Part shown: one piece after another, positions 1 through 64,000 of the stretch
Layout: the number at the start of each line of letters is the position of its first letter
Position numbering within the stretch: position 1 is the first letter of the stretch
NCBI GenBank assembly: GCA_000004985.1
Contig: GG738924.1
Length of the DNA stretch: 64,000 nt
Source of the DNA: Naegleria gruberi
Taxonomy: Eukaryota
Direction: 5' to 3' (one strand)
The notes under the pieces: generated by a model
Databases searched by the model: none
What the model saw: only the letters and a program-made list of their open reading frames with translations
Told to the model about the DNA's origin: nothing
Position numbers and translations under genes: made by a program

Positions 1-161
1 TATTTTCTTGTTTTGTAAAATCTCAATTCTATTAATACAAATTTCTTTATTAAATTCCTAAATTGACAATCAATAAATTGTAATTAGAAATTTCATCATG
101 TTTACTACAAGTTCAATATAAAGAAGAGGGAGTGAAAAATAATCAAGTGAGTGCAAATTTT

Positions 162-3100
162 TTATTCTTTATTTTCTCGCAAAGTCCAAATTTTCTTGGA
201 TTTACTGAATCTTGCAATCTTTTGTAAAAGTTCTTTAAAGTAAATGACATCATCTCCTGTAATATAACTAAAATGCTTTCTTACTTCATCAGTTGTGGCT
301 TTTCCACGTTTTTGGAAAAAGGAAACAATGTTATCCACCATTTTGTTTGAACTTTTGTAAACTGGTTTGAGTTCATCAGCCAAATCATTTACATTATTTA
401 CAGATCTAGGTTGATCGCTCATAATATCTTGTTTCTTTCTAATGTTTGCCAAAAGTACAGACGATGCTAATCCACCTTTTGGATTGGTACCACTACTACT
501 TCCCAAAGCAGATACCCTGAGCCCTCCTAATCCATTTTGTCCTGTGAAAGTTGGTACAGATAAAGGCATGCTTTTTCTTAATTCTCCTGATTTTTTTAAT
601 TCCTTAACAGCAATTTCAGCTATTTGTTTTGCTTGTTTTTCCAAAATTGATGTTTCAGAACTGGTAGTATTCACAACAGAGTCATGATTGAAAATACTTT
701 TAACAGACTTTTCGTCAAATAAGCATTGCAAAATATAAGTCTCATCCTTTTTTGAGTCATCTTCTGAGCCCTTGAATTTTTCTACACGATATTCCACATC
801 TTTCTTCTTCTTCTTAATTGTTGGCATGTCTTGCCTTAAAATTTCACTATTCGAGAACAAATTACCAGTCTCTGTATTCTCTTCATCATCGTCATAAGGA
901 ATAGATTTGTTGCCATTCTTTCTTCTCACAGAGTCATATTCTTTACCAAGAGTAAATAACTCATAAAGATCATTGGACTTGAAAAATCTCTTTTGTCTAG
1001 GATCCTTGAGAACCTTATTCGAAAGAAATTGTTTGAAAATTTGTCTATGATACATCTTCTCTTCAATAGTACCACTTGTCATCAATCTGTAAACAGTAAC
1101 TTGTTTAGTTTGACCCAATCTCCATGCTCTTTCGAGAGCTTGAAGATCTGTGGATGGATTCCAGTCAGGATCGAATAAAATAATTCTATTTGCACCAATT
1201 AAATTCACACCCAATCCTCCTACCTTTGTTGTTAGTAAAAACACAAAGATTTTGTCATCACTATTGAATTGATTAATCAGTACGCTTCTCTCCTTTACAG
1301 GAGTGTCGCCATCCATTCTAGAATAGGTATAGTCTCGTTCTTGTAAAAATGGTTCAAATACATCTAACATTTTCTTACTTTGAGAAAAGAGTAATACTCT
1401 ATGATTTTGTTCCTTCCAAAGACTCAATAGCTTTTCTACAACCATCATTTTACCTGACTTTTCTACTGCACCAAAATCATCAGGTTTCTTCTCAGTACAT
1501 ATCAAATCAGGATGATTACAAACTTTTCTGAGATTAGTAATGGCTTTGAAAAGTAAATGTTCTCCATCAAGGGTTCCAGTAACTTCTCTACTCTTCAAAT
1601 ATTCATCATATATCTTAACTTGTTTGTCTGTCAATTTACAAAAAATTACATTTTCCTTCTTTTCAGGTAATTGATGCTTTACATCTTTCTTCATTCTTCT
1701 TAAAAGATATGGCTTGATTAAATCTCTCAGTACACATGAACATTTGTAAGCTGTTTGTACTTGAAATTTGGTTGCATTCGAATAACCACCCTGTGTGATA
1801 GGAATTGAAAATTGGGTGAGAAATACTGGAAGAGTTCCGAGCTTTCCAGGATAACAAAAATCAAATAGTGACCAAAGCTCTTTCAAATTGTTTTGAATTG
1901 GTGTACCTGTCAAAATAATTCTGTGTGGTGTTTCAAATCTTTTACATGCTAATGTTAAGGCAGCATCAGGATTTCTAATCTTGTGACCCTCGTCCAAGAT
2001 AATATATCCCCACTTTTTAGAAGTAAGCACGTCTTGATAAATTCTTAAAGATTCATATGTTGTGATAAGAACACCATTAGGGCAGCTGGAAACCTTCTCT
2101 ATGAGTGACTCGAAATTGGCTTTAGTTCCTTGAGATGTGTGCATAATCACAACTCTAAGCTCTGGCCACCATGTATTAATTTCTTCTTGCCATTGCTTCA
2201 TTACAGTTGCAGGTGCAATAATGATAGAAGGTTCGAATAATCCACTAAAGTGAAGTCCAGCAAGGAAAGTGGTAATTTGTACAGTCTTTCCCAATCCCTA
2301 TAACATGTTATAAGGATTGAACCAATAAAACTACTTACCATTTCATCTCCCAGTATTCCTCCAACTCCTTGTCTATTCAATTCGCACATCCACTTAAGAG
2401 TAGTCTTTTGATATCCAAATAACTTGTCATAAATCTCTTTAGGGATTGAGTAAGATCCTGCAATTTGTATACTTGGTCCATAATTCACTTTAGTAACTTC
2501 CATTTCTTCGCCTTCATCACTGATTATAAACCTTTTAGTCACTTCTCTTGTTTCATAAAATTCCTCCAATCTCTTTTTATAGTATTCATCATTCGAATCG
2601 TCCTCTTTAAATTCCTTTTTCATTGGTACTTTTTCTTCCTCTTCTTCCTCTTCTTCCTCGTCATCCTCTTGATTTTCCTCATCATCTACATAATCTTCAT
2701 CATCTTCGTCCTCCTTCTTGATTTTCTTTGGTTTTTTATTCTTATCTTGTTCTGGAGCCTTTCGTTTACCTGGTTTAGGCAATTGAAAATATCATTGGCT
2801 TCATTAGAAGGCATATTATCAAACGGAGTAATGATACCTGTTCTAATTAATCTTTCTCTTTCCGATTCATTATTATCATTATCAATTACATTTAATGATT
2901 CTCTAATTTCTCTTCTATCTTCCAATTCTTCGATCATTTCGTCTTTCTTATCCAAGAGAGTTGCAATTTTCTTCTTCAAACTCTTTATTTTCTTTTCATC
3001 ACTACTCGAAAGTGATGATCGTTTATTCAACTCTTTTAATTCCTTTTCATACTTTTCGATTTTTGCATTTAATTTATCAATTCTGCTGTGTTCCTTTTTT

Positions 3101-3336
3101 TCTAATACTTTTTGATTTTCTTCAATTTGTTTATTCACTTCATCCATAACATTCTTTTCAATGTCTTCGGTTCTGAAGGCAGACACTCCCAACATTGATA
3201 AATCGTCTTCGGATGGTCCAACCGACCGAAGTGATGTATTTTCATGTTGTTCTTGTTGTTCGTGTTCATTTGTTGTTGAATTTCTTCCTGAAGATGATGA
3301 TGAAGAGGAAGCTACAGCAGAACGACTGCGCAGCAT
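162..3336 (-). CDS. SNF2-family DNA-dependent ATPase, CSB/ERCC6/Rad26-like. Exons 162..2297 and 2339..2782 are separated by a 41-nt intron (2298..2338, GTAAGT...ATAG). The N-terminal coding part 2783..3336 is in a different frame.
   Basis: Translation carries the SNF2 motifs [13 protein letters not shown] and [18 protein letters not shown]. The block [39 protein letters not shown] is near-identical to human ERCC6/CSB. ORF 2686..3336 carries the CSB-specific N-terminal motif [12 protein letters not shown] followed by an acidic stretch. The intron removes an in-frame VSSFIG insertion between GDEM and GLGKT. The frame change between ORF 2686..3336 and the 2782 ORF (near 2770-2790) is unexplained. 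Confidence 0.85.
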
Positions 3337-3545
3337 TTTTTTTCTTGGTTTTGGCGTACTTGAACATTTTTATTTTTGGGTTACAAAATACACTTCGAAT
3401 TTTCGCTGGAACTCAAAGAAAATTTGCAGTAATCGGTGGTTTCACACTTTAAAAAAAAACGAGTTCTCATTCCAACAAGTAACACCCACGCAGTTGTTGT
3501 AGTTTGGAAGAGGAACTTTGAGATTTTTGCAAAAAAAAACAAAAG

Positions 3546-3581
3546 TGGAGTCATAGGGAATCGAACCCTAGACCTTCTGCA

Positions 3582-3612
<31 letters not shown>

Positions 3613-3618
3613 AACCCC
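3546..3618 (-). tRNA. tRNA-Ala, anticodon UGC. 73 nt, CCA not encoded.
   Basis: The reverse complement folds as a canonical cloverleaf: GGGGTTA acceptor, TAGCTCAGTTGGTAGAGC D-arm, anticodon loop TTTGCAT, T-arm GGGTTCGATTCCC. It has the G3:U70 alanine identity pair. Confidence 0.9.
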
Positions 3619-3743
3619 TTCTTGACTCTTTCTTAAAAATCGCCATAAGTTAATATCATATCATTTTTACAAAACTTTTTTTTTTGTTTATTTATTAAAT
3701 AAACCAGAAATAACACATTGTACTATTGAATTGAAATTTAGAT

Positions 3744-5170
3744 TTATAATTTGGAAATGATGGATTCTATCTTTTGATTAAATTGTGGTCTATCATTCTT
3801 TTGATCAAAACGAATAAGATGGGAGACAAATTCTGGTTCCTTGGCCAACTCTTCAGCAGATAATTGCTCACACAATTGACTCTTGTGGACTGGGAAAATG
3901 ATTGATTGTTCTTGGAGTGGTGTGAATTTCATACCCTTAATAATTTTACAATTGAGAATAAGCTTGAATACTGAGTCTGTTCTCATTACCATACGAGCAT
4001 TCTTTTCATCATCCTTTCTTACGTTTAATCTCAATGAACCAACACCTCTTTGTTGCCATGATGACTTTCCATCAACTACAACAGTTCTATACAACTTGGC
4101 AAGTTTGAATTCTCCCACAACAATTTCTCCCTCTTCTCCAGACTTGATTTCAACAGCAGGAAGATCAATAATTTTGTGACTAGTGGCTCTTGATGGCGAT
4201 TCTGGAATGGATGGATCTTCGGAACCGTCTTCTTCTCCATCTTCACTTTCCTTTGGCTTGTATTCTTGATTGGTCCAAGTTGGTGGTTTGCTACTAATTT
4301 CAAATTTGAATTGGCTTTCACCTGTTGAACCTCCGAATGGACTAGAGAAGGATGAAAATCCACCAAATGAGAATTTACCTGATTCACTTGATGCTGTTGA
4401 AGAGCCATTATTAAAATTAAAGTTGAAAAGTGGTTTCTTTTCTTCTTCCTTCTTTTCTTCAACCTTTGGTTCAGGTTTCTTTTCCTCTTCCTTCTTTTCT
4501 TGTGGAACGACTGCTGCTGTTGGTGTAATTGTGACAGGCTTTGTTTCAACAACAGGAGTTGTGACAGCTGCTGGAGTTGGGAATGTAACTGGAGTAGTTT
4601 GCTTTGGTTGATTGAAAGAGAATGCAAATCCACCGGTTGAAGGAGCTGATGACTTTTCTTGTAATTGTTTCTTCAATGTCTCAGTTTGGTTTTCCAAGTC
4701 TTTAACTCTCTTTTCCAATTCCTTGATAATATTATCCTTAGGATCAGTGGTAGCTGCTGGTTGATTTCCAAAAACAAATCCTCCTGTTGTTGTTGGTGCT
4801 GATGTAGTGTTACCGAATGTCCAAGCCATTTTAGGTGGTTCGGATGTTGTTGAAGACAATCCAGATGCATTTGTTTGTGGAAGAACAAAATTGAATCCTC
4901 CTGTGGCAGGTGTTGATGTAGTTGGTTGTTGTGGATTCTTCTTCTTGGCAACAATTTTTCTGTGTTTTTATGATTGTTCAATTAAATTGTTGTAGATTAA
5001 AGATGTAATTATGTTGTTATCCACATCAATACATTAGATTGCAATAAGTTTGAATGTAAATAATCCTATGTGATGAACACTTACTTCCTTGACTTGATTT
5101 CATCTTCACTAGCCTTTTCAAAAGAACCGGCTTCAACAACTTCTTCCTCTCTATTAATGTTATTGTTCAT
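3744..5170 (-). CDS. Nup50/Nup2-like FG nucleoporin with a C-terminal Ran-binding domain. Exons are 5085..5170 (5' exon with ATG) and 3744..4959. The intron 4960..5084 is 125 nt, GTAAGT...CACAG.
   Basis: FG and FxF repeats (FVFG, FAFSF, FSFGGF, FNFNF) are followed by a RanBD-like block EEGEIVVGEFKLAKLYR...WQQRGVGSLRLN...ARMVMRTD. The reading frame continues upstream of the ORF-track start (TTG) with more FG sequence and no ATG. A short upstream exon MNNNINREEEVVEAGSFEKASEDEIKSRK splices in phase. Confidence 0.7.
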
Positions 5171-5586
5171 TGTATGATGATGAATTATTGTTGTTGTTAT
5201 ACAAAAAAAGATATTGTTGATGTTTTAATTTCATTATACATTCATCCGTACATGTTAAATACAAAAGATTAGCAACAATTTAATAGAATTGGTATTGAAA
5301 CTCTACCTATCAAGGTCGTTTTCAGTGATTTGATATTCGTTGCTTCTCTTGGACATTTTTTTTGCTTCAATTTGTTTTCTCTTGTGGTTTTTCTTGTTGT
5401 GTTCAATATCTAAAGGAAATTCCTCGGATGGGAATTTTATTGCAAACCTCCATAAGCTGAAAGAAGAAGCAAGAAAAAGGTTAGTTTCACTTTTCATTCA
5501 TCATCATTTCATAATTAATAATATTATCAAACTGAACAGATTGTGAACAGGATTTGAAAAATAATAAAAAAATAAATATTTAAAAA

Positions 5587-6150
5587 ATGAGTAAACTTGC
5601 AAAGGTCGGAGAACAGTCATTCAACAAGATAGACAAGATCAACTCTGAATTACTTGCCATGACTTATGGCTCTCTTGTAACACAAATGTTGAAGGATTTT
5701 GAAGATGTTGCTGCTGTGAATACACAATTGGAAAAGATGGGATACAAGATGGGTATGAGACTCATCGATGAGTTCATGTCAAAGAGTGGTTTAGGATCGG
5801 GTGCATGTCGGGAGTTTAAAGACACTGCGGAATCTATTGCTAAAGTTGCTTTTAAAATGTTTTTAGGAGTGAATGCCAATATCACCAATTGGTCAAAGGA
5901 TCAATCAGAATATAGTCTTGTCTTTGATGAAAATCCATTGAACGATTTTGTGGAATTACCAGAAAATATCAAACAAAAACGATTGTATTATTCTAATATT
6001 ATTTGTGGAGTTATCAGAGGTGCTTTGGAAATGGTTTTGATGCGTGTTGATTGTGAATTTAGAAAATGTCCATTGTTAGGTGATGATCAATCTGAAATTC
6101 GTGTGAGATTGAAGGAATATTTACGTGAAACTGTTCCAGCAGAAGATTAA
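5587..6150 (+). CDS. TRAPPC3: TRAPP complex subunit Bet3/TRAPPC3
   Basis: Full-length colinear match to TRAPPC3 (LTYGSLVTQMLKDFEDV, IAKVAFKMFLGVNANITNWS, CGVIRGALEMV). ATG start, TAA stop. Confidence 0.9.
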   Translation: MSKLAKVGEQSFNKIDKINSELLAMTYGSLVTQMLKDFEDVAAVNTQLEKMGYKMGMRLIDEFMSKSGLGSGACREFKDTAESIAKVAFKMFLGVNANITNWSKDQSEYSLVFDENPLNDFVELPENIKQKRLYYSNIICGVIRGALEMVLMRVDCEFRKCPLLGDDQSEIRVRLKEYLRETVPAED

Positions 6151-6538
6151 TAACAACAACAACAACATGATCAATAGATTTGTGTGGACACGTATTTTGT
6201 AATTTATATTATTTAATTGTAAATTTTAATAACATTGAAGCTTTAACGAATTGATAATGCAGGATTATTTATATCATCATCATCATCTTTGTTTCATCAA
6301 TATTCATTTTCTAATTGACTATAGTATTCATTCATCTTTTCATATATCCCATTCAAAGGAAAGGCTAAATGCTTGGGATTTAATAGTTCCTCCTCTCTTC
6401 AACATGTTGTATTTATCAATAATTGAAACAAGCCTTTGATTTCACTGCTCTGAGGAAATTCTCACTCGACCTTATCAATTTTTACTACAGAAAAAAAACA
6501 TCAAACGAGACTTCCACCACCGATTGAATTCATTCAAC

Positions 6539-8260
6539 ATGTTCTTCAAAGGAAAGGCTACTTTTTGTCCTACAATGTATTGGATGGTATGTGGGGAGGT
6601 AGAGCTGAGAGGAGACTCAAGTCAACCATCATCTTCTGAGGATGTTTCTTCCATCTTGTTTTCTAATAGTGATCGTCAACAACCTGTAGATTCTTCCTCC
6701 TTTAATATCACCTCTAAGGCTTCCTCTCATGAAGGTCACATTAGTATTGGATCATCTTCATCAGAAACTTTGAGAAGAAAGGGTGATCATCATAATAGCC
6801 TTGTCAAATCTATCAAGGATCGTTTGGTAGGCTTGGATCATTCAAGAAAGGCCTCATCCTCAATTCGATCATCATCATCATCAGAGAAAGATTATCAGCA
6901 ACAACAAATGGCAAGGATGGGCTATCTTGTGGAGAATAGTGAAAGGCAGAGAGGTGTTCTCATAGTTTGTAATCTCTTTGAAGAAAGCCTTTCGAATGGT
7001 TGTACAGAATTAGAGGTTTCTTGGGTTACAAAACGATGTCAAATTCAACCTGGTCAAATTCTCTATGCACCAAAGGTAAAAGCCTACAAGCAGGATACGG
7101 TTGATGAAGATTCAATTCAATTCTTTATTGTTGCTCGATATGTCAAGTTGGTTTCTCAAAAGTCTGCCATCTACCAATTCTTTGAACCTAACAGTAAGAA
7201 GATGTTATTGGAACCGAGTGAGTTCATTCAACAGGAAAAAAATCAAAAGAAGAGATTATTCACAGATGCTTCCACTCAAATATCGTGTGATAAGGAAAAT
7301 GAGGTTCCTACAAGAATCGAGGAACCATTTCAACAATTGTTGAAGAAGACTAAGAGGTTGAATTCTACTCCTGCCACCACTATTTCTAAAACAGCATCTG
7401 CTCCTTCAGCTTCTTCAAATACAAAGAATTCTCCTAAAGATTCTGTTGCATCCACCTCTTTCTCTTCAAACACCAAGAACAAGAAGGAACAATGCAGACA
7501 AAGAATTAAGGCCATCAAGAAGAAAATCATGAAAAAGGTTGAAGAAACTCAATCCAAGATGGACTCGTCCATTCTACCAATGTCCACAACAATTGTCAAG
7601 ACTGAACAGTTAGAACAGAGAGCAGACTCTGTAATTTTTGATTCAGGTACACCTTCCTTCTTTAACAATGGATTTATTAGTGATATTGTTGTTATTTCTG
7701 ATGATGAAGAGGAGGAATCACATGCCAAAGCACATGAAAGCTTGTCAACTATGCAAAGTATTACTCCTCTCATTTGTTCAGAAACACCAATCATTCCAAG
7801 CTCAAGAACAATCCGTGTCAAGAGAGATTTGATTAGTGAGGAAGATAAGGAAATTAACCTATCATCAAATTCACCAATCACTCTCTCAATGCTCTACTCG
7901 ACTGCAAATCAAGTGAAAGAAATGTGTTCAATCCTTGACAAGTCACCCTTACTAGAAATCTCCCAAAAGGAAGAAAATGAAGCCATACTCACCAATGAGA
8001 ATGCCCTCTTCACACAAGAACAACTCGCCCCACAAGTGGATGAAACATCCTCAAGCAGCAGAAGTGGAGTATCTTCAAGTCACAATTTGGAATTACAAAA
8101 GGAATACCTTAAACCTTTGGCCAATAGAAGAACTGATTTTGAGAAGCAAGGTGAACCAAGCAATGAAGGTTCCAATAACACACTGGAGAAGGATGGAGTA
8201 TCATCACCAAACTTTAACAACTCAATTGTAAAGGAAGAGGAAAATGCAACCTCCCAATAA
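6539..8260 (+). CDS. Hypothetical Ser-rich protein. First ATG is at 6539; the ORF track begins at an upstream TTG.
   Basis: Long uninterrupted ORF with low-complexity S/T-rich composition and a more complex central block (VLIVCNLFEESLSNGCTELEVSWVTKRCQIQPGQILYAPKV). No recognisable domain. Confidence 0.4.
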   Translation: MFFKGKATFCPTMYWMVCGEVELRGDSSQPSSSEDVSSILFSNSDRQQPVDSSSFNITSKASSHEGHISIGSSSSETLRRKGDHHNSLVKSIKDRLVGLDHSRKASSSIRSSSSSEKDYQQQQMARMGYLVENSERQRGVLIVCNLFEESLSNGCTELEVSWVTKRCQIQPGQILYAPKVKAYKQDTVDEDSIQFFIVARYVKLVSQKSAIYQFFEPNSKKMLLEPSEFIQQEKNQKKRLFTDASTQISCDKENEVPTRIEEPFQQLLKKTKRLNSTPATTISKTASAPSASSNTKNSPKDSVASTSFSSNTKNKKEQCRQRIKAIKKKIMKKVEETQSKMDSSILPMSTTIVKTEQLEQRADSVIFDSGTPSFFNNGFISDIVVISDDEEEESHAKAHESLSTMQSITPLICSETPIIPSSRTIRVKRDLISEEDKEINLSSNSPITLSMLYSTANQVKEMCSILDKSPLLEISQKEENEAILTNENALFTQEQLAPQVDETSSSSRSGVSSSHNLELQKEYLKPLANRRTDFEKQGEPSNEGSNNTLEKDGVSSPNFNNSIVKEEENATSQ

Positions 8261-8668
8261 AAAACCTCCTCACACTTCTCCTAATAAGTTTCTCCAAGAT
8301 GATGAATAGCTTTACAGTGACCACTAATTTCTGAGTTGAAGTTAATGAGGGGAAAGTTGAGCCCTTTCAGAAATCAAGTCAAACAGTATAAGGGTGGTCA
8401 AGGTTGAATTCATATTTAATAACGGTTACTTGTTTGTTGCAAGCGAAAAAAGACATCATCTATTTTAAAAAAATAGCCAACAACCGCTGCTGTTCGAAGC
8501 TTTGAGGGTCGCTTGTTGTTTTTATTAAGGCATCATCACAGGTGACCATACCATCATCATTACATTATTGATTATCGTTTAAATCTGCTTCTTTTCTAGT
8601 TGTAAAATAATAAGCAAGAACATTAGTGTACATACCATCTATAATTTAAAATCTTCATAAGAACCAAA

Positions 8669-11600
8669 ATGAAAAAGATATCAACCTTTTTAAAGAGGAA
8701 GGAAAGTGAACATAGATCAAAGCATGCCAGCAATAGCAGCTCTGGGAGTTCTCCAATCTCTCCGAATCATCAAGGCTTTGTGATGGTTGAACATGAAGAC
8801 GCCATTCTAATTTCTAAAAACAGCAGCACAACAAGTTCAACAGCTGTGGAATGGAATGAAAAGCTTGAAGAGGATTTCAAGCAATACTTGGACAAAACCT
8901 TCAAGAATCAAACTGAAACAATAGAAAAGTTGATGGCCCTTCCACCAAAGAAAAAGATGGAAATTCTCAAATTGAAGCAATCTCAGATCAGTTCTCAGAA
9001 CAATATCTTACTTCACTTGGAAACAACAATGAATAACATCAAACATCCGCTCTCCACCTTGACACTACATACGCAACTGAAGGAATTGAGAGTTGTCTTG
9101 TCAAACTATGCCGAAGCAGAAGAAGCATTCATCAATAGAGGTGGTGTTGATTTCACCATGAAATCTCTTTCCAATAATCTCGGTAATCTGAATGGAGCTG
9201 CAGACGAGAATAACAAACTCTTGTTTGCTGAAATTACCATCTCTATTATTATGATCTTGACTCAAATTTGCAAAAACAATGAAGGATTGGAAAAGTTTTT
9301 AGAATATCCAAATAGTATTGAAGAAATCTCCAAGGCTCTCTTACTGGAACATGAAGATAAGGGTCAGAGGAACTCGATATATTTCCTATTGTCATCATTG
9401 TGTTTTTGTAGGGATGGTACCTACGTTCCACAAGTTTATGAATCTGTTAAGAATTTGTCAAAAATTAGAGGTGAAGAACAATTCTTAACTGTTGTGCAGC
9501 ATTTGAGAGAGGCCAACAGTTTAAAGAGCAGATACATCATTCTGGCCTTTATCAATATTTTGATGAGGCAAGCTCCTGTTCAATTCAGAAGAGAGCTAAA
9601 GCAACGATTTATCAGCGCAGGTGTTTATACTGAGGTTAAAAAACTGGAAAAGATTAAAGTGGAAAATAAGGATACAGAGGATGCCCTCAAGCTAAGCAAC
9701 CAAATAGAAATTTTCAACAAGATTATTTCTGGAGATTTAGAAGAAGATATTTTTGATGATTTGAGAGAAATTGTCGAAGAATTAGAAAATTCTAATGTTC
9801 CTCTAGCTGAGGGAATTAAGGCAGTTTCTGAAAAGATGTTGGAGAAATGTAATCAAACTTCGTAAGTTTTAAACAGTTTCAACATCATTAATTATTTATT
9901 CAACAACAGATCAAGTTTGGAATGGGTCAATGATATCAAAATAATTTTGGAGGGAAGTGAATCTGTAAACTTGTTAAAAGATAGAAATCTCTCACTTCAA
10001 AAACAAGTGGATACCATTACAAAAGATAATGCACAATTAAAAGATCAAATGGAAAAGCTAAAAGTCAGAATTGAAGCTTTGGAGAAGGCACCACCAACAG
10101 TTATTGTGAAAAAGGTTGCAGTTGTAAGACAAGTTGGAGAATTGAAATCGTCTGGTTCCGGTAGTAATCTTGCAGGTTTAGTGGAATCCAATTCACCGAC
10201 AACATCACCTCCTAATATTTTTCCAGATGATACAGTTCCCTCTTGTAACAGCTCTGTTCCACCACCTCCTCAAGCTAGCTCTGTAGTGCCTCCACCTCCA
10301 GGAATGGGAGGTGTTGTTCCTCCACCACCAATTGGTTCAAGCTCAGTTCCTTTGCCTCCCATGACCATCAGTAGCTCTGTTCCTCCTCCACCTGTGGGGT
10401 TCAATAGTTCTGTTCCACCTTCGTCATCTATTCCTTTACCACCAGTAATGGGAACTGTTCCACCAAATTCTGCCATTCCTTTGCCACCAGGAATGAATAG
10501 CTCTGTTCCAATGCCTCCAGGTATTCCTGTACCACCAGGAATAGAAATGCCAGTGGTAGGAAGTACTGTTCCTCCTCCTCCAGGTTTTGGTGGCGTTCCT
10601 CCTTCTGGGTCTGTTGTTCCTCCACCTCCAGTTGGAATGACTAGCTCAGTACCATTACCTCCAGGAATGGGAGTATTGTTCCTCCACCGCCTTTCTCAAA
10701 TGTACCAATGCCTCCTGGTTTTGGAGGTGTTCCACCTCCTCCTGGAATGAATGGTACTGTTCCAGTTCCTCCACTAGGAGTGGGAATGCCACCCCCACCA
10801 ATGTTTGGATTTGTACAAACACCACCTGTTATTGCAAGTGCTCCAAAACTTCCAGACATACCTAAGAAGAAGGCTTCTGTGCCCACTAAGGACGTAAGAC
10901 TCAACAAACTAGATAATAACAAACTTCAAAAGTCTGTTTGGATGAAGAAGAACATTCATGCCAAGTTATTCGATATTGATATTCCAGAAAAAGAATTAGA
11001 AGATATGTTCGCTCAAATTTCTAAATCCCCTAGTGTAGGTTTAACTCCAGAAAAGTCAGAAAAACCAAAGGATACAACAATAAGTTTATTGGAAGGACCT
11101 AGATTGCAAAACGTTTCCATCTTTATGAAATATCTCAAGATGCCTTCAACTCAGTTGGTTGAAAAGATAATGACCATCTCTGATGATTTTAATGAGGAAT
11201 CAATTGGAAAATTGTTGAATCAAGTTCCTAATGAAGATGAAATTCAAAGACAAAATGATTTTGATGGAGATGAAGCCACATTGAATGAAGCCGATAAGTT
11301 TATCAGAGCCATGATGAAGGTTCCGAGACTTGCTTCCAGATTGAAATGTTGGAATTTCAAGTTGAAATATGTTGAAACAAAGGCTTGTATCAACCCAGAC
11401 TTGGAAACCATCATTTCAACATGTGCTAGTTTGGTAGAATCTGAAAAACTTCAAGAATTGTTTGCTGTCATTTTGGCTTTCAGTAATTACCTTAGCAGGA
11501 CTGGTATCCATGGATTCAAATTGAACTCTCTCCAAAAATTAAAAGAAACAAAAGGTAATGCTAAGAACATTACGCTCCTTGATATGATTGTCAAGCATAT

Positions 11601-12510
11601 TACAAGTGCAAAACCAGATATTCTCAAAGTTAAAGAAGATTTGAACATGTTGGAAAGGGCTGCCAGAGTTGAAATGCAAACATTAGCAGACAAGATTGAC
11701 AGTATGGAAAAGTCTATTGCTCTTCTGAAAACAGAGATTCAATACTATAGTAAAAATCCACAGCCAAACGATAGATTCTTGGAAGTTTTTGGATCCTTCC
11801 TGAATGAATGTGAGGATGAAATGAAACTTATTAAGGAAAAGCAACAAAATATGGATAATCAAATTTCAGGGGTTGCTGAATTCTTGGGTGAAGACCCAAA
11901 CACTGTAAAGAAGGAACCAAAGGAAATGTTTTTAATGTTAAATTCATTCATTACTGACTTGTACAAATCAGTAGATAATTTGAAAAAGGAAGAAGAAAAG
12001 AGAAAGAAGGAAGAAAGCAAGCTTGCTAAGGAGAAAGACAATCGTCCATCATCCCCTGTAGTTACAGTTGGTGGATTGAAGGCATTTAATTCATTCAGAA
12101 CACCATCTAAAGTTCCTCTCATTGCTGAAAATGCAGATGTTTCTGTAACACCAAGCAGTCCTGTAACTCCAATTATTATTTCCTTACCAGATAGTGAACC
12201 AAGTGTGGAAATCACTTCTCCAAGTACACCAATTCAAGAGAAGCAAAATGAGCCAACTATCGAATTAACCAAGAATGGACATGATTTGCTTTCACCTTCG
12301 ATGCAAATGGGTAATTCTTTCGAAGAAAATAGTCCATCAAGACGTAGTGGTCACATTAGAAATCCTTCCATTCTCATGTCTCTTGAAAAGTCCCTATATG
12401 AAGGTTCTGCCTTATTGTCCCCATCTACAAAGACAAGAAAGAGAGGTGGAGGAATGATGACAGGTTTAGATATGAATGAATTGAGTGCTGCATTAAATAA
12501 AAAAAAGTAA
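8669..12510 (+). CDS. Diaphanous-type formin (GBD/FH3 - FH1 - FH2). Exon 1 is 8669..9861, followed by a 48-nt intron 9862..9909 (GTAAGT...ACAG). Exon 2 runs 9910..12510, with an apparent 1-bp frame disruption in the FH1 repeat near 10670-10680.
   Basis: N-terminal armadillo-like GBD/FH3 region, then a coiled coil. FH1 has about 12 poly-Pro repeats (VPPPPGMGGVVPPPP...). The FH2 domain starts at KKASVPTKDVRLNKLDNNKLQKSVWMKK...MFAQ and runs to the stop. Frame A (9917..10750) and frame B (10708..12510) both encode FH1-like Pro repeats. One repeat copy reads tattgtt where an earlier copy reads gtgttgtt. Confidence 0.85.
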
Positions 12511-12639
12511 TCTTCAATTTGCTAGTAAAGGTATTTTGTATGTTTCTTGTTTCTTATTGGACATTTCCAAAACGAACCCTTCAAAGACTTGAACTCAGAG
12601 GCGCGAAAGAAAACGTGTTTTGATTTTTATCTTAAAAAA

Positions 12640-13602
12640 ATGATTCACAAGATTTCGTTACTTCTCTTGCTTGTTTCATGTTCTTGTTTAATGATGAGAA
12701 TTTCGGAGGCAAGTGGAATTGATTTTTCATCGGAAATTGTTTATTGGATTGGTGCTAATCCTCATGGTTATTGGCAAGATCCATCCAATTGGGAAAATCA
12801 TCAAATTCCAACAATGAATCAAACAGCAATTATTAAACATTCCAAATTGAGAATTTTACCTGATTTGGATGTTATTAAAGTGAAGCGAATAATTGTGGAA
12901 AGTAATATTGCCACAAATCAAAGCTTCAAACAAGATGAAAATTTAATACTCATTGAAAATCCAATTCTCATTTCGAATGGCATTGAAATTGGTGAATTTT
13001 CAAAAGTGATTTTCAATGAAAATGTTGCTTGTTTGGAAGATTTTAATTGTCAATTGAATGTGAGAGGAAAAGTTGAAGTTTTTGATGGTGGAAGGGTTGG
13101 TTATTGGAATGAGAAATGGAATGGGTTTCGAATGGAAACTTGTTTGAAGAATTCGCAAGCTTCGTTCAAGATTTCGAATAAGAAAATCATGTGGAATGAA
13201 ACGAAATCAATTGAGGAGTGGAAAGATTCTTTGGACGGAGAGTTTGGGGAACTTTTTGCTAATCATGAAATTTTACTGTTTGTTCCCTCGACTCGAAATG
13301 TTAATGAACAAATTTCGAATGAAGAATTGGAAACTCTATTAGAAAGGATAATTTCAGATATTTCTCATATTGTTGGAGGGGTTACTCTCCATCCGAATCA
13401 GAAAGGATATTGGTTGAGTGAACGAGAGGGACTTGTCAGCGAATTAGTTAACATTATTTCTGTAAGCGTTCCGGATAATTTGTTGGTCGAAACAAAACGA
13501 AAGGTCAAGGAAATTTCGTTGCAATTACTTGAAGAATTGAATCAAGAAGCAATATTTGTAAAGATTGACTCTAATTCCTTTCTGCTAACCAAGAATAAAT
13601 AA
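12640..13602 (+). CDS. Hypothetical secreted protein (N-terminal signal peptide)
   Basis: ATG at 12640 gives MIHKISLLLLLVSCSCLMMRISEA, a hydrophobic signal-like N-terminus, followed by about 300 aa with no recognised domain. TAA stop. Confidence 0.45.
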   Translation: MIHKISLLLLLVSCSCLMMRISEASGIDFSSEIVYWIGANPHGYWQDPSNWENHQIPTMNQTAIIKHSKLRILPDLDVIKVKRIIVESNIATNQSFKQDENLILIENPILISNGIEIGEFSKVIFNENVACLEDFNCQLNVRGKVEVFDGGRVGYWNEKWNGFRMETCLKNSQASFKISNKKIMWNETKSIEEWKDSLDGEFGELFANHEILLFVPSTRNVNEQISNEELETLLERIISDISHIVGGVTLHPNQKGYWLSEREGLVSELVNIISVSVPDNLLVETKRKVKEISLQLLEELNQEAIFVKIDSNSFLLTKNK

Positions 13603-13957
13603 CTTTCTCTACCGAATCTACTCATTTAATAATGGATGCATTTCGAATATAAAACTATTCGAATCTGGGTTACCAATATCACTTTAAATGAACCAATGGT
13701 GCTAGAAATAAGGTATGAGAACATGAATTTGAAAACTTGTCATGTGAAAAACCAAATTTTACCAAATTAGAAACTGAAAGTGGCCGAAACTTTTACAGAA
13801 CAAGGATTTTTATGGATTTGATGACACAATTAATCTCAATTTTTCAGGAGCATTGAAATGACAGGCAAACAAATTACTAAAAAGGCAAATTTTAAAAACC
13901 TGCCCAACAATAAAGTTATTCGAAACTATCTGAAAAATTGACCTAAAAAAACAAAAC

Positions 13958-16090
13958 ATGACTCACAAGAATAACTCTACCACCAACAATACCACAACGT
14001 CTTCATCCATTGACCAAAATGCTACCACTTTTCAATTTCAATTTGTCTTTGACAAGGTCATGCTCAACCAAAGAACATTGAAATTATTCAAAGAATTTCT
14101 AATGAAGAGTTTACATTCCCCAGAAGCTATCCTCTTCTATGAGAAAGTTCTCGAATTTAAATCATTCGAAGGACAAGCTCTGACTGAACATCAGACGAAA
14201 CTTGCTTAGAATATTGTGGAGAATGTTATTTTTGTTGGCTCCGCGCATGAAATTAACATTGGAAAAAGAGAGAGAAATCAGGTACTTGAGAGGGTGAAGA
14301 GATTATTAGGTAATAACCCACAAAGAAGTGAAGTTGAGTTGCAATATTTTTCGAATAGTAAGCAAACGCTCAATAAGAAAGAAACCGAAAGTGATGAACA
14401 ATCAGAAACTTCAACAAATAAGCAAAAGAGCTTTTCTTCGATGAATGAGACTTCTACCTTCATAATGGTCGATCCAATTAACATTTTTGATGAAGCATTA
14501 GTGACAGTTAAGAGACAACTCAAAGAAGACGTGTTTCCACTTTTTTTGAGAAGTGACAGATTTCTGACATTTTGTAAGAAGGCATCGAGAGAAACTCTGG
14601 GAGAGATTGGTTATGAGAGAAGACAGTGTCGTCAATCTGGCAACGTTTCTATTGAAGATTTTTGGAAATTTTACAGAGCTGATTGTGAATCTCTAAATGT
14701 CAATGGTCAAGATGTCAAATTTTTAAGCTCTTTATCAATAGATAGTTCTGATTGGACTCTATTAGAGCAAGAATACTTTAAAAAGAGTTGTTTTGCAACA
14801 TTTGTTTCATCTGAAACTCATTGCATGATTAGACCAGAAACTTCCGAATATAGAAATCCAAATTCACAACATATTTACAAATGTACAGGTGTCATTAATC
14901 ACTCAACTGAGAAAGTATTGAAAGCTCTGACAGATTCTCACTTTATGGCCACTTATGATAATAATTTAGCTGTTTGTGAATGCATTGATTTTGTAAATTC
15001 TCAAATTCAAAGCAATTCTCTTCCTGAATCATTATTCGAATTGGACGAAACTGTTCAATTCTCCTCCTCTATCATTCTACAAAATTATCCTTTCAACTGG
15101 CCACTTTCTGGAAGAGATTTCCTCACCAGTCAAACAGATGTCTATGAAAAATCCACTCAACGTTATTTCATTCTCATCAAATCTGTCAACCATCCACTTG
15201 CCAAACCAAAAGAAGGAAGTGTCAGATCTTATCTTGTCGGTGGTTGGATTATTCAACCAATTTCTGATGAATTCTCACGATATACTTTGGTCAATTATAT
15301 GGATGTGAATATGAGTGAAAAATTAGTTCAGCAATTTCAACTGAGGAGAGGAAAGAAATTATTCCATTCGTTGAATAAGATATTGAAAGAGATGGACAGG
15401 AGTTCAATGAATGAGGTGAATGATTCGTGTGGTTTATTGGAAACTTTGGACGAATTTTTGGATTTATACGAAATTAACATTGATGACCAATATAGGAAAG
15501 TGAAGAAACTAAACAAGATGGAAATGAAGGAACTTCTCACTCCAAGAAAAACTCACCTCGCAAGCACTTCTACCTCAAATCTCGACCACCTTTCGAATAA
15601 GATTATTCGATTGACCTACATTTCCAAATGTAAGAAAAATTTCAATTCTACAGAGCTTGACAAGATTGCAACCACTGCAACTCGATTCAATTCCAGTATC
15701 AACGTAACTGGTCTCCTTCTCTATTGTAAAGAAGGAATTTTCTATCAAGTATTAGAAGGTGAAAAAGAATTAGTTTCAAATCTATTCGAAAAGATTAAGA
15801 AAGATTCGAGACATTTCGATGTGAAATGTGTCAAAATGGAAACAGATTTATGTGATCGTGATAGACAATTCAAGGGATGGGCCATGAACACAGTTAACTT
15901 GGAAACGTCAGATCATTTCTTTGCTGATTTTATGAAAGAATTATTAGTGACAGTTTCAAAGATGGAGCTCAATAACATGACAGAAGATCAAGCTGTTGGG
16001 TTTATATTCAAGACATCGAGGCAGATGTTTGAGAAGAGTAGGGAGAGCGGATTTGTTTCGAGATTAGGTTCTTGTTTTTGTATGAAATAA
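13958..16090 (+). CDS. RGS domain - START-like lipid-binding domain - BLUF photosensor domain protein. ORFs 13958..14209 and 14216..16090 are in the same frame, interrupted only by an in-frame TAG at 14207..14209.
   Basis: RGS: FQFQFVFDKVMLNQRTLKLFKEFLMKSL...FDEALVTVKRQLKEDVFPLFLRSDRF, aligned by memory colinearly to RGS4 with the TAG at the RGS4 KKIY helix position. START-like: SGRDFLTSQ...ILIKSVNHPLAKPKEGSVRSYLVGGWIIQP...TLVNYMDVN. BLUF (about 15595..15900): IIRLTYIS...INVTGLLLYCKEGIFYQVLEGEKELVSNLFEKIKKDSRH...FKGWAMN, with the photoactive Tyr, Gln and Trp/Met positions conserved (AppA-like). Confidence 0.8.
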
Positions 16091-16472
16091 AGGTAAATAA
16101 AGTGGACGAAAGTAAACTAAAGTTGATTCTCAAAGTGTTATCTCTTTATGATCTAATAACGTATCAGTATTAGGAAGGTCCTATCTCCTGTAATAGAATG
16201 AAAACTATTTTGGCGCCTTTTCCTCCTTAATGTCATCTGACAAGTGTCAAAAAACCACCAGTAAATGTCTCAAAACGTAAAAAATCCAACCATCAACCAC
16301 CATCACCAAGTACATCTTAATTCCTCCTCCTCATAACAAATCCCATCTCACCTGCCAACCATCAAACCAACACTATTTTTTTTTCGCGCCATTTCCCTCT
16401 ATCCAATCTCTACAATTATTTTCAATTCAGCAACTCAAAAAAAAACTCGCGATTCCAAATTTCTTCGAAGAA

Positions 16473-19400
16473 ATGAGCAGCGTTGAATATCAGCACGGCA
16501 ATGAAGTGCTTTTCATAAAGAAGGGAAGTAGTGGCGAGTCAACCAACAACAATAATAACGCGATGACCACAGAAAGTAATGATCATAAGGCACAGGAATT
16601 GGCTCATCACGGCGATTCGAAGGATGAACATGTTGATAGTCAACATCATCACCCGAAAGGACCGTTTACATTAACGGCAGATGAATTGTCAGAGATGCAT
16701 CAGAATAAGGATTTGAAAGGGTTGCAAAAGATGGGTGGAATGTCTGGTTTGATGAGAGATTTGAAAACTGATGCAAAGAGGGGGATTGCCTGGAAGTCGA
16801 ATTATCAAAGTTATGATGAGAGGACGAATCTGTATGGTCTTAATGTGTATCCTGAACCGCCGGCTAAAGGTCTCTTCAAAATATTCTTTGAGGCTCTATC
16901 AGACGAAACTCACATTATTTTAATGATATTCGCCTTCATTTCGATGGTGTTGGGATTGGCATTTCCTGAATCTGAAGAGGAAAGACCAATTGGTTGGATT
17001 GATTCGTTTGCAATTTATATAGCTGTAGCTATTGTTTGTGTGGTTACAACCGCCAACGACTATTCGAAAGAGAAAAAGTTTAAAAACTTGTCAAGAGAAT
17101 CCAAAAAGGTAATGGTTAAGGTTATTAGAGATGGGGAAAATTTTAGCGTTCTCACTGATGATATCAGAGTTGGAGATATTGTTGAAATTGAACAAGGAGA
17201 TGGTATTCCAGCTGATGGGCTCTGTATTGAATCAAACCATTTGAAAACAGACGAATCTGTCATGACAGGAGAACCAGATTTGATTAAGAAGAATACAACA
17301 GAATTAATTTTCTTATTGAGTGGTTGTACAGTTGCTGAAGGTTCTGGAAAGATGCTTGTTACAGGTGTTGGTGTTGGAAGTGAATGGGGAAGAACCTTGC
17401 AAAGTTTGAAAGAAGCCAATGAAGAACAAAGAGAAACTCCTCTCGAAGCCAAATTAGATAAGCTCGCCATCAATATTGGTAAAGTTGGTACTGCATTTGC
17501 GATTGGTACTGTTACCATTTTGATTTTGGCCTTTTGGATTAAGAAATTGATGTACACTTCAACTTGGGTTGAGGCCTCATCAACATTTGAAGAAACTTGG
17601 CAAGAAAAGAATGTAGTTGATGTGGTCAAGTACTTTATTATTGCTTTGACTATTGTCGTCGTTGCTGTCCCTGAAGGTTTACCACTTGCTGTCACAATTG
17701 CTCTTGCTTACTCTGTTCGTAAAATGATGAAAGATCAGAATTTAGTTAGACACTTGGCAGCTTGTGAGACTATGGGTGGTGCTAACAATATTTGTTCTGA
17801 CAAGACTGGTACACTTACTTTGAATCAGATGAGAGTTACCCAAGCTTATTTTGGAGATCGATTCTTTGGTGAGCAATTGAGCTCAATACTGTTGACATTG
17901 AAATCACCACTGTTGCAAGTAATCATTGATGGTATTGTTGCCAATTCAAAGGCAAACTTGGTCAAGGGTGATGACAATAATAAGAATAAGGAGTATGCCA
18001 CTCAAGGAAGTAAGACTGAAGCTGCTCTTTTACTTTTACTTGTCAAACATTTGAATCAGACCATTGACAGTTACAAAGATAGAAGAAATGAATTGCTAAG
18101 TGAAGAAAGAGGCTCTCACCTCCAACTTCCATTCAATTCCAACTTGAAGCGTATGAGTACCATCGTTACAAACTCTGAGGGAGAAACCAGATATCGTCTC
18201 TTCACAAAGGGTGCTTCTGAAATTGTCCTCAAATTGTGCTCCTATCACATGGCTAGTGATGGTTCATTGAGAAAGATGGATTCTGAAAAGGAAGCTGAAA
18301 TGATGAAATGTATTGAAGATATGGCTAATCAAGGTTTGAGAACAATTTGCTTGGCCTACAGAGATGTCAATCCAGAAGTTGAATTCTCATCACGAGCTGA
18401 TGAAGAAAATTATTTAGAAAATATTGATCCAGTTACCTTGGAACAAGATTTAGTATGTATTGGTATTGTAGGCATTAAGGATCCATTGAGACCTGAAGTA
18501 CCAGCAGCTATTGAACAATGTAAGAAATCAGGTATCACTGTCCGTATGATTACAGGTGACAATATCTTGACAGCCAAGTATATTGCCAGAGAGTGTGGTA
18601 TCTTGTCGAAGGATGGTATTGCTATTGAAGGCCCAACATTCAGAAAGATGACTCCAGAGCAAATTGATGAGATTCTTCCAAAATTACAAGTTATGGCTCG
18701 TTCCTCACCAACTGACAAGTTTATTCTTGTAAAGCATTTGAGAAAGAAGGGTAACGTTGTTGCTGTGACTGGAGATGGTACCAATGATGCTCCAGCTCTT
18801 AAAGAAGCCGATGTTGGATTGAGTATGGGTCTTAGTGGAACCCAGGTTGCTAAGGAAGCTTCTGATATCATTATTTTGGACGATAACTTCTCATCCATTG
18901 TTAAGAGTGTGTTGTGGGGTCGTTCCATTTACGAGAATATCAGAAAGTTTTTAGTTTTCCAATTGACAGTCAACGTGGTTGCTTTGATTTTAACAATTGT
19001 TTCTGCTGTTTCGTCTGCTTTCCAACATAATTCTTCCTATAGGCCACCTTTGAGTCCTGTACAAATGTTGTGGATCAACTTGATCATGGACACGTTTGCA
19101 GCTCTCGCCCTTGCCACAGAACCTCCAATTCCAGAACTTTTAGACAGAAAACCTCACGGAAGAAAGGATTCCCTCATTACAATGAGAATGTGGACCTTCA
19201 TTGCTGCTGAATCAATCTTCCAGCTCACTGTCATGTTCACACTCTTCTATGGAGCAACCTCATTCAGAGGACTTTCATTCAGCTTAGCCAGAAATGATGC
19301 TGAAATGAGAACCATCATTTTTAATGCTTTCGTATTTTGTCAAGTTTTCAATCAATTCAACGCAAGAAAGATTAATTTTGAGTATGATATTTTCAGAGGA

Positions 19401-19724
19401 GTTTTCAAGAGTTTCTGGTTTATTGGTATCACCATAATGATTTTCATTTTACAAATTGCCATCATTAACTTTGCCTATTATGATCCAATTCTTATTGGTT
19501 TGGGTAAGAATGATGGTTTGACTGCCTCCAATTTTACCCAGACCATTCCATTGAATTGGTATCAATGGGCCATAACTATTTCCATTGGTTTCATCAGTAT
19601 TCCATATGGCTTTTTAGTGAGATTCGTCAGCAGAATGTTTTTGAAATTATTGAGCTTGAAGAAGAATAACAGACAAATTACCAGTGATGGCTACGAGGAA
19701 ACCTATTCCAAAGCAAGTGAATAA
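16473..19724 (+). CDS. Plasma-membrane-type Ca2+-transporting P-type ATPase (PMCA, P2B)
   Basis: Motifs CSDKTGTLT (phosphorylation site), TGDGTNDAPALKEADVGLSMG, PEGLPLAVT, 10 predicted TM segments and a PMCA-like N-terminal region. Single 1083-aa ORF. Confidence 0.9.
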   Translation: MSSVEYQHGNEVLFIKKGSSGESTNNNNNAMTTESNDHKAQELAHHGDSKDEHVDSQHHHPKGPFTLTADELSEMHQNKDLKGLQKMGGMSGLMRDLKTDAKRGIAWKSNYQSYDERTNLYGLNVYPEPPAKGLFKIFFEALSDETHIILMIFAFISMVLGLAFPESEEERPIGWIDSFAIYIAVAIVCVVTTANDYSKEKKFKNLSRESKKVMVKVIRDGENFSVLTDDIRVGDIVEIEQGDGIPADGLCIESNHLKTDESVMTGEPDLIKKNTTELIFLLSGCTVAEGSGKMLVTGVGVGSEWGRTLQSLKEANEEQRETPLEAKLDKLAINIGKVGTAFAIGTVTILILAFWIKKLMYTSTWVEASSTFEETWQEKNVVDVVKYFIIALTIVVVAVPEGLPLAVTIALAYSVRKMMKDQNLVRHLAACETMGGANNICSDKTGTLTLNQMRVTQAYFGDRFFGEQLSSILLTLKSPLLQVIIDGIVANSKANLVKGDDNNKNKEYATQGSKTEAALLLLLVKHLNQTIDSYKDRRNELLSEERGSHLQLPFNSNLKRMSTIVTNSEGETRYRLFTKGASEIVLKLCSYHMASDGSLRKMDSEKEAEMMKCIEDMANQGLRTICLAYRDVNPEVEFSSRADEENYLENIDPVTLEQDLVCIGIVGIKDPLRPEVPAAIEQCKKSGITVRMITGDNILTAKYIARECGILSKDGIAIEGPTFRKMTPEQIDEILPKLQVMARSSPTDKFILVKHLRKKGNVVAVTGDGTNDAPALKEADVGLSMGLSGTQVAKEASDIIILDDNFSSIVKSVLWGRSIYENIRKFLVFQLTVNVVALILTIVSAVSSAFQHNSSYRPPLSPVQMLWINLIMDTFAALALATEPPIPELLDRKPHGRKDSLITMRMWTFIAAESIFQLTVMFTLFYGATSFRGLSFSLARNDAEMRTIIFNAFVFCQVFNQFNARKINFEYDIFRGVFKSFWFIGITIMIFILQIAIINFAYYDPILIGLGKNDGLTASNFTQTIPLNWYQWAITISIGFISIPYGFLVRFVSRMFLKLLSLKKNNRQITSDGYEETYSKASE

Positions 19725-19850
19725 ATTGTATATTATAATATAAAATTAATATTTTGAAAAATTCTTATCAATTATTTACAGTAAACATTTCCCGCCCAAC
19801 AACAATTAAAAAATGAAAAAGCAAAGAAAAATTTCATCCATCAAAAAAAC

Positions 19851-20613
19851 ACGGGTGGCCGACGCATATCCCTTTTGGCCTGAAATCAGCACTGGGAAAA
19901 CGTGGGCCAAGTTGACTTCCAGAGAAATACATAGGTACATGATACCATATTTTCACAGTATGAGTTATCACGCTAAAAAATAATTTTGGAAAACTTTTAT
20001 TAATTTTTGTATTGTTTTTGACGAGTTATAAATAAATTCCCATTTTTAGAATTTTTTAAAATGGATTAATATGGTATTATCATAATGAATACAGAAATTC
20101 ATCAAATAATATGAATCAATAATATAAATTGTGTATTAATGTACTTAAATTTCAATTTTCATTAATTCATTCCAACAAATAAAAGACTAGTTATAAAATA
20201 ATAATAGGTGTCAATTGACAATCGCATTAATAGATCATACTTTATTTTAAATTGATGATATTTTAACATCACCTTATAGACATTGTATGTATAATATTTT
20301 ATCATTTTAGTTGGTTGATATCAGATTATCAACAAGATAGAGCTCAACAAAACATTTTTTCCAAAATATGTTAGTGTTTTCATAAGTAAATTAAAAAAAC
20401 TGACGACAAAAGTTGCTAAATAGTGTTTAGAGAATTTTCACGTATACGACCATGTATAACGTGTTGTAATAAAAAACTAGATAGGGAAAAACATTTAATT
20501 CTAAGCTAAAATTTGAAAATACTTTTATTAACCAATATTTTTCATGTTCTAAAAATAATCAGCTTGTTTGGCCTGAAGGAGACTTCTAAAAAAAATCGCT
20601 GGAGTCGGCCACC
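19851..20613. repeat. Pair of perfect 14-bp GC-rich inverted repeats about 750 bp apart in an AT-rich intergenic region: cacgggtggccgac at 19851..19864 and gtcggccacccgtg at 20600..20613.
   Basis: Exact reverse-complement match. Both copies are flanked by A-runs. A direct repeat tttggcctgaa lies just inside each copy. Confidence 0.5.
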
Positions 20614-20657
20614 CGTGCAAAAAAACAAAATAAAAATTTCAATATTATTCACTCACA

Positions 20658-22034
20658 TTAATACTCATCATCTTCTTGATTGGAAGAACTTTCATCATCA
20701 TTGTATCCGTACCGTTGATTCCATCGACTAGAATGAACATACTCCCTCTCTGTAGTTGTAATTTCAGGCTGAAATTCAGATAAATTTAAATAGCCTTCAT
20801 TCATCTTGGCTTGATTGTTGTTGGAGTGATGATGAGAAGCAGCAGCAACACCTCCTCCTTCTCCCATCTTGCTAGCTTTACAGATGGGACACGGATACTC
20901 CTTATTAAAGCCTTTCCATGCCTTTAAACAATCCGCATGAACATTTACTCCACAACAATGACAATATCCTGCCTCCTTCTGTTCATCAAGTTGAGAAAAT
21001 CCATCACAACAAATAGGACAATTGGAAGTGATGAAGGGATTTCTCTCCTCTTCTCCTTTTAGATGTTTGTAGGTGGCTATGGCTTGTGAATTTGCCATTG
21101 AATTATTAGCTGGAGCCTTCTTGAATATTTCCTCTAATTCTGATGGTAGCAAGGCATGTTGATAGATGAGATAGGAAGACTCTTCTATACGTAGTACCTT
21201 CAACAGAACGAATAACTTAATTTACACAACATAATAATAATAATTAACAATATATATTTACATCACGATTAACAACGAATAGATAATTAATTAGAGAGGA
21301 GAAAGTACTTACAACATGTTTACACAGATTACCATTCTCTGCATCAGGACAATTACACGAAGGTTCTTCACCAATAACAACATCATAGACATTACCTGTT
21401 GTTCCCATCACGACAAATGTCTGCTCATGAGCACTATTTACCTTTCTTTCTATGAGGAATAATCTACGTGATATGTGTTAAATAGTAGTATTTCATATCA
21501 TTATTGAATTAATTGTGAAATTATTGGAACAACCTACTTTTGAGTGAGAGCTCTTTCAATTCTTTCTTGAGTTTTAATTGGACAACTGGAAACAAATCTT
21601 CTCTTTCTATGTTCTTTAGATTTGTGAGAGCTAATGTGATGATGAGTGGTTGCTGCAACCTCAGCTGGTTCTTCCTTTTTTGAAATGGACAAGGAACTGA
21701 ATGAATGTGGATGCAACAAATCCTCCTCCAGAATATCATCACTCACCTTCTCCTTCTTTGGACTTTCTTCCTTCTTTAATTCGGAATCATTGTGTTTTCT
21801 CTTCTCTCCATGATGATCATGATGATGTTCCTCCACCAAATGATTGAATTCTTTAATCTTTTCAATTAATTCTTCCTTTCTCAAATGGGAACAACCATGA
21901 TAAATTCCCAAATCTTTCATGTGTTGTTTTAATTGGTCAACTGTGAGAGCCCACAAGTCCAAATCACTGTAGAATACTTTAAAACTGCCAGATGATGATG
22001 TAGCAGTAGAATGATGATGATCAGTTTGATGCAT
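20658..22034 (-). CDS. SWIM zinc-finger + RING-finger protein (ZSWIM2/MEX-like E3 ligase), possibly with an N-terminal SAP-like exon. Proposed exons are 21538..22034, 21313..21463 and 20658..21197. Introns: 21464..21537 (74 nt, GTAGGT...CGTAG) and 21198..21312 (115 nt, GTAAGT...TGAAG).
   Basis: Exon 3 encodes a RING-type motif CPICCDGF...CHCCGVNVHADCLKAWKGFNKEYPCPICK. The middle exon encodes a SWIM CxCxnCxH motif (SCNCPDAENGNLCKH) and splices in phase to exon 3 (KHV|VLRIEESSY). The upstream ORF with a SAP-like LTVDQLKQHMKDLGI joins in phase through the GTAGGT intron. Assignment of the first exon is the least certain part. Confidence 0.6.
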
Positions 22035-22236
22035 TCTTTTGAATTATTTGAATTAACTGTTTATTATCTTTCTTTAGTCCAATTATTTGAAGTTCAAAAA
22101 TGGAACCTTTTCATATTTGGTCAATTTGATTTGAACCAACTTTTTCTTGAGGACTTTAACAGAATTTAACTGTTGGTTAGTATTTAGTATTGGAACTGTG
22201 AATCATCATGATTGCCTTACAATGTCTAGAAATTGC

Positions 22237-23196
22237 TTATTTGAAAACTCTCACAACACCATATTGAGCATCACAAACAAATAATTCACCACTAATTGAA
22301 TTGAAACACATTCCACCAACATTGGCACCCTCCTTTCTATTCTCAAATGATTTGACAATGGCGCCACTCTCCACACTAATCATCAACAGACCATGTCCTT
22401 CCTTATTTAAGAGAATGTATTGATTCGTCTGGTCGAGAAGAAATGAAAAGGAAATGTCTTCATCTTGTGGATAAGAAAATAATCCTTCCTTTGCAATGGA
22501 TTTCACACATGACCATACACCACGTTCATTCTGAGAATAGATTTGAAACAAGTTGGTTGGGAAATTGTTTCGAATACCAACAATCATTGAACCATCTTTT
22601 GGATCAATAACTGGTTGGAAACATGAAATGACTGGAAGTACATCATCATCATCATCGTTCATCAACCCTGTCAGGCTATCTACTTTTCCAATGCAATTCT
22701 TTGGAGACCCACAAACGTAAATCTTATTTCCATCCTTTTCCTTAACAAGTGACATTCCCTTAAATTCACAACTTGCGTACAATCTCCACAAACAATCAGC
22801 ATATTGATTGTACGTGGCTGCTTCAATGAGATTGGCAAGATCATATTTAATCATTTCATCATTGGAAGAGACAATTAGGGCATCCTTATTCGATTCGTAA
22901 TTCTCCTCAATGAGAATTCTCAAGATTGGAGAAATTGGAACTTTAATGGCAAGTTTAAAGGCCTTTGTGTGGATATCGAGGACATTGATAGAATTATTGT
23001 AAAAGTCAGCAATTAGGATACAGGAATGATTGTGAGATAGTTTAATATCAACTGGAAATCCTGGAACTTTCTTTCTGTATTGAGATTCGTCACTGATATC
23101 CGAAACTAATCCTCCTATTGTTTGAACACATTCGAGTTGGAGTTTTGTTCTTCTGTTGTGGTAGGTGCTACTATTACTGAAAGGACTTGGAGCCAT
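22237..23196 (-). CDS. NHL-repeat beta-propeller protein (hypothetical)
   Basis: Repeated NHL-like motifs, e.g. GELFVCDAQYGVVRVFK at the C-terminus and SMIVGIRNNFPTNLFQIY. ATG start. Confidence 0.5.
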   Translation of the reverse strand: MAPSPFSNSSTYHNRRTKLQLECVQTIGGLVSDISDESQYRKKVPGFPVDIKLSHNHSCILIADFYNNSINVLDIHTKAFKLAIKVPISPILRILIEENYESNKDALIVSSNDEMIKYDLANLIEAATYNQYADCLWRLYASCEFKGMSLVKEKDGNKIYVCGSPKNCIGKVDSLTGLMNDDDDDVLPVISCFQPVIDPKDGSMIVGIRNNFPTNLFQIYSQNERGVWSCVKSIAKEGLFSYPQDEDISFSFLLDQTNQYILLNKEGHGLLMISVESGAIVKSFENRKEGANVGGMCFNSISGELFVCDAQYGVVRVFK

Positions 23197-23768
23197 TTTG
23201 TTTTCAATGAAATAATAACTTTCGAATGGTGATTGAATTATACGAAAACAATGCTAACAACTTTCTAATAAACACAAAGTAGTGTTATCTCCAATAAGAG
23301 ATGTCTGTTTAAATCACCAGAATAGACAGTCAACCCTACCAAATGACATTTCGTGACATTAGTAAATTCAAACAAGGGAGAATAAACTTGAAATGATTTT
23401 TCAAAATTGTATTTAAAGATTTTGGAAAGAAAAAATTTCGTTTAAGGATTTTTTTGTATACGAATCTCTCAGTTGGATTTTTAATTAAATTGATAATATG
23501 GTATAGATTCTTATTTTTCAAAATGACAGACGTCAAACTAAACCTTTCGTTTCAATAGCCCATTATCTTTTCTTATTACAATTTCACTTTACAGTTGTAT
23601 TATTGAAAATGTCAAATGACAATTTTTTTAACAAACTTTACAAACACTCTTAAACTGGAAACTTGAACAAAATCACCAATCGTTTTTACTAAGTGATTTT
23701 CCCAGATCAAAAGGATTCTCTCTAGTATTACCTGTCAAGTGACATTCAACTGTCATTGTTAAAAAAAA

Positions 23769-24404
23769 ATGAAACAACAACTTTTCACTATTCTCCTTCT
23801 TCTCATCTCCCTCCTCTCCTTCACATTAGCACACGACGGTCACAAATCATTGGTTTTCGATTGGGTCATGATGTCAAACGAATCTGTCACAACTGTCAGT
23901 GCTCTTGATTTACTCAACAATGAAGAAGCCATTGAAATTAGAGTTCCAAGAGTACCAATCGGTGGTGATAACTCCAAGAGAGCATTCCTTAAATTTTCAC
24001 AAATTGCCACTCAACCATACTTTTTGACTTTTGACACTTCCTCGCTCAATACCAGTTGTCTAATTGTCAAGAGTAGAATTGGCGCCAAACCAAGAACTGA
24101 TCGACCAAGCACTTCCTACAAATATCCAACTGAACTCACTCAATTTGACATTTTGGATGGTGGTTGCGATTTCTATATCGAGTTTCGTCCAGATTTTTAT
24201 AATCCTTCAACTGAAAATGCTTCATGTATTGCTAAATTTGAGATTATTCAATCATTGTGTGAAAATAGTGCATGTAAAAGTCAAAATGGAACATGTGCTG
24301 ATGAATTGGCATATGAAGCTAGAATGAATGACATGTCAGTAATCAAGACATCATGGGTTTTGATTTGTTTGTTATTTGCACTGGTTGCAATTATTTTTAA
24401 TTAA
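23769..24404 (+). CDS. Hypothetical secreted Cys-rich protein with a C-terminal hydrophobic anchor (GPI or TM)
   Basis: N-terminal signal peptide MKQQLFTILLLLISLLSFTLA, paired Cys residues, and a C-terminal hydrophobic tail WVLICLLFALVAIIFN. Confidence 0.45.
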   Translation: MKQQLFTILLLLISLLSFTLAHDGHKSLVFDWVMMSNESVTTVSALDLLNNEEAIEIRVPRVPIGGDNSKRAFLKFSQIATQPYFLTFDTSSLNTSCLIVKSRIGAKPRTDRPSTSYKYPTELTQFDILDGGCDFYIEFRPDFYNPSTENASCIAKFEIIQSLCENSACKSQNGTCADELAYEARMNDMSVIKTSWVLICLLFALVAIIFN

Positions 24405-24479
24405 AAAGTGGAATTTTTTTGATTATTATTTTTTAATATTCAGCGGAGTGTCACCTGCCAAAAACTCCCATCAAAAAAA

Positions 24480-25544
24480 ATGACAAGACACATTGTTTGT
24501 TGTCTCTTAATTTTGACATTGTCATCATTTATTCTGTGTGGTAAACCTTCCCTACCAACAAGTGTCACTGATTCTCTTCAACCATGTTCACATTCTTCCA
24601 AAAATGGTGATTTCTGCACTTTACCACTTTTATCAGCAAATCCAACACAAATTCCAGTTGGTTTGGGTGAAATTTACTGTAAAATTCAAAAATTAGAAAA
24701 TGAATATTCCTCCGAAAAGAAATTAATTGAAAAATATTTATATAAAAATCCAGTGCCAGTTGTCAAGGGACCTTTGACAGATGGCAGTGGATTGGGATTA
24801 TATGTGGTAGATCATCATCATTTGATTGTTTCCATGTATTCAGCTAGTTTTGATAAGACTGATTTTCCAACTTTTCATTCTGCCAAAAATAGATATGTCA
24901 TTGCTCAAGTTGTCAATGACGTTTCTAATAATTTTACATCTGCTAATGAAGCTTTTTGGAATAGTATGTTTGGTAAGGGATATGCCTATCCAAAGGATGA
25001 ATATGGTAAAAATTTGACAACTGGCATGTTTATTCAACAATTGCCACGTGACATTTTGTCAATGAGAAATGATCCTTACAGAGCTCTCTCATATTATGAC
25101 AGATCTTATGGTGGATATGGAAAAACTGACACTTCCATCTATTTTGTTGATTTTGTTTGGGGAAATTTCTTGAGAGAATTTGGTGGACCTGACATGTCAG
25201 CTCATTTACAACCATTTATTGGAATTCAAGTTAAAAATGCACCTGTCACCAAGTCATCAGTCACTCCAAGTGGTGCCAAGACCAATTCCTATACCATGAA
25301 GGAAGAATTCAAAGTTCAAAAGTCATTAATTGGAGCTGCAGTTGCAATCTCAAAATCTTCAGCTGCCAAAGGATTGCCAGGTTACATGCAAGGAACAGTT
25401 GATCCTCCATATTGTTTGGCAAGTTATCAAGTTGTTTCTTCATCAACAACTAGTGGTGGTAGTAGTACTGGAGATGCAAGTGAGAAGAAGAAGAAGATTA
25501 TTTTATTGTCTGATAATTTGGAAGATGAGGAATATGATGAATAA
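24480..25544 (+). CDS. Hypothetical secreted protein
   Basis: Signal peptide MTRHIVCCLLILTLSSFILCG, 354 aa, and an acidic C-terminal tail (LEDEEYDE). No confident domain call. Confidence 0.45.
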   Translation: MTRHIVCCLLILTLSSFILCGKPSLPTSVTDSLQPCSHSSKNGDFCTLPLLSANPTQIPVGLGEIYCKIQKLENEYSSEKKLIEKYLYKNPVPVVKGPLTDGSGLGLYVVDHHHLIVSMYSASFDKTDFPTFHSAKNRYVIAQVVNDVSNNFTSANEAFWNSMFGKGYAYPKDEYGKNLTTGMFIQQLPRDILSMRNDPYRALSYYDRSYGGYGKTDTSIYFVDFVWGNFLREFGGPDMSAHLQPFIGIQVKNAPVTKSSVTPSGAKTNSYTMKEEFKVQKSLIGAAVAISKSSAAKGLPGYMQGTVDPPYCLASYQVVSSSTTSGGSSTGDASEKKKKIILLSDNLEDEEYDE

Positions 25545-25647
25545 ATTTTTTGATTCTGAGTTATTTGAAAACAAGAATATGAATTCATATGAATTATGAA
25601 TTGGAATTGTTTGGTATTTAAATTGGAATTAAGGTTAAGGTTGTTAA

Positions 25648-27162
25648 CTAGTTAAATTCTTGATAATCAAAATTCAACTTGGAAAATGTGGGATTTTTAA
25701 AGAAAGCTTCTTCACCTTCTTCAGAGGTAACTTGTCGCATTCCATACCATTGAAACAATCTCAAATTGATTAGAGTTTTACAATTCAAAATAAGTTCTGT
25801 AGTCAATAGTTCTTCAGTATTCCTAAAGTCAGTTGGATAAGAATGTAATTCCTCCAATTTAGTAAAATTTGGACTTGTGAATAGTATTTCAAATATCTCA
25901 TCCCAGCATGAAATGTCTAATCGTTTCAAATTGGATAAATTTGGTGAACTTATTAGGTCAATTAAGGCATTGCTTGATTTCTTCTCTATTGAAGGTATTA
26001 TGATTGTTAGTTTTAAAAGATTTGTGCAATAATTGGCCAATGAAGGAAATGATGCAATATTGGAAAAATTCAAATCTGTGAGTGATGATCTCGTGTGAAT
26101 ATCTGTAGGTAGTTCAATAATTGAATTGTCTGTGCTTGAACAGCTTGCATGAAGAGTGGCAAGTTTAGGCAAATTTGGAGAAACTAACAAATCACCTAAT
26201 TCCCTATTAGAAATAGAGCAGTGAGCAATATCTAGGAAAGTAAGATTCATAAAGCTGCCATCTGTCAGTAATTTTGGATAATTTGTCAGATTGAAACGTC
26301 TAATTTCCAAACGTTCCAAATCATTCTTATCTTTCAAACACAAATCAAGTCCATAATTTCCAGTTTCCATTTTGAGTGATTTCAAATTTAAATGTGAAAG
26401 ATTCTTTAAATATTTTGAATTTGAAAGAATTTCAATAAATTCTTTTGACATTTCATGTTGAATCTCCAATTTCTTGATATTTGACAGTAATGAACTGCTA
26501 TGAAACAGTTCCTTTGCCTCAATTTCTGTAAAATTACTAGCATTATTCAACTTGAGTTCTGTTAAATTTGGCATTTGACATTTCGCCAAATATTTAACAG
26601 CTGTTTTCCCCAACCGTGAGTAATTCAAATCCAAAGTTTTCAAATTCTGCAATTTTTTACAACTAGAAAGTGATTTAAACATGTCAGAAGTTGGATGTTG
26701 CATTCTCAATGATGTTACATTTGTAATTAGTGAACTCTTTACCAATTGACCAATCATTGTTTTTGACTTGTCAACTTTTACAGTGAAATTTACTCGATTT
26801 AGAGTTTGTTTCCATGATTTACAAACTAATTGACAGCAATGAACAAGGTTTTTCAAATCTAAAAATTGGTAAATATGAAACAAGTTATCCGAATTTAATT
26901 GTTCGGACGAAACCTTTCGTCTATGAATATCGACTTGTTTTAAAAATTCGTGTATATTTTCAATAAATTCATCGATCATACCGCTGTTGTTCACAAAGTA
27001 ACGATTATCAACCAATTTAACTTTGCTTGCCAATGAAATTAATTGACTATTGACAGATGTCATCTCATCAAACAGAACCGACTCGATATCAGTCACCATT
27101 TTCTCATCACCATCTTGATCGATATTTTGTGATGTTTCGTGTTTTCTCTTCTTGTTTGTCAT
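25648..27162 (-). CDS. F-box / leucine-rich-repeat protein
   Basis: F-box motif LFHIYQFLDLKNLVHCCQLVCKSWKQTL, followed by about 12 LRR units (LxxLxLxxC/N...). ATG start. Confidence 0.75.
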   Translation of the reverse strand: MTNKKRKHETSQNIDQDGDEKMVTDIESVLFDEMTSVNSQLISLASKVKLVDNRYFVNNSGMIDEFIENIHEFLKQVDIHRRKVSSEQLNSDNLFHIYQFLDLKNLVHCCQLVCKSWKQTLNRVNFTVKVDKSKTMIGQLVKSSLITNVTSLRMQHPTSDMFKSLSSCKKLQNLKTLDLNYSRLGKTAVKYLAKCQMPNLTELKLNNASNFTEIEAKELFHSSSLLSNIKKLEIQHEMSKEFIEILSNSKYLKNLSHLNLKSLKMETGNYGLDLCLKDKNDLERLEIRRFNLTNYPKLLTDGSFMNLTFLDIAHCSISNRELGDLLVSPNLPKLATLHASCSSTDNSIIELPTDIHTRSSLTDLNFSNIASFPSLANYCTNLLKLTIIIPSIEKKSSNALIDLISSPNLSNLKRLDISCWDEIFEILFTSPNFTKLEELHSYPTDFRNTEELLTTELILNCKTLINLRLFQWYGMRQVTSEEGEEAFFKNPTFSKLNFDYQEFN

Positions 27163-27269
27163 TTTTTTTTAAATTGTAAATATTTTTTCAAGTTTTTACA
27201 ATTTTATTTAAATATTTAACAAAAGAAATGCACTAAATTACAAAAGCACAAAAGTAGAGATGCATAAAT

Positions 27270-30200
27270 TTACAAATCTTCATCATCTTCCTCATCGTCA
27301 TCATCAAATTCTTCATCACTGGCATCATTATCAGTTGTTCCAGTCATTGTAAAGTTTTCCATATCCGCATCGAACAATGTTAACATGGCATCTTCTTCCT
27401 CCAAGATTGCCTCTGGTGAAATAAATGATTGTCCAAAGCTGGCTGTACTGTTTTGTCTGGAAAGCATCTTACTGGTATCATCAGAACATGAAGAAATTGT
27501 GCTGGAAAGTGGAGAAGTTGGTGGTAAATCGGTTCCCAATTGTTGTTTCTCCAATTGTTGTTGCTTTTCCAATTGTTTTTTGAGTTTCTTTTCCTTCTTT
27601 TTCTTTTCTCTCTTGTGTTTCTTGATGGTTGCTGCAAGACTCTTGTTTCTGATATTTCTACCCATTTTCAAGTCATTGTAGAGAGTTGCTGACATGTCGA
27701 CTCTTTCGGCAGCTTCCTTGCCCATGCAGGAAATGACATGTTTCCAAACAGGATCTTCTTCTGGAATAACTGGAATGCTGTTAATGTTCTTTCGAATATA
27801 ATCATTGAAACCTTTCATCATACCCTTGGCACGATCCATTCTCAACAAGTTGATGGCAAATCTGGCATTTCCACCAACATCCAACAAGTGAATTTGAGTA
27901 ATATTAGTTCTATAAGAGTCAAGTTTCTTAATGGAATAGTATTGGAAATCTCTGATATCAATGAGCTTCTTTCCTTCATTGACGCCCTTGCCATCCATGT
28001 AAAATCTTTCGTGTTCGCATGGTTTGTAGAGGAGTGTTAATTTTTCTTCATTCTTATCATAGTAAGCTGTACAAACACTCAAGAAACTTCTCTTTGTTGT
28101 GAATGGGAATGGGAAACCAACTCCGTATCTGATAACACCACATGACCTAGGACCTCTCTTGAATTTCTCATTTGGATACATCTTTTTCAAAGTTTCAAAA
28201 TCATAGAATGATAATTCTTCACAGGAGGTAATATTTGGATCGTATTTGTGAACTTGCAATCCTGGCATGCAACATTTCTTGACAGCGTCAAAAGGAAATG
28301 GTAAAATACCTGTCCACTTGTTAATTTGCATTTTCTGATAGAATCCAACGTTAGGGAAGAGTACCTTTTCTGATAATTTATATACATTGATAGCTCCTTC
28401 CTTCTTGGATCCCAATAATTTCCATTGATAATCATCTCTTGCCAAGTATTCCATAAATTCAATGTCCCTGTCAAAGACAAATGGTAATTTAAAGTCTTCA
28501 TCTCCGTATGGATAGTAAGTGGCTTCCTTGAGACGTCCAACTTTGGTCAAATAACTCAAACCTTTGTGTTGTAATTTCTTAAACCACACATCACTTCTCA
28601 CAAACCTAGGGAAACTGTCATTTTCCAATTCATACATGACAGAATTCTTCATTGTACGGAACAACAAGTGTGGAGGTTGTGGCAACAACCATTCATCAAA
28701 TTCCTGATATTGTTTTGATTCTTGGAAGAGTCCAACAAAGGTACGTTTGTCACGAGAGGAAATGTTAATTTCCTTCTTTGAATCTTCCTCAATAAAATCT
28801 TTCATAATTTGAATTGCTAACATGATTTGCTTTCTGTAAACTTTGAGAACTTGATCATATTTGGAACGTGGAGTATTTGGTGGAAGTGTAAGGAATGCGT
28901 GTTGGAGAGATCTTGGTCTATCTCCAGATGTTCTTGATGAGCTACCTGAAATATCAGAACGTTCAGAAGTTGGATCATCCTCAGGTGATGCAACTCCATT
29001 CCTCAATTCTTCCTTCTTCTTTTCCTTCTTTTCAGTGAGAACTGTCAAGAGACTCTTCATGCCATTGTCTTCTTGTCCACTATTACTTGAAGCACCAACT
29101 GGGGTACTATCTTCACTTTCACCACTTTCACTCTTTTCAACGAGTCCCAAGTTTAATTTTGGTAATGCTCTTGGAGTTGGTGTGGTAAGAGAAATACCAG
29201 GTTCTCCTACAGTACCAGAAGTGCCATTTGTTGCATGTTCATTGGTGAAGTGTTCAGTTGTTTTGATTGTGACCACCTCAGCATCAGTTTCAGTTGCCTT
29301 TACAGTTGGCACATCCTTCAAAATCATGTCCATCAAGGTGGTTTCTTTCTTTTCAGATGGAGAGGTTGGATTTGAATGTGGAGTATTGACATTACTATTT
29401 GTATTGCTATTTGGATTGCTTGCAGTTGCATTTTGATCCTTCTTCTTTTTCAAAATGGAAAGTCTCAAACTAAATCTATTAGACTTTTCAGATTCGTCAT
29501 CTTCTGCATCATTGGTAGTTGGAGTACTATTAGTTTGTGGTGTATTTGCTTTAGTTTCATCCACCTTTGGCTTTTTACCCAATCCAAAGAATGATAATTG
29601 TTTCTTGGCTGCTTTTCTTGGTGTAGTTGGTTCAGATTCAGATTTGGATGGTGATTTAGTCTTATCATTTTGAGTCATCATGAGCATCATCTTTGGTAAA
29701 TCAGAGAATGGAGTTTTAAAATGTGAAAAAGTGGCTGATGAGCCAGATCCAGAATTTGACAAGGAAGATGCAGCAGAACCACCTTCAAGAGCCAAATTAG
29801 CATTAGCAGTTTGAATATCCTTGACCATTTTCATCATTTTGTAATAGGTAAATTCCAATTCATTCACTCGAGTAATAAATTCCAAAGGTTCTGTATTGTG
29901 TTCAGTTTCCAAATATCTGTAAAAGGCACGAAACATGGTTCTATCTGTGAAAATTCCCTGGAATGAGAATAAATAATCTTCCAAATTGGTTTCAACGAAT
30001 AATTGTTGTTGAGATGGCAACTTGCCAGTTTTTGAAATGTGTGAAGAGGAGGCAACAGTTGACAATCCTCTCTCTGCAGAACCTGATGATTTCTTAGTTG
30101 GCAGTGAAAAGATCATTGGTGTTTCCTTATATCTCTTTTCATCTGCATCTATTTTAGTTTCAATGGTTGGTGTAGCTTGACCATCTTCACTACCATTTTG

Positions 30201-30572
30201 TGCTCCTGCTGATGTTGTTGTCGATGATGATGTTGAATTGTTTTTATCATGTGAAGAATTGGTTCTGAAACGATTGAAAAGTTTGGAAGCAAATGAAGAT
30301 GTGTGAGTTTTCTGAGTTGGAGTGGATGTAGTAGTATTTGGAGTTGAGGAGGTTTTGGTATTGCTATTCTTTCCATTAGATGTAGATGTGGTGATGGTGT
30401 TATTATTGGAAGTAGATGTGGAAATGTTGGTATGTTCGTCTTCATCATCCTCTTCTTCCTCTTCGACTGCTCCCAGGGCTTCTATATTCACTCCATATAA
30501 TGTATTATTATTATTATTATTAGCAGTATTATTATTATCATTATTATTGGTTGGATGTGGTGGAGGTTTCAT
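27270..30572 (-). CDS. RGS-domain protein with a C-terminal START-like domain. It is a paralog of the 13958 and 49755 genes and has long low-complexity linkers.
   Basis: RGS N-terminal half FSFQGIFTDRTMFRAFYRYLETEHNTEPLEFITRVNELE and C-terminal half DSFPRFVRSDVWFKKL. The START-like C-terminus is TKRSFLSVC...LYKPCEHERF...ITQIHLLDVGG...FAINLL. Single 1100-aa ORF. The S/T/N-rich and acidic tracts are typical of this genome. Confidence 0.6.
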   Translation of the reverse strand: MKPPPHPTNNNDNNNTANNNNNNTLYGVNIEALGAVEEEEEDDEDEHTNISTSTSNNNTITTSTSNGKNSNTKTSSTPNTTTSTPTQKTHTSSFASKLFNRFRTNSSHDKNNSTSSSTTTSAGAQNGSEDGQATPTIETKIDADEKRYKETPMIFSLPTKKSSGSAERGLSTVASSSHISKTGKLPSQQQLFVETNLEDYLFSFQGIFTDRTMFRAFYRYLETEHNTEPLEFITRVNELEFTYYKMMKMVKDIQTANANLALEGGSAASSLSNSGSGSSATFSHFKTPFSDLPKMMLMMTQNDKTKSPSKSESEPTTPRKAAKKQLSFFGLGKKPKVDETKANTPQTNSTPTTNDAEDDESEKSNRFSLRLSILKKKKDQNATASNPNSNTNSNVNTPHSNPTSPSEKKETTLMDMILKDVPTVKATETDAEVVTIKTTEHFTNEHATNGTSGTVGEPGISLTTPTPRALPKLNLGLVEKSESGESEDSTPVGASSNSGQEDNGMKSLLTVLTEKKEKKKEELRNGVASPEDDPTSERSDISGSSSRTSGDRPRSLQHAFLTLPPNTPRSKYDQVLKVYRKQIMLAIQIMKDFIEEDSKKEINISSRDKRTFVGLFQESKQYQEFDEWLLPQPPHLLFRTMKNSVMYELENDSFPRFVRSDVWFKKLQHKGLSYLTKVGRLKEATYYPYGDEDFKLPFVFDRDIEFMEYLARDDYQWKLLGSKKEGAINVYKLSEKVLFPNVGFYQKMQINKWTGILPFPFDAVKKCCMPGLQVHKYDPNITSCEELSFYDFETLKKMYPNEKFKRGPRSCGVIRYGVGFPFPFTTKRSFLSVCTAYYDKNEEKLTLLYKPCEHERFYMDGKGVNEGKKLIDIRDFQYYSIKKLDSYRTNITQIHLLDVGGNARFAINLLRMDRAKGMMKGFNDYIRKNINSIPVIPEEDPVWKHVISCMGKEAAERVDMSATLYNDLKMGRNIRNKSLAATIKKHKREKKKKEKKLKKQLEKQQQLEKQQLGTDLPPTSPLSSTISSCSDDTSKMLSRQNSTASFGQSFISPEAILEEEDAMLTLFDADMENFTMTGTTDNDASDEEFDDDDEEDDEDL

Positions 30573-31902
30573 TAGTTGTTGCTGTTGTTATTGTTTTATC
30601 ATCATTAATTGTATTATTATTAGTATTAATATTTTCATCATCATTAGTTGTGGTGGTGATGATGGAATTCTCTAGAATGGCTGTTGCTCCGGTCATTGTT
30701 CAATATATATTATATATTATTATTAATTATTTGAATATTATTATGAAAATCTTCTTCTTCTTCGCAAATATTCACACACAATGGAAGGTAATGTTTTCAA
30801 TATTTGGAGCGAAAAGGAATTTTAAATTTGGCCAATGATATATTTCAAGCTTGTTGGGAAATTATACTGTCGTCAAAATTACGGTGGAAGAAACTGTGCG
30901 TGATTTTGAGCAAGAATATGAAAATATCGAAGTGGTTACCAGTTGCTATCTTTTTCACTTCGTTTGTTCTTTTGAATTATCTACAGAATGTTGTGGAGGA
31001 AAAATTGCAAATGTTAAAGCTACTAATTGATGATTTTGTTTTTTGAATTGACAGTTGGCACCACCGATGAAAGAATGGATCGGATCCACAAGATTGTGTC
31101 AGGTTGATTCTTTTTTGTGTTGGTTTTCAACTTTCCTTGGAAGTAACTTATCCATTTTTCGTGATTAGTGTTAATATTAATTTGCGAATGATGAAGAAAA
31201 GCAATAAGAAATTAACGAAACTCGTCTTTAAAACTATTAGAAACCTACATTATTCGAAACTGTTTCTTCCAACCTTTGGGCTAACTAGCAAGATGTTTTG
31301 ACACTTTTTTAAATGGTTGGCTTGTGCTGAGCACAAAACTGACTGGGATTTTTTATTCTAAACTTGACCTTTTTGGAAGTTGTTGTACAATAGGGAATTT
31401 ACTTCTCATTGGTCAACTATCATTTTTCATGGTTTAGTTTAGGTTGACAAGACCACATCTGGTCCGTATGGATAAAAATTAGCAGTCAATACTGTAACTA
31501 TTTAACGTTTACAATTAGTTGAATGGTTTATTAACAGTTTCGAATAGAAAATTATAATTGACAAGGCTGCTTAAGGTGTTTACCATTGTGCCAGTAGCAC
31601 ACGGACGGTTCTTTGGTTTCGAGTTGAAAATTAACGACAATTTTATTACAATGGATCGTTTCGGCAAATTAAATAGCAACAACTTTCTCTTTAGAGAACT
31701 GTTCAATAATATTCTAAAGTGTCAAACATCCATAGAAACGTGATGAAAACTACTGTATTTCATAACATGAACATGGTCATCCATTATCCAGTAACCAATA
31801 ATTACAGAGATGGAAACAGATCTATTCGAAATGCATTATCCACATTCTAAATTAATAAACTTGACACTTTATTTCACTCAATAGAGAAATGATTACATCT
31901 CA

Positions 31903-32376
31903 TTACTTATTCAAGTTTCTTCTTGCAATATCAATTTGTTGCTTCTCAGATGGATTATTAAAAGTTCTCTTATCAAGACCAGCAACCACAGCATTATAAC
32001 CTTCACCAGAATTTCTCATTTCTCTCATAACATTGGTGGTGGCAGAACTAGATTGTTCATGATGCATCTTTCCAAGAGCATTTCCAATGGAACCTCCTTT
32101 CTGATTTACTGATGCTTGAGTGTAGTTATCAGTGGCAAGATTTCTCTCCATTTGAGAATGAGATGGATTGTTGGAGCTGTACATAATGTTGGAAGAACTG
32201 TGAGCAAAACTCATGACATCGTTTTGGACATTGGAATAACTGGTGTTATTGTAGGCATCACTGAGGATTGAGTTTGGAATTTTGTGAGTGGATTGTTGAT
32301 CTGATCTTGTTGGATTGTTCTTGAGGTTGGAAGATCTATTCTCAGTAGCAGATTGTTGTCTAAATTGTTGAGACAT
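31903..32376 (-). CDS. Hypothetical N/S/Q-rich protein
   Basis: 157-aa ORF of low-complexity composition with no domain. It may be an exon of a larger gene. Confidence 0.25.
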   Translation of the reverse strand: MSQQFRQQSATENRSSNLKNNPTRSDQQSTHKIPNSILSDAYNNTSYSNVQNDVMSFAHSSSNIMYSSNNPSHSQMERNLATDNYTQASVNQKGGSIGNALGKMHHEQSSSATTNVMREMRNSGEGYNAVVAGLDKRTFNNPSEKQQIDIARRNLNK

Positions 32377-33123
32377 TTTTTTGATGAATGGGAAACTAGT
32401 TTGATTTGGGTATCCAATAGAAATATGCCTTTTAGAATTCCTTTCGTCTCTATTTTTAGAACAGAATTCTAAACGTGTTTTATTTAGGTCACCACTAAGA
32501 GAAATTGGTGAAGTTTAAAGGGCCATCTACAGTTTTTAATCTTAATAAAATATCAACTCAATCCTTTTGATTATCAATCACAAATTGAATTCATTTACAA
32601 CGAAATTAAAAGATGAAGAGACTCCCTTCCTGATTTTCTTTTTCATCAATTTGAAGATTGAAACTTGGTATGCATTCTCTCTTGTGGTTCTTGTGGTTAA
32701 CAGTATATATTACCAAATGAAACAGTGTCAATTTACCAGAGAAAGGTTTCCCACTATTGACTTGACAGTGTAAATTGATGAAAACAATTATAATGATGAT
32801 TGTTGGTTGATGCAGTTACCAACCTGAAAATCAGCAGGAGCGCTTATATTCATGTCCAAACTCAATTCAGATATGAAGCAACAATTTTAATAATTGATTT
32901 TTGGATTGAAAGTTTGCATTGTTATATTTATTGGTAATACATATCATGGGCTCGCAAATTATCCATGATTAAATTGTTGCGCTACTAATGGTTATTGTTG
33001 GTACTATTTACAAAGGAAAGAATTACATGAATTCTATTAGAAAGTGAGAGTGAAACATTGTTCTCTCTCTGAATTCAGCTTATATTTACAATGAATATTA
33101 AAAGCTATCTGAAAGCACACACT

Positions 33124-33303
33124 TTAGAAAACCAATCCAAAGATGGCAAAGACAGCAACCAACAACAAGGCAACGAAACCATTATCAGCAGCACCAGCAT
33201 AAACCTCAGATTCGTAATATTGAGCGTTAATTGGAGTGGCGAAGAAGAACATGATACAAGCCAAGAGCATCATGACAATCATAGTTTGTTGGGAGGCAGA
33301 CAT
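33124..33303 (-). CDS. Small 59-aa two-TM membrane protein (hypothetical; below the ORF-track size cutoff)
   Basis: ATG...TAA ORF read from the minus strand: MSASQQTMIVMMLLACIMFFFATPINAQYYESEVYAGAADNGFVALLLVAVFAIFGLVF. It has two hydrophobic helices. A TATA-like and CCAAT-like region lies about 200 bp upstream, at 33460-33545. Confidence 0.3.
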   Translation of the reverse strand: MSASQQTMIVMMLLACIMFFFATPINAQYYESEVYAGAADNGFVALLLVAVFAIFGLVF

Positions 33304-33454
33304 TTTTGTATATTTGAGTTTTGAGTTGTTTTTTTTTTGTTGTTTTGAGATTCTGTTGAGTCACGGCGCGTTTTAAATTGAATTTTTGCGTTTGCCGTAG
33401 CGATCTTCTCAATAAGGTAGGCGAATTAGCGATAAAGAAAAACCCTTACTGTTT

Positions 33455-33545
33455 AGTGAATATTGTAAAGCGGTCAACCAATCAGAAGTGACCTTAGTGC
33501 GCATCTTGGTATATAAAAGTATGACGCGATATATAAATGGTAAAG
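33455..33545. promoter_or_regulatory. Candidate Pol II promoter region with CCAAT-like and TATA-like boxes (ggtcaaccaatcag...ggtatataaaagt...gatatataaatgg)
   Basis: Sequence motifs only. It lies between the minus-strand small ORF (ATG at 33303) and the plus-strand cyclase gene (ATG at 34051) and could serve either. Confidence 0.2.
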
Positions 33546-34050
33546 TGAGGCTGTAAAAAGCAATACTCAATCACGATATCATAGAATCATAATTGTCATT
33601 TTAAGACCTTGCTTGGATTGACTATTAGAAATGCTTTAACTTGATAAGTCCCTCGAGTTCTGTTATTATATATCATGAAATTTGTCTGTTCGTGAATAGA
33701 AGTTTACTTGTTCATTATCAGTTTCTCGGTTCCTTTTATCAGAATCGAATAAAAACTGTAGTTGCTTCTAGTAATTCGAGAGCTGTTAGCTGATCAATTC
33801 TTGGTTTTTTGTATTACAATAAAAAAGATTTCAGATATTTATCTTCATTAATGCCACCAATCAAATTCCTATCATTTCGTGATGTGAAAAAAAGGATTGT
33901 ACCTAAACTAATCTTTTAGGACCCTTTTATGAGGCTTTGAACCTCTTGTAAAGTAATGGGATAGTGGGAATTTATTTTTTACGTTTCTTGCTATTCGAAA
34001 ACAACTGCTCCATTCGAAACTGCTGAAAAAATATTTTGTAGTGCTAATTG

Positions 34051-37000
34051 ATGGATATTAATTCATCTACCAAGGAGGAAACACCTTCAAATGGTGATGG
34101 TACAAAGGATAAACCTAATTGTGCTGATGATAATTCTTCTAACAAGGAAGAAGAAACTATTCGAAATGATACGAAACGAAATTCTTCTTCGTCTACAAAA
34201 CCAATAATTATTCATCAAGATGGAGAATCTAATACACCACCAACAATTGAAAAATCAAATTCTCCTCCTACTACAATAACACATAGTCAATCTTCACCTA
34301 ATATTTTCTATCCGAAAGGAAATCAACAAGTTTCTAATAATTTTCGTCATCATCAACAGATAGTTTTCAATACACCATCAACAACAACAATATTTGATGC
34401 TTCCCATCCGTCTAATTCTATCGAATTAAAAGAAGTTTCGAATAGTAATACTACCGTTGCAATTCCCCTTCATCAAACAAATCAAACTAATCAAACTAAT
34501 GTCCAATCGACAAGAAATGGAAAATATTCATCTCTTGCCGATAATTCCTTCTCCTCTACTAACATGCCTTCACCAAATCATTCAACAACTGTCAGTCCAA
34601 ATAATACGAAAGGTGAGACTAAACAAACTCTCAGACATCGAGCATTTTCGAATGTAAAATTGATTTCACCTAGAAAGAGACTGAAACAATCTCCTTCCAC
34701 TTCTAGTTTTCAAACTTCTTCTGATTCTTGGGATGTAAAAGAAAATCGTAAAGAATTGGAACAATTATTCGATTTTAAAAGAAGAGGTTATTCGAAAGGA
34801 GGCACCAAAGATTGTTGCTTTAATTTCTGGACAGCTATTTATAATACACTTTGTCCAGTGAATAGAATTTCGAACATTTTACTCTTCATTGTAATTATTC
34901 ATACATTAGTTTGTATTATTGCAACTTCAGTGATTTTATATTCTGCGTAAGTTGATTTTCTATTAGAATGTTTTTGGAATTAATTTCAATTCATTGAACT
35001 GTCATCATGTATCATACTTTATTTTTGGATTAATTTTCAATATTCTAATTTCTTTTAAAAGTGGAGAACAAAGTGTTCAAGAAATAACTCGACTCAATAA
35101 TATGAATCTAGTTCAAGAAATGGTTCAATTTTTGGATGTTGCAACCAAATCGAGTACAGAATTATCCATGCTCTTTTCAGTTCAATCGAAATATTACAAT
35201 GATACGAAAGGAAATGGAAGTTTTGTCGAGCCAATCACTCGATTCTCAACAGTTGTTGCTCCAAAATTGTATACCTATTCAAACTCCTTGTCTATGGTTT
35301 ATTATGGAAATGATAATGGTGATTTTGCATTTGCTGAGAGGTCTAGCACTGGTCCATATTTGTACCTTTCTCAGAACATTTTTCAGGATCAATTTAGTGA
35401 ACTGTTCAAGAATAAGACATTCCCTGCTTCGAATAATATTTATGTGTTTCTTACGAATGATTATTTTGAGCCCTATCTTCAAAAGAGTAATACAGTATTT
35501 AGGATTTTGTACAATTCAACATATGATCCGAGAGTGAGACCGTGGTACACTGCCACTGAATCATTGGAAAAGGGAAAACCAGTTTGGAGTAATGTATTTG
35601 TGGATGTGAATGGAAATTTAAGTATTGCTGCCAGTTTAGTTTTGAATAATTTGAATAGTATCAAACCCTCCTTCAAGGAAGTGATTGGTGTTCATGTGAT
35701 TTTCAAAAAAATTCAAACCTACCTGTTAGGACTCTATTCCTATACGAATAATTTGATGATTTTGATGGAGAATAATGGAAATTTACTCACTTCCAATGAA
35801 GATAGCTTTCCACTCACTTATTCCAACTTGTCGAGAGTGAACATATCCTCTTTTACCTCTGCCACTAAGTTTTCAAAGGAGGAGAAATCATTCTGGGGAT
35901 TGAGCAATGAAAAGCTAGATCTCATTGAAAAGATTTCCAATGTAATGGTTTCTAACAATTTACTAGATAAGAGATTTAATGGAACTGTTCCGTGCACTTC
36001 TGAAACTTTTCAAGCAACACAGGTTGCAGACATTCCAGATCAATTCTGTATTCTGAATCGATTTGTAGCCATCAAGCAGTATAACACATCAACTTCTTTT
36101 GTGAGTGTGAGTCGTTTGATTGATGCATGTGGCATGGATTTCTATTTTATAGTGAGCAGAACGTATTACTCATTCGCTGATGTATTGGTTGACCATTATG
36201 TTGGTCTATTGGTTGTTCTTGTAGTTACTGTTTTGATTGGTACACTGGCTGTACTGGCTCTCACATCATGCATCTCTTATTCACTCTTCTTTGTCTCTAG
36301 AAAATTGTATTACATTTCCAAGTTAAGACAAGGGGACAAACCAAAGCAAAGTTTAGCTTACAAGGCACAACGAGCCATCAATATGATATTCTATGAGGTT
36401 CACACTTTACAAAAATGTTTGGATAGTGTAGAAAGAGCCAACTCGAGTTTTATCAAGTACATTCCAAGAAGTGTTGTCAAGTTTATTGTGGAAGGTTCAT
36501 CAAGTGCCAAACTAGGAATGATTAACGCTGAAATTACAATAGTATTTACAGATTTAGCCAATTTTACAAATATCAGTGAGTCATTGTCAATTCACAATTT
36601 GCTTTTAGTTATTTCCAGATATTTTGAAGTTGTCACGTCAAATGTTCAAGAATGTGGAGGAATAATTGACAAATATATTGGAGACGGTTGCATGGCATTG
36701 TTCAATACTCCCTATCAACCAGTCACTCATCATGCAGAACATGCTTGTAAGGCTGCAATCAAAATTGTCAAGGGATTGAAAAAACTAAACAAGGAAATGG
36801 AAGAAATTTACAAGATGAAACTTCCAACAGAAATTAGTGCACGAGTTGGTGTTAATACTGGCAGCGCACTGATTGGAAATATTGGAACTCATGATAGATT
36901 GAACTTTACTGCTGTTGGCGATTGTGTAAATGTTTCAAGTCGTTTGGAATCTCTCAATAGAATGTATGGAACTAAAATATTGATTGGTGAAGGAAGTGTT

Positions 37001-37984
37001 TCCACCTTCAAAGGAATTGACAAGCTCAGAGGAGAAACAAAGGACCATTTTTCAACCATGCTCGATCAAAGAGAATTTTCTCTCTCTGATCTCTCACAAA
37101 AAATGATGAATTTGGTAGAATTTCAAGTAGCCACTCCAAAGACACACGAGAGTGTCGCTGCTCAGGCATCTGCTGATTTGGGAAAGGAAATGAGCTTTAG
37201 CTCTTCTTCCAATAATTTGAAAGCCACATCAACTTCATCCTCTCAGGACACTTCTCTGCCGCAAGTTGTGACCTACTTTATCGATACCATTTGCTTGAAA
37301 GGTAAAAATCAACCTGTTCCAGTATTTGCAGTTCAATGTGATAGAAAATTAGCGACATCTGAACAAATTTACATTGAAAAAATGTTGGATCTGGTTCGTA
37401 GAGAGCTATTGGAAGAGAAACGATTGAAAGATGTCATTCATTTATTGCGGAGTTTGATGCTTTTCTTTGAGGAGAATCAATTGACCGATTCACCAGTATT
37501 TAGAGAACACAACACTGATCATTATGAGTTTAAATTTGGAGAGGAAATTCATACACCTATTTCTAGCATCAATGGAGAAAAGACCGAGGAGGAAATTTCT
37601 ACCAATGTTGAAGGAGATCCCTATCCAGTCATTTACAAGGCCATTTCGAAACTAAAGGAAAGATTGGAACTTACCTTAATGGAACACGAAGCCAAGAAGA
37701 GAAAAGTCCAAATCAACAAGAAACGTAGTTTACTAACAGCACTCTCTATTGATACTCGATCCAAATCTGATCCACTCATTCATCCAATACTTCCAATTAT
37801 TCCAGATTTTTCAACAACTTCACTTTTGGAAGAAAACAACAATATTGAAACTGTGGAGAACTCTGAATCAACACCAACCATGGCCAAATATGAATATTAT
37901 CGACAAATGGCCTTGATGGAAAATGAAAATAGAAGAAGCTCAATGAAATTGGACGATTTTGCTTTGGTATTGCATGAGAAATAA
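34051..37984 (+). CDS. Receptor-type class III adenylyl/guanylyl cyclase. Exon 1 is 34051..34946 and exon 2 is 35062..37984. The intron 34947..35061 is 115 nt (GTAAGT...AAAAG).
   Basis: The S/T/N-rich N-terminus ends in a TM helix (LLFIVIIHTLVCIIATSVILY) and is spliced in phase to an extracytoplasmic sensor-like domain of about 380 aa (Cache/CHASE-like). A second TM (LLVVLVVTVLIGTLAVLAL) follows. The cyclase homology domain is AEITIVFTDLANFT...IDKYIGDGCMALFNTP...ARVGVNTGSALIGNIGTHDRLNFTAVGDCVNVSSRLESLN...YGTKILIGEGS, followed by a C-terminal tail. Confidence 0.75.
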
Positions 37985-38076
37985 AAAAGTGAAAACTTTC
38001 CCTCCAAAAATTGCCGTTACTCAAATTTTTTTAAAAAATTCTCAAAAAAAAGCCGCAACATCCTCTTCACAACAAT

Positions 38077-39552
38077 ATGTCCCTCAAACTCCAAGTCTAT
38101 GAAGATGTGGCTGAACAACAACAACAACAATGGCCTGATGTTTCCCTCCGTAAGCAACTCTCCCAATCCGACCCCAAATGGTTCATCAAGCCTTCTAATT
38201 ATTCTCACTTGGCAGAGTTGGAGATTTATCCAAGAGTTTTCCTTGGTTCTCAGTGGGAAGCAAAGGATCCAGACTGGTTTCAAACTCACAGAATTTCCCA
38301 TGTTTTGAATGTGAGTACGCTGCAGAATACCTTCCAGAAGAAGCCTTTGTATTATAGTAATTTATCAACAAATTCCTCATCGGATCCAGAGAATACAAAT
38401 CCAAATATTATGATGATGAATAGTATGAGTAGTGGTGGTAGTCATAGTGTAAATAAGAATACAACATTGAGTGGTAAACAACAGGTACATGTAAATTATT
38501 TAAAGATTAATGTTGATGATTCGACGGATGTGAATGTGAGAAAGTACTTTGAAAAGGTGATTGATTTTGTGAGGGATGCTTTGGAAGGATCCCCAACAAG
38601 TAATGTTTTAATTCATTGGTATGTTTTGTTGTTGTTTGATGATGAAGTTAATAATAATATTATTGTTGTTATTTGTTATATTGATGATGTTTGAAATAGT
38701 AAGGAAGGTAAATCTAGATCAGTGACCATGATGTTAGTGTTCGGAATGGCTTACTTTGATTTATCACTCTATGAAGCATATAAACACTTTGAAAATAAGA
38801 CTTTTAACAGATCGAGAATTAATTTGGGATTTCAATTACAATTGATGAATTATGAAGTGGAATTGTTGGAGGCAAAAGGTGTGGAAAAACCAAAGAATTC
38901 GCTGGATTTCCTTAATCAAGCAGCAGTTAATAGTTGTCGTAGTAATGTTACACAACCTCAACCAATTCAAATCACAACAACAGAAGAACAATCAAAGAGA
39001 CCTCGAAGAAATACCAAAAAGACACCACTCTCGGATATTACTAATACTGGAGCCACTACTTTACAGCCACCACCATCAAAAGCAAAGAAATCTACTGTTA
39101 AGGTACTTCCAAAGAAGACAAAGAATGCAACAACACCTATTCCACAAATAATTCCACCAATAATTAATATTGAAGAAGATATTCCTGAAATACCCTCAAT
39201 TGTTGAGAATAGTAGCATCTCAATAGATCAACAACAAGAAAACCAACCTGTTACACCTTTGAGAAGTCCAATAAGATCGAGAAGATCGAGTCGTAAAACA
39301 CCTTCTTCTATCATTAAGATTCCATTCTCAACACTGGACAATGCATCCTATGTTTCTCCAATGAAAAACAAGATGCCACCAACACCATTGGGAACTCCTT
39401 CTATCACTAATGACATTATAATAGATGATTATTCTACATTGGAATTTAAATTTGATGAGGATGATTTGGAAATTTCTAAAGGACTCGAAGATAGAGTATT
39501 CATGACAACTCCACTCAAAAAGAGAAAGACTGACGAAGATATTATGCAGTAA
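38077..39552 (+). CDS. Dual-specificity protein phosphatase (DUSP) with a long S/T/P-rich C-terminal tail. Exons are 38077..38618 and 38700..39552. The intron 38619..38699 is 81 nt (GTATGT...ATAG).
   Basis: DUSP N-terminal fold IYPRVFLGSQWEAKDPDWFQTHRISHVLNVS. Splicing reconstitutes the catalytic loop VLIHCKEGKSRSVTMMLVFGMAY (HCxxGxxRS). Unspliced, the frame runs into a stop after HWYVLLLFDD. Confidence 0.8.
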
Positions 39553-39973
39553 ACAAACAACAAATTAATTTATTTAATCAGAAATCAATTCCCTTCTCTA
39601 TTATGATGTGAAAAAAACCAATTTGCAAAGAAGCATGGAATTCATCAAATACCAAACTAAATACCAAAAGGTGAGGGTATACAATGGATTTAATCAAAGG
39701 AACGGATAAAATTGATTTCTGATTCTTCATCCTTCCTTTCACTTCTGTGAACATGTATTGAACTACTTTACACACCACCAATCAAAAGTTAAACGAAATC
39801 GTTTTGGAAAGAGAGATTTATTGTAAAAATGACTCGTACTAATCCTGGTTGATCAATGACATTATAATCAACTGTTATGGGAATAATTAGTAACACCATG
39901 TTCGAATCCTTTAAATACAGTCATTGTAACAACAAGCGAAATCAATTTTAAACAAAAAATATTCGAAACTTAA

Positions 39974-40501
39974 ATGACTGATCACGCTGAATTATTCAAA
40001 CCAAAGACTGGAGGCTTAGCTTTCAAGAGAGCTGCCAATGAACTATTCGAATACACCATCGTTGATGCTACCAATGCCTTGAAAAGTTACAATAGCAAAA
40101 TGATTCTCCTCATTGACTGGGATTCCCTTTCGAATATTCCAGCCGAATTAAAGTACAAGTATGGAGATACTGATAATGAAGAGAAAGCTCTCGATAACAT
40201 TATGAAATTCCTCAAGAACTCCTCCAGATTGAAGAGTTTGGGTGATTTAGTAATTTGGGAATTCGTCCAAGATTCGGATTGTAAAGAAGCATTTCAAGTA
40301 TTGGACAAGTTGATTTTCAGAGTTGTTCATAATGAGAATGATATGGATCATTCTGGTGCTCATGGATATACCTATCAAGTTAAAGGAAGTGAATTGATTG
40401 TAACTTTGGAATGTAATGTCACTCAAGTTATTCAATATCAATATGAAGGTTGGACTGTTGACAGATTTGAAGAAGTTAAAAAGTTGATGGCTTGTTTCTA
40501 G
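39974..40501 (+). CDS. Hypothetical protein
   Basis: 175-aa ATG...TAG ORF with normal coding composition and no recognised domain. Confidence 0.4.
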   Translation: MTDHAELFKPKTGGLAFKRAANELFEYTIVDATNALKSYNSKMILLIDWDSLSNIPAELKYKYGDTDNEEKALDNIMKFLKNSSRLKSLGDLVIWEFVQDSDCKEAFQVLDKLIFRVVHNENDMDHSGAHGYTYQVKGSELIVTLECNVTQVIQYQYEGWTVDRFEEVKKLMACF

Positions 40502-40778
40502 GTCAAGTGAGAATTGTGAAAAAGAAATTGGATTAATATTCAATAAAGAGAATTTGATAGTATTTATGATAGTTTCGAATATTCTATCGAATGGCTAGGT
40601 GTTACGACTAAATGAACACCGAATATACGGCATACGAGGAATAAGAACAAAATGAATGTTTGACAAATCTTTTCAGAGGACAGGATGTTTAAACAATTGT
40701 TACAATAAATCCGATTTCAGACGAATCTTCACTCAACAACATTCAACAGAATTAAAACTTAAAAAAAATCAACACGCC

Positions 40779-42333
40779 ATGGACTCATCCACTCAAATTC
40801 GTCGTTTACAAGTTATCAAATCTCATTTATATCAAGAGAATTCATCTTGGTCAACCAACATTGATTCTAATAATTGTGCAGCAACTTCTTCATGTCCACC
40901 TTCACCAACACTTCTGGCCATGACCAAGGAAAAGATGGGAACAGGAATTCCCAATCAGAGACAAAAATTGGCCAAGTGGAATGGTTGGGATACAAGGACA
41001 CAGATTTTACAATGAATTCCAAGAGGGAATGTTATGTGACTGGTGACAGGTACGTGATTGCTGGACAGTGTGTGCCAAATTTTCGTCCATGGTTTGAGAA
41101 TTTCACTGGTTTGAATACAAAATTCGAATCTTCAATTCAATCATGGTCAGAAATGAAACAAAAAATTGAAAAGCCAAATATTTGTGAAAAATTTATTGAG
41201 GATTTAAGGCAAGTCAAATGTTACAAATATTTGACATTTGATGATGAGGCTCGTTTGATGCATTCTCATGGACATTGTTGTCAAGAGATTTATCAATTAA
41301 GATTTGGAAGATATGTTGGTAAATGTCAAGATTGTCACTCCAAAGGGAACTTGGTTTCTTCCATGTAATGTCCCACACAAGTCAACTGGACCAGATTTGA
41401 TGCAGCTATTTATGGGATCTGAAGGAATTTTGGGAATTGTGACAGAAGTGACATTAAGAGTAAGGAAATGTCCTGAATGTCAAGTTTATGGCTCTGTGTT
41501 GGTTCCTGATTTTGAGGCAGGAGTTGCTTGTCTTCATGAAGTTTCGAATAGAAGAGTTGCTACTGCTTCGATTCGTCTAATTGACAATTCTCAATTTCAG
41601 TTTGGTCAATCACTAAAACCTAAACAAGAAAGTAAGCTTGAAGGCCTTAGTGATTGGTTTAAGGGTTTGTACGTTACTAAGGTTTGTGGATTTGATAAGG
41701 AAAAGATGTGTGTCATTACTTTATTATTCGAAGGAAGTCAATCTGACATTGACAGGCAACAGAAAATTATTTATGACATAACTGCTAAATATGGAGGACT
41801 TGTGGCAGGTGCTGAAGCTGGTTATCGAGGTTATTTACTGACCTATGTCATTGCTTATTTGAGAGATTATGGTTTCAATTATTATTTCATGTCAGAAAGT
41901 TTTGAAACTTCAGCTCCTTGGTCAAGAGTCGTTCCAATAATCAAGAAAGTAGAAGAAAGAGTCAAAGAAAGTGCCAAGCAACGAGGATGTTCCAACACCA
42001 TGGGTTTCGGCTCGTGTCACTCAAGTATACGAAACTGGTGCCTGTATCTATTTCTATTATGGATTCATCTTTAGAGGATTACAAGATCCAATTAAGGCAT
42101 TCTCAGAGATTGAAGCTGAAGCAAGAGATGAAATCTTACTTCAAGGTGGAAGTTTATCTCATCATCACGGAGTTGGAAAGCTCAGAAAGGAATGGATGAG
42201 TCAAGTGGTGGGAGATCAAGGAGTTGAGATTTTGAAAAAGTTAAAGAATAATGTTGATCCTGATAATTTGTTTGGAAATGGAAATTTGGGATTGACTAGA
42301 GCTGATTTGAGTATTTCGGCAAATATCGAATAA
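40779..42333 (+). pseudogene. AGPS: Alkyl-dihydroxyacetonephosphate synthase (AGPS)-like pseudogene. It has three frameshifts, and the central FAD-binding domain is absent.
   Basis: Four consecutive ORFs in different frames (40656..41015, 40874..41368, 41304..42074, 41971..42333) are colinear with human AGPS: RRLQVIKSHL...KWNGW | GYKDTDF...TGDRYVIAGQ...AHGHCCQEIYQLRF | EDMLVNVKIVTPKG...STGPDLMQLFMGSEGILGIVTEVTLRV...GYLLTYVIAYLRD...SAPW | RVTQVYETGACIYFYYGF...LSHHHGVGKLRKEWM...DPDNLFGNGNL. About 170 aa between the LRFG and EDML blocks (the IPIGGGTS/GGW FAD-binding region) have no counterpart. Confidence 0.7.
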
Positions 42334-42426
42334 AGTCAATTTCGAATATTATTTAATAGTTAACCGTTGAGATCTAGTTTTTATTTTTTCAAGTAATTCC
42401 ATGAGCAAAAACTCCAATCAAAATTA

Positions 42427-43416
42427 TTAAAGGTTTCGAATAATTCCAAAATACTTTTCCAAAATGTCCCACAACTCTTCCTCACTTTCAATAGTACGCT
42501 CTGTCACATTTCCCAACTTTCTAATTGTGAATTTTCTATCAACAATCGAATATCTACCTTCAGAAGTCATTAAGGCAACCAATACTATTTTAGTTTGTCC
42601 ATGATTTGGATTCGTAGTTGCATACCAAGCTCCCAATTCAGCATCTAACAATGACATGATATTATCTTCTTCAAAATGCATGATATCCCACCATTCAGAC
42701 TCTGGTTTGTTTTTATATTGAAGAAACCATTTCTTTTGGACAAGTTGACCATTTTCTTCATTGACATCTTGATGATTGATATTGGCACCAGTTTTAAATC
42801 GGTAGCAACCCCACTTGTCATGATTTAATTTCGTACTTGTAAAAATCTTTCCCAAAACCAAACGAAATACCTCGCCAGTATTTTCACTCTTTTCACAACC
42901 ATTACTTAAAAGGAGCGGAGATCTTGGTTGACCACCCCATCCCAAACCATTATCAACCAGATATCTATTTCCATCTTGACAATCAACCAAGAGAGCCATG
43001 TGTGTAGTGCAACTCAATGGCAATCCACTGTCCAATTCTGGAGCTACGAAACGATTGAGAAGTTTCACGCCAACTGTCGTGACAGAAAATCCAAATTCAC
43101 GTAAAGCTCTGGCCAAGAGTAAGTTTTGTTCAAAGCAAAATCCTCCACGAGATTTCAATACGAGCTTGGTAAAGATATCATTTGGATCGAGGGAAACTTT
43201 GATTGAATCTGGGAGGGAAGAATCTGAACTAAACATGCGCATCTCTGGATAAAGAGTTGCCAAATTTTCGAATGGAATGTGAATGGCATGATTCCATGAA
43301 ATGGTGTGTAATAGAGAATAAGAGTTGCCACATGTGTCAATCAATTGTTTTTCAACATTTTCACGAGAAACTAAACCAATACGGTTGAGATAACTGTCAA
43401 TATCAAATATGTCCAT
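42427..43416 (-). CDS. Arylamine N-acetyltransferase (NAT family)
   Basis: NAT motifs IPFENL and KSRGGFCFEQNLLLARAL (catalytic Cys). Length and layout fit NAT. ATG...TAA. Confidence 0.8.
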   Translation of the reverse strand: MDIFDIDSYLNRIGLVSRENVEKQLIDTCGNSYSLLHTISWNHAIHIPFENLATLYPEMRMFSSDSSLPDSIKVSLDPNDIFTKLVLKSRGGFCFEQNLLLARALREFGFSVTTVGVKLLNRFVAPELDSGLPLSCTTHMALLVDCQDGNRYLVDNGLGWGGQPRSPLLLSNGCEKSENTGEVFRLVLGKIFTSTKLNHDKWGCYRFKTGANINHQDVNEENGQLVQKKWFLQYKNKPESEWWDIMHFEEDNIMSLLDAELGAWYATTNPNHGQTKIVLVALMTSEGRYSIVDRKFTIRKLGNVTERTIESEEELWDILEKYFGIIRNL

Positions 43417-43630
43417 TTTTTTGATGCCAGTTGGAAAAACTCAACGATTATTGTTTACAAATTTGGATTAATGAGAATTGGATTAATAATTTAGCCGTTC
43501 AAAAAGATTTTTTTGTAAATTACAATTTTGTTGTTAAATTGTCTCATGGAAGATATTTTCAATGAGACAAATGTTACTTACCTTAATTAAGCTGGAGGAT
43601 GTGAGAGGACGAAAATTTTGTTGACCATAA

Positions 43631-43719
43631 GGGTGGTTAGCTCAGCGGTAGAGCACCGGATTGCAAAGTTATTTGCAGCAGACATCCGATGGTCAGGTGT
43701 TCGATCCACGTACCACCCT
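43631..43719 (+). tRNA. tRNA-Cys, anticodon GCA, with a 17-nt intron after position 37 (possibly a degenerate copy)
   Basis: GGGTGGT acceptor, TAGCTCAGCGGTAGAGC D-arm, anticodon loop TTGCAA | intron AGTTATTTGCAGCAGAC | A, T-loop TTCGATC, 3' acceptor ACCACCC. The intron carries TTGCA, complementary to the anticodon region. There is one mismatch in the anticodon stem and one G-G mismatch in the T stem. Confidence 0.6.
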
Positions 43720-44038
43720 ACCTTTTAATATTATGCAATAGTAAATAATTTATTTATTGTGTTGTCAACGATTCCTTAGTTTCGATCTTTAAATTTGTTG
43801 AAAAATAGAGAGAATTCTATTTTCTTAAATATTGCCTTGAAGAATATTGATTTGACTTGTAATTTGAAATATGAGTTGAAAAGTAAAATAGTAAATTGAA
43901 GTATTAGGGGAAATCAGATTTCTATCCAAATTTGGAACCTTACATCTAACTTTTTGAGTTTGTTCCAAATGAAAAACTATTCGAAATGGTTTAAATTATC
44001 ACCATCGTTGAACTATTCCATACAACAAAAACAAAAAA

Positions 44039-44998
44039 ATGAAAGTAAATCTACTCTTTTCAATTGCAATTCTACTCTTACTTGCAATACTCTCAGTTCA
44101 AGCAACTGACAGCTATCAAACCAAACCTCCAGTTGTCGTAGTTGACAAGTATCACAAACCAAGAATTTGTAAGAGAAAATGCTTAAAGCACAAGTGGATT
44201 AAGAAGTGTTTGAAACACAAACTCGTCGGTCAAAAGAAGGTCTGTGATCAATATGCCATTGTCGGTGCTGGCAAATGTCTCAAACATAAGAAATATTCCA
44301 AATGTGACAAGTATAGCAAGGCAACAAAGAAGTGTGTCTTGCATGCATACAAGATTGTTGGATGTGCCAAGAAGAAGTATTGGAAAGTTTGCGATTCTTA
44401 TGGAACTAAGAAGATTTGTATCAAGAAGGGTTTCAAGAAATTCTGTGCCAAGTACAAGATTATCAACAAGTGTGTTAAGAAGGGATATAAGAAGATCTGT
44501 AAGAAATTCAAGAAGGTTCCAATCAAGAAGTGTGAAAAGAAGAAGGTCTGTGATAAGTACACTGTTGACTCTTATAATAAGAAGGTTGCCAAATGTAGAT
44601 ATGTTAAAAAGTGCAAGATTGTTTCATGGGCAAAGAAATGTGCCAAGTATAAGAAGGTTAAATATTGTAAGGAGAGAAAATCCATTAAGAAATGTTGTCT
44701 CATTAAGAAGAAATTCTTCTGTGCCAAACATAAGACTATCAAGTTCTGTAAACACAAGAAGACTATTTCTAAATGTGTCAAATATAACAAGAAGAAGTAT
44801 TGTGCCAAGTCAATTGTCATTCCACCAAGATGTATCAAGAAGAAGTATTATAAGAAGTGTTTGAAACGTTCAAAGGGAAAGAAGATTTGTAAGAAATTCA
44901 AATTAGTTGGTGGAAAGAAGAAGTGTTGCAAGTCAATCAAGAAGAAGATTTGTATCAAGAGAAAGACATGCAAGAAGCCAATCATCAAAACCTTGTAA
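44039..44998 (+). CDS. Secreted Lys/Cys-rich repeat protein (about 30% Lys, about 13% Cys)
   Basis: Signal peptide MKVNLLFSIAILLLLAILSVQA, followed by about 20 degenerate short repeats of the form C-x-K-x-K-K-x-x-K-K-C (e.g. KCLKHKWIKKCLKHK, KKGYKKICKKFKK). ATG...TAA. The out-of-frame overlapping ORFs 44244..44864 and 44572..44838 are artefacts of the repeat. Confidence 0.6.
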   Translation: MKVNLLFSIAILLLLAILSVQATDSYQTKPPVVVVDKYHKPRICKRKCLKHKWIKKCLKHKLVGQKKVCDQYAIVGAGKCLKHKKYSKCDKYSKATKKCVLHAYKIVGCAKKKYWKVCDSYGTKKICIKKGFKKFCAKYKIINKCVKKGYKKICKKFKKVPIKKCEKKKVCDKYTVDSYNKKVAKCRYVKKCKIVSWAKKCAKYKKVKYCKERKSIKKCCLIKKKFFCAKHKTIKFCKHKKTISKCVKYNKKKYCAKSIVIPPRCIKKKYYKKCLKRSKGKKICKKFKLVGGKKKCCKSIKKKICIKRKTCKKPIIKTL

Positions 44999-45277
44999 AT
45001 TAACTGAATTTGCTTATGTGAGAAATATTACCAAATAAATTAAACTATTTCGCTACCCTTTATTTGGAAACTTTGGATGATAATATCCATCAACCAAAGA
45101 CCAATTGCACATTCAGTTTCAGATGTACAAGATCCAAATGAAGCTCTGAAACTATTCACTTTTTGGACATCCTTAATACTTTGAACAGTCAATAGCTGCA
45201 CATGAGTGGAGCACCTTGTTGTGAAAAGTGAGATTCTAAGGGAAAGTTTGTTTACAAGTCGAGAAGGATTTGAAAGA

Positions 45278-47164
45278 TTAATCTTGTAAGATTTTGTTGG
45301 CCTTTCTCCAATTTTCAACAATGATCCTCACTGATTTGTTACTAGATTTCAATCTTTCGAATAGATCGGTCATGTTATTGAGACATGCAACTCGAACAAT
45401 GTCAAATAATGTACTGGCTATGAGTGAATCATCATTCACACTCAGAATTTCATGTTCAATTCTCAGATAAATTTGGTCAATGTTGGCAATATTCAATTCT
45501 AATGGAGATCCTTCTTTCAGGTAGGTTTTCAATATTTTCATTGCCACCAGTTTCTTATTCTTTCGTTTGGGGGATTTTCTGAAATTTTCAATATCTCTAT
45601 ATGCTAAAACATCTTCATTACAATAACTCCTTGTCGCAAAATCCAATAACAATGCAAATGTCTTCCTATTTTTCAAAAATAATTCAAGTTCTGATTGAGC
45701 ATACTCAGCTTGATGATTATCATTACGAATGGCATAAATGACAGGAAGAATGACTGAAATAATTATTTCCAATAATGAATAGGTCAGTAGAGTAAATCCA
45801 AATGGAACGAAATAATCTGTCAAGAATCTGATAATCTCAATTTGTCCACTAATTATATAAGCAAGTGATAAAGCCACTTGAATAAATACCAAAACAAAAG
45901 CTTCAGTCTTAATTGACCAAGTATCTCTATCAACAAAGAAGAGAATGATCAAAAAGCTCACTTCTATCACAATGTAGAGTGCTGCTTCTGCTCCCAGCAA
46001 TATAACAGTATTTGAGGTTGTAACACATCCACTATTAAATGCAAATGGACTCACATTCCACAAGAATATTCTCTTTCCACTATTACTATACGAAAGTTCA
46101 TCAATTCCTCCCAATAAAGCCCAAATAGATAAGTGAATAATGAATGAAATTGTATAAGTGATTGCAATAAACTTGTAGCTCACCAAATATGAAAATATTT
46201 TGAACTTTTTGTCAGAGAAAATTGCAGAAGTGTTGTCAATGTCAGAAGAAGTGACCCACGTTTTTTGATCTTGTTCATCATGGACATCTTCTCCAGTTTC
46301 TGGAGTAACCCGTGTTGTTGTAATCTGTTCTGAAGTTTGTGATGCATCGTTTGGATTTTCTTGTGATATATTTGAAATGGTACTCGAGTTATCAAATGTT
46401 TTTGGTGTCAATAATTCTGGTTGACTTGTCTCTGATAATTCCGTAGAAGATCCATGTTGTATAGATGCTAATGGAAGAATGGTAATACCTTTCAATTTGT
46501 CATCCTCTTGAACTTGTTGATCCACATTTTGTTCCTTTTTCACATTGGTCAATTGTTGTGGTTTTTCACTTTTCGTCTGAAACATTTGTGCCTTCTTCTT
46601 ATTGAGTAAATACATGAAATAAATCCTCAAACATCGAAATACAGTTGGCAGACACAAACTAGGAATAATGATGAAAAACGAAAAAGTGTACAAGAAACAT
46701 GGAAATATTTTCCTCGAAATTGTAAATCGTAGACATGTAATGACCACAAAAGCCAAACTAGCTGATATTGTCAGTAGCATGTAAACTGGATTCCTAGCTT
46801 TGATGTGTCCACTCTTTCTCTTCCAAATAACTCCAACAGTTCCAAAAAGTGCCAACGTCAAATAGAGTGTCAAGAAGATGGATGCGATGATTGGTGTAAA
46901 GATGCTGTCTGGGCAAATATTATTTACCACTGTTGCATTGTATCCTTCACGACTCAAGTCTCCTAGATTGAACAATCTTTCGTCACATATTGAATAATTT
47001 GTTGTTGAGGTATTGTTGTTGGAAAGTTGTTGTTGTTGAATAGAATAAATTGTTGTTGCTATTGGATAACGATAATGAAAAGATTCTTGAATAAATGATG
47101 AAAGAAGGGTAAATATTCGAAATTGGGTTTCATTATTTTGACCTGCATGATGCAGCTGGTACAT
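45278..47164 (-). CDS. Seven-transmembrane receptor with a C-terminal RGS domain (7TM-RGS, AtRGS1-like architecture), copy A
   Basis: Seven hydrophobic helices with a long S/T-rich loop between TM3 and TM4. C-terminal RGS box KTFALLLDFATRSYCNEDVLAYRDIENFRK...LFDIVRVACLNNMTDLFERL. ATG start. Confidence 0.7.
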   Translation of the reverse strand: MYQLHHAGQNNETQFRIFTLLSSFIQESFHYRYPIATTIYSIQQQQLSNNNTSTTNYSICDERLFNLGDLSREGYNATVVNNICPDSIFTPIIASIFLTLYLTLALFGTVGVIWKRKSGHIKARNPVYMLLTISASLAFVVITCLRFTISRKIFPCFLYTFSFFIIIPSLCLPTVFRCLRIYFMYLLNKKKAQMFQTKSEKPQQLTNVKKEQNVDQQVQEDDKLKGITILPLASIQHGSSTELSETSQPELLTPKTFDNSSTISNISQENPNDASQTSEQITTTRVTPETGEDVHDEQDQKTWVTSSDIDNTSAIFSDKKFKIFSYLVSYKFIAITYTISFIIHLSIWALLGGIDELSYSNSGKRIFLWNVSPFAFNSGCVTTSNTVILLGAEAALYIVIEVSFLIILFFVDRDTWSIKTEAFVLVFIQVALSLAYIISGQIEIIRFLTDYFVPFGFTLLTYSLLEIIISVILPVIYAIRNDNHQAEYAQSELELFLKNRKTFALLLDFATRSYCNEDVLAYRDIENFRKSPKRKNKKLVAMKILKTYLKEGSPLELNIANIDQIYLRIEHEILSVNDDSLIASTLFDIVRVACLNNMTDLFERLKSSNKSVRIIVENWRKANKILQD

Positions 47165-47232
47165 TGTTGTCTTTTGGACGCAATTTTTTTGTTGTTGCTT
47201 GTCTCACACAATTAGGATATCCTACAGATCAC

Positions 47233-49164
47233 CTACAGGTTTAAACTGTTTCTACGAAAGTTAATAACCATTTCTTGTATGTTCTTGTCTGTGGCTTTCA
47301 ATCTTTCAAATACATCAACCATGTTATTTAGACAGAGAACTCTAATATCATCAAACAAGGTATTGGGAATCAGAGAAGGGTTTGTTGCTTTTTGGAGAAT
47401 TGATTCAATTTCTTCATACTTTTTGGAAAGGTTTGACATGTTGAGCTCGAGAGAAGATCCACTTTTAAGATAGGTTTTCAATATTTTCGTGGCAACCTTC
47501 TTCTTGTGCTTTTTGGAAATCTTTCTAAACTTTTCAATGTCTCTGAAGGCAAGAACATCTTCAGGGCAGTAGCATCTTCTGGAAAATTCTAAAAGTAAGG
47601 CAAATGTTTTTCTATTTTTGAGAACCGTCTCAATTTCAGTTTGGGAATATCCTCCATTCTCGGTATTTAATTGTTTTTGAAACTTTCTGTCATCAATAAT
47701 TGCATAAATTACAGGTAACAATACAGCAATAAATATTTCAAATACTGAATAGGTCAGTAGAGTAAATCCAAACGGAACGAAATAATCTGTCAAAAATCTA
47801 ATCACCTCAATTTGACCACTAACTAAGAATGCAATAGCTGTTATGATTTGAATCACAATTAATACAAAGGTATCTCTTTTGATATGAAAAGCATCTCTAT
47901 CAGCAAAGAATAATGGAATAAAGAATGCAATCTCGATAATAATGTAGATGGCTGCCTCTGCTGCCAACATAAAGACAGTGTTAGTGTTAGTAACACAGCC
48001 TGTAGTTGCTGCAAACATGCTGATATTCCACAAGAATACTCTTTTTCCTCCATTACTAACAACAAGTTCATCGGCTCCTCCAAATATTGCCCAAATAATA
48101 AGATGCAAAATGAAGGCAACAATATACGATGAAGCAATGAGTTTGTAACTCACCAAGAAGGAATAAACCTTAAATTTCCTATCATTATAAACTGATTCTG
48201 TATAGTCCACATCAGTTGAGGTAACCCATGAACGGGAATCATCTTCAGTGTCTGAATCTACCTCACTTTTTCGTTGTTCTGATGAAACATGACTTGATGT
48301 ATTGTTGTCAGTCAATGGGGTATCGGGAATGTGTGGAATAACAACACCATTATTATTGGTAGTAGTAGTAATTTCTGGAAAGGTGAATTTTTCCACACTA
48401 AAAGGTTCAACTACATCTTGATGTTCTGTTAAAGTGGTGGGAATTAATTCAAAATTGACCACTCTACTTGATGTGAGAGCTTCCCTAGACGTCGATGGAC
48501 TATTGTCTTGTTGGTGACTCTGTGAATCTCTTGCTGTTGTGATGTGAGATACCACCAATGAGAGGGAAGAATTATTGTTGAGTGCAGATGATGAAGCTGA
48601 ATGTTTTGATGATTCAAAAGTCATTGCTTTTCTTATATTCAACTTGTACATGAAAAAGATACGAATGAATCGGAATACTGCTGGAAGACACATTGCAGGC
48701 ACTGTGATAAAGTATGAAATAGTGTATAAAAAGCAGGGGAATATCTTTCTTCCTATAATAAATCGCAAACAAGTTGTTACGACAAAGTACAAAGTTGCCG
48801 AGATGGTCAAAATCATATGAAGTGGATTACGAGCCTTGATGTGTCCACTGTTTCTCTTCCACAACACTCCAATAATAGCCAAAGTAACCAAACACAAATA
48901 AACAAATAGAAAAACTGCTGAAACTATTGGAGTGAAGATACTATCTGGACAAATGTTATTGACCATCGTGGCATTATATCCTTCTCGGCTCAGTTCTCCC
49001 AATTTAAAGAGTCTCTCATCACAAATAGATGATGTTGAATTACTATTTGATGAGGTATTTGATGATGCAACCAATAAAGAAGAAATAATTGTTGGCACTT
49101 GACTGCTCACGCTACTGAAGAAATATTGCAATACTTGTTGTAGTGGAATGAGTTGTGCAACCAT
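47233..49164 (-). CDS. Seven-transmembrane receptor with a C-terminal RGS domain, copy B (tandem paralog, about 70-75% identical in the TM1-TM3 and RGS regions). First ATG is at 49164; the ORF-track start at 49227 is a TTG.
   Basis: Same 7TM + RGS layout (KTFALLLEFSRRCYCPEDVLAFRDIEKFRK...LFDDIRVLCLNNMVDVFERL). The copies are colinear, with conserved blocks ICDERLF.LG.LSREGYNAT.VNNICPDSIFTPI and GHIKARNP. Confidence 0.7.
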   Translation of the reverse strand: MVAQLIPLQQVLQYFFSSVSSQVPTIISSLLVASSNTSSNSNSTSSICDERLFKLGELSREGYNATMVNNICPDSIFTPIVSAVFLFVYLCLVTLAIIGVLWKRNSGHIKARNPLHMILTISATLYFVVTTCLRFIIGRKIFPCFLYTISYFITVPAMCLPAVFRFIRIFFMYKLNIRKAMTFESSKHSASSSALNNNSSLSLVVSHITTARDSQSHQQDNSPSTSREALTSSRVVNFELIPTTLTEHQDVVEPFSVEKFTFPEITTTTNNNGVVIPHIPDTPLTDNNTSSHVSSEQRKSEVDSDTEDDSRSWVTSTDVDYTESVYNDRKFKVYSFLVSYKLIASSYIVAFILHLIIWAIFGGADELVVSNGGKRVFLWNISMFAATTGCVTNTNTVFMLAAEAAIYIIIEIAFFIPLFFADRDAFHIKRDTFVLIVIQIITAIAFLVSGQIEVIRFLTDYFVPFGFTLLTYSVFEIFIAVLLPVIYAIIDDRKFQKQLNTENGGYSQTEIETVLKNRKTFALLLEFSRRCYCPEDVLAFRDIEKFRKISKKHKKKVATKILKTYLKSGSSLELNMSNLSKKYEEIESILQKATNPSLIPNTLFDDIRVLCLNNMVDVFERLKATDKNIQEMVINFRRNSLNL

Positions 49165-49754
49165 TTTCTTTGTTGTGATCTTCAGCAACAGTGTTGACAA
49201 CTTTGATGGGAAAGGAAACTTTTCCAAGCCTCCGAAACAAAACGGGTTGATGTTATGCCTTACATATCATCTCGACTCGATTTTTTGGTTATGAAAATTT
49301 TTTGTGATGTGTTGATTGGTATTGTATAATCTTTTTTAGGACCAAAGCTGTAATAATAATTTTTAAAAAATATTTGAAAAAGATATTGTTAATAATAATA
49401 TCGGGTTGATGTTGTTAGTGTTTGAGTGGGTTAACAAGTTGAAACACCTGAAGGAATTTCAGATCAGCACGATGAGATTATTTAAATAGTAGTGGTTTTT
49501 AAATTTTTATTGTTGGACAAGTGTTCGTTGAGGAATGACCATACTCAATTCATCAATTACACGAATAACAATTTGAATATCGCCAAACAATCACTGTGTT
49601 TTACTCTTTACTTTGTGTGCTCAACAATAAAAAGAGTACTAGCCTTGAAAGCTTGTTTAGATTCTTACTGCCTTGATGTGTAACATGTCAGCCAATCTAA
49701 GGAAGTAAACGAAATATAAAAAAATATGAAACTCGTCATCACCGTTACATCAAC

Positions 49755-51296
49755 ATGAGTAATAATAGCACATCACAACAGAAGAAACGAAAATTCGAAA
49801 CCAACCGATATATGGTTGTTTTTGAGGAGTTGCTGAGAGCTCCAGAAGCAAGAGAAAATTTCAGAGGTTTTCTCAAACTGGTTCATTGTGAGGAACCTCT
49901 TCAATTGATCGATGCCATTGATTCATACAGAACCGAACATAAAAAGCTAATAGATAATATTGATGACAGTGCTTCCGATTTTGATTTTCAAGGTTTTAAA
50001 AAGATACTACTCCTTGTGAATCAACTTGAAAATATTGTAAATACCTTTGGATTGGAAGATTCTATTGAAAAGTTTTCACATTATTATATGGGTGCTTGGA
50101 CTCGTACACTGAATCTCTACCATCTTGTAACACTAAAATTGGAATCCATTTCCAACTCTAACAAAACTAACAACAAGCAAATATTTGAAATTTTAGAAAT
50201 TTTAAATCCTTCCAATATTTTGGAAGATGTAGAGACAAAGGCAATTCTTGATTTGAAATATGATGAATTTCCAAGGTATGCCAGGTCGAATACGCTTCAC
50301 TTGTTTCTTGTACGAAAGGGTGAAGAATATACGAGAAGAATTGCTATTAATATTGCTAACGATTTTTATGTAGATATTAGATTTAAACCTAAAGATTTTG
50401 AATCTCAATTAATGACTGATAAGGATGTTTATTTTGCTTATACATTGAGTGAAGATACACCTGATTGGAAAGAATTAACTTGTAGCGAGAAACCTAACTT
50501 TTTACAGACCTTTGTTTCAAAAACAGTTTATTCAATAGGACCAGACGAAATGAAAGGAATGAGATTATTTAAATTGGTAATGCATCTGCCCTATGCAGTT
50601 GAAGATGTTTGGGCTACGTATTGTGATATGAATACACGATTCAAACTTGATCACACTCTCATGAAAGATTTCAAATTGCTGAGATATATTCCACCACATC
50701 AGAAGAAATCAAGTGAGCAACGAGATTCCATTTCATTTTATGAGATATTTGATGAGAGAGATAATCGATACACTGTGGATAAACCACCACTTGCCATTCA
50801 GATTGGAGCTCTGGGTATTGAAATGCACATTCCACTATTGAAACACAGAGACTTGCCACATACAATGACTTCACTTTATGATCCCTCGGTGAATTGTTAC
50901 ATGAACATTGGTCACACGTGCAAGATTGAGGAATCACTCAGGCGTGCACCTACAGATAGAGTCAAGTCTGAAATTTTGTTCAATTACATGTTCTTTGGTA
51001 CTGGAGAAAAATCAACAAGATTTATTCACACAGTGTATACAGACCTACATGTTCCTTTGGATTCTGATTTTGTTTTGAGTAAGATTTGGAAGAATAGAAG
51101 CAAACAATTACAGGCCTCATTTGAAGAATTACTAGCAGAAAAAACCAAGGGAGGAACCATTTCCATTGACAAATCTATGGTGAATGATCATTTCAAATAT
51201 TTTACAGCTGTGGAAGACAATGCCAAATTGAATAGAAAGTGGTACAGAGATTATTTGAGAAAGAAAAATCAAATGCAAATTGAATATGGTGATTGA
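49755..51296 (+). CDS. RGS-domain protein with a C-terminal START-like region (third paralog of the RGS-START family)
   Basis: RGS N-terminal half MVVFEELLRAPEARENFRGFLKLVHCEEPLQLIDAIDSY and C-terminal half DEFPRYARSNTLHLFL, with an insert between them. The C-terminal region of about 300 aa has START-like landmarks (RDSISFYEI..., ...FIHTVYTDLHVPL...). ATG...TGA. Confidence 0.5.
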   Translation: MSNNSTSQQKKRKFETNRYMVVFEELLRAPEARENFRGFLKLVHCEEPLQLIDAIDSYRTEHKKLIDNIDDSASDFDFQGFKKILLLVNQLENIVNTFGLEDSIEKFSHYYMGAWTRTLNLYHLVTLKLESISNSNKTNNKQIFEILEILNPSNILEDVETKAILDLKYDEFPRYARSNTLHLFLVRKGEEYTRRIAINIANDFYVDIRFKPKDFESQLMTDKDVYFAYTLSEDTPDWKELTCSEKPNFLQTFVSKTVYSIGPDEMKGMRLFKLVMHLPYAVEDVWATYCDMNTRFKLDHTLMKDFKLLRYIPPHQKKSSEQRDSISFYEIFDERDNRYTVDKPPLAIQIGALGIEMHIPLLKHRDLPHTMTSLYDPSVNCYMNIGHTCKIEESLRRAPTDRVKSEILFNYMFFGTGEKSTRFIHTVYTDLHVPLDSDFVLSKIWKNRSKQLQASFEELLAEKTKGGTISIDKSMVNDHFKYFTAVEDNAKLNRKWYRDYLRKKNQMQIEYGD

Positions 51297-51569
51297 GGAA
51301 ATATTTTCAATAGTTAACTATTGCTTTTCCACAAACCAATTGTATAGCAAAAGAAAATCAATTTCTACCGGCATGTGTCTTCCATGTTGAATATGTTGGC
51401 TACGCTTCTGATGGATGTACCTATAATACCATAGAATGCTCATATGTTCTTGCCTCATAATGAAATAATAACTTTCGAACATTGATTAAAATTATAATAA
51501 GGATAAAGCTTTATTTTCTTTGGTCAGTTGTTTCCAAGTGAGATTTAATGTTAATTTTTATTTGGATGT

Positions 51570-52730
51570 TTACAAGCCCAATTGTTTTTTGTATTTGTAA
51601 AACTTTCCTACAATTCTGTTTCTCTCTTCTTCCAAACCGAAACTTAAATGGTTCGTATAATCATGCAGGCCCAAAATTTCCTCAATTGGAAAAGGAACAT
51701 CTCCAAGTATTCTATTACAAAACCAAGCAAAGTATGTACTCTGTTCCAATTCTCCAAATTTCAATTTGTTGAATCTTTCGTCAAAATCCAAAAAGAAAGG
51801 TGCATGAATATCAACATCTAACTTCAATGCATTGAACAGATTTTGGACTCCGTTGAGGACAACTTGATCCTCATCAAAAATTGGGAAAACTTTGTTATTA
51901 AAAGTTGCCCAAAGTCTCAAATTTGGAAATTTCACTTGAATTCTAAAGCCAACAATTTTTGGACAAGTTTTCAAAAAAACATTTACAATCCAATCCATGT
52001 TTGATTGAGTGACCATTTGTTTGGAGTTCTTGAAATGACATGTAGTTGTCTCCATTTGATTGTAAATGAAACATTCATTCTCGAAAGTTCGTTGAATTGG
52101 AACCGAACCTATTGTTGCTGGATGATCTCCAGTTATTATTTGAGGATTTAAACGCTTATGAGTTTCGTATGCAATGAATTTCTTGAAAAAGTATTCTCTC
52201 CAGTTGATAGTGAAAATTGTGGAGTCTGGCCAACCTTCAGCAATGATTCCTTCCCAAAATAGTTCACTTTCGTAAAGAGATTCTCTTAGGGTGGAATTGA
52301 GTTTGTAAATTCTATTAATGAAGTAATGTTCCATGCCACTAAAGGAGTAAATGATTGCCCAGCAATCTGCTGGAATCTTAGTAATGGAAAGTTTAGTTTC
52401 CATAAACGAAATTTTTGGTTCTTCTGTAAACTCTGACAAGTCAAAACAGTCTTCTGGACGATTTCCAATCATTAACAACTCTCCAACCTTACCAAAGTCT
52501 TCTACAGAACTATCTGATGAAGTATCAGAGTCATTATCTTGTGAATTCTCTTCCTTTTCGTCTAAACTTCCATTCGAAACCTTTCTCTTCTTTGTTTGAT
52601 TGAACACCAATTGATCAACCTCTTCGCTATACCAAAGATCTTCATCCTGATAAATTTCTTCACTAGCAATGTGTTCTTCTTCGAGATTTGCAAGCTTTCT
52701 TTTGTATTTGTTATTTTGATTGTTTGTCAT
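51570..52730 (-). CDS. Hypothetical protein with an F-box-like segment
   Basis: 386-aa ORF with an acidic N-terminus and the F-box-like stretch IPADCWAIIYSFSGMEHYFINRIYKLNSTLRE. The C-terminal two-thirds has no recognised domain. Confidence 0.4.
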   Translation of the reverse strand: MTNNQNNKYKRKLANLEEEHIASEEIYQDEDLWYSEEVDQLVFNQTKKRKVSNGSLDEKEENSQDNDSDTSSDSSVEDFGKVGELLMIGNRPEDCFDLSEFTEEPKISFMETKLSITKIPADCWAIIYSFSGMEHYFINRIYKLNSTLRESLYESELFWEGIIAEGWPDSTIFTINWREYFFKKFIAYETHKRLNPQIITGDHPATIGSVPIQRTFENECFIYNQMETTTCHFKNSKQMVTQSNMDWIVNVFLKTCPKIVGFRIQVKFPNLRLWATFNNKVFPIFDEDQVVLNGVQNLFNALKLDVDIHAPFFLDFDERFNKLKFGELEQSTYFAWFCNRILGDVPFPIEEILGLHDYTNHLSFGLEEERNRIVGKFYKYKKQLGL

Positions 52731-53717
52731 TTTTTTTATTGTTGGAATTTTGTTTGGTTGTTGGTTGGCTTTTTATTCGAAAGTAATAGCACTCGATTTG
52801 GTTAATTTAAAAAGGAATACAATGACAGAAAGAGAATGATTGAGATAAATTTGGAGAGTTTAAATAAAAACGAGCAAATTTCATGTGTTTGAGATGAAAA
52901 GAATTGCAAATTCCAGAAGAAAATTACAAAAACACCAACATGTAATTCTAAAAATAAATTTCCAAATATTATACTGCCTTGCATGATGTTCGAAACAAAA
53001 ACTGTTGTGTGAAGGAAAACTTTAGCGAAATCAGATATTCAAGAGTTACGAAATGACCTTGGGTCATGAATTGCCAGTTTTCTTTTTCATGAAGTTCAAG
53101 TTTTGATCGCTCCCGAATATTTTAGAGTGTTATTGGCTTGTCAACATTTTGAACTTTACCCCTAAAAAAACCGAAATTCACCCTCAAAGTTGGGTGCAAC
53201 TTTGAGAAAGTTTTGTTAATAATTCAGGGCTCGAAAAAAACAAAAAGTTAAGGGTATTTATATTTTACACAGTAATTGGTATCTAGTTTTTAGACCGTAA
53301 AAAAAGTAAATTTATTAAATTTGAACAAGTCTAAAATCAACTTGTCATTATTTGAAATCATGTAACAAAGCAACAGCTAAAGATTGGCCATCCACTCAAA
53401 TAATCAAAGCTCAACTTGTTAATTACAGAAACATCAATATGACAATGTCATTAATCATCCACTCAAATTATAAATTGAAAGATCCAATTACATCCACTAA
53501 TTTTACCATGGCCATGTTGTTTCCACTTATCCAAATTCAGTGTATTTCCAATCAGATTATTAATTGCAAATAATTGTAGTAACAAAGAGAGAAAATTAAT
53601 TCCAAAATCCATCCCAAACCAGTTTTTGGATATAGGTGAATAAAAAATCGACAAAAAGCCAAATTGAACCAAAAAGCCAAAATCTAAAGCCAAAAATAAG
53701 TCAAGAAATTTCCACTA

Positions 53718-56700
53718 CTGTGGTTACGCAATGAAGTGCAAGCAATTCTACAATGAAATGCAAGCAATTATTTTTTGAACTGCAACGAATAATTTAATGA
53801 ATTGAAAGTTTCTTGAACCACAATTCTTAAAATAGATCAAAGAGAAGTCACACTGTAAGATCAAGCTGTAGTTCTGCTTGTTTCGAATATTGATAATGAA
53901 TTTGTTTATTATATAAGATATTTTGTATTGTTATTAAGATGATTGATCACTCTTCATGTTCATTGAATTTTCTTTCCGAAAATTGAATCCTCCCATGACT
54001 CATTAAATAATTCATCTAATTCTTCGTCATAATCGCCAAGCTCAATTTTAGAGCTCTTCTTGGGTTCAGATTGAAAACCTTCTGATTCCGAAAGTGGGCT
54101 TTGTGGTTCAAATTCTACTACATGTAAATGTTTCAATCTAGCAACAAGTATAGCTCTGTAATTTGAAATAGAAAATGGTTTGGTCATAATATCGACGGCA
54201 TCAGATAGTGAAAATCCTGCTGAAAGAAAATCCATTAGTAATACACAATAATCACCACAATGATTTCCATCCACTTGAATTTTTTTTTGTAATGTTTTTC
54301 GAACAGTCTTTGGTTTTACAATAAATGATGGCAACATTTCAAATAATTCACTAGTCTCTGATTCTATCACTGAAAAATCCTTAGCGAAAGAATCAAAAAG
54401 AAACCAATCAGTGGATTGACAATCATAGATTAGTAAGTACCAGTGTAATGATCTTGCCACAGGAAAAATTATAAATCCTTTTGATGTAAATTTCATACTC
54501 TTTGGTAAGTTTGTTTCTATGAATTTTTTGGATTGGTTAGTAACTCTTTGAGAGAAATCAGACGGTATGTATTGTAAATATTGTGAGCTGATTTTGGAAA
54601 AACAAATTCCAAATATATCAAAAGTATTTCCAGGTAAGAATACAGTGTCATCTTTGATAGTCTCCAATGCCTCAGTAGATAAAGTGATTGAACAAGCAAT
54701 TGTTTCTGTTGAAAGAACGTACAATTGTAGATTGGCAGCATTTTGTTGGATGTTATGGTTAAATTCTGTTTTGTTTTGTATGTGAAGTATTATTTTAGAT
54801 ATTTGTTCTACCTGTTTTTGGTCAAAATTTTCTTTCATGGAATCACTATCAATCCAAGGATTGTTTACATCATCTAAGATGGGATCTTGATCTAATTTCT
54901 CATCTGTCTCTACCTTAACTGATGGTGTAGGTAGTTCTACATAGAATTGACCAATACACATAGGATTAAATTCTCTGATATATAAATCATACAAATCATT
55001 ATTCATTTTCAGTGAAGCTCTGACATACTTCAAGTATTCCTCTTCTGAATCATAATTCCAAATATCCATTAAACATTTTCTAAAACTATTTACAATCACA
55101 TCTGGATTCATGTTAGAAATAATCTGCTCAAATGCTGCATTTCTTGATTTTCTATCAGAATTAGAATTATTCTTTTTCCAATCAGCTAATTCTCTTTTTG
55201 CATATCTGAAACACATATTATCCAATGGTGATTGATGGTGCCCACCTACAGGAAGTAAAATGTTAATTCTATTATGTTGTTTCAAAATCTTTTGAACTGA
55301 TTTACACTTATGATGAGAGAGATTATCCCATAATAAAATGTCTCCTTCTTTTGAATTAGGAATATAAACTTTTTCAACCCATTGCTCAATATGTTCAATA
55401 TGAACACCAGCAATTTTTTCCTCAACAGTTACCTTATTACCATTAATAGTTGATTTCTTTCCTGGCACTGACTCAACAATAGACACTGGTAATACACCTC
55501 CTTCTGCCGTTACAGCAACTAAAAAAGTATCCTTAATATCATCAGCCAATTGTAAAACAACTGCATCATCGTCCTTGATTGGAGTATTTGTTCTTTCCGT
55601 CGCCTTAGTATTTGTTCCAGTTTCATCAAAAACCACAATTTTACTTCTATCAATGGATTTTAAATTTCTAAACATTATTGCTGCATAGAAGCAATAATAA
55701 TAGTAGGTTCTATATAATTGCTCATAAGCTGTTTCAATTCTTTCTCTCTTGGTAATTGTTGTTTTGATCTTCCTTTTATAAAGAAACTTCTTGGAAAATT
55801 TGGAAATATAATCTACTGAAGGTGTTTTCTTTAATCCTGCAACTTCCTTCATTATTTCTCCAAGTCTTATATTACTAACTTGTTTTTTCTCACTCCGTTC
55901 CTTACGAGTAATATCAATAACCTGTAAAATTTGGTCTTTCAATAATAATGGAGGTGGGTGACCACGTTCAACCTTTAATGTTAGTTCATTCCTCTTGCAT
56001 GCCGATAAATATCTGCTAAATTGTGAAGGTGAGATATTATTTTGTTTAGCAAATTCCTGTTGTGATCCACGGTCGGGTGTTGAATATTGTTCTTTATACT
56101 TCTCAACAAGTTTAATTTGTTCTTCTCTTGTTTTTTGAACATAACCAACTTTTCTTTTGTTTTTAAACCCTATCAATACTATTTTATCATCAGGATTTTC
56201 CTTTTTTTCTGTCTCCTCCAGGTTTACCAGTTTTGCTTTCTTTGCTTGACTTTCATTGTATGTTTCTTGATTCCGTTCAACAATTAATAGGGCTTTTTTT
56301 TTGATGTTGTCTTCGAATGACTCATCTCTTTCATCCGTCTCTTCCTCAACAGAAGAACAAATTCTAGTTACCAATTTTGCTACCAGAGCATCTTTTCTAA
56401 GATTACCTCCTGTCTCTCCAAATTCACTCTTCAAAAACTCCTTCAAAAACTTGACATTTTTCATTGTCAATTGATCATGGATTGCCTCTTCCACATTCTC
56501 AAACTTTCGTTTTGTTCCTTTTTTTAGCTTCTTTGGTTTTTCTTCTTTTTTCTTGCCTGGTGTTTTTTCATCTTTCTTTTTAATGGGTGTGTTATCTGGT
56601 TGATCTTGTGTACAGGTCCATGAAGGAACTTGAGATACTGAAGGTAGCAAATCTATTAAATTGCTATAGCTGGAGAAGCTTTGTGGTGAAGTGTCATAGC

Positions 56701-56926
56701 TACTCGATTGCTTGTTTGACATTTTATAAATTTATTGCTTCTTCTGCTGATTGGAAGTTTTGATGTGTGTTTTGCAAGTTTCTTGATCAAAGTGGAAATT
56801 TATATTTAGACTTTCTTGCAGTTCGTCAGCAAGTAATTGTACTACATTGTAGAATTGCTTGCAGTTCAAAAAATAATTGCTTGCATTTCATTGTAGAATT
56901 GCTTGCACTTCATTGCGTAACCACAG
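53718..56926 (-). mobile_element. Intact pogo/Tigger-like (Tc1/mariner superfamily) DNA transposon, about 3.2 kb, with 69-72-bp terminal inverted repeats and TA target-site duplications
   Basis: Left end TA|CTGTGGTTACGCAATGAAGTGCAAGCAATTCTACAATGAAATGCAAGCAATTATTTTTTGAACTGCAA (53718..~53789). Its reverse complement is found at ~56855..56926, followed by TA. Subterminal copies of the cattgtagaattgcttgca motif lie inside the right end. The element encodes a single uninterrupted 920-aa transposase. End coordinates may be off by 1-2 nt. Confidence 0.85.
53960..56722 (-). CDS. pogo-type transposase (CENP-B/Tc5-like HTH + DDE_1 catalytic domain) fused to a C-terminal Ulp1/SENP-like C48 cysteine-protease domain
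   Basis: HTH: KLVEKYKEQYSTPDRGSQQEFAKQNNISPSQFSRYL. DDE_1: KIVVFDETGTNT...GDILLWDNLSHHKCKSV...INILLPVGGHHQSPLDNMCFRYAKREL. Ulp1-like C-terminus: SLHWYLLIYD...WFLFDSFAKD...QVDGNHCGDYCVLLMDF (His/Asp/Gln/Cys). By my reading of the displayed sequence the ATG falls at 56721..56723, one nt past the ORF-track end. Coordinates are taken from the ORF track. Confidence 0.8.
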   Translation of the reverse strand: MSNKQSSSYDTSPQSFSSYSNLIDLLPSVSQVPSWTCTQDQPDNTPIKKKDEKTPGKKKEEKPKKLKKGTKRKFENVEEAIHDQLTMKNVKFLKEFLKSEFGETGGNLRKDALVAKLVTRICSSVEEETDERDESFEDNIKKKALLIVERNQETYNESQAKKAKLVNLEETEKKENPDDKIVLIGFKNKRKVGYVQKTREEQIKLVEKYKEQYSTPDRGSQQEFAKQNNISPSQFSRYLSACKRNELTLKVERGHPPPLLLKDQILQVIDITRKERSEKKQVSNIRLGEIMKEVAGLKKTPSVDYISKFSKKFLYKRKIKTTITKRERIETAYEQLYRTYYYYCFYAAIMFRNLKSIDRSKIVVFDETGTNTKATERTNTPIKDDDAVVLQLADDIKDTFLVAVTAEGGVLPVSIVESVPGKKSTINGNKVTVEEKIAGVHIEHIEQWVEKVYIPNSKEGDILLWDNLSHHKCKSVQKILKQHNRINILLPVGGHHQSPLDNMCFRYAKRELADWKKNNSNSDRKSRNAAFEQIISNMNPDVIVNSFRKCLMDIWNYDSEEEYLKYVRASLKMNNDLYDLYIREFNPMCIGQFYVELPTPSVKVETDEKLDQDPILDDVNNPWIDSDSMKENFDQKQVEQISKIILHIQNKTEFNHNIQQNAANLQLYVLSTETIACSITLSTEALETIKDDTVFLPGNTFDIFGICFSKISSQYLQYIPSDFSQRVTNQSKKFIETNLPKSMKFTSKGFIIFPVARSLHWYLLIYDCQSTDWFLFDSFAKDFSVIESETSELFEMLPSFIVKPKTVRKTLQKKIQVDGNHCGDYCVLLMDFLSAGFSLSDAVDIMTKPFSISNYRAILVARLKHLHVVEFEPQSPLSESEGFQSEPKKSSKIELGDYDEELDELFNESWEDSIFGKKIQ

Positions 56927-56928
56927 TA

Positions 56929-58050
56929 AATTAAAATTGTAATATTTATTAACGTCTCTTGTATCGTAAAGACCTGAGAGACGAGGTCTACAACCAGTAA
57001 GTTTCGGTTCAGCGTTTAAGTGTTATGGGTTGACGCTAAGTGGTTGGTTAGACTGAGCCTGCCTGTGGTAGGCAGAGAGGTATTTCCTGTTAATAGTGAA
57101 GCTTGCATTGGGACGGTTGTACCACACTGAGTTCTTGTAGCAATTTTCCAAATAAATAGCTAGTGCTTTGTAGACTTCTAGGGCCACATTCTTAGGTATT
57201 CTTTTGCGCTTAGACCAGTTAAGCCAGTCATTACGGGAGCAACGACCATCAAATTCTATCCTAAGTTGAGAGGATTCTGAGATATCAGGAGGGAAACGAA
57301 TCTTGTTAAGGCTAAATTTCTGGGAGATAGCGTCCCATGTGGCATACAGTTCATCCTTTTCAGGATTGCATTTGGGACAAGTTTGGAATACGTGGGTCCA
57401 ATCTTCCTTGACATTACATTTGTCACAAATACTGTCGTTACCTAGTAAAATTGAGTGGTGGAGATTAAAGTAGAGGAGTCTTTGCTGATAATAAGACAAG
57501 AGAGAGTTTCTCCAGAAGGAGAGAGTGCTATTATGCCAATTATAGTCATTGTCTAATTGGCCCAACTTATTAATAATTTTCTTGGATCGCTGAGTTTCAA
57601 TGATAGCATTTCTAAGGTTGGAGACAGGCTTGTGATTGGTACGGTTACACAAGACCCATCCATTATCTGTGGATTTGAAGTAATATTTCAGATCTTTCAT
57701 TGTAGCGGCAGCATTTTTCCACAGTGAATCTGTAGTTTCACCCTTGAGCGCCTTATTTATCATGGCTCTTGCGATTTTTTGGGTGATAGGAGAGGTAGAA
57801 TTGACAAACCTACAGACAGATGCCATCCTTTCCACGTGACTTATATCAACTGGAGATGAAAGCCCAAGTCCACCCTGGGATTTATCACCATATATAACGG
57901 CTTTAGAGAGCCTGTTGTCACATCCAATTCTTTTCTTAATAATTCCACTAATTTTGACTTCCAATTTTTCCAATAGTGAAAGTGGAATAGCATCTACGCT
58001 TGAGAGGTATCTAGGTACAGAAAGCACCTTAGATAATATTACGTTCCTCA
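56929..58050 (-). mobile_element. 3' portion of a non-LTR (LINE-type) retrotransposon, 5'-truncated by the assembly gap
   Basis: ORF 57023..58027 encodes the C-terminal part of a LINE ORF2-like protein (YGDKSQGGLGLSSP... and a C-terminal Cys/His knuckle CDKCNVKEDWTHVFQTCPKC). An A/T-rich 3' tail with a short hairpin lies at 56929..57022. Local GC is higher than in the flanks. The ORF runs straight into the N-run. Confidence 0.55.
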
Positions 58051-60503
58051 NNNNNNNNNNNNNNNNNNNNNNNNNNNNNNNNNNNNNNNNNNNNNNNNNN
58101 NNNNNNNNNNNNNNNNNNNNNNNNNNNNNNNNNNNNNNNNNNNNNNNNNNNNNNNNNNNNNNNNNNNNNNNNNNNNNNNNNNNNNNNNNNNNNNNNNNNN
58201 NNNNNNNNNNNNNNNNNNNNNNNNNNNNNNNNNNNNNNNNNNNNNNNNNNNNNNNNNNNNNNNNNNNNNNNNNNNNNNNNNNNNNNNNNNNNNNNNNNNN
58301 NNNNNNNNNNNNNNNNNNNNNNNNNNNNNNNNNNNNNNNNNNNNNNNNNNNNNNNNNNNNNNNNNNNNNNNNNNNNNNNNNNNNNNNNNNNNNNNNNNNN
58401 NNNNNNNNNNNNNNNNNNNNNNNNNNNNNNNNNNNNNNNNNNNNNNNNNNNNNNNNNNNNNNNNNNNNNNNNNNNNNNNNNNNNNNNNNNNNNNNNNNNN
58501 NNNNNNNNNNNNNNNNNNNNNNNNNNNNNNNNNNNNNNNNNNNNNNNNNNNNNNNNNNNNNNNNNNNNNNNNNNNNNNNNNNNNNNNNNNNNNNNNNNNN
58601 NNNNNNNNNNNNNNNNNNNNNNNNNNNNNNNNNNNNNNNNNNNNNNNNNNNNNNNNNNNNNNNNNNNNNNNNNNNNNNNNNNNNNNNNNNNNNNNNNNNN
58701 NNNNNNNNNNNNNNNNNNNNNNNNNNNNNNNNNNNNNNNNNNNNNNNNNNNNNNNNNNNNNNNNNNNNNNNNNNNNNNNNNNNNNNNNNNNNNNNNNNNN
58801 NNNNNNNNNNNNNNNNNNNNNNNNNNNNNNNNNNNNNNNNNNNNNNNNNNNNNNNNNNNNNNNNNNNNNNNNNNNNNNNNNNNNNNNNNNNNNNNNNNNN
58901 NNNNNNNNNNNNNNNNNNNNNNNNNNNNNNNNNNNNNNNNNNNNNNNNNNNNNNNNNNNNNNNNNNNNNNNNNNNNNNNNNNNNNNNNNNNNNNNNNNNN
59001 NNNNNNNNNNNNNNNNNNNNNNNNNNNNNNNNNNNNNNNNNNNNNNNNNNNNNNNNNNNNNNNNNNNNNNNNNNNNNNNNNNNNNNNNNNNNNNNNNNNN
59101 NNNNNNNNNNNNNNNNNNNNNNNNNNNNNNNNNNNNNNNNNNNNNNNNNNNNNNNNNNNNNNNNNNNNNNNNNNNNNNNNNNNNNNNNNNNNNNNNNNNN
59201 NNNNNNNNNNNNNNNNNNNNNNNNNNNNNNNNNNNNNNNNNNNNNNNNNNNNNNNNNNNNNNNNNNNNNNNNNNNNNNNNNNNNNNNNNNNNNNNNNNNN
59301 NNNNNNNNNNNNNNNNNNNNNNNNNNNNNNNNNNNNNNNNNNNNNNNNNNNNNNNNNNNNNNNNNNNNNNNNNNNNNNNNNNNNNNNNNNNNNNNNNNNN
59401 NNNNNNNNNNNNNNNNNNNNNNNNNNNNNNNNNNNNNNNNNNNNNNNNNNNNNNNNNNNNNNNNNNNNNNNNNNNNNNNNNNNNNNNNNNNNNNNNNNNN
59501 NNNNNNNNNNNNNNNNNNNNNNNNNNNNNNNNNNNNNNNNNNNNNNNNNNNNNNNNNNNNNNNNNNNNNNNNNNNNNNNNNNNNNNNNNNNNNNNNNNNN
59601 NNNNNNNNNNNNNNNNNNNNNNNNNNNNNNNNNNNNNNNNNNNNNNNNNNNNNNNNNNNNNNNNNNNNNNNNNNNNNNNNNNNNNNNNNNNNNNNNNNNN
59701 NNNNNNNNNNNNNNNNNNNNNNNNNNNNNNNNNNNNNNNNNNNNNNNNNNNNNNNNNNNNNNNNNNNNNNNNNNNNNNNNNNNNNNNNNNNNNNNNNNNN
59801 NNNNNNNNNNNNNNNNNNNNNNNNNNNNNNNNNNNNNNNNNNNNNNNNNNNNNNNNNNNNNNNNNNNNNNNNNNNNNNNNNNNNNNNNNNNNNNNNNNNN
59901 NNNNNNNNNNNNNNNNNNNNNNNNNNNNNNNNNNNNNNNNNNNNNNNNNNNNNNNNNNNNNNNNNNNNNNNNNNNNNNNNNNNNNNNNNNNNNNNNNNNN
60001 NNNNNNNNNNNNNNNNNNNNNNNNNNNNNNNNNNNNNNNNNNNNNNNNNNNNNNNNNNNNNNNNNNNNNNNNNNNNNNNNNNNNNNNNNNNNNNNNNNNN
60101 NNNNNNNNNNNNNNNNNNNNNNNNNNNNNNNNNNNNNNNNNNNNNNNNNNNNNNNNNNNNNNNNNNNNNNNNNNNNNNNNNNNNNNNNNNNNNNNNNNNN
60201 NNNNNNNNNNNNNNNNNNNNNNNNNNNNNNNNNNNNNNNNNNNNNNNNNNNNNNNNNNNNNNNNNNNNNNNNNNNNNNNNNNNNNNNNNNNNNNNNNNNN
60301 NNNNNNNNNNNNNNNNNNNNNNNNNNNNNNNNNNNNNNNNNNNNNNNNNNNNNNNNNNNNNNNNNNNNNNNNNNNNNNNNNNNNNNNNNNNNNNNNNNNN
60401 NNNNNNNNNNNNNNNNNNNNNNNNNNNNNNNNNNNNNNNNNNNNNNNNNNNNNNNNNNNNNNNNNNNNNNNNNNNNNNNNNNNNNNNNNNNNNNNNNNNN
60501 NNN
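58051..60503. other. Assembly gap (2453 N)
   Basis: Run of n. ORF-track entries 57915..60527 and 58029..60566 are translations of N and are artefacts. Confidence 1.
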
Positions 60504-60523
60504 CTGGAAAATGTAATGGAAAC

Positions 60524-61395
60524 TTGAGTTTTTATAGAAGTGTAATAGGATTTGTATATTCAACACTCTCCATAGGAGGAATTGGAATTATCATTTCCTT
60601 TTTTATTGTCTTCCTTCCAAAATTAGTATCATCAATCAAAACAAGGAAACTGATCACTTTAAATTCGATAATTATTAATATCATAGCCATGACCATTGGA
60701 TTTTCAAATTTACTTTCCATTTACCTGACTGGCTACAACCCTGCAAACTCAATGGTAGAATCAGCTATTCTCATCTTGTGCGCCTTGGCATTATTTCTTT
60801 GGTTATTGAAAAATTTGAGAATGGTGCTATATATCAAGAATAGACAATATCCATCCTATATCAAATGGATCTATATTGCTACATACTGCTGTTGTTTCGT
60901 ATTGATTGCTGTGTTTCTTCCATTGTTAGAACGTTATTACCAGGCTCAACTTCCAGTTTATTTATCATTGGCTGTAGTATTGATTGTTTCATTCTTGGTG
61001 TTCAGTTTGATTGTGTATATAGTGATGAGAAGGAGTACGGATGTGAATATTATCAAATCGTCTGTAAGTTTAGTTTAATAATTTTGAAATATTTTTAATA
61101 GTTTGTGAAATATTTATTATTTATTATTGGATTCATAATTGTCTTGTCAGCAGTATGGTATTCAGGTACTGGATGGGGTGCTTACTTGTGTGCAAATTAT
61201 CTCTTAGTATTTTCATTGTGTTTTAGTATTTCGTATATGGAATTTGAAAAGGAAGAATTTGATTTTTTATTCAATATCAAAAGATGTGGAAAGTCAAAAA
61301 CAAAACAACAAACAAAATCAAATGAAATGTTACAAAGTTTCTTGACAATATCAGAAAAAGAATCAAACTCTTCCTCAACTAGTACTTTAGAATAA
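60524..61395 (+). CDS. Seven-helix transmembrane protein (possible GPCR-like), 5'-partial after the gap. Exons 60524..61063 and 61102..61395, with a 38-nt intron 61064..61101 (GTAAGT...AATAG).
   Basis: Five hydrophobic helices in exon 1 and two more after the in-phase splice (…IIKSS|FVKYLLFIIGF…), followed by a hydrophilic C-terminal tail. The N-terminus may lie in the gap. Confidence 0.45.
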
Positions 61396-61856
61396 AGATT
61401 TGTAATTAAGTACTGTTGGAATTGACAAAATTAGAGTTAGTAAGGAAAAGCTTTGTAAAACTGAAATGAAGGTAGTTTATCAGATTGTCTTCCAGCCGTA
61501 GAACCTTACCATCTGAAATCCAATATTCCGAAATGATGAAAAACTGGTAATAAATATTTTGTTTATTATGTATTTGAATAGTAGTGATGAAAAGACATTT
61601 TCCAAGTTGGTGAAGTACATGTTGAAAATATACATGAACCTATCATCATGTAACCAATAGGAAAATCTGGTAGTGATGATGATTTTAATGAAAATACAAT
61701 ATTTATTGCTATTACAATGATGATAGTTGAATGGCGATAAATTTGGAGTCCTTCTGAGTTCCAAATTTCTTCCTTTGTGGTAACAATTAATCAAAACTCA
61801 AACAAAATACCTTTAATTCTCCTTCATCATCATCATTGCAAAATAATTCCACAATC

Positions 61857-63068
61857 ATGATGGATCAATTAAATATTGATATTCTCGGGTATGTGTTTGA
61901 ATTTCTTCCGAGAGGAACAGACAGGAAGAGAATTGCATTGGTCAACAAGACTTTTCACCATTCTAGATATTTGTTGGAGAAACGTGAAATGACTCGGATG
62001 TGGCATGATGAGAATAATTGTCTACAATATCACCCTCTCATGGAAGATGTGGTGAGTGAAGAAGAATTGGAGAAGAAACAAGAAGAATTACAAATTTCCA
62101 TACCTTTCCATTTGAAATTGTTTGTAACTGTCTTGACGAATGGTAGACAGCCATGGTCTAATACTGTTGTGCATGTTAGTAATTTGTTGGGACCTGTCGA
62201 ATCTTGGTTTTTGGACACACATAATGGTTTGGACACACAGAATGGTTATGCAATCTTGGGAGTTGATACTCAATTATCGAACATATTAACATTGAGTAGA
62301 GATGGGAGGATTAGAGTGAATGGAGACACGGTTGACTTTTTTGAGTTTGTTACGATGGTAAATCGTCCATTTAATCCAGAATTTTACAATTTTGAAAAGT
62401 TTAAAGAAAGAGTGTACTTCCCCTTCTCAATGACCAAGGAATATTATAGTACGTTGCCAGACAAGTACAAGTTTGTGGACAAGTTGACCATGCATGCTAT
62501 TGAATTGGATCCAAAATGTTATGCATATGTTCCTGATTATATCAAGATGATGAGACATATTGCCAAGAAGGTATTCATTAGAAATCCATCCTTGGGCACA
62601 TTAATTCCAAAAGAACTTTTGGAAGATACAGATTTTGTTATGGATGTTTACAAATCATCACAATCAATTCTGTTTTATGCTTCTCCAATAGGAAAATGGT
62701 GGAGTGATAGAGTTTTTATGATTGAGGCATTGAAGAGTGATGTATGTTTAATAAGAAACTGTTCTGAGGAAATACGGACTGATAGAGAAATTATTGACAT
62801 GATTATTGACATAGATGCAGCAAGTTCTTTTCAATATATTGGAAAATTCAAGGAAGATGAAGATATTGTGAAAAAGGCACTATTTAAATCAAACTTCACG
62901 ATTCTACATTATATCAATAGTGATTTTCTGCTTAATAATAGAGAACTAGTTCTCACAATATTGAAAAGTACGGAAAGTGTNNNNNNNNNNNNNNNNNNNN
63001 NNNNNNNNNNNNNNNNNNNNNNNNNNNNNNTAAAGTCAACCATTATCTTCCTACGGTACCATTTCTGA
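61857..63068 (+). CDS. Hypothetical protein with an F-box-like N-terminus, interrupted by a 50-N gap
   Basis: The ATG at 61857 gives MMDQLNIDILGYVFEFLPRGTDRKRIALVNKTFHHSRYLL (F-box-like), followed by about 350 aa of internally repetitive sequence. The ORF spans the N-run 62981..63030. Confidence 0.35.
   Translation: MMDQLNIDILGYVFEFLPRGTDRKRIALVNKTFHHSRYLLEKREMTRMWHDENNCLQYHPLMEDVVSEEELEKKQEELQISIPFHLKLFVTVLTNGRQPWSNTVVHVSNLLGPVESWFLDTHNGLDTQNGYAILGVDTQLSNILTLSRDGRIRVNGDTVDFFEFVTMVNRPFNPEFYNFEKFKERVYFPFSMTKEYYSTLPDKYKFVDKLTMHAIELDPKCYAYVPDYIKMMRHIAKKVFIRNPSLGTLIPKELLEDTDFVMDVYKSSQSILFYASPIGKWWSDRVFMIEALKSDVCLIRNCSEEIRTDREIIDMIIDIDAASSFQYIGKFKEDEDIVKKALFKSNFTILHYINSDFLLNNRELVLTILKSTESXXXXXXXXXXXXXXXXXXKSTIIFLRYHF
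62981..63030. other. Assembly gap (50 N, unknown size)
   Basis: Run of n. Confidence 1.
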
Positions 63069-63665
63069 TTCTTATGATATGAAATTGAATTCTACATCAT
63101 TATAGATCATCTACATCATGTTGGTAAAGTTTCAATAGTGGTTCTTTTTCAAGATTTTATCCTTTTCATACCTAGTTGACCATATGATGGTTGAGGGAAG
63201 AAATCTTTAAATATGAAAGTTAAAATAAATTTGATATTCGATGTTTACTAATCAAATGGAACATTTTCATATTAGGATTCAATATGTTTTGATGAGAAAC
63301 TCAAAAGTTATAGTTGACCTCTTTTACCTCACATCTTCCCTTTTCACTCTATACTTTTATACCTACCGACATGAACTTTTGAAATTTCATATGAGAGTGA
63401 TTATGAATGTTGTTAACGATGATATAGACTATATAATCTCATTAAAGGATTTTGAAATTATCATTCTTCCTAGTTTCATTTTACAAATTTTAATCTGACA
63501 TTATTTACAAAGTTAATATTTTATAAATTGAAAAACTAAATATAACACGTTGTTCTACTCATCATTTCCAATAGAATGATATAAAATTTAATGATATTTG
63601 AATAAGTTTATAATTTTGGGCTAGGGTTTGAAGGTTGGGTTTAGAAGAATTCTATTTTTAGTTCT

Positions 63666-64000
63666 GGGTTTGGGTTTGGGTTTGGGTTTGGGTTTGGGTT
63701 TGGGTTTGGGTTTGGGTTTGGGTTTGGGTTTGGGTTTGGGTTTGGGTTTGGGTTTGGGTTTGGGTTTGGGTTTGGGTTTGGGTTTGGGTTTGGGTTTGGG
63801 TTTGGGTTTGGGTTTGGGTTTGGGTTTGGGTTTGGGTTTGGGTTTGGGTTTGGGTTTGGGTTTGGGTTTGGGTTTGGGTTTGGGTTTGGGTTTGGGTTTG
63901 GGTTTGGGTTTGGGTTTGGGTTTGGGTTTGGGTTTGGGTTTGGGTTTGGGTTTGGGTTTGGGTTTGGGTTTGGGTTTGGGTTTGGGTTTGGGTTTGGGTT
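63666..64000 (+). repeat. Telomeric repeat array (GGGTTT)n, about 55 perfect units reaching the window end. Degenerate telomere-like units (ctagggtttg, aaggttgggtttag) precede it at 63614..63645.
   Basis: Perfect hexamer tandem array. The G-rich strand runs 5'->3' toward the end of the window, as expected for the right end of a chromosome. An AT-rich subtelomeric spacer (63070..63660) precedes it. Confidence 0.9.

What the first reader, a model, noticed from the sequence alone, without database searches (positions are those of the whole stretch)
13958..16090. RGS-START-BLUF protein: a candidate blue-light-regulated GAP for G-alpha, an architecture I have not seen described
One reading frame encodes three domains in series. 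First, a complete RGS box (the catalytic GAP domain for heterotrimeric G-alpha). Second, a START/Bet v1-like lipid-binding domain with the diagnostic RDF...SVNHP...GSVRSY...GGWIIQP signature. Third, a canonical BLUF flavin photosensor with the photoactive Tyr (LTYIS), Gln (FYQVLEG) and Trp/Met (GWAMN) all in place. The BLUF partners I know of are EAL/GGDEF domains, adenylyl cyclases (PAC, including protist PACs) and short stand-alone proteins; I know of no BLUF fused to an RGS or START domain. Two further RGS-START paralogs without BLUF lie in the same window. This gene therefore looks like a family member that acquired a light sensor, which would put G-protein signalling (and possibly lipid sensing) under blue-light control.
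Basis: partly seen in the sequence, partly recalled or inferred. Interest (0 to 1): 0.85.

Follow-up and report, generated by a model that had tools for sequence, protein, structure and literature searches.

The report
RGS-START-BLUF photoreceptor gene with stop codon
This Naegleria gruberi gene joins a G-protein "off-switch" (RGS), a lipid-binding START domain and a blue-light flavin sensor (BLUF). The same design is conserved in related amoebae and has not been tested experimentally, but the copy in this window has a premature stop codon inside the RGS part.

Summary

The window is N. gruberi NEG-M. A second N. gruberi scaffold encodes a 92%-identical N-terminus with Gln at codon 84, inside a chimeric gene model. 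No database protein carries the N. gruberi BLUF part.

The architecture is a conserved heterolobosean family. Intact single-gene members occur in Willaertia magna, in Acrasis kona (four proteins, three mis-named PAC subunits) and in metagenomes. All BLUF-bearing START domains form one clade, so the sensor was acquired once and long ago.

BLUF photocycle residues and the key RGS asparagine are conserved. The closest characterised analogue is the fungal RGS-LOV protein BcLOV4. A 2019 survey already listed RGS among BLUF partners.

Verdict: a real, uncharacterised photoreceptor class and a new variant of a known kind. This allele cannot make the full-length protein as assembled.

The parts
13958..16090 (+). 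RGS-START-BLUF gene (710 codons plus TAA), N. gruberi NEG-M, interrupted by one in-frame TAG
   Evidence: Translation. Organism identified from exact matches of neighbouring genes to N. gruberi proteins.
14045..14590 (+). RGS box, residues 30-211. The N-half is 30-108 and the C-half 170-211, split by a ~60-aa low-complexity insert.
   Evidence: Pfam PF00615 E 2.7e-11. Two-piece alignment to CG5036, RGS17 and RGS1. Asn100 (= RGS4 N128) is conserved in 25 of 28 family members.
14207..14209 (+). In-frame TAG at codon 84. The second N. gruberi haplotype has Gln here (..TKLAQNIVE..).
   Evidence: No internal TAG in other window genes.
14633..15472 (+). START domain, residues 226-505, including the extra conserved helix SCGLLETLDEFL
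15473..15604 (+). START-BLUF linker: a short basic helix followed by a disordered stretch
   Evidence: Two-domain AF2 model; residues 304-320 of the construct have pLDDT below 50. The linker's charge is not conserved across the family.
15605..15886 (+). BLUF core, residues 550-643, with Tyr554, Asn578, Gln597, Trp641 and Met643
   Evidence: Pfam PF04940 E 6.2e-25. Best solved relatives are OaPAC 4yus (E 1.8e-23) and bPAC 5m27. Key residues conserved family-wide.
15917..16045 (+). Two C-terminal helices after BLUF (alpha3 and alpha4, residues 654-668 and 676-696)
   Evidence: AF2 secondary structure. The alignment to the OaPAC alpha3 'handle' extends past the BLUF core.
27270..30572 (-). Paralogue: RGS-START without BLUF, 1100 aa
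   Evidence: BLASTP E 5e-9 to the target's RGS-C/START region. Family HMM hit. Pfam RGS.
49755..51296 (+). Paralogue: RGS-START without BLUF, 513 aa (EFC36885.1 / D2W253)
   Evidence: Family HMM E 5e-19 over profile positions 55-394. Exact database match. Pfam RGS E 3.8e-4.

Best explanation
The locus is the Naegleria gruberi member of an old heterolobosean family of soluble flavin photoreceptors. Their architecture is RGS, then START, then a PAC-type BLUF domain with two C-terminal helices.

Proposed mechanism for the intact protein (inferred, not shown):
- In the dark, BLUF docks on the START domain.
- Blue light rearranges the Tyr-Gln-FAD hydrogen-bond network and the beta5 Trp/Met.
- The change passes through the BLUF C-terminal helices to START. 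This alters START's lipid or membrane engagement, or its hold on the RGS box.
- That changes the access of the RGS GAP surface to membrane-bound G-alpha-GTP.

In Naegleria some G-alpha subunits self-activate, so GAPs are the main control point. Such a protein would therefore place G-protein signalling directly under blue-light control. This would be a BLUF counterpart of the fungal RGS-LOV-DUF protein BcLOV4.

The allele in this window carries a nonsense codon (Gln84 to TAG) and a Phe90-to-Val change at a conserved aromatic position. As assembled it can make at most an RGS-less START-BLUF product from an internal Met. The other haplotype is intact at codon 84.
For: Shown:
- All three domains are present.
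- Ten complete RGS-START-BLUF representative clusters, plus START-BLUF forms, are among the top 150 hits of an exhaustive profile search.
- Named members occur in Willaertia magna and Acrasis kona. Two Acrasis proteins pass the Pfam cut-offs for RGS, START and BLUF together.
- Orthologues are intact single genes.
- BLUF-bearing START domains are monophyletic.
- BLUF Tyr, Asn, Gln, Trp and Met and the RGS4-N128-equivalent Asn are conserved across the family.
- The START+BLUF two-domain model has pTM 0.81 despite a disordered linker, which suggests a defined interface.
- The protein has no transmembrane segment.
- The second haplotype has Gln at codon 84 and Phe at position 90.

Context from papers:
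- N. fowleri has self-activating G-alpha subunits and more than 100 RGS proteins with measured GAP activity (PMC9283941).
- BcLOV4 shows light-induced membrane binding, with its RGS domain inhibitory in the dark (PMC6099885).
- Blue light induces Acrasis development, and BLUF genes are up-regulated during aggregation (PMC11589745).
Against: - No experiment exists for any family member: no flavin binding, photocycle, GAP assay or lipid ligand.
- The RGS box has Ala at RGS4 N88 and Leu at RGS4 R167. Most family members have Arg at the second position.
- No PAE or coordinates were available, so the START-BLUF interface is inferred from pTM alone.
- No conserved polybasic helix like that of BcLOV4 was found in the linker.
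- The window allele has a stop. Whether the other allele carries an intact START-BLUF part is unknown, because its gene model is chimeric.
- No orthologue was seen among N. fowleri or N. lovaniensis proteins, so the gene may be decaying in the genus.
Confidence: 0.55

Rival explanations
1. The window copy is a null allele or young pseudogene. The TAG is real and nothing functional is made from this haplotype, so the locus only records a family that is being lost in Naegleria.
For: - In-frame TAG.
- Phe90 to Val at a position that is aromatic in 24 of 27 relatives, six codons after the stop.
- No gene model covers this locus in the N. gruberi proteome. Neither the exhaustive search nor exact look-ups find one.
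- No N. fowleri or N. lovaniensis RGS-START-BLUF was identified among the hits. Only 20 of the 150 were looked up by name, and RGS-START proteins of both species were among those.
Against: - There is only one disruption in 710 codons.
- START and BLUF are pristine: high-confidence folds with all key residues present.
- Residues 166-319 are identical to the other haplotype.
- A single C-to-T change could also be an assembly or read error.
Confidence: 0.35
2. The TAG is a sequencing or assembly error, or a lab-strain polymorphism. The true gene is an intact 710-aa RGS-START-BLUF.
For: - It is a single-base difference (CAG versus TAG) from the other haplotype.
- The rest of the ORF is intact.
- The scaffold is a draft with N gaps.
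Against: - The surrounding 165 codons differ from the other haplotype at 19 further positions and by two short gaps. This is therefore a genuinely distinct allele and not a read error on the same sequence.
- Other genes in the window match database proteins exactly.
Confidence: 0.25
3. This allele yields an RGS-less START-BLUF protein, translated from Met162 or Met170. It acts as a light-gated lipid-binding or lipid-transfer protein independent of G-alpha.
For: - Natural START-BLUF proteins without an RGS hit exist: Willaertia KAL9658275.1 (P0012), P0025 and P0031.
- START+BLUF is predicted to form a compact unit, pTM 0.81.
Against: - There is no evidence for internal initiation.
- The product would carry a dangling RGS alpha7-9 remnant.
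- Some START-BLUF hits may be truncated gene models.
Confidence: 0.15
4. The RGS box is a non-catalytic RGS-homology module, as in GRKs, axin or sorting nexins. It serves for docking, and light controls START-mediated lipid handling rather than GTP hydrolysis.
For: - Divergent RGS: Pfam 44 bits, a ~60-aa insert, Ala at RGS4 N88 and Leu at R167.
Against: - The catalytic-interface Asn (RGS4 N128) is conserved in 25 of 28 members.
- The best solved matches are R4/RZ-type GAPs.
- Similarly divergent Naegleria RGS domains do show GAP activity (PMC9283941).
Confidence: 0.2

Closest known systems
Fungal RGS-LOV-DUF photoreceptors (BcLOV4 / BcRGS1, MoRGS5; Glantz et al. 2018, PMC6099885)
   Same: - N-terminal RGS domain fused to a flavin blue-light sensor and a lipid-interacting domain.
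- Soluble protein.
- Proposed logic: light controls membrane or lipid engagement and thereby RGS access to G-alpha.
   Different: - The sensor is LOV (PAS fold, Cys-FMN adduct), not BLUF (ferredoxin-like fold, FAD hydrogen-bond switch).
- The domain order is RGS-LOV-DUF, not RGS-START-BLUF.
- The lipid contact is a polybasic amphipathic helix, and no conserved equivalent was found here.
- There is no sequence homology outside the RGS domain, so the resemblance is convergent.
Photoactivated adenylyl cyclases (OaPAC, bPAC, euglenid and Naegleria PACs)
   Same: - The BLUF domain is of the PAC type. Best solved hits are OaPAC (E 1.8e-23) and bPAC, against 1e-7 to 1e-10 for AppA and PixD.
- The alignment extends into the alpha3 helix.
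- Acrasis family members are even annotated as 'PAC subunit alpha'.
   Different: - There is no cyclase domain.
- BLUF is C-terminal to its partner domains, not N-terminal.
- The helices after BLUF lead to a short tail, not to an effector domain.
RhoGAP-START proteins (DLC1 / STARD12, STARD13, STARD8)
   Different: - The GAP domain is RhoGAP, acting on small GTPases, not RGS acting on heterotrimeric G-alpha.
- There is no photosensor.
BLUF-effector survey of Kaushik et al. 2019 (Appl. Sci. 9:3924)
   Same: It lists 'regulators of G-protein signaling' among the effector types found fused to BLUF. This comes from a paraphrase of its abstract in PMC12562191.
   Different: - The paper itself could not be read here.
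- It is not known which proteins it lists or whether the START domain was recognised.
- It is bioinformatic only.
Naegleria 7TM-RGS and other RGS proteins (Bosch et al. 2022, PMC9283941)
   Same: - Same genus and same RGS superfamily.
- Some have shown GAP activity on Naegleria G-alpha subunits.
- Two 7TM-RGS genes lie in this window.
   Different: - They are membrane receptors or lack sensor domains.
- That paper mentions neither START nor BLUF.

Membership tests
BLUF (PF04940) | Profile match above the Pfam gathering score | tested here: met
   87.6 bits against a cut-off of 25, E 6.2e-25, profile positions 2-91 of 92.
BLUF (PF04940) | Photocycle residues: Tyr on beta1, Gln on beta3, a flavin-contacting Asn, and Trp/Met on beta5 | tested here: met
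   Tyr554, Gln597, Asn578, Trp641 and Met643 align with OaPAC Y6, Q48, W90 and M92. They are conserved in 21-27 family members.
BLUF (PF04940) | [quoted passage not shown] | tested here: met
   The AF2 secondary structure shows E-H-E-E-H-E-E followed by two helices, with pLDDT of about 90-97 in the core.
BLUF (PF04940) | Binds FAD or FMN and shows a reversible ~10-nm red shift under blue light | not testable with these tools
   Requires recombinant protein and spectroscopy.
RGS (PF00615) | Profile match above the gathering score, covering the whole nine-helix box | tested here: met
   44.3 bits against a cut-off of 23.9. Both halves align with CG5036 and RGS17 around an insert. In this allele, however, codon 84 within the box is TAG.
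RGS (PF00615) | G-alpha contact residues (RGS4 E87/N88, N128, D163/R167) | tested here: inconclusive
   Glu56, Asn100 and Asp191 are present. Ala57 replaces N88 and Leu195 replaces R167.
RGS (PF00615) | Accelerates GTP hydrolysis on a G-alpha subunit | not testable with these tools
   Requires a single-turnover GTPase assay.
START (PF01852) | Sequence profile match | tested here: not met
   There is no PF01852 hit for the window sequence at E<=1. However, 10 of 24 homologous domains hit it, best E 3.3e-11. These include Acrasis P0010 (23.5 bits) and P0021 (30.5 bits), both above the cut-off of 22.
START (PF01852) | Helix-grip fold of ~210 residues with a long C-terminal helix over a beta-sheet cavity, closer to true START domains than to other Bet v1-like proteins | tested here: met
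START (PF01852) | Binds a lipid or sterol in the cavity | not testable with these tools
   The ligand is unknown.
Photoactivated adenylyl cyclase (the database name given to Acrasis members) | Class III cyclase catalytic domain C-terminal to BLUF | tested here: not met
   No Guanylate_cyc hit in the target or in P0010, P0011 or P0017. The 'PAC subunit alpha' and 'pacA' names are mis-annotations.
Fungal RGS-LOV (BcLOV4 class) | LOV domain with adduct-forming Cys, and a polybasic amphipathic helix before a C-terminal DUF | tested here: not met
   No PAS/LOV hit. The linker is not consistently basic across the family. This is an analogue, not a member.

The most novel reading that the evidence does not exclude
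The intact RGS-START-BLUF proteins of Heterolobosea are natural one-component photoswitches. Blue light, acting through a START lipid-binding domain, turns a G-alpha GAP on or off. This would be the first BLUF-controlled regulator of heterotrimeric G proteins. It would sit in a lineage whose G-alpha subunits self-activate, so that the GAP is the main control point. It could underlie blue-light-induced development in Acrasis, and it would have arisen convergently with the fungal RGS-LOV proteins.
Probability: 0.35. Interest if true: 0.75.

Novelty: new variant of a known kind. Interest (0 to 1): 0.55.

Why it matters
BLUF sensors are characterised mainly with cyclase, EAL/GGDEF or small-partner outputs. 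A BLUF that controls an RGS GAP through a START domain would add a new output logic.

It would link light directly to heterotrimeric G-protein shut-off in amoebae, where GAPs rather than receptors set signalling for self-activating G-alpha subunits. It would also give a second, independent natural solution beside fungal RGS-LOV. That is useful both for evolutionary comparison and as a scaffold for optogenetic control of G-alpha signalling or of lipid binding.

Practical points:
- The N. gruberi reference proteome lacks this gene. One haplotype has a stop codon and the other has a chimeric gene model.
- Three of the four named Acrasis homologues are mis-named as PAC subunits.
- Catalogue-based surveys therefore under-count this class.

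Tried and rejected
- **Intron spanning the TAG.** The only in-frame GT..AG pair (14147-14209, 63 nt) has a poor 5' splice site (GTTCTC). It would also delete conserved RGS helix sequence that the other allele's model keeps as coding. Rejected.
- **TAG as a sense codon.** No internal TAG occurs in eight other window genes, and one of them ends in TAG. Rejected.
- **BLUF as a separate gene.** The ORF is continuous from START to BLUF, and orthologues are single genes. Rejected.
- **A BcLOV4-like conserved polybasic linker helix.** The window's linker has a basic helix (QYRKVKKLNKMEMKE), but linker charge is not conserved across the family. Not claimed.
- **Synteny of the BLUF gene with the plasma-membrane Ca-ATPase.** Absent at the Willaertia locus. 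Dropped.
- **The search for homologous proteins.** It returned only one or two hits and missed the 92%-identical P0006. Its negatives were disregarded in favour of the exhaustive representative search.
- **Exact look-ups of possible N. gruberi gene products of this locus.** Nothing is on record.
- **The other scaffold carrying P0006.** It could not be fetched.
- **afdb50 fold search.** The library was unavailable.
- **Kaushik et al. 2019.** The paper is not held.
- **Acrasis paper supplements.** They contain no BLUF or RGS terms.

Full report
**What is in the sequence**

The frame starting at ATG 13958 runs to TAA 16088-16090 and translates to 710 codons. Codon 84 (14207-14209) is TAG..HQTKLA*NIVENVIF... 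The ORF finder therefore splits the gene into an 83-aa piece and a 624-aa piece.

With the stop masked, Pfam gives BLUF (PF04940, E 6.2e-25, residues 550-643) and RGS (PF00615, E 2.7e-11). It gives no START hit even at E<=1. The statement that one reading frame encodes them is not literally true.

**Origin**

Five neighbouring ORFs are identical to Naegleria gruberi proteins on a 196,593-bp scaffold. Examples are the Ca-ATPase at 16473-19721 (EFC36876.1 / D2W237) and the gene at 49755-51293 (EFC36885.1 / D2W253). The window is therefore N. gruberi NEG-M. It holds N gaps at 58051-60503 and 62981-63030.

**RGS**

The box aligns with Drosophila CG5036, RGS17 and RGS1 in two stretches, residues 30-108 and 170-211. 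A low-complexity insert of about 60 residues separates them.

- The Asn equivalent to RGS4 N128 (EINIG, Asn100) is present, and it is conserved in 25 of 28 aligned relatives.
- Ala57 occupies the RGS4 N88 position.
- Leu195 occupies the R167 position, where most relatives have Arg.

The fold assignment is safe. GAP competence is plausible but untested.

**START**

An AlphaFold2 model of residues 226-505 (14633-15472), built on 24 homologues, has pLDDT 92.9 and pTM 0.90 with a helix-grip topology.

- Foldseek agrees: STARD5, E 1.8e-11.
- At sequence level, PF01852 hits 10 of 24 homologous middle domains, best E 3.3e-11.
- Two Acrasis kona members pass the Pfam cut-offs for RGS, START and BLUF together.

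**BLUF**

The best solved relatives are the PAC-type BLUF domains of OaPAC (4yus, E 1.8e-23) and bPAC (5m27). AppA, PixD and BlrP1 score only 1e-7 to 1e-10. Tyr554, Gln597, Trp641 and Met643 align with OaPAC Y6, Q48, W90 and M92.

These residues, together with Asn578, are conserved across the family.

A model of START+BLUF (residues 226-710) has pLDDT 87.2 and pTM 0.81. [quoted passage not shown] The high pTM suggests a defined START-BLUF packing. No PAE or coordinates were available, so this is an inference.

**The stop codon**

No acceptable intron removes it, and TAG is not a sense codon in this genome.

A second N. gruberi protein, P0006 (376 aa, on a different scaffold of 40,920 bp), matches residues 1-319 at 92% identity. 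It reads ..TKLAQNIVE.., that is CAG for TAG.

- Within residues 1-319, all 19 aligned substitutions and two short gaps lie in the first 165 residues. Residues 166-319 are identical. This fits a divergent haplotype.
- At position 90, P0006 has Phe, which is aromatic in 24 of 27 relatives. The window has Val.
- P0006 is itself a chimeric model. After ..GVINHSTEK it jumps to the last 57 residues of the Ca-ATPase.

An exhaustive profile search of 1.84 billion representatives found no N. gruberi protein containing the BLUF part. Exact look-ups of the possible products also failed. The N. gruberi RGS-START-BLUF gene is therefore absent from the protein databases. The window allele is either a null allele or carries a base error, and I could not decide which.

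**Family**

The same search returned about 12,000 hits. Among the best 150:

- 10 complete RGS-START-BLUF representative clusters;
- 9 START-BLUF (some are fragments);
- about 85 RGS-START without BLUF.

Named members:

| Protein | Organism | Length | Database name |
|---|---|---|---|
| KAL9658754.1 | Willaertia magna | 644 aa | hypothetical protein |
| KAL9658275.1 | Willaertia magna | 494 aa (START-BLUF) | hypothetical protein |
| KAL0486363.1 | Acrasis kona | 645 aa | photoactivated adenylate cyclase subunit alpha |
| KAL0480502.1 | Acrasis kona | 625 aa | photoactivated adenylate cyclase subunit alpha |
| KAL0484174.1 | Acrasis kona | 583 aa | pacA |
| KAL0490722.1 | Acrasis kona | 585 aa | hypothetical protein |

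None of these has a cyclase domain.

- The Willaertia gene is a single intact 1935-nt exon.
- The metagenome homologue P0001 is intact once a 153-nt GTAAGT..AG intron is spliced out.
- BLUF-less RGS-START proteins occur in N. fowleri, N. lovaniensis and Willaertia.
- In a neighbour-joining tree of 82 START domains, all 13 BLUF-bearing ones fall in one clade of 16 tips. The other three tips lack a BLUF hit; two of them (P0055, P0073) look like truncated models. The window's two BLUF-less paralogues (27270-30572 on the minus strand, 49755-51296 on the plus strand) lie outside it.

BLUF was therefore gained once, before Naegleria/Willaertia and Acrasis diverged. It was not gained locally in this gene.

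**Literature**

- No paper in the held library contains 'RGS-BLUF' or 'BLUF-RGS'.
- The abstract of Kaushik et al. 2019 (Appl. Sci. 9:3924), as paraphrased in PMC12562191, lists regulators of G-protein signalling among BLUF effector types. The paper itself is not held.
- The closest characterised system is fungal RGS-LOV-DUF (BcLOV4). There, blue light exposes a polybasic helix and drives binding to anionic membrane lipids, with the RGS domain inhibitory in the dark (PMC6099885).
- Bosch et al. 2022 showed that N. fowleri has self-activating G-alpha subunits, 28 7TM-RGS proteins and 79 other RGS proteins, some with measured GAP activity. That paper mentions neither START nor BLUF (PMC9283941).
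- Acrasis kona is enriched in BLUF domains. Blue light induces its development, and two BLUF genes are up-regulated during aggregation (PMC11589745).

**Mechanism**

Shown: the domain composition, conserved photocycle residues, the conserved catalytic-interface Asn, a soluble protein, and a probable START-BLUF interface.

Inferred: BLUF photoactivation is relayed through beta5 and the C-terminal helices to START. This changes lipid or membrane engagement, or relieves autoinhibition. As a result the RGS GAP gains or loses access to G-alpha-GTP.

Rivals:
- the window copy is a dead allele;
- an RGS-less START-BLUF product is made from an internal Met;
- the RGS box is a non-catalytic docking module.

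**Verdict**

The architecture is real, conserved and experimentally uncharacterised. It is a BLUF analogue of RGS-LOV and so a new variant of a known kind. It is already present in public proteomes, partly mis-annotated, and was probably noted in a survey. The specific locus in this window is interrupted by a stop codon. Interest is moderate.

Noticed in passing
window 45278-47164 (-) and 47233-49227 (-): Tandem pair of paralogues, 51% identical. Each has about seven hydrophobic segments and a C-terminal RGS domain. This is the 7TM-RGS class known from plants, Trichomonas and N. fowleri.
   Followed up: partly
N. gruberi database protein P0006 (376 aa, on another scaffold of 40,920 bp): Chimeric reference gene model. 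The RGS-START N-terminus of the second haplotype is fused to the last 57 residues of the neighbouring Ca-ATPase. It hides the BLUF gene from the N. gruberi proteome.
   Followed up: partly
window 13958-51296: Five RGS-domain genes lie within about 37 kb: the target, 27270-30572, 45278-47164, 47233-49227 and 49755-51296. A class III nucleotidyl cyclase gene lies at 34994-37984. Naegleria has more than 100 RGS genes, so this may be partly chance and partly tandem duplication.
   Followed up: partly
window 8669-9865 (+) and 10708-12510 (+), with 9917-10750 between: GBD/FH3 and FH2 formin domains sit on consecutive ORFs. They probably form one formin gene split by introns or frame changes.
   Followed up: no
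window 53960-56722 (-): A 920-aa ORF with a weak DDE_3 transposase-type endonuclease match (E 5.7e-5), next to an assembly gap. It may be a mobile element.
   Followed up: no
window 58051-60503 and 62981-63030: Runs of N (scaffold gaps). ORFs listed across 57915-60566 are artefacts of the gap.
   Followed up: yes
C-termini of family members (window 16067-16087; P0014, P0023, P0025, P0031): Several members end in Cys-containing tails: ..GSCFCMK, ..GCCTIV (CaaX-like), ..ACVF and ..TCIM. This hints at lipid modification, but the motif is not conserved in the closest orthologues.
   Followed up: no
Acrasis kona KAL0486363.1, KAL0480502.1, KAL0484174.1: These are annotated as 'photoactivated adenylate cyclase subunit alpha' or 'pacA', but they have RGS (and START) plus BLUF and no cyclase domain. 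The names are mis-annotations.
   Followed up: yes
tool behaviour: The word-indexed homology search returned only one or two hits and missed a 92%-identical N. gruberi protein. The exhaustive search found about 12,000 relatives. Negatives from the indexed search should not be trusted for this family.
   Followed up: yes

What the first reader, a model, noticed from the sequence alone, without database searches (positions are those of the whole stretch)
14207..14209. In-frame TAG inside the RGS domain of the RGS-START-BLUF gene
ORFs 13958..14209 and 14216..16090 are in the same frame, separated only by a TAG. In an alignment by memory to RGS4, the TAG falls where RGS4 has the KKIY helix (ours: KLA*NIVENVI), with no gap. 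That points to a single-base change from a sense codon (TAT/TAC Tyr is the best guess), not an intron; no GT...AG pair is available around it. It is either a base-call error, a strain-specific nonsense allele (which would separate a truncated RGS fragment from a START-BLUF protein if translation re-initiates), or very recent pseudogenisation. Nearly every other gene in the window ends in TAA.
Basis: seen in the sequence. Interest (0 to 1): 0.5.

Follow-up and report, generated by a model that had tools for sequence, protein, structure and literature searches.

The report
Premature stop in blue-light sensor gene
One copy of a Naegleria gruberi gene for a three-domain blue-light sensor protein carries a premature stop, where a glutamine codon became TAG; a second copy in the same genome assembly still has glutamine, so this is an ordinary broken allele or a base-call error, not an unusual mechanism.

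Summary
TAG at 14207-14209 is the only stop in a 711-codon frame (13958-16090), and it lies inside a Pfam RGS match. The window is Naegleria gruberi NEG-M. The protein is RGS-START-BLUF, confirmed by Pfam, an AlphaFold2 model and Foldseek. The stop is not in an intron: real introns here start GTAAGT or GTATGT, and every in-frame GT..AG pair that removes the TAG has a poor donor and deletes RGS sequence. A second N. gruberi copy on a different 40.9-kb scaffold (XP_002668848.1) reads ...TKLAQNIVE..., and the Willaertia magna orthologue has Ala-Gln (GCT CAA). The likely change is therefore CAG to TAG at base 14207, aligned with RGS4 K112 rather than Y115. The two N. gruberi copies differ by 19 substitutions and 2 in-frame indels between residues 16 and 163, then are identical to residue 319. 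The second copy is thus a real diverged sequence, either a haplotig or a duplicate. I cannot tell a true nonsense allele (about 0.6) from a consensus error (about 0.3) without reads. TAG ends other genes here, so the code is not reassigned. By-product: this full-length photoreceptor gene appears to be missing from the public proteome, and its only model is a chimera.

The parts
13958..14206 (+). 5' part of the gene: ATG plus 83 sense codons, covering the low-complexity N-terminus and the first part of the RGS domain up to the helix at residues 77-82
   Evidence: An in-frame TGA lies upstream at 13931. AF2 helices H31-36, H38-52, H56-68, H77-82.
14207..14209 (+). In-frame TAG (codon 84). It is aligned with Gln in the second N. 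gruberi copy and in Willaertia magna, and with RGS4 K112.
14210..16090 (+). Rest of the reading frame: 626 sense codons plus TAA, covering the remainder of RGS, then START and BLUF, with no further stop or frameshift
14048..14326 (+). RGS domain, main Pfam match (residues 31-123), running through the TAG
   Evidence: PF00615, E 2.7e-11 with X at the stop. HMMER alignments to RGS17 and CG5036 structures.
14462..14590 (+). C-terminal RGS helices (residues about 169-211), following a low-confidence insert at residues 135-168
   Evidence: second aligned stretch to 4igu_A and RGS17; AF2 helices H178-197 and H200-208
14705..15403 (+). START-like lipid-binding fold (residues about 250-482)
   Evidence: Foldseek against pdb: STARD5 2r55_A E 1.7e-10 with TM(target) 0.77, also STARD4, STARD10, StAR and CERT. 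Pfam START hits 5 of 11 family members but not this sequence alone.
15605..15886 (+). BLUF flavin blue-light sensor domain (residues 550-643). Y554 and Q597 are nearly invariant, and W641 and M643 invariant, in the family alignment.
   Evidence: PF04940, E 6e-25; family conservation; 38-39% identity to the OaPAC/bPAC BLUF domains in the structural alignment
14003..14446 (+). Block in which this copy differs from the second N. gruberi copy (XP_002668848.1): 19 amino-acid substitutions including the stop, plus 2 in-frame indels. Residues 164-319 downstream are identical.
14225..14227 (+). Codon 90, GTT (Val), where the second copy and 21 of the 22 other family members aligned have Phe or Tyr (the exception has His). 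This is the only other departure from a conserved RGS position in this copy.
   Evidence: V90F adds 6.1 bits against a family profile
14441..14443 (+). First in-frame ATG after the stop (549 codons to TAA). It is the only plausible re-initiation site and would give START-BLUF without most of the RGS domain.
   Evidence: Three out-of-frame ATGs (14223, 14247, 14394) lie between the stop and this ATG.

Best explanation
The TAG is a single-base nonsense change of a glutamine codon, most simply CAG to TAG (C to T at 14207). It lies in this copy of an intronless gene for a 710-residue RGS-START-BLUF protein of Naegleria gruberi NEG-M.

Shown: the stop lies in continuous RGS-coding sequence. Gln is the residue in the two closest relatives. 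The same genome assembly holds a second, diverged copy with the codon intact. Nothing else in the 711 codons is broken.

Inferred: the T is really in the DNA, and the window carries a null or strongly hypomorphic allele. It probably sits on one of two diverged haplotypes of this locus, or less likely on one of two recent segmental duplicates. Translation from ATG 13958 would stop after 83 residues, before the RGS helix that begins at residue 86, so no functional RGS domain is made. START-BLUF could then arise in only two ways. One is rare near-cognate readthrough of UAG, which in yeast inserts Gln, Tyr or Lys and so could restore the original residue. The other is inefficient re-initiation at ATG 14441.

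Because the rest of the gene is intact and every family-invariant residue is present, the change is recent.
For: Stop, frame and domains.

Organism: the neighbouring ORF 16473-19724 is an exact match to N. gruberi XP_002669620.1, on a 196,593-bp contig.

Second copy: P0003 = XP_002668848.1 / NAEGRDRAFT_76231 on a 40,920-bp contig. It is not encoded elsewhere in the window. It has Q at the stop position.

Differences between the copies: 19 substitutions (at least 22 nucleotide changes) and two indels of 2 and 1 codons, with no frameshift or stop, all within residues 16-163. Residues 164-319 are then identical. Read errors would not stay in frame like this, so the second copy is a real coding sequence.

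Willaertia magna orthologue: Ala-Gln, GCT CAA, at the same column. CAG makes up 19 of 93 Gln codons in four genes of this window, so CAG at this site is plausible.

Integrity downstream: all 27 invariant and 20 near-invariant columns of an 11-member family alignment are kept in the window protein, including BLUF Y554, Q597, W641 and M643. The AF2 model has mean pLDDT 78.6 with clear START and BLUF matches.

Weak sign of relaxed constraint on this copy's RGS domain: Pfam RGS scores 45.3 bits against 54.6 for the second copy. A profile of 22 relatives gives 120.9 against 128.3 bits, mostly because of Val90 at a conserved aromatic position.

Re-initiation context. Amino acids inserted at UAG in yeast: PMC4150775.
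Against: No reads, traces, quality values or transcripts could be examined, so a consensus error cannot be excluded. It is somewhat more likely where diverged haplotypes were assembled separately at about half coverage.

I therefore do not know whether its Gln codon is CAG or CAA. CAA would need two steps to reach TAG. I also could not compute dN/dS or tell a haplotig from a paralogue.

About 12% amino-acid divergence over residues 16-163 is high for alleles. The 'relaxed constraint' signal rests essentially on one residue (V90).
Confidence: 0.6

Rival explanations
1. Base-call or consensus error in the Sanger draft assembly: the organism has CAG (Gln) here and the gene is intact.
For: It is a single-base difference from the residue seen in both closest relatives. 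Nothing else in the 711 codons is damaged and all family-invariant residues are present. The site lies in a block where two diverged copies were assembled separately, which halves effective coverage. The window has assembly gaps (N runs 58051-60503 and 62981-63030).
Against: Every other in-frame stop I examined between long frames in the 64-kb window is explained by a canonical intron, so the local error rate looks low. A C to T substitution is not a typical Sanger artefact such as a compression or homopolymer slip. The same copy also carries Val at a conserved aromatic position six codons downstream. In a heterozygous genome, real nonsense polymorphisms are expected to outnumber consensus errors that happen to create stops; this is an inference and was not measured.
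Confidence: 0.3
2. The TAG is real, but the two copies are paralogues from a recent segmental duplication that includes the RGS-START-BLUF gene and the adjacent PMCA gene, not alleles. The window copy is then a young pseudogene whose function is covered by the other copy.
For: Protein divergence of about 12% across residues 16-163 is high for alleles. The abrupt switch to 100% identity looks like a gene-conversion tract. The second scaffold is collinear: the P0003 model ends in the last 58 residues of the PMCA.
Against: The large main scaffold would then hold the broken copy and a 40.9-kb scaffold the intact one, which is the usual pattern for a haplotig. No second PMCA protein exists in the 90% cluster of XP_002669620.1. 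Order and completeness on the 40.9-kb scaffold could not be examined.
Confidence: 0.2
3. Programmed stop-codon readthrough or recoding: UAG is decoded, for example as Gln, at a useful rate, so the gene makes both an 83-residue fragment and the full-length photoreceptor.
For: The residue expected at this position (Gln) is one of the amino acids that near-cognate tRNAs insert at UAG in yeast (PMC4150775). The downstream frame is perfectly preserved.
Against: The context is TAG AAT ATT. It has neither the CARYYA motif after the stop nor a C at +4, the contexts known to favour readthrough (established knowledge). The second N. gruberi copy and Willaertia simply encode Gln, so the stop is not conserved. 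TAG terminates other long ORFs in the window and no other gene has an in-frame TAG, so the code is not reassigned. The only tRNA in the window is tRNA-Ala.
Confidence: 0.03
4. The TAG lies in a short spliceosomal intron that is removed from the mRNA.
For: In-frame stops inside short introns do occur in this window: TAA at 9863-9865 and TGA at 38692-38694. An in-frame 63-nt GT..AG interval, 14147..14209, ends exactly at the TAG.
Against: Its donor is GTTCTC, whereas real introns here have GTAAGT or GTATGT. The interval encodes VLEFKSFEGQALTEHQTKLA, which aligns with RGS helices in solved structures. That stretch is translated in the annotated second copy and in the intronless Willaertia gene. 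All 70 in-frame GT..AG options have poor donors and delete conserved sequence.
Confidence: 0.01

Closest known systems
XP_002668848.1 / EFC36104.1 (NAEGRDRAFT_76231), 'predicted protein' of Naegleria gruberi NEG-M, on a 40,920-bp scaffold
   Same: Residues 1-318 are collinear with residues 1-321 of the window gene at 92% identity in tblastn, and residues 164-319 of the window protein match it exactly. It has the same RGS domain (Pfam 54.6 bits) and the same start, MTHKNNSTTNN.
   Different: It has Gln where the window has TAG. It differs by 18 further substitutions and 2 in-frame indels within residues 16-163. It also has Phe at the conserved aromatic position where the window has Val90. The model is a chimera: after K319 it jumps to the last 58 residues of the PMCA gene. 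The junction falls exactly on a GT (window 14915) and an AG (window 19540-19541). This is a predicted 4.6-kb intron, not a real fusion. It therefore lacks most of START and all of BLUF.
KAL9658754.1, hypothetical protein ABK040_005909 of Willaertia magna (Heterolobosea), 644 aa
   Same: Full-length RGS-START-BLUF orthologue at about 42% identity. It is intronless, with Ala-Gln (GCT CAA) at the column of Ala-TAG.
   Different: It has no premature stop and a shorter insert inside the RGS domain. Its genomic neighbours are different, with no PMCA gene next to it.
R4/RZ-type RGS domains with solved structures (RGS17 6am3/1zv4, RGS1 2bv1, Drosophila CG5036 4igu) and RGS4
   Same: The helical RGS fold is recognisable by sequence (E 5.5e-06 to 4e-03). 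The Asn equivalent to RGS4 N128 is present, as N100 in EINIG.
   Different: The RGS domain here is split by an insert of about 45 residues at low confidence (135-168). The position equivalent to RGS4 N88 is Ala (SPEA instead of SEEN), so GAP activity is not assured. It is fused to START and BLUF domains.
RGS-LOV photoreceptors of fungi (BcLOV4), in which a flavin blue-light sensor controls membrane-lipid binding next to an RGS domain (Glantz et al. 2018, as cited in PMC8993538)
   Same: An RGS domain is combined with a flavin blue-light sensor and a lipid-interacting element. This suggests light-controlled membrane or G-protein signalling.
   Different: The sensor is BLUF, not LOV, and the lipid module is a START fold rather than a polybasic helix. 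The lineages are unrelated. This is a functional analogy only; nothing was tested.
BLUF photoactivated adenylyl cyclases (OaPAC, bPAC; Naegleria PACs)
   Same: The BLUF domain is 38-39% identical in the structural alignment at rmsd 1.7-2.0 A. The Tyr/Gln and Trp/Met positions are conserved within the RGS-START-BLUF family.
   Different: There is no cyclase domain. BLUF is C-terminal and follows the RGS and START domains.

Membership tests
RGS domain (Pfam PF00615) | Score above the curated Pfam gathering threshold (23.9 bits) | tested here: met
   44.3 bits with X at the stop and 45.3 bits with Q. The match, residues 31-123, spans codon 84.
RGS domain (functional GAP) | G-alpha contact residues equivalent to RGS4 N88 and N128 | tested here: inconclusive
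   The N128 equivalent is present (N100, nearly invariant in the family). The N88 equivalent is Ala (SPEA), read from the sequence against the alignments. GAP activity cannot be tested with these tools.
BLUF (Pfam PF04940) | Pfam score above threshold, plus the photoactive Tyr and Gln and the Trp/Met of the fifth strand | tested here: met
   87.6 bits against a cut-off of 25. Y554 and Q597 are nearly invariant, and W641 and M643 invariant, in the family alignment, and all four are present. Structural match to OaPAC/bPAC BLUF.
START domain (Pfam PF01852) | Sequence match to the Pfam START model | tested here: not met
   No START hit for the window protein even at E up to 1. Five of 11 family members do hit START, best E 2.3e-10.
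START / Bet v1-like lipid-binding fold | Helix-grip fold matching solved START structures | tested here: met
   AF2 model with most 10-residue blocks at pLDDT 80-95 across residues 250-482. Foldseek: STARD5 2r55_A E 1.7e-10 with TM(target) 0.77; STARD4 1jss_A TM 0.76; StAR 3p0l TM 0.75.
Spliceosomal intron containing the stop | GT..AG borders with the local donor consensus (GTAAGT/GTATGT), and removal that leaves the domain intact | tested here: not met
   There are 70 in-frame GT..AG options and none has a consensus donor. The stretch is RGS-homologous and is translated in the relatives.
Stop-codon reassignment (UAG = Gln, as in some ciliates and other protists) | UAG used in frame in many genes and not used as a terminator | tested here: not met
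   TAG ends 5 of the 38 long frames in the window. No other long coding frame is interrupted by TAG.
Programmed readthrough site | Leaky stop context (a CARYYA-type motif, or C at +4) and conservation of the stop among relatives | tested here: not met
   The context is TAG AAT ATT. The second N. gruberi copy and Willaertia encode Gln instead of a stop.
Old (decayed) pseudogene | Several disabling lesions (frameshifts, multiple stops) and loss of conserved residues | tested here: not met
   There is one stop and no frameshift in 711 codons. Both indels relative to the second copy are in frame. All family-invariant residues are kept. Only V90 departs from a conserved position.
Heterozygous nonsense allele | Both T and C present at 14207 in reads of the same strain, each linked to its own haplotype, at a single locus | not testable with these tools
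   No reads and no DNA of the 40.9-kb scaffold could be reached. Only the protein of the second copy is available.

The most novel reading that the evidence does not exclude
The TAG is genuine and is used. Near-cognate tRNA-Gln reads through UAG at a low, perhaps regulated, rate. This would restore the ancestral Gln, so one allele yields a trickle of full-length RGS-START-BLUF photoreceptor beside an 83-residue fragment. Alternatively, an internally initiated START-BLUF protein without RGS is made from ATG 14441. Separately, and much more probably, the RGS-START-BLUF architecture itself is an undescribed class of eukaryotic blue-light receptor. It couples a flavin sensor to a lipid-binding START fold and a G-protein regulator, and it is missing from the N. 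gruberi reference proteome because of this stop.
Probability: 0.04. Interest if true: 0.55.

Novelty: new member of a known kind. Interest (0 to 1): 0.25.

Why it matters
The stop itself matters little. It is a routine nonsense allele or consensus error in a draft genome. The practical consequence is for annotation. The only full-length copy of an RGS-START-BLUF gene in the N. gruberi reference appears to have no protein model. The only public model for this gene, XP_002668848.1, is a chimera with the neighbouring calcium pump, so surveys of Naegleria photoreceptors or RGS proteins will miss it or misread it. If the T is real, NEG-M carries one null copy of a putative blue-light signalling gene. 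That is relevant to anyone using this axenic laboratory strain for light-response or G-protein experiments. The domain combination (flavin sensor, lipid-binding fold, G-protein regulator) recurs in Willaertia and in uncultured relatives, and no paper in the searched library describes it. It could interest optogenetics by analogy with RGS-LOV proteins.

Tried and rejected
- **Intron:** I enumerated all in-frame GT..AG pairs around the TAG and compared them with real introns of the window. Rejected.
- **Tyr as the ancestral residue:** rejected by the register of the HMMER alignments and by the two closest relatives.
- **Code reassignment or a suppressor tRNA:** rejected.
- **Word-index homology search with the fused protein:** it returned only one distant metagenomic relative and missed the N. 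gruberi and Willaertia proteins. The exhaustive HMMER search found them.
- **Word-index search with the upstream neighbour ORF 12673-13599:** no hit at all, so I could not test whether the diverged block extends upstream.
- **Exact look-ups:** none of the candidate models is in the collection. I tried the 83-aa ORF, the 624-aa ORF, five Met-start versions, one spliced version and the Gln-fused full length.
- **DNA of the second scaffold or of the window scaffold:** the look-ups by encoded protein returned 'not on record', so dN/dS and haplotig-versus-paralogue tests were impossible.
- **Two metagenome scans:** no close Naegleria relative, only distant BLUF or START-BLUF loci.
- **Polarising the 19 differences between the copies with outgroups:** only two sites are informative (Q84 and F90), both derived in the window copy. 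That is too few for a rate test.
- **Literature:** nothing on RGS-START-BLUF or on NAEGRDRAFT_76231. The 2010 genome paper is not held.
Full report
**Observation.** The sequence reads ...AAA CTT GCT TAG AAT ATT GTG GAG..., with TAG at 14207-14209. Translating 13958-16090 in one frame gives 711 codons whose only internal stop is codon 84. The ORF lister reports 13958..14209 (83 aa) and 14216..16090 (624 aa from a GTG) in the same frame, and the frame is open from 14210. With X at the stop, Pfam finds RGS (PF00615, residues 31-123, E 2.7e-11) running straight through codon 84, and BLUF (PF04940, residues 550-643, E 6e-25).

**Source.** The neighbouring ORF 16473-19724 is an exact match to Naegleria gruberi XP_002669620.1 / EFC36876.1, a plasma-membrane calcium ATPase on a 196,593-bp contig. 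The window is therefore the NEG-M reference assembly. It contains N runs at 58051-60503 and 62981-63030.

**Not an intron.**
- Two other in-frame stops between long frames in the window (TAA 9863-9865 and TGA 38692-38694) lie in short introns with textbook donors: TC|GTAAGT...AACAG and TG|GTATGT...AATAG.
Their donors are GTCTTC, GTCTTT, GTCATG, GTTTAC or GTTCTC.
- The shortest option, 14147..14209, would remove VLEFKSFEGQALTEHQTKLA.
- That stretch aligns with RGS helices of solved structures. It is translated in the annotated second N. gruberi copy, and it has a counterpart in the intronless Willaertia gene.

**The ancestral codon.**
- An exhaustive HMMER search of 1.84 billion representative proteins found P0003, which is 93% identical over query residues 1-321.
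- P0003 is XP_002668848.1 / EFC36104.1 / NAEGRDRAFT_76231, a 'predicted protein' of N. gruberi on a different contig of 40,920 bp. It is not encoded elsewhere in this window.
- It reads ...ALTELQTKLAQNIVERFIVVGSAHEINIG..., where the window reads ...ALTEHQTKLA*NIVENVIFVGSAHEINIG....
- The next relative, Willaertia magna KAL9658754.1 (42% identity, full-length RGS-START-BLUF), reads ...LREAQKIIETFINPHAELCINIG, with codons GCT CAA at the Ala-stop column.
- Across 24 more distant family members the column is variable (Q 5, K 4, A 4, F 3 and others), so only the close relatives are informative, and both have Gln.
- The parsimonious event is CAG to TAG, a C to T transition at 14207. CAG makes up 19 of 93 Gln codons in four genes of the window.
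With N100 of EINIG anchored on RGS4 N128, and IVENVI aligned to IYEDYI of RGS17, codon 84 corresponds to RGS4 K112, not Y115.

**The second copy.**
- A global alignment shows 19 substitutions (at least 22 nucleotide changes) and two in-frame indels (2 codons and 1 codon). All lie between residues 16 and 163 (window 14003-14446).
- Residues 164 to 319 then show no difference at all.
- Random read errors would not stay in frame like this, so the second copy is a genuine coding sequence.
- The last 58 residues of the P0003 model are the C-terminus of the calcium ATPase. The junction falls exactly on a GT (window 14915, AAA|GTATTG) and an AG (19540-19541, CCCAG|ACC).
- The model is therefore a prediction artefact that bridges about 4.6 kb, probably across a gap. 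This also shows that the small scaffold is collinear with this locus.
- A small scaffold that is collinear, partly identical and partly diverged is what a separately assembled haplotype looks like. A recent segmental duplication with a conversion tract is the alternative. About 12% protein divergence over residues 16-163 is high for alleles, so I leave this open: roughly two to one for alleles, given that the stop is real.

**State of the rest of the gene.**
- In an alignment of 11 RGS-START-BLUF proteins, the window protein keeps all 27 invariant and 20 near-invariant residues. These include the BLUF Tyr (Y554), Gln (Q597), Trp (W641) and Met (M643).
- An AlphaFold2 model built on 29 relatives has mean pLDDT 78.6.
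- Foldseek against the PDB finds START proteins for the middle domain: STARD5 2r55_A at E 1.7e-10 and TM 0.77, plus STARD4, STARD10, StAR and CERT. It finds OaPAC, bPAC and PixD BLUF domains for the C-terminal domain.
- Pfam START is not hit by the window sequence alone, but it is hit by 5 of 11 relatives.
- The only other departure from conservation in this copy is Val90, where the second copy and nearly all relatives have Phe or Tyr. It accounts for most of the lower score of this copy's RGS domain: Pfam 45.3 against 54.6 bits, and a family profile 120.9 against 128.3 bits, with V90F alone adding 6.1.
- This is a weak hint of relaxed constraint, not proof.

**Consequences if the T is real.**
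- Termination after residue 83 falls between the helix at 77-82 and the one at 86-91, so no RGS fold can form.
- The next in-frame ATG is at 14441, 232 nt downstream, behind three out-of-frame ATGs.
- Re-initiation after an 83-codon ORF is inefficient in eukaryotes (established knowledge). It would give START-BLUF with only the last RGS helices.
- The stop context, TAG AAT ATT, is not a known leaky context.
- If basal readthrough occurs, the amino acids inserted at UAG in yeast are Gln, Tyr and Lys (PMC4150775), so some product would carry the original residue.
- The code is not reassigned: TAG terminates other long ORFs in the window. The only tRNA in the window is tRNA-Ala.

**Real or error.**
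- Nothing available here can see reads. The window scaffold and the 40.9-kb scaffold are not in the gene-position collection. Two metagenome scans found no close relative. No protein that matches any simple model of the window copy is in the 15-billion-sequence collection.
- For a real allele: the local error rate looks low, since the other in-frame stops examined are explained by introns. The substitution is a plain transition. The same copy carries V90. In a heterozygous genome, nonsense polymorphisms should outnumber stop-creating consensus errors.
- For an error: it is a single base, the gene is otherwise perfect, and haplotypes assembled separately have about half the coverage.
- I put a real change at about 0.6, an error at about 0.3 and everything else below 0.1.

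**Comparison with what is known.** The stop is an ordinary premature termination codon. The gene belongs to a family present in Heterolobosea (Willaertia magna) and in uncultured eukaryotes. One example is metagenomic contig L001, which has an extra GTAAGT intron in the RGS domain. RGS-START relatives without BLUF also exist elsewhere, and two lie in this window. No paper in the searchable library combines BLUF with START domain, or BLUF with Naegleria and RGS, or mentions NAEGRDRAFT_76231. The nearest functional analogy is the fungal RGS-LOV photoreceptor BcLOV4, in which a flavin sensor controls lipid binding beside an RGS domain (cited in PMC8993538). That is a resemblance, not a membership.

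**Verdict.**
- It is an ordinary feature of low intrinsic interest.
- It has a useful annotation by-product: an unannotated full-length RGS-START-BLUF gene and a chimeric public model of its second copy.

Noticed in passing
window 13958-16090, with junction sites at 14915 and 19540-19541: The full-length RGS-START-BLUF gene of this locus seems to have no protein model in public collections. The only N. gruberi model for the gene (XP_002668848.1, on another scaffold) is a chimera: it joins residues 1-319 to the last 58 residues of the neighbouring calcium ATPase through a predicted GT..AG 'intron' of about 4.6 kb.
   Followed up: partly
window 14705-15403 and 15605-15886; L032 6001-7935; L001 1012-3411: RGS-START-BLUF is a recurring architecture. 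It is found in Willaertia magna KAL9658754.1, in several metagenomic proteins, and in 11 aligned members with the BLUF photoactive residues conserved within the family. No paper in the searched library mentions BLUF together with a START domain. It may be a light-regulated lipid or G-protein signalling protein, analogous to fungal RGS-LOV.
   Followed up: partly
window 9862-9908 and 38619-38700: Two short canonical introns (GTAAGT...AACAG in the formin-like gene, GTATGT...AATAG in a dual-specificity-phosphatase-like gene) happen to keep the reading frame. Each contains an in-frame stop (TAA 9863-9865, TGA 38692-38694). They mimic the pattern of the finding but are ordinary introns.
   Followed up: yes
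window 49755-51296 (+) and 27270-30572 (-): Two further genes in the window resemble the RGS-START family without BLUF. Pfam RGS gives E 3.8e-04 (below the gathering score) and 2.5e-08, and tblastn shows about 20% identity to family members. This suggests a local or genome-wide expansion of the family. N. fowleri is reported to have about 80 RGS proteins (PMC9283941).
   Followed up: partly
L001 1277-1430: The metagenomic relative P0001 has a GTAAGT...CTAG intron inside the RGS domain, about 30 codons upstream of the TAG-equivalent site. N. gruberi and Willaertia lack it. The database protein starts at an internal Met because exon 1 (1012-1276) was called as a separate gene.
   Followed up: partly
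window 58051-60503 and 62981-63030: Runs of N (assembly gaps). They create spurious long 'ORFs' in all frames between about 57000 and 61100.
   Followed up: no
window 14309-14440: The RGS domain carries a lineage-specific insert rich in Ser, Thr, Asn and Glu (residues about 118-168, pLDDT below 50 for 135-168). The insert is shorter in Willaertia. It holds 11 of the 19 substitutions and both indels between the two N. gruberi copies.
   Followed up: no
window 3545-3618 (-): A tRNA-Ala (anticodon TGC) gene, the only tRNA in the window.
   Followed up: no

What the first reader, a model, noticed from the sequence alone, without database searches (positions are those of the whole stretch)
13958..51296. 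Concentration of G-protein and cyclic-nucleotide signalling genes, including a three-member RGS-START family
About 37 kb hold three RGS + START-like paralogs (13958..16090 with BLUF, 27270..30572, 49755..51296), a tandem pair of 7TM-RGS receptors (45278..49164), a receptor adenylyl cyclase with an extracellular sensor (34051..37984), a PMCA Ca2+ pump and a DUSP phosphatase. They are interspersed with unrelated housekeeping genes. The shared RGS(split by an insert)-START layout of the three paralogs argues for local duplication and divergence; one copy gained BLUF and another gained long low-complexity linkers. An RGS domain coupled to a lipid-transfer fold is itself an unusual pairing that suggests lipid-gated GAP activity.
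Basis: partly seen in the sequence, partly recalled or inferred. Interest (0 to 1): 0.6.

Follow-up and report, generated by a model that had tools for sequence, protein, structure and literature searches.

The report
Naegleria RGS-START genes, chance neighbours
This 37-kb stretch of the Naegleria gruberi genome does hold five G-protein-regulator (RGS) genes, three of them fused to a lipid-binding START domain and one also to a blue-light sensor, but the three are old, distant members of a very large gene family, not local duplicates.

Summary
The window is Naegleria gruberi (gene C is 100% identical to NAEGRDRAFT_59903). All domain calls hold.

- **RGS:** five RGS genes, and no others in the 64 kb.
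- **Other genes:** a PAC-type BLUF in gene A, a two-TM class III cyclase, a PMCA pump and a DUSP phosphatase.
- **7TM-RGS pair:** 51% identical, a real tandem duplication.

Local duplication of the three RGS-START genes is not supported.

- Their START domains are only 16-19% identical.
- Each has its own orthologs in N. fowleri, N. lovaniensis or Willaertia.
- They fall in separate, well-supported clades.
- The family has at least 447 representatives, and other N. gruberi members lie on other scaffolds.
- Gene order is not conserved in relatives.

RGS-START is the standard layout of this family, and the literature already notes the pairing. N. gruberi has 229 RGS genes, so the clustering is at most weakly above chance.

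The most interesting part is gene A: RGS-START-BLUF. I found no paper describing this architecture. It parallels the fungal RGS-LOV photoreceptors. The window's copy carries an in-frame TAG.

The parts
13958..16090 (+). Gene A: RGS-START-BLUF protein of 710 codons, interrupted by an in-frame TAG
   Evidence: Pfam RGS 44.3 bits and BLUF 87.6 bits. Family RGS profile covers aa 26-219 and family START profile aa 229-486. No identical annotated protein was found.
14207..14209 (+). In-frame TAG inside the RGS domain of gene A (KLA*NIVENV)
   Evidence: Read directly from the sequence. The second N. gruberi copy, P0075, has Gln at this position.
14642..15415 (+). START-like domain of gene A (aa 229-486)
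   Evidence: Family profile E 5.7e-92. 27% identity over 228 aa to P0057 residues 163-366, which Pfam calls START at 166-369.
15605..15886 (+). BLUF domain of gene A (aa 550-643), PAC type
   Evidence: Pfam E 6.2e-25. E 1e-23 to OaPAC and bPAC, with RLTYIS, FYQVLEG and GWAM aligned to the photocycle residues.
16473..19724 (+). Plasma-membrane-type Ca2+-ATPase (PMCA)
   Evidence: Pfam P-type ATPase domains. Best solved relatives are plant ACA8 (1.5e-228) and human PMCA1 and PMCA2.
27270..30572 (-). Gene B: 1,100-aa RGS-START protein with long low-complexity regions
   Evidence: Pfam RGS. Orthologs at 68-78% in the START domain in N. lovaniensis, N. fowleri and W. magna.
28515..29972 (-). Split RGS domain of gene B (aa 201-686, with an insert of about 300 aa)
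   Evidence: Family RGS profile spans aa 201-686. With the insert removed, Pfam RGS covers profile positions 1-114 of 117 at 50.3 bits.
27771..28544 (-). START domain of gene B (aa 677-934)
   Evidence: AlphaFold model pLDDT 92.7. Foldseek top 30 hits are all StARD: STARD13 5e-11, STARD5 TM-score 0.80.
34051..37984 (+). Receptor-type class III nucleotidyl cyclase, two exons, intron 34947..35061
   Evidence: Pfam Guanylate_cyc 58.8 bits. Splice sites read from the sequence. TM segments at aa 269-300 and 668-711 flank about 365 aa that have no Pfam match.
38077..39552 (+). Dual-specificity phosphatase, two exons, intron 38619..38699
   Evidence: Pfam DSPc 32.9 bits on exon 1 alone. Splicing restores the HCKEGKSRS catalytic loop.
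45278..47164 (-). 7TM-RGS receptor, copy a (628 aa)
   Evidence: Pfam RGS at aa 496-560. Seven hydrophobic segments.
47233..49164 (-). 7TM-RGS receptor, copy b (643 aa), tandem duplicate of copy a
   Evidence: Pfam RGS. 51% identity over 597 aa to copy a, adjacent and on the same strand.
49755..51296 (+). Gene C: compact RGS-START protein (513 aa), NAEGRDRAFT_59903
50337..51164 (+). START domain of gene C (aa 195-470)
   Evidence: Foldseek top 40 hits are all StARD proteins: STARD10 1.2e-8, CERT, STARD5, PCTP.

Best explanation
This is an ordinary stretch of the N. gruberi genome. It happens to hold five members of the organism's very large RGS repertoire, together with members of other expanded signalling families: a cyclase, a PMCA pump and a DUSP phosphatase.

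The three soluble genes belong to one large, old family in Heterolobosea. In this family an RGS domain, usually carrying an insert, is joined directly to a START (StAR-related lipid-transfer) domain. Genes A, B and C represent three subfamilies that separated before Naegleria and Willaertia diverged. They were not produced by duplication at this locus. The only local duplication is the 7TM-RGS pair.

Inferred mechanism (not shown here): the RGS domain acts as a GTPase activator for G-alpha subunits. The START domain binds a lipid or sterol and couples GAP activity or membrane location to it. This resembles RhoGAP-START in the DLC proteins. In gene A's subfamily, a PAC-type BLUF domain adds blue-light input. 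That is a parallel to the fungal RGS-LOV photoreceptors.
For: - Organism and domains.
- START fold.
- Family size and layout: 447 representatives at E<=1e-3. Of 86 sampled, 72 have RGS, 14 have a Pfam START hit and 2 have BLUF. P0057 is RGS + Pfam START + BLUF.
- Separate lineages: identity among A, B and C is 16-19%, and each ranks 45th-119th for the others. Orthologs in N. fowleri, N. lovaniensis and W. magna. NJ bootstrap supports of 191/200, 200/200 and 200/200 for the three separate clades, and 0/200 replicates group any two of them.
- Dispersed N. gruberi paralogs on other scaffolds: NAEGRDRAFT_45871, 69181, 51040 and 47530.
- No conserved gene order around the B ortholog in N. lovaniensis or N. 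fowleri, around the closest N. lovaniensis relatives of C, or around the A ortholog in W. magna.
- Literature: 229 RGS proteins in N. gruberi, and START listed among RGS partners. N. fowleri has 28 7TM-RGS and 79 other RGS proteins, and its 7TM-RGS domains act as GAPs.
Against: - Five RGS genes in 37 kb is nominally more than a uniform Poisson model predicts. The genome-wide expected number of such windows is 0.003, or 0.07 if the tandem pair counts once.
- Three RGS-START genes in 37 kb gives 0.004-0.09 for assumed family sizes of 30-90.
- Two of six comparison loci in other heteroloboseans also have a second RGS-type gene within 10 kb. Some general tendency of RGS genes to cluster cannot be excluded.
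- GAP activity, lipid binding and photochemistry are all inferred, not tested.
Confidence: 0.75

Rival explanations
1. The three RGS-START genes are the remains of a very old tandem array. It arose at this locus before Naegleria and Willaertia split. Since then it has diverged beyond recognition and has been partly dispersed by rearrangement.
For: - Three family members lie within 37 kb.
- In N. lovaniensis the B ortholog also has another RGS-START gene 5.6 kb away.
- Nominal Poisson enrichment.
Against: - The N. lovaniensis neighbour is closest to NAEGRDRAFT_51040, which lies on another N. gruberi scaffold. It is not closest to A or C.
- A, B and C are no closer to each other than to dispersed paralogs, and they never group in bootstrap replicates.
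- No other heterolobosean locus examined has two of the three lineages together.
Confidence: 0.12
2. The region is a functional signalling neighbourhood. Selection keeps it together so that RGS proteins, a cyclase, a Ca2+ pump and a phosphatase are co-regulated, for example during differentiation or in response to light.
For: - Signalling genes are nominally enriched.
- Blue light and cAMP/Ca2+ signalling matter in heterolobosean development. BLUF proteins and PMCA pumps are up-regulated in aggregating Acrasis.
Against: - The signalling genes are interspersed with unrelated genes on both strands: an F-box/LRR protein, a ParB-like nuclease, an N-acetyltransferase, an FAD oxidase and a RING protein.
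- None of the neighbours is conserved next to the orthologs in N. lovaniensis, N. fowleri or W. magna, apart from one small secreted protein.
- All the families involved are so large in Naegleria that co-occurrence is expected often.
Confidence: 0.08
3. Gene A is a dead pseudogene, so the family at this locus has only two working members.
For: - An in-frame TAG interrupts the RGS domain.
- No annotated protein is identical to the window's copy.
Against: - The remaining 626 codons are open, and all domains score strongly.
- The BLUF photocycle residues are intact.
- A second copy in the assembly reads CAG/Gln at the same site. The TAG could therefore be a sequencing error or a very recent change in one allele.
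Confidence: 0.35

Closest known systems
RGS proteins with START domains, noted in comparative surveys (de Mendoza et al. 2014, PMC3971589)
   Same: The domain pairing is the same. That survey lists START among the domains found with RGS in divergent taxa and counts 229 RGS proteins in N. gruberi.
   Different: The survey relied on Pfam hits, and Pfam misses START in A, B and C. The size of the family (447 representatives) and its fixed RGS-START junction are shown here, not in that paper.
DLC1/2/3 (STARD12/13/8), the animal RhoGAP-START proteins
   Same: A GTPase-activating domain is joined to a START domain. STARD13 is the top Foldseek match of gene B.
   Different: The GAP domain is RhoGAP acting on Rho GTPases, not RGS acting on G-alpha. 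The domain order and the linker also differ. The resemblance is functional and was not tested here.
Fungal RGS-LOV photoreceptors (BcLOV4; Glantz et al. 2018, PMC6099885)
   Same: An RGS domain, a flavin-based blue-light sensor and lipid or membrane binding in one soluble protein. In BcLOV4, light drives binding to anionic membrane lipids.
   Different: The sensor there is LOV, not BLUF. Lipid contact there is through an amphipathic helix, not a START pocket. The lineage is Dikarya, not Heterolobosea. Any likeness would be convergent.
Photoactivated adenylyl cyclases (OaPAC, bPAC, Naegleria PACs)
   Same: The BLUF of gene A is most similar to PAC BLUF domains (E 1e-23). The similarity includes the helix that follows the BLUF core.
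   Different: The output domain in PACs is a class III cyclase placed after BLUF. In gene A, BLUF is C-terminal and follows RGS-START.
7TM-RGS proteins (Arabidopsis AtRGS1; the N. fowleri 7TM RGS family, Bosch et al. 2022, PMC9283941)
   Same: Seven TM segments with a C-terminal RGS domain. N. fowleri has 28 such genes, and their RGS domains accelerate GTP hydrolysis on Naegleria G-alpha subunits.
   Different: The two window genes have a short extracellular N-terminus and a long third loop. They lack the EGF, lectin and GPS modules described for Nf 7TM RGS1-4.
SNX13/14/25 (RGS-PX sorting nexins)
   Different: They use PX and PXA/PXC domains rather than START, and they are membrane-anchored.

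Membership tests
RGS domain (PF00615) | Sequence match to the family profile at or above the curated cut-off | tested here: met
   A 44.3 bits. B 34.8 bits, or 50.3 with the insert removed. 7TM-RGS copies 26.5 and 26.0 bits. C is 21.3 bits in the full protein, below the 23.9 cut-off, and 24.7 bits for the isolated N-terminal region.
RGS domain (PF00615) | All-helical RGS-box fold | tested here: met
RGS domain (PF00615) | GTPase-activating activity on a G-alpha subunit | not testable with these tools
   By eye, the Asn of the E-I-N-I motif (counterpart of RGS4 Asn128) is present in A and B. The position matching RGS4 Arg167 is Arg in B and C (D-x-F-P-R-F/Y) but Leu in A (D-V-F-P-L-F). This comparison rests on my recollection of the RGS4 contact residues and is not a test.
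START / StAR-related lipid-transfer domain (PF01852) | Helix-grip fold with a long C-terminal helix | tested here: met
START / StAR-related lipid-transfer domain (PF01852) | Sequence match to the Pfam START profile | tested here: not met
   No hit for A, B or C, even at E<=10. A family profile found nothing among PDB sequences. The feature is met by 14 of 86 family relatives (best E 1.1e-12), including P0057 (40.6 bits).
START / StAR-related lipid-transfer domain (PF01852) | A lipid or sterol bound in the internal cavity | not testable with these tools
   No ligand prediction was made.
BLUF photoreceptor (PF04940) | Profile match plus the photocycle residues Tyr, Gln and Met/Trp | tested here: met
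   87.6 bits. RLTYIS, FYQVLEG and GWAM align to the same motifs in OaPAC.
BLUF photoreceptor (PF04940) | Flavin binding and a light-driven photocycle | not testable with these tools
   Needs purified protein.
BLUF photoreceptor (PF04940) | Uninterrupted coding sequence | tested here: not met
   TAG at 14207-14209, upstream of the BLUF domain. The second N. gruberi copy has Gln there.
Locally duplicated (tandem) gene family | Members are each other's closest relatives in the genome | tested here: not met
   For A, B and C: 16-19% identity, ranks of 45-119, closer paralogs on other scaffolds, and separate clades. The feature is met for the 7TM-RGS pair, at 51% identity, adjacent and on the same strand.
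Conserved functional gene cluster | Linkage of the same genes kept in related species | tested here: not met
   Flanks of about 10 kb per side, shorter where the B orthologs lie at contig ends, in N. lovaniensis, N. fowleri and W. magna share only one small secreted protein with the window. Longer-range synteny could not be examined.
7TM-RGS receptors | Seven TM helices followed by a cytosolic RGS domain | tested here: met
   Hydropathy gives seven segments in both proteins. RGS lies at the C-terminus.
Receptor-type class III adenylyl/guanylyl cyclase | Catalytic domain match, plus TM segments that enclose an extracellular domain | tested here: met
   Guanylate_cyc 58.8 bits. TM segments at aa 269-300 and 668-711. 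The fold of the enclosed 365 aa is unknown, with no Pfam hit, so calling it a 'sensor' is an inference. Substrate preference (ATP or GTP) was not examined.

The most novel reading that the evidence does not exclude
Gene A's subfamily may be a previously undescribed class of blue-light receptors in Heterolobosea. Its members found here are gene A, NAEGRDRAFT_45871, W. magna ABK040_005909 and the metagenomic P0057. In this reading, a PAC-type BLUF domain controls a lipid-binding RGS GAP, so that light acts directly on heterotrimeric G-protein signalling. It would be a convergent counterpart of the fungal RGS-LOV proteins.
Probability: 0.4. Interest if true: 0.6.

Novelty: new member of a known kind. 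Interest (0 to 1): 0.33.

Why it matters
**Annotation.** About 250 residues after the RGS box in many Naegleria 'RGS domain-containing' or 'hypothetical' proteins are a START domain that Pfam misses. This gives a lipid-binding annotation to a family with hundreds of members. It suggests that much G-protein regulation in these amoebae, including the pathogen N. fowleri, is tied to lipids or sterols.

**Light sensing.** The RGS-START-BLUF subfamily would be a direct link between blue light and G-protein signalling. Blue light is known to trigger development in a related heterolobosean, Acrasis. The proteins are also possible optogenetic parts.

**The clustering itself.** It does not appear to carry biological meaning.

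Tried and rejected
- **Pfam on the isolated C-terminal regions of A, B and C at E<=10:** no START hit.
- **A six-sequence family profile against PDB sequences:** no hit.
- **Word-indexed homolog searches:** they returned only 6, 1 and 9 proteins. They could not be used to list the N. gruberi family members. The exhaustive profile search was used instead.
- **First NJ tree:** invalid. The Kimura correction produced undefined distances above about 85% divergence and gave nonsense groupings. I discarded it and repeated the analysis with a Poisson correction.
- **afdb50 fold library:** not available.
- **N. gruberi gene positions:** none are held in the contig index. I could therefore not compute genome-wide clustering or inspect the neighbourhoods of the other N. 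gruberi paralogs.
- **Anantharaman et al. 2011:** the paper is not held in the library.
- **An intron that removes the TAG in gene A:** considered and rejected. The reading frame and the RGS profile run straight through the TAG, and the second copy's model is colinear across the site.
Full report
**Source and layout**

The window has about 34% G+C and long open reading frames with few short introns. Gene C (49755..51296) is 100% identical to NAEGRDRAFT_59903 of Naegleria gruberi, on a 196,593-bp scaffold.

**Checking the domain calls**

Pfam confirms RGS in all five candidate genes. It also confirms BLUF in gene A, a class III cyclase domain, a full set of P-type ATPase domains and a DSPc fragment.

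- An RGS profile built from the family finds only these five genes in the whole 64 kb.
- The P-type ATPase is PMCA-type. Its best solved relatives are plant ACA8 (1.5e-228) and human PMCA1 and PMCA2.
- The cyclase has an intron at 34947..35061. Two hydrophobic segments flank about 365 residues that have no Pfam match.
- The phosphatase has an intron at 38619..38699. Splicing restores the catalytic loop HCKEGKSRS.
- The two 7TM-RGS genes each have seven hydrophobic segments. They are 51% identical over 597 residues, adjacent and on the same strand. They are a genuine, though not recent, tandem duplication.

**The START claim**

Pfam finds no START domain in A, B or C, even at E<=10 on the isolated regions. 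A small family profile finds nothing among PDB sequences. The three proteins are nevertheless homologous from the last RGS helix through about 270 further residues (E 3e-9, 3e-7 and 9e-5).

A profile of that region was searched exhaustively. It finds 447 cluster representatives at E<=1e-3 and 199 at E<=1e-10. In most of them the domain follows about 150 N-terminal residues. Of 86 sampled members, 72 carry Pfam RGS, 14 carry Pfam START (best E 1.1e-12) and 2 carry BLUF.

- **Gene B.** The model of the C-terminal region (pLDDT 92.7) gives the same result: STARD13 5e-11, and STARD5 with a TM-score of 0.80.
- **Gene A.** It was not modelled. Its domain aligns at 27% over 228 residues to P0057 residues 163-366. 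Pfam calls that stretch START (40.6 bits), between an RGS and a BLUF domain.

**The split RGS**

In gene B, Pfam sees only the C-terminal half of the RGS domain. Removing residues ~263-565 gives a full-length match covering profile positions 1-114 of 117 at 50.3 bits. Gene A has a shorter insert. Gene C's model has extra helices in the same region.

**Local duplication is not supported**

- Identity between the START domains of A, B and C is 16-19%. Gene C is 30% identical to NAEGRDRAFT_69181, which lies on another scaffold.
- Among 124 family domains, the other two window genes rank 45th to 119th for each query.
- Gene B has clear orthologs: N. lovaniensis C9374_002180 (77%), N. fowleri FDP41_008333 (78%) and Willaertia magna ABK040_000987 (68%).
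- Gene A pairs with W. magna ABK040_005909, and with the N. gruberi paralog NAEGRDRAFT_45871 on a 712-kb scaffold.
- Gene C groups with several N. lovaniensis paralogs. W. magna ABK040_014386, at about 40% identity, is among its closer relatives, but its attachment to C's clade has weak bootstrap support (47/200).
- In a bootstrapped NJ tree the three clades have support of 191, 200 and 200 out of 200. No replicate places two of the three genes in a group of 30 or fewer taxa. An earlier tree was invalid and is discarded.

For A and B, the lineages therefore predate the Naegleria-Willaertia split; for C the Willaertia link is only weakly supported. BLUF belongs to gene A's whole clade, so it was not gained at this locus.

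**Synteny**

The B ortholog lies about 1.3 kb from a contig end in N. lovaniensis and about 2.5 kb from one in N. fowleri. Its neighbours differ from those in the window, apart from one small secreted protein. The loci of gene C relatives in N. lovaniensis and of the gene A ortholog in W. magna share no neighbours with the window.

Two of the six comparison loci do hold a second RGS-type gene within 10 kb. In N. lovaniensis that gene is another RGS-START, but its closest N. gruberi relative is NAEGRDRAFT_51040, on a different scaffold.

**Is the concentration more than chance?**

N. gruberi has 229 RGS proteins. N. fowleri has 28 7TM-RGS and 79 other RGS proteins. Under a uniform model, 0.21 RGS genes are expected in 37 kb. 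Finding five gives a genome-wide expectation of 0.003 such windows. Counting the tandem pair once gives 0.07. For three RGS-START genes the figure is 0.004-0.09, using family sizes of 30-90 that I assumed. This is borderline and post hoc. Weak clustering of RGS genes in general cannot be excluded. I could not compute it because N. gruberi gene positions are not in the available index.

**Likely function**

What is shown: the folds, the fixed RGS-START junction across hundreds of proteins, and the confident two-domain packing in the gene C model.

What is inferred:
- The RGS domain acts as a GAP on Naegleria G-alpha subunits, as shown for N. fowleri 7TM-RGS domains.
- The START domain binds a lipid or sterol that sets location or activity, as proposed for RhoGAP-START proteins.

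**Gene A**

Its BLUF domain is closest to the PAC photoreceptors OaPAC and bPAC (1e-23). The Tyr, Gln and Trp-x-Met residues are conserved, as is the helix that follows the BLUF core. The nearest functional analogue is fungal RGS-LOV (BcLOV4), in which blue light switches on binding to membrane lipids. Searches for papers combining BLUF with RGS in Naegleria, or BLUF with START, found none that describe this architecture.

**The stop codon in gene A**

An in-frame TAG sits at 14207-14209, inside the RGS domain. A second N. gruberi copy (P0075, on a 40.9-kb contig) reads Gln there. That protein model then jumps to the C-terminus of the PMCA gene. This suggests a haplotig or duplicate with a gap or deletion. 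No annotated protein is identical to the window's gene A.

**Verdict**

The anatomy is right and the START assignment is a useful correction to current annotation. The evolutionary reading (local duplication) and the claim that the pairing is unusual do not hold. RGS-START is a known pairing and is the standard layout of a large heterolobosean family.

Noticed in passing
window 14207-14209: In-frame TAG inside the RGS domain of gene A (KLA*NIVENV). The other N. gruberi copy has Gln at this site. The window's gene A has no identical annotated protein in the databases searched.
   Followed up: partly
window 13958-19724, compared with protein P0075: P0075 is an annotated N. gruberi protein on a 40.9-kb contig. 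It joins the N-terminal 318 residues of a gene A copy (91-98% identical) directly to the last 58 residues of the PMCA pump. This points to a second haplotype or a duplicated segment with a deletion or an assembly gap.
   Followed up: partly
window 53960-56722 (-): A 920-aa ORF with a weak DDE_3 transposase match (23.5 bits, below the cut-off). It is probably a DNA-transposon gene.
   Followed up: partly
window 57023-58027 (-) and about 58030-60520: A 334-aa ORF with no Pfam match abuts a run of about 2.5 kb of N (an assembly gap). By eye it looks like the tail of a retroelement ORF.
   Followed up: no
window 44039-44998 (+): A 319-aa protein with a signal-peptide-like start. It is made almost entirely of Lys- and Cys-rich repeats (C-x-K-x-K-K) and has no Pfam match.
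   Followed up: no
L001 9991-11781 (N. lovaniensis PYSW02000015.1): A second RGS-START gene lies 5.6 kb from the gene B ortholog. Its closest N. gruberi relative is NAEGRDRAFT_51040, on another scaffold. In both N. lovaniensis and N. fowleri the gene B ortholog lies within about 2.5 kb of a contig end.
   Followed up: partly
protein P0156 (NAEGRDRAFT_45871): The 1,284-aa model carries a BTB domain in front of RGS-START-BLUF, and its RGS match is incomplete. It may be a fusion of two genes or may be missing an exon.
   Followed up: no
window 24480-25544 (+) and 42427-43416 (-): A secreted ParB-like nuclease family protein (ParBc_2, 118.6 bits) and an arylamine N-acetyltransferase (129.5 bits) sit among the signalling genes.
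   Followed up: no

Follow-up and report, generated by a model that had tools for sequence, protein, structure and literature searches.

The window, by which we mean the whole 64-kb stretch of Naegleria gruberi NEG-M DNA that was analysed, is AT-rich (~34% G+C), and its ORFs are densely packed and mostly without introns. Neighbouring ORFs match NEG-M proteins exactly (EFC36882, EFC36921, EFC36885 and others), and the scaffold is 196,593 bp long. On the plus strand, positions 40779–42333 hold four successive ORF pieces in frames 0, 2, 0 and 1, which in a three-frame translation are together AGPS-like. AGPS, also called ADPS (EC 2.5.1.26), is a flavoenzyme of the VAO/PCMH type. The gene-level features of the locus and its two neighbours are as follows:

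39974–40501, plus strand: upstream neighbour EFC36882, 175 aa, with no known domain (synteny anchor, dN/dS 0.08)
40779–42333, plus strand: decayed AGPS gene, here called B1 (three-frame translation and alignment to intact homologs)
40803–40829, plus strand: intact codons of a PTS2-type peroxisomal targeting nonapeptide, R-L-QVIKS-H-L (alignments with N. fowleri, Willaertia and guinea pig)
41472–42285, plus strand: what is left of the cap domain, FAD-oxidase_C (PF02913), in two frames (Pfam)
42013–42051, plus strand: conserved codons for RVTQVYETGACIY, the RVTQxY...CIY region (aligned to mammalian AGPS)
42160–42168, plus strand: conserved codons of the HHH loop (alignment)
42427–43416, minus strand: downstream convergent arylamine N-acetyltransferase (NAT), EFC36921 (synteny anchor, dN/dS 0.09)

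The stitched frame comprises 516–518 codons, and its colinearity with AGPS extends from the PTS2-like RRLQVIKSHL to SLSHHHGVGKLRK...NLFGNGNL, as an earlier sequence-only reading of this DNA had described. Its predicted product starts with MDSSTQIRRLQVIKSHL and its C-terminus reads SLSHHHGVGKLRK...NLFGNGNLGLTRADLSISANIE. HMMER comparisons with AGPS homologs gave E-values down to 1e-280, so the likeness is no chance pattern. Searched against proteins, the frame-corrected sequence matched the AGPS of animals, of N. fowleri (81%) and of Willaertia magna (76%), together with 'predicted proteins' of N. gruberi itself; the best matches were all AGPS. Among characterised proteins, the solved guinea-pig AGPS (4BBY) matches the intact N. 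gruberi paralog A (see below) with E = 1e-210, compared with 1e-27 for D-lactate dehydrogenase, and the solved Dictyostelium AGPS (2UUU) is also among the closest. The intact ortholog described below is a single ORF of 650 codons, and the window copy contains no single ORF of about that length.

Concerning the domain content, Pfam recognises FAD-oxidase_C alone, broken across two frames at profile position 156: residues 57–230 of the ORF at 41304–42074 cover profile positions 2–156, and residues 11–105 of the ORF at 41971–42333 cover positions 156–247. In the stitched protein it takes a manual correction of the frame to make this domain contiguous. FAD_binding_4 (PF01565) has no Pfam match at the locus, either in any single frame or in the stitched protein. 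The PTS2 consensus is R-L-x5-H-L. The RVTQVYETGACIY region aligns with the active-site Arg/Thr/Tyr region of mammalian AGPS, and the HHH loop with the catalytic loop of the mammalian enzyme (His615–617), the residue roles being those given in the AGPS structure literature. The window copy is thus homologous to the AGPS enzyme from the PTS2 to the C-terminus, and the codons of all three motifs are kept, as would be expected of a very young pseudogene.

We compared the locus with that of a sister strain, using contigs from the sequencing run ERR1078381 (L006 and L008 for the B1 locus, L001 for paralog A). Contig L008 carries the NAT ortholog and an uninterrupted AGPS gene of 596 codons, convergent as in the window and running to the contig end, and L006 supplies the upstream neighbour's ortholog and the ~53 codons with which AGPS-B1 starts. 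The two were joined through an exact overlap of 12 nt, which gave a 650-codon ORF (650 aa). Sister-strain B1 lies between the same two flanking genes in the same orientation, contains a complete FAD_binding_4 domain and has none of the three lesions described below. For both neighbours, the 175-aa gene and NAT, the ERR1078381 contigs contain orthologs with an identity of 90% or more. The nucleotide identity of the two strains is ~98.6% over 4,765 aligned nt, and that of the aligned AGPS-B1 coding sequence is 98.4% (25 differences in 1,555 nt). All frame-breaking indels in this ~4.8-kb alignment are located inside the AGPS locus and the flanking genes are free of them. The remaining 11 indels are intergenic, except for two that jointly make an in-frame difference of 132 nt in NAT. 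The comparison also reveals structural polymorphism, in the form of deletions of ~100–400 bp, between close Naegleria strains. Our literature search found no mention of PRJEB11402 or ERR1078381 and no description of this AGPS pseudogene. Neither the deletion junction nor the intact left boundary had an exact match in the JGI metagenomes scanned, a negative that carries no weight either way.

Base-level alignment to the syntenic intact ortholog of the sister strain locates 25 substitutions and three indels in the window copy. The lesions and the one remnant of the lost domain are:

40986–40989, plus strand: lesion 1, loss of 1 bp in a G run (TGGGG to TGGG), frame 0 to 2 (alignment)
41306–41309, plus strand: lesion 2, junction 41306/41307 of a 398-bp deletion, frame 2 to 0 (alignment)
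41307–41354, plus strand: remnant of the final 16 FAD_binding_4 residues, EDMLVNVKIVTPKGTW (alignment and Pfam)
41985–41986, plus strand: lesion 3, A to GG, a net gain of 1 nt, frame 0 to 1 (alignment)

Lesion 1 breaks the Gly codon in WNGWGYKD, an invariant motif that is whole in the intact ortholog and in all homologs. Lesion 2 removed 132 codons and 2 nt (nt 530–927 of the B1 coding sequence, residues 180–311 of the intact protein). The deleted block starts with GAAAG and the kept flank with GAAGA, and because of this 3-bp GAA microhomology the breakpoint is ambiguous within 41306–41309. Based on Pfam, FAD_binding_4 occupies residues 186–327 of the intact paralog, and lesion 2 took away 126 of its 142 residues. 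At lesion 3, CGA-AAT-GTT of the intact ortholog has become CGAGGATGTT in the window copy. The 516 codons contain no in-frame stop.

The sequence-only reading had listed three frameshifts together with a domain deletion. All of these features are present, but they amount to three events and not four. The proposed 1-bp loss in a G run near 40987 was borne out by the alignment (GGGG to GGG), and the frame change placed near 41990 corresponds to lesion 3. The separate frame change near 41305 did not hold up, being the junction of the 398-bp deletion itself: since 398 = 3 × 132 + 2, that shift and the missing FAD core are one event. The core is indeed absent, but its size was overestimated at ~170 residues and is ~132 (180–311). 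The refuting possibility named there, of an unrecognised exon elsewhere that supplies the missing segment, found no support within the 64-kb window, which contains no other copy of it.

The reference model of the locus (P0004 = EFC36883 / XP_002669627 / UniProt D2W249 / NAEGRDRAFT_82100) covers the 3' part alone and begins at the Met of EDMLV. It passes lesion 3 by means of one further feature:

41949–41967, plus strand: a false GT..AG 'intron' of 19 nt in the reference model (the IKK/KVPSNEDVPTPW junction was reproduced)

These 19 nt belong to a 24-nt stretch coding for VEERVKES, and the conservation of this peptide with paralog A is 100%. The annotated 'intron' is therefore coding sequence.

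At least three AGPS-like loci are found in N. gruberi NEG-M: A, B1 (the window copy) and P0121. Paralog A (NAEGRDRAFT_50637 / EFC42211 / P0009) is located on a different scaffold from the window. In the sister strain A is full-length at 653 aa (P0001, contig L001) and differs by one residue from P0009 over the part that they share. The P0009 model has an in-frame hole of 189 aa, and in L001, whose sequence is nearly identical, the corresponding stretch has GT..AG at its ends. This suggests that the model contains a false intron or bridges a gap. P0121 (NAEGRDRAFT_54573 / EFC36103), located on a scaffold of 40.9 kb, is closely related to B1; it keeps the FAD-binding domain and reads through the site of lesion 3, where KQRNVPTPWVSARV is read in one frame by both P0121 and the intact ortholog, and its model is short at both ends. 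All three NEG-M AGPS gene models are shorter than full length. From the sister strain, where A and B are both intact, we infer that NEG-M itself has an intact AGPS copy. Of the two explanations offered by the sequence-only reading, an intact paralog elsewhere is thus the better supported, given EFC42211 and EFC36103 on other scaffolds. Paralog A is the sister lineage of B. Like B it is intronless, and the two agree in domain plan and in the C-terminal ...SISANIE, but A lies in a different genomic neighbourhood and is intact in the sister strain.

The DNA identity of A and the window copy of B is only 75–79%; in the homology comparison with AGPS, the window copy is ~78–83% identical to A. Under the codon model, the topology ((B,A),(N. 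fowleri, Willaertia)) is favoured by 25–33 lnL when the pseudogene represents B and by 44–53 when the full-length B1 does, and the NJ bootstrap for the grouping of B with A is 83%. Together these indicate that the AGPS duplication is specific to the N. gruberi lineage. A duplication older than the split from N. fowleri had been suggested by parsimony (14 vs 8 sites, later 16 vs 14) and by a larger raw dS; this signal was attributed to long-branch attraction and overruled by codon ML (25–53 lnL) and the NJ bootstrap of 83%. When the regions flanking each of the N. gruberi copies were searched by tblastx for synteny with N. fowleri and Willaertia, no common neighbours were found. The B branch is ~3.3 times longer than the A branch, while omega is alike on the two (0.053–0.059 vs 0.057–0.069). 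Codon bias is strong in A (GGT 34/43, GTT 27/39, AAG 31/37); the window copy uses GGA in 26/39 cases, and third-position usage of the B copy equals the genome background. This codon usage explains at least part of the faster synonymous rate of B and suggests a lower expression.

For the estimates of selection we used our own implementation of the GY94 codon model, and also NG86. The omega of the pseudogene branch is 0.059 (profile interval ~0.04–0.087) against a background of 0.069, and omega = 1 on this branch is rejected (2dlnL = 82). Repeated with the full-length B1 ortholog, the analysis gives 0.053 vs 0.057. On these values the B copy was functional and under constraint through almost its whole history. 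A Biopython pairwise ML estimate for the pseudogene against A (dS 0.23, omega 0.80) was an aberrant optimum and was set aside in favour of GY94 and NG86.

Over the much shorter interval between the two strains the picture is different. The window copy and its ortholog differ by 14 non-synonymous and 11 synonymous changes (dN/dS 0.33 at dS 0.035), compared with dN/dS 0.08–0.09 at dS 0.031–0.056 for three flanking genes and one changed residue out of 410 for paralog A (Fisher p = 0.005). When the non-synonymous changes are polarised by outgroups, eight fall on the window lineage and two on the ortholog lineage, a division that is marginal by itself (one-sided binomial p = 0.055); one of the polarised changes is P to T within VAPASIRL, which is otherwise invariant. 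These counts, though small, point to relaxed constraint on the window copy since its inactivation. The absence of in-frame stops has a probability of 0.32 at ~1% neutral divergence and of 0.035 at >3%, and so agrees with the former and speaks against the latter. The stop-free 516 codons and the dN excess since the strain split agree, and both indicate a very recent loss of constraint. In intergenic DNA there are ~10 indels per 17 substitutions between the strains; beside this ratio, the three indels per 25 substitutions of the AGPS locus are in line with neutrally drifting DNA.

The locus is most probably a very young, unprocessed pseudogene of the second AGPS paralog, B, decayed in situ. The sequence-only reading had also taken it for a pseudogene, and the lesions relative to a syntenic intact ortholog, the confinement of frame-breaking indels to the locus and the relaxed constraint uphold this. 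Its history may be pictured as follows. AGPS would have been duplicated in the N. gruberi lineage after the separation from N. fowleri; A would have retained its codon bias, and B would have evolved ~3.3 times faster, its codon usage moving to the background and its protein remaining under strong purifying selection. In the NEG-M lineage the B copy would then have lost constraint very recently, within ~1% neutral divergence. The loss of 1 bp, the 398-bp deletion with its microhomology and the net gain of 1 bp would have followed, and amino-acid replacements would have built up in excess. Like other unprocessed pseudogenes, the locus has a redundant paralog, frameshifts and a deletion, relaxed constraint and decay in place; it differs from them in being unusually young, with no stops, an intact counterpart in a conspecific strain and an annotation as protein-coding. 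A processed (retro-)pseudogene was rejected, as there is no poly-A after the stop at 42331–42333 and the locus is syntenic with the intact sister gene; the lack of introns is uninformative on a retro-origin because the parent genes are intronless.

Concerning function, only 16 of the 142 FAD_binding_4 residues are left in the window copy, which has two further frameshifts and, as it stands, cannot encode the enzyme. With the FAD-binding domain gone and the cap domain split between frames, no active flavoenzyme is to be expected, and we predict a loss of FAD binding and catalysis and no useful product from the locus. It is extremely improbable that the locus still functions, whether through introns, programmed frameshifting, editing or a new role for a truncated, FAD-less protein. 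The reference annotation does give a 333-aa protein from the 3' part, and the catalytic-loop codons are conserved, but lesion 3 breaks up the cap domain itself, the 19-nt 'intron' is conserved coding sequence and constraint at the locus is relaxed. Introns were rejected as the source of the frame changes: lesions 1 and 3 have no extra bases that could serve as one, the DNA there being base-for-base colinear with the intronless ortholog.

The lesions themselves are probably real in NEG-M DNA, as the indirect evidence favours. For the gene to be intact in NEG-M, base-calling errors would have to coincide with a cloning deletion or an assembly collapse, and we regard such an artefact as very unlikely. 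It would fit the long-term omega of ~0.06, the lack of in-frame stops, the position of lesion 1 inside a homopolymer and the intact gene in a strain that is 98.6% identical. Lesion 3, however, lies outside any homopolymer, and a 398-bp loss with only 3 bp of microhomology is no repeat collapse. The dS of the locus (0.035) matches that of the flanking genes, which argues against an excess of errors, and its indel-to-substitution ratio resembles that of neutral intergenic DNA. The window also contains ~30 kb of long uninterrupted ORFs, the genes on either side carry no frame-breaking indels, and indel errors would not yield a non-synonymous enrichment polarised to the window copy.

The lesions could instead be real but confined to one allele, if NEG-M is polyploid or heterozygous and P0121 is the live allele, assembled apart as a haplotig. 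Where P0121 and the window copy can be compared, their identity is ~97–98%, a difference of the order of the divergence between the strains; P0121 has the FAD-binding domain, is in frame across lesion 3 and is located on a small scaffold. A haplotig would, however, be expected to bring annotated twins of both neighbours, and the 90% clusters of the 175-aa gene (278 bp upstream) and of NAT (94 bp downstream) contain no second N. gruberi member. Also, H353 and I540 (alignment columns) are derived states common to the window copy and the sister ortholog and absent from P0121, which places the branching of P0121 before the B1 copies of the two strains parted, and a model short at both ends is what a partial duplicate would give. 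We therefore hold a heterozygous null allele to be quite unlikely; whether P0121 is an allele or a duplicate, the window sequence is a decayed copy. A related and also unlikely possibility is that the two AGPS paralogs are functionally distinct, with a codon-optimised housekeeping A and a B that evolves fast under constraint and is conditionally dispensable, and that the inactivation in NEG-M stems from laboratory domestication.

The value of the young pseudogene for annotation stands foremost: EFC36883 is catalogued as 'alkylglycerone-phosphate synthase', yet it is built on a pseudogene with an invented intron. A recent survey, a 2025 preprint, credits N. gruberi with AGPS, FARAT and PEDS1 (10.1101/2025.10.10.681575). 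For proteome-based surveys of ether lipids and plasmalogens such as this one, the presence call is right, but only because paralog A exists. Loss of ether-lipid synthesis, the other explanation raised by the sequence-only reading, does not agree with this survey or with the other AGPS copies; loss of the AGPS pathway in N. gruberi is not supported, and ether-lipid synthesis is presumably carried by paralog A. The understanding of ether-lipid metabolism is unchanged. If B were indeed conditionally dispensable and lost through domestication, the inactivation of B1 would be a marker of relaxed selection on ether-lipid or peroxisomal metabolism in clonal axenic culture; if NEG-M were heterozygous for a null allele, this would bear on the ploidy and sex of Naegleria. 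As it is, the locus offers a small, well-resolved case of a lineage-specific duplication followed by asymmetric evolution and then by gene death at the level of the strain.

In the reference annotation, the 'alkylglycerone-phosphate synthase' of 333 aa (EFC36883, UniProt D2W249) is a gene model made from the AGPS pseudogene; its start is an internal Met at 41313, directly past the deletion junction, and it crosses the third frameshift by means of a 19-nt GT..AG pseudo-intron (41949-41967), which is conserved coding sequence. The same annotation models the main AGPS paralog, NAEGRDRAFT_50637 (P0009, EFC42211), without 189 residues (~265-453). Its near-identical counterpart in the sister strain is a continuous ORF of 653 codons (L001:335-2296). 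Relative to that sequence, the missing stretch keeps the frame and has GT..AG at its borders, pointing to a false intron or to an assembly gap that the model bridges.

A third AGPS-like model of N. gruberi, NAEGRDRAFT_54573 (P0121, EFC36103), lies outside the window on a scaffold of 40,920 bp and is ~97-98% identical to the window copy. Its FAD-binding domain is intact; both ends of the model are truncated, the first residue corresponding to ~125 in the numbering of the 650-aa protein of B1 (the window copy), and the C-terminus is aberrant (...VLLDAIN). The model may represent a duplicate of only part of the gene, a further copy in decay or the second haplotype.

Other features of the window:
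3545-3618, minus strand, standard tRNA-Ala(TGC)
43631-43719, plus strand, tRNA match (Rfam, 46.9 bits, 89 nt), not called by ARAGORN
58051-60503, run of 2,453 N bases, scaffold gap
62981-63030, run of 50 N bases, scaffold gap

The match at 43631-43719, just past the gene for arylamine N-acetyltransferase (NAT), is probably an intron-containing tRNA. The ORFs listed across the N runs (57915-60527 and 58029-60566) are artefacts. At 162-2782 (-), 9917-12510 (+), 34048-37984 (+), 38077-39552 (+) and 45278-49227 (-), two long ORFs share a strand, lie in different frames and abut or overlap. These five pairs are probably exons with short introns between them; they could instead represent further frameshifts.

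The sister-strain contigs (L001, L006, L007 and L008) come from run ERR1078381 of project PRJEB11402, which is labelled 'metagenome'; in the literature library searched, the accession is cited by no paper. The Naegleria in this run is ~98.6% identical to N. gruberi NEG-M, and it carries intact AGPS genes A (the main paralog) and B1. The two strains also differ in NAT (42427-43416, minus strand): 132 nt within 42467-42600 are absent in frame from the sister-strain contig L008. The sister-strain protein thus has 285 aa against 329 aa in the window, the 44 missing codons lying close to the C-terminus. It thus appears that NEG-M and the sister strain differ by segregating deletions of ~100-400 bp, in both directions.

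What the first reader, a model, noticed from the sequence alone, without database searches (positions are those of the whole stretch)
53718..56926. Intact pogo-like transposon whose transposase carries a C-terminal Ulp1/SENP protease domain
The element has near-perfect 69-72-bp TIRs flanked by TA on both sides. A single 920-aa ORF combines CENP-B/Tc5 HTH motifs, a complete DDE_1 catalytic core (D...D...D within LLWDN / SPLDN context) and a C-terminal Ulp1-like domain with an intact His-Asp-Gln-Cys set (HWYLL, FDSF, QVDGNHCGDYC). Ulp1 domains are known passengers of MULE, CACTA and a few other DNA-transposon groups; I cannot recall one described for a pogo/Tigger-type transposase, so this may be a new transposase-protease fusion. 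The intact TIRs, TSDs and uninterrupted ORF suggest a young, possibly active element in a subtelomeric position.
Basis: partly seen in the sequence, partly recalled or inferred. Interest (0 to 1): 0.7.

Follow-up and report, generated by a model that had tools for sequence, protein, structure and literature searches.

The report
Transposase fused to SUMO-type protease
This is an intact 3.2-kb cut-and-paste jumping gene near a chromosome end of the amoeba Naegleria gruberi; its Tc1/mariner/pogo-type transposase is fused in one reading frame to a Ulp1/SENP-like (SUMO/NEDD8-type) cysteine protease, a pairing known for other transposon groups but not found in the literature searched for this one.

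Summary
Window 53718-56926 is a 3,209-bp element with perfect 68-bp terminal inverted repeats, TA on both sides and one 920-aa ORF on the minus strand.

The organism is Naegleria gruberi. The ORF is XP_002669668.1. A second 920-aa copy or allele, XP_002668708.1, differs at 4 residues.

- **Transposase (aa ~181-620):** the model has a full Tc1/mariner-type fold (AlphaFold pLDDT 85; Mos1 E=2.8e-9). The triad is D366/D466/D501, i.e. DD34D, with the third D in a pogo-style S-P-L-D motif.
- **Conservation:** the fusion is not an artefact. A 37%-identical metagenomic relative has the same junction in one ORF, and a deletion derivative keeps the same domain order.

"Pogo-like" is only partly supported. 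The ORF itself scores just below threshold for DDE_3, not DDE_1, and shows no Tc5/CENP-B HTH in Pfam. Its relatives hit DDE_1 and DDE_3 about equally.

Sister transposases carry a C-terminal USP deubiquitinase instead. This points to ubiquitin-like-modifier deconjugation as the selected accessory function.

I rate this a new variant of a known kind, of moderate interest.

The parts
53716..53717 (.). Left TA target-site duplication
   Evidence: Read directly from the sequence.
53718..53785 (+). Left terminal inverted repeat, 68 bp. It begins CTGTGGTTACGC.
   Evidence: 100% complementary to 56859-56926. (I1) reports 84 nt at 93%, with the TA included.
53730..53769 (+). Two 22-bp-spaced direct subrepeats inside the left TIR, AATGAA(G/A)TGCAAGCAATT. 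These are the presumed transposase-binding sites.
   Evidence: (D5). There were 7 matches at up to 3 mismatches against 0.48 expected, and 5 of the 7 lie in the two TIRs.
53960..56722 (-). Single 920-aa ORF, stop codon included. It is the N. gruberi predicted protein XP_002669668.1 / NAEGRDRAFT_75468.
56183..56722 (-). N-terminal region, aa 1-180. It is Lys-rich (KKKDEKTPGKKKEEKPKKLKKGTKRK), which looks like a nuclear localisation signal, and includes a block conserved with a second N. gruberi family member, XP_002668070.1.
   Evidence: One search gives the composition. One search gives 27% identity over aa 4-292, E=6e-17. There is no Pfam hit. The NLS and SAP-like readings are inference only.
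55733..56155 (-). Bipartite helix-turn-helix DNA-binding region, aa ~190-330.
   Evidence: The AF2 model has two three-helix bundles. Foldseek aligns ~390-400 columns to full-length Mos1. The family profile hits the CENP-B DNA-binding domain 1hlv at E=2e-4. Pfam on this ORF gives only HTH_10 at E=0.063.
55013..55660 (-). DDD catalytic (RNase H-like) domain, aa ~355-570. Catalytic codons: D366 at 55625-55627, D466 at 55325-55327, D501 at 55220-55222. The spacing is DD34D.
   Evidence: Pfam DDE_3 at 27.6 bits against a cut-off of 28.6. pLDDT is above 90 through the core. The Mos1, SETMAR and Sleeping Beauty catalytic domains are matched at E=1e-5 to 1e-4. The D2 and D3 motifs are conserved across 50+ relatives.
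54653..55012 (-). Poorly conserved linker, aa ~571-690.
   Evidence: 20% identity to P0002, against 53% for the DDE part and 36% for the C48 domain. pLDDT is low. It contains no Gly-Gly.
54128..54652 (-). Ulp1/SENP-like clan CE cysteine protease domain, aa ~691-865. Catalytic codons: H760 at 54443-54445, D777 at 54392-54394, Q816 at 54275-54277, C822 at 54257-54259.
53963..54127 (-). Acidic C-terminal tail, aa 866-920.
   Evidence: 28% Asp plus Glu. Role unknown.
56853..56914 (-). Three 22-bp-spaced subrepeats in the right end. Two are exact copies and one has 3 mismatches.
   Evidence: (D1).
56859..56926 (-). Right terminal inverted repeat, 68 bp.
56927..56928 (.). Right TA target-site duplication

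Best explanation
The element is an autonomous class II (cut-and-paste) transposon of the IS630-Tc1-mariner/pogo group in Naegleria gruberi.

Shown:
- Perfect 68-bp TIRs carry 22-bp-spaced subrepeats.
- The insertion is flanked by a TA duplication.
- One 920-aa protein holds, in order: a Lys-rich N-terminus, a bipartite HTH DNA-binding region, a DD34D RNase H-like catalytic domain, a variable linker, and a Ulp1/SENP-fold cysteine protease domain with His-Asp-Gln-Cys in place.
- The fusion is conserved in diverged relatives.

Inferred mechanism:
- The HTH region binds the repeated AATGAA(G/A)TGCAAGCAATT sites in each end.
- The DDD domain excises the element and reinserts it at TA.
- The tethered protease acts in the nucleus as an isopeptidase that removes SUMO, or another ubiquitin-like modifier such as NEDD8, from the transposase itself or from host chromatin, repair or silencing proteins at the element. 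This would stabilise or activate the transposition machinery, or blunt SUMO-dependent silencing.

The deconjugation reading rests mainly on one finding: sister transposases of the same clade carry an unrelated deubiquitinase fold (USP/UCH) at the same C-terminal position.
For: Element anatomy:
- TIR, TSD and ORF are confirmed.

Transposase:
- The AF2 model of aa 181-620 has pLDDT 85.3.
- Its best PDB matches are full-length Mos1 transpososomes (E=2.8e-9), then the SETMAR and Sleeping Beauty catalytic domains.
- The DDE motifs are conserved across 50 relatives.
- 44 of 51 relatives hit DDE_1 and 43 of 51 hit DDE_3.

Protease:
- Pfam C48 gives E=9.3e-4.
- H, D, Q and C align in register with SENP8.
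- Foldseek's top 50 hits are all clan CE.

The fusion is ancestral, not an artefact:
- P0002 is 37% identical and spans the DDE end, the linker and C48 in one ORF.
- L002 is an internally deleted copy with the same order.
- The C48 domain is 36% conserved against 20% for the linker.
- Two intact 920-aa copies differ at 4 residues.

Deconjugation as the function:
- The USP/UCH-fused relatives P0011, P0018 and P0037/P0080 (UCH 81.9 bits) form a separate clade in a rough NJ tree.
- Other transposon superfamilies carry Ulp1, OTU, VTD or C19 domains: Ginger1 and MULE (PMC2836005), Crypton (PMC3212892), and Helitron VTD, where the paper characterises VTD activities (PMC9741609).
- SUMO is required for heterochromatin maintenance and transposon repression in Drosophila (PMC10363806; bioRxiv 10.1101/533091).
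Against: - No activity was measured, either for transposition or for proteolysis.
- On this ORF alone the Pfam C48 score (19.5) and the DDE_3 score (27.6) both fall just under their gathering cut-offs.
- The C48 model has only moderate confidence: pLDDT 62.6 from a 3-sequence alignment.
- The triad Asp (D777) is replaced by Ser in the closest relatives, P0002 and P0004. Catalysis may therefore not be conserved family-wide.
- One USP-fused relative, P0018, has Ser in place of the catalytic Cys (my reading of the sequence).
- The substrate cannot be told from sequence. SENP8, a NEDD8 protease, is the best sequence match, while SENP5, SENP3 and Ulp1, which are SUMO proteases, are the best structural matches.
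- Copy number is low, and the two copies may be alleles.
- SUMO-dependent transposon silencing has not been shown in Naegleria.
Confidence: 0.62

Rival explanations
1. The Ulp1-like domain is a maturation protease. It would cleave the 920-aa product itself, or another element protein, to release an active transposase, as adenain, poxvirus I7L and ASFV pS273R process viral polyproteins.
Confidence: 0.1
2. The C-terminal domain keeps the Ulp1 fold but works non-catalytically. It could be a SUMO/Ubl-binding or protein-interaction module that targets the transposase to modified chromatin, or it could be decaying.
For: The triad Asp is Ser in the nearest relatives P0002 and P0004. The domain is less conserved (36%) than the DDE part (53%). 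The Pfam score is below the gathering cut-off.
Against: In the window copy all four catalytic residues are present with canonical spacing: His to Asp 17 residues, Gln to Cys 6. His, Gln and Cys are invariant in all four aligned family members. P0021 keeps the F-D-S motif.
Confidence: 0.15
3. The locus is no longer mobile. It would be an immobilised or domesticated single-locus gene, with the two database proteins being alleles, that merely retains transposon ends.
For: Only two near-identical 920-aa proteins are annotated in the assembly, and one sits on a small 16-kb scaffold that could be a haplotig. No other TIR copy occurs in the 64-kb window. No empty site was found. An HTH+C48 ORF without a DDE domain and without detectable TIRs exists elsewhere (L001).
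Against: Perfect 68-bp TIRs with intact TA duplications and intact catalytic triads are not expected to persist without recent mobility. An ENA metagenome fragment is at least 90% identical and carries small indels, which shows the element circulates in natural populations. Internally deleted derivatives typical of active DNA-transposon families exist.
Confidence: 0.1
4. The fusion is an assembly or annotation artefact, or a one-off capture of a host Ulp1 gene fragment.
For: The scaffold contains gaps nearby, at 58051-60503 and 62981-63030.
Against: There is no gap inside the element, and one ORF runs uninterrupted between the TIRs. The same DDE-linker-C48 junction occurs in an independent metagenomic relative at 37% identity, and in a deletion derivative. 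A second assembled copy has the same 920-aa length.
Confidence: 0.03

Closest known systems
pogo superfamily transposons (Tigger, pogoR, Passer, Fot/Fot-like, Lemi, Mover; PMC7386202, PMC7325037)
   Same: Both have TIRs and a TA target duplication. Both have an all-Asp (DDD) triad with the third Asp in a P-L-D motif. The D2-D3 spacing of 34 falls within the pogo range. Most relatives of this ORF pass the Pfam DDE_1 threshold. The family DNA-binding profile best matches the pogo-derived CENP-B DBD, at E=2e-4.
   Different: This ORF has no DDE_1, CENP-B_N, HTH_Tnp_Tc5, HTH_psq or BrkDBD hit in Pfam. Its relatives hit DDE_3 as often as DDE_1. The TIRs are long (68 bp) with internal subrepeats. 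It carries a C-terminal Ulp1-like domain, and the word 'protease' does not occur in the main text of either pogo survey.
mariner (DD34D; Mos1 and Hsmar1/SETMAR)
   Same: Both have a TA target duplication and DD34D spacing. Full-length Mos1 is the best solved-structure match, at E=2.8e-9.
   Different: The third Asp sits in S-P-L-D rather than the mariner S-P-D-L-x-P-x-D register (read from the sequence; the mariner motif is from established knowledge). Identity to Mos1 is only 12-14%. The protein is 920 aa, against about 345 aa for Mos1.
Ginger1 transposons of Hydra with C-terminal Ulp1 or OTU domains (PMC2836005)
   Same: Both are DDE transposases carrying an in-frame C-terminal Ulp1 (PF02902-type) domain. 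In both, sister elements carry a different deubiquitinase-type domain in its place: OTU there, USP here.
   Different: The Ginger1 transposase is a Gypsy-integrase-like enzyme with a YPYY motif, an H2C2 zinc finger and a GPY/F motif. That is a different DDE superfamily from the one here.
Mutator-like elements with ULP1 domains (hydra, lancelet, Arabidopsis, maize, rice, melon; cited in PMC2836005) and Cryptons encoding C48 peptidases (PMC3212892)
   Same: A Ulp1/C48 domain is carried by a DNA transposon.
   Different: The transposition enzymes differ: a MULE transposase, or a tyrosine recombinase in Cryptons. In some CryptonS elements the C48 domain lies in an additional, separate protein rather than fused to the recombinase (PMC3212892).
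Helitron/Helentron-encoded OTU and VTD deubiquitinases (PMC9741609); T. vaginalis transposase_11 + peptidase C19 protein (mentioned in PMC2836005)
   Same: All show the general theme of transposon-encoded ubiquitin or Ubl-deconjugating cysteine proteases. The paper characterises VTD deubiquitinase activities and selected Helitron VTDs for biochemical study (PMC9741609).
   Different: The protease folds differ (OTU, VTD, USP), and so do the transposition mechanisms.

Membership tests
IS630-Tc1-mariner (ITm) group of DNA transposons | Terminal inverted repeats with a TA target-site duplication | tested here: met
   The TIRs are 68 bp and perfect, with TA on both sides.
IS630-Tc1-mariner (ITm) group of DNA transposons | Transposase with an N-terminal bipartite HTH and an RNase H-like DD(E/D) catalytic domain | tested here: met
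   The AF2 model has pLDDT 85.3. Foldseek matches full-length Mos1 at E=2.8e-9, plus SETMAR and Sleeping Beauty. Pfam DDE_3 scores 27.6 bits, just under the 28.6 cut-off. D366, D466 and D501 are present.
pogo superfamily | Catalytic domain matches Pfam DDE_1 (PF03184) | tested here: inconclusive
   This ORF gives no DDE_1 hit even at E<=10. Of its relatives, 44 of 51 match DDE_1 (best 4.7e-19) and 43 of 51 match DDE_3. P0002, the closest relative, matches DDE_1 at 19.6 bits, below the cut-off of 22.
pogo superfamily | DDD triad with the third Asp in a (Q/S)-P-L-D motif | tested here: met
   D501 lies in HQSPLDNM. The motif SP[LC]DN is conserved in relatives. The pogo motif itself is from established knowledge.
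pogo superfamily | pogo-type DNA-binding motifs (CENP-B_N, HTH_Tnp_Tc5, HTH_psq, BrkDBD, HTH_ABP1_N; PMC7386202) | tested here: inconclusive
   None is detected in this ORF by Pfam. Only 1 of 51 relatives hits HTH_Tnp_Tc5, and more hit HTH_32, HTH_33 or HTH_23. The family profile's best PDB sequence hit is the CENP-B DBD, at E=2e-4.
pogo superfamily | Phylogenetic placement inside the pogo clade relative to Tc1/mariner, Gambol, Zator and IS630 | not tested
   No reference transposase set was available in the tools. Only an internal NJ tree of relatives was made.
mariner family (DD34D) | DD34D spacing | tested here: met
   34 residues lie between D466 and D501.
mariner family (DD34D) | Mariner signature around the third Asp (Y-S-P-D-L-A-P-S-D-Y/F) | tested here: not met
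   The sequence reads GGHHQSPLDNMCFRY. There is no acidic residue in the mariner register, at position +5 after the Asp-equivalent. The mariner motif is from established knowledge.
Peptidase C48 (Ulp1/SENP), clan CE | Pfam PF02902 match at or above the gathering score | tested here: inconclusive
   This ORF's C-terminus scores 19.5 bits against 20.7, E=9.3e-4. Relatives P0004 (21.4 bits) and P0021 (29.6 bits) pass. The family profile matches SENP8 at E=6.6e-7.
Peptidase C48 (Ulp1/SENP), clan CE | Catalytic His, Asp and Cys in that order, with an oxyanion Gln six residues before the Cys | tested here: met
   H760, D777 (His+17), Q816 and C822 (Gln+6) are present and align in register with SENP8. 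In relatives P0002 and P0004 the Asp is Ser.
Peptidase C48 (Ulp1/SENP), clan CE | Ulp1 fold | tested here: met
Peptidase C48 (Ulp1/SENP), clan CE | SUMO or NEDD8 endopeptidase/isopeptidase activity | not testable with these tools
   This needs biochemistry.

The most novel reading that the evidence does not exclude
A protist clade of Tc1/mariner-pogo-type (DD34D/DD35D) transposases has fused at least twice, independently, to ubiquitin-family deconjugating enzymes. The Naegleria lineage acquired a Ulp1/SENP-type protease, and a sister lineage acquired a USP deubiquitinase. If so, removing SUMO, NEDD8 or ubiquitin is a selected and previously undescribed accessory activity of even the simplest 'host-factor-independent' cut-and-paste transposons. 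It could act as an anti-silencing function or as a way of stabilising the transposase.
Probability: 0.4. Interest if true: 0.65.

Novelty: new variant of a known kind. Interest (0 to 1): 0.5.

Why it matters
**Context.**
- Ubiquitin- and SUMO-type proteases recur in unrelated transposon superfamilies: MULE, Ginger1, Crypton and Helitron.
- What they do for the element remains unresolved. The papers read here offer only hypotheses (PMC2836005, PMC9741609).

**Why this element is useful.** Tc1/mariner/pogo elements are the simplest and best-understood eukaryotic transposons. They use a single protein, solved transpososome structures exist, and (from established knowledge) Mos1 and Himar1 work in vitro and in heterologous hosts. 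A compact 3.2-kb member with an in-frame Ulp1-like domain has three further advantages:
- all catalytic residues are present;
- sister elements carry a USP domain in the same position;
- a point mutant (C822A) or a domain deletion can be compared with wild type in standard transposition assays.

That makes the question directly testable.

**Practical consequence.** Standard Pfam thresholds miss both domains in this ORF. Such fusions are therefore probably under-annotated in protist genomes.

Tried and rejected
1. **Pfam on the whole ORF.** It found only a sub-threshold DDE_3 hit. Rescanning the C-terminal 320 aa alone recovered C48 at E=9.3e-4.
2. **The search for homologous proteins, three searches.**
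   - The whole ORF returned only the N. gruberi protein.
   - A 10-sequence alignment also returned only that protein. I suspect the word index was swamped by the Lys/Glu-rich N-terminus, but did not check this.
   - The C48 alignment returned only P0004 and P0021.
   - Consequence: P0002 and P0003, the best relatives on a 3,840-bp metagenome contig, could not be fetched as DNA. Their TIRs and TSD remain unchecked.
3. **The look-up of encoding contigs.** It had neither N. gruberi copy on record. I therefore could not decide whether the two copies are alleles or separate insertions.
4. **Collection scans.** The metagenome contig scan with the DDE-C48 alignment returned only an unrelated bacterial IS630 element, L003. 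The viral contig scan with the C48 alignment found nothing.
5. **afdb50 fold library.** It was unavailable, so the DDE model could not be compared with annotated Tigger- or pogo-derived proteins.
6. **SAP-like reading of aa 85-120.** It is not supported. There is no Pfam hit and no BLASTP similarity to the SAP domain of relative P0041.
7. **Self-processing at Gly-Gly.** I rejected this because the linker has no GG.
I first recorded the spacing as DD35D. The spacing is DD34D, with D2 at residue 466.
9. **Neighbouring ORF 57023-58027.** I suspected a retroelement remnant, but it gave no Pfam hit.


Full report
**1. Observation**

- The two ends are perfect reverse complements over 68 bp (53718-53785 and 56859-56926). 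Similarity continues to about 84 nt at 93%.
- Each end is flanked by TA, at 53716-53717 and 56927-56928.
- The terminal 30-mer and 16-mer occur only at these two sites in the 64-kb window, with essentially zero matches expected by chance.
- Inside each TIR there are 22-bp-spaced direct subrepeats, AATGAA(G/A)TGCAAGCAATT. The left end has two exact copies. The right end has two exact copies and one degenerate copy.
- A single 920-aa ORF occupies 53960-56722 on the minus strand. Only short ORFs of 66-74 aa overlap it within the element.
- The element is 3,209 bp long.

The window is eukaryotic.
- GC content is about 34%.
- There are two N gaps, at 58051-60503 and 62981-63030.
- The window ends in (GGGTTT)55 from 63666. 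'Subtelomeric' is therefore correct: the element ends about 6.7 kb from the repeat, counting the sized gap.

**2. Organism and copies**

- The ORF is exactly the Naegleria gruberi predicted protein XP_002669668.1 / EFC36924.1 (NAEGRDRAFT_75468), on a 196,593-bp scaffold.
- A second 920-aa protein is XP_002668708.1 (NAEGRDRAFT_54650), on a 16,246-bp scaffold. It differs at 4 residues (I47S, H82R, H656Y, K864Q), none of them catalytic.
- A 177-aa ENA metagenome fragment belongs to the same 90%-identity cluster and carries small indels.
- I could not obtain the DNA of the second copy. Whether it is an allele or a second insertion remains open.

**3. The transposase part**

Pfam on this ORF:
- The whole ORF gives only DDE_3 (PF13358), at 23.5 bits. 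On the isolated segment it reaches 27.6 bits against a cut-off of 28.6.
- DDE_1, HTH_Tnp_Tc5 and CENP-B_N do not appear even at E<=10.

Relatives and structure:
- An exhaustive phmmer search of 1.84 billion representatives found 68 relatives.
- With 50 of them as an alignment, AlphaFold gives a confident model of aa 181-620 (mean pLDDT 85.3).
- Its best solved-structure matches are full-length Mos1 mariner transpososomes (E=2.8e-9, about 400 aligned columns, so the N-terminal HTH pair is included). The SETMAR, Mos1 and Sleeping Beauty catalytic domains follow.

Catalytic residues:
- D366 lies in VVFDETG, D466 in LLWDNL and D501 in SPLDN.
- 34 residues separate D2 from D3. This element is therefore DD34D, as are P0002, P0007 and P0010. 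Most other relatives are DD35D.
- The third Asp lies in an S-P-L-D motif. From established knowledge, this is the pogo register (Q-P-L-D), not the Tc1/mariner register (S-P-D-L-x-P-x-D/E).

Family-level signals:
- Of 51 family members, 44 match DDE_1 (best 4.7e-19) and 43 match DDE_3 (best 2.4e-13). HTH hits are mostly the generic HTH_32, HTH_33 and HTH_23. Only one member hits HTH_Tnp_Tc5.
- A family profile searched against PDB sequences puts the pogo-derived CENP-B DNA-binding domain first (E=2e-4). SETMAR and Mos1 follow closely.

Conclusion: the element belongs securely to the IS630-Tc1-mariner/pogo group. It has pogo-like features, but membership of the pogo superfamily as defined in PMC7386202 (DDE_1 plus CENP-B, Tc5, psq or Brk DNA-binding motifs) is not demonstrated for this ORF. 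That needs a reference-rooted phylogeny.

**4. The protease part**

Sequence evidence:
- The C-terminal 320 aa alone hit Pfam Peptidase_C48 at E=9.3e-4, 19.5 bits against a cut-off of 20.7, over aa 733-845.
- phmmer against PDB sequences gives SENP8 and ChlaDub2 as weak hits, with His, Asp, Gln and Cys in register.
- A four-member family profile raises SENP8/DEN1 to E=6.6e-7 over 152 positions. XopD reaches 9.8e-5, and ChlaDUBs and SENP7 follow.
- Relatives P0004 (21.4 bits) and P0021 (29.6 bits) pass the Pfam cut-off.

Structural evidence:
- The AlphaFold model of aa 640-880 comes from a 3-sequence alignment. Mean pLDDT is 62.6, pTM is 0.67, and the core blocks are mostly 55-82.
- In the model, His760 sits at the start of a beta strand, Asp777 at the end of the next strand, and Cys822 at the N-terminus of a helix.
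- Foldseek against the PDB returns only clan CE enzymes in the top 50: SENP5, Ulp1, SENP2, SENP8, SENP1, SENP7, poxvirus I7L, SseL and SnCE1. The best E-value is 1.4e-6.

Spacing:
- His760 to Asp777 is 17 residues and Gln816 to Cys822 is 6. From established knowledge, this matches yeast Ulp1.

The domain is therefore a genuine Ulp1/SENP-type fold with a complete catalytic set.

**5. Is the fusion real and conserved?**

Yes.
- P0002 (461 aa, metagenome, 37% identity) aligns to aa 450-848. It runs from the second catalytic Asp through the linker and the whole C48 domain in one ORF. Its own Pfam hits, both below cut-off, are DDE_1 and C48.
- P0003 aligns to aa 191-442 at 41% identity.
- L002, a 1,636-bp ENA contig, carries aa 314-472 followed directly by aa 681-870. 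It is an internally deleted copy with the same domain order.
- L001, a 6,529-bp Logan contig, has a 377-aa ORF with the HTH region fused to C48, without a DDE domain and without detectable TIRs.
- Between the window ORF and P0002, identity is 53% in the DDE part, 20% in the linker and 36% in the C48 domain. The protease is therefore constrained as a domain.
- His, Gln and Cys are invariant in the four aligned members. The triad Asp is Ser in P0002 and P0004. This is a caveat for family-wide catalysis.

**6. Sister fusions**

- Three relatives of the same transposase group carry a C-terminal USP/UCH domain (PF00443) instead: P0011 (973 aa), P0018 (769 aa) and P0037/P0080 (1,053 aa; UCH 81.9 bits).
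- By my reading of the sequences, the Cys and His boxes are present in P0011 and P0080. P0018 has Ser at the Cys position.
- In a rough NJ tree of the DDE core, the three cluster together and apart from the window lineage (no support values).
- One relative has a SAP domain.
- One relative is annotated in Anaeramoeba flamelloides as a DDE-1 domain protein.

**7. Mechanism**

Shown: the anatomy of a cut-and-paste element, and the two folds.

Inferred:
- The bipartite HTH binds the repeated 18-nt motif in each end.
- The DDD domain performs excision and TA-targeted integration, as in Mos1.
- The Lys-rich N-terminus directs nuclear import.
- The tethered Ulp1-like domain removes SUMO, NEDD8 or a related modifier from the transposase or from nearby host proteins.

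Reasons to prefer deconjugation over polyprotein processing:
- Cellular Ulp/SENP enzymes are the closest matches.
- The linker has no Gly-Gly site.
- An unrelated deubiquitinase fold occupies the same position in sister transposases.

Precedents:
- Ginger1 transposases have C-terminal Ulp1 or OTU domains. MULEs have Ulp1 domains. A T. vaginalis transposase carries a C19 peptidase domain (PMC2836005).
- Cryptons encode C48 peptidases (PMC3212892).
- Helitrons carry OTU and VTD domains. The paper characterises VTD deubiquitinase activities and selected Helitron VTDs for biochemical study (PMC9741609).
- SUMO is required for heterochromatin maintenance and transposon repression in Drosophila (PMC10363806; bioRxiv 10.1101/533091). 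An anti-silencing role is therefore plausible, but it is untested in Naegleria.

**8. Novelty**

- Full-text searches combining Ulp1 or C48 with pogo, mariner, transposase or Naegleria returned only the Ginger1 and Crypton papers and irrelevant hits.
- The main text of the two large pogo and Tc1/mariner surveys contains neither 'protease' nor 'Naegleria'.
- Repbase and Dfam could not be checked.
- Both N. gruberi proteins are annotated only as 'predicted protein' or 'uncharacterized protein'.
- I therefore rate it a new variant of a known kind. The transposase type is known and the accessory domain type is known, but the combination was not found described.

**9. Verdict**

- The finding is real, and its core interpretation, a transposase-Ulp1 fusion in an intact TA-flanked TIR element, is correct.
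- The 'pogo' label is provisional, and activity is untested.
- Interest is moderate (0.5). Transposon specialists already know that Ulp1, OTU and USP domains travel with transposons. However, an in-frame fusion in the simplest and most tractable transposon group, with a USP-bearing sister lineage, makes the long-standing question of what these proteases do for transposons experimentally accessible.

Noticed in passing
window 63666-64000: A pure (GGGTTT)n array of at least 55 units runs to the window end, preceded by degenerate copies from about 63620. It is presumably the N. gruberi telomere repeat (TTTGGG/CCCAAA). I did not check whether this repeat unit has been reported for Naegleria.
   Followed up: no
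P0011, P0018, P0037/P0080 (metagenome proteins): Transposases of the same DD35D group carry a C-terminal USP/UCH deubiquitinase domain (PF00443, up to 81.9 bits) in place of the Ulp1-like domain. They cluster together in a rough NJ tree. P0018 has Ser at the catalytic Cys position.
   Followed up: partly
L001 2713-3846 (Logan SRR25266747 contig): A 377-aa ORF (P0021) joins the family's HTH region directly to a C48 domain that passes the Pfam cut-off (29.6 bits). It has no DDE domain and no flanking inverted repeats. It could be a deletion derivative or a domesticated HTH-protease gene.
   Followed up: partly
P0027 = XP_002668070.1 (N. gruberi, partial, 1,637-bp contig); also P0035 and P0005: N. 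gruberi has a second, divergent family with the same N-terminal and HTH architecture (27% identity over aa 4-292, E=6e-17). A related chimeric fragment, P0035, ends in a remnant of the C48 His motif (YWHLLIFE).
   Followed up: partly
window 57023-58027 (-), running into the gap at 58051: A 334-aa ORF lies immediately right of the element. It has Cys/His-rich motifs (CDKCNVKEDWTHVFQTCPKC) and is truncated by the scaffold gap. It gave no Pfam hit at E<=0.01. It may be the C-terminus of a retroelement ORF, but this is unverified.
   Followed up: partly
window 14216-16090 (+) and 34994-37984 (+): One ORF has a BLUF blue-light sensor domain (87.9 bits). A separate ORF has an adenylate/guanylate cyclase domain (58.8 bits).
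   Followed up: no
window 27270-30572 (-), 45278-47164 (-), 49755-51296 (+): Three large ORFs with RGS-domain matches lie in the same subtelomeric 25 kb. This is possibly a paralogous gene cluster.
   Followed up: no
window 61836-62981 (+): An ORF with DUF4116 repeats (62.3 bits) is the last gene before the telomere. It is interrupted by a 50-N gap.
   Followed up: no
window 53960-56722 (-) versus Pfam thresholds: Both domains of this ORF fall just below their Pfam gathering scores (DDE_3 at 27.6 against 28.6; C48 at 19.5 against 20.7). On the full-length protein the C48 match is not reported at all. Routine annotation therefore labels the protein only as 'predicted protein'.
   Followed up: yes
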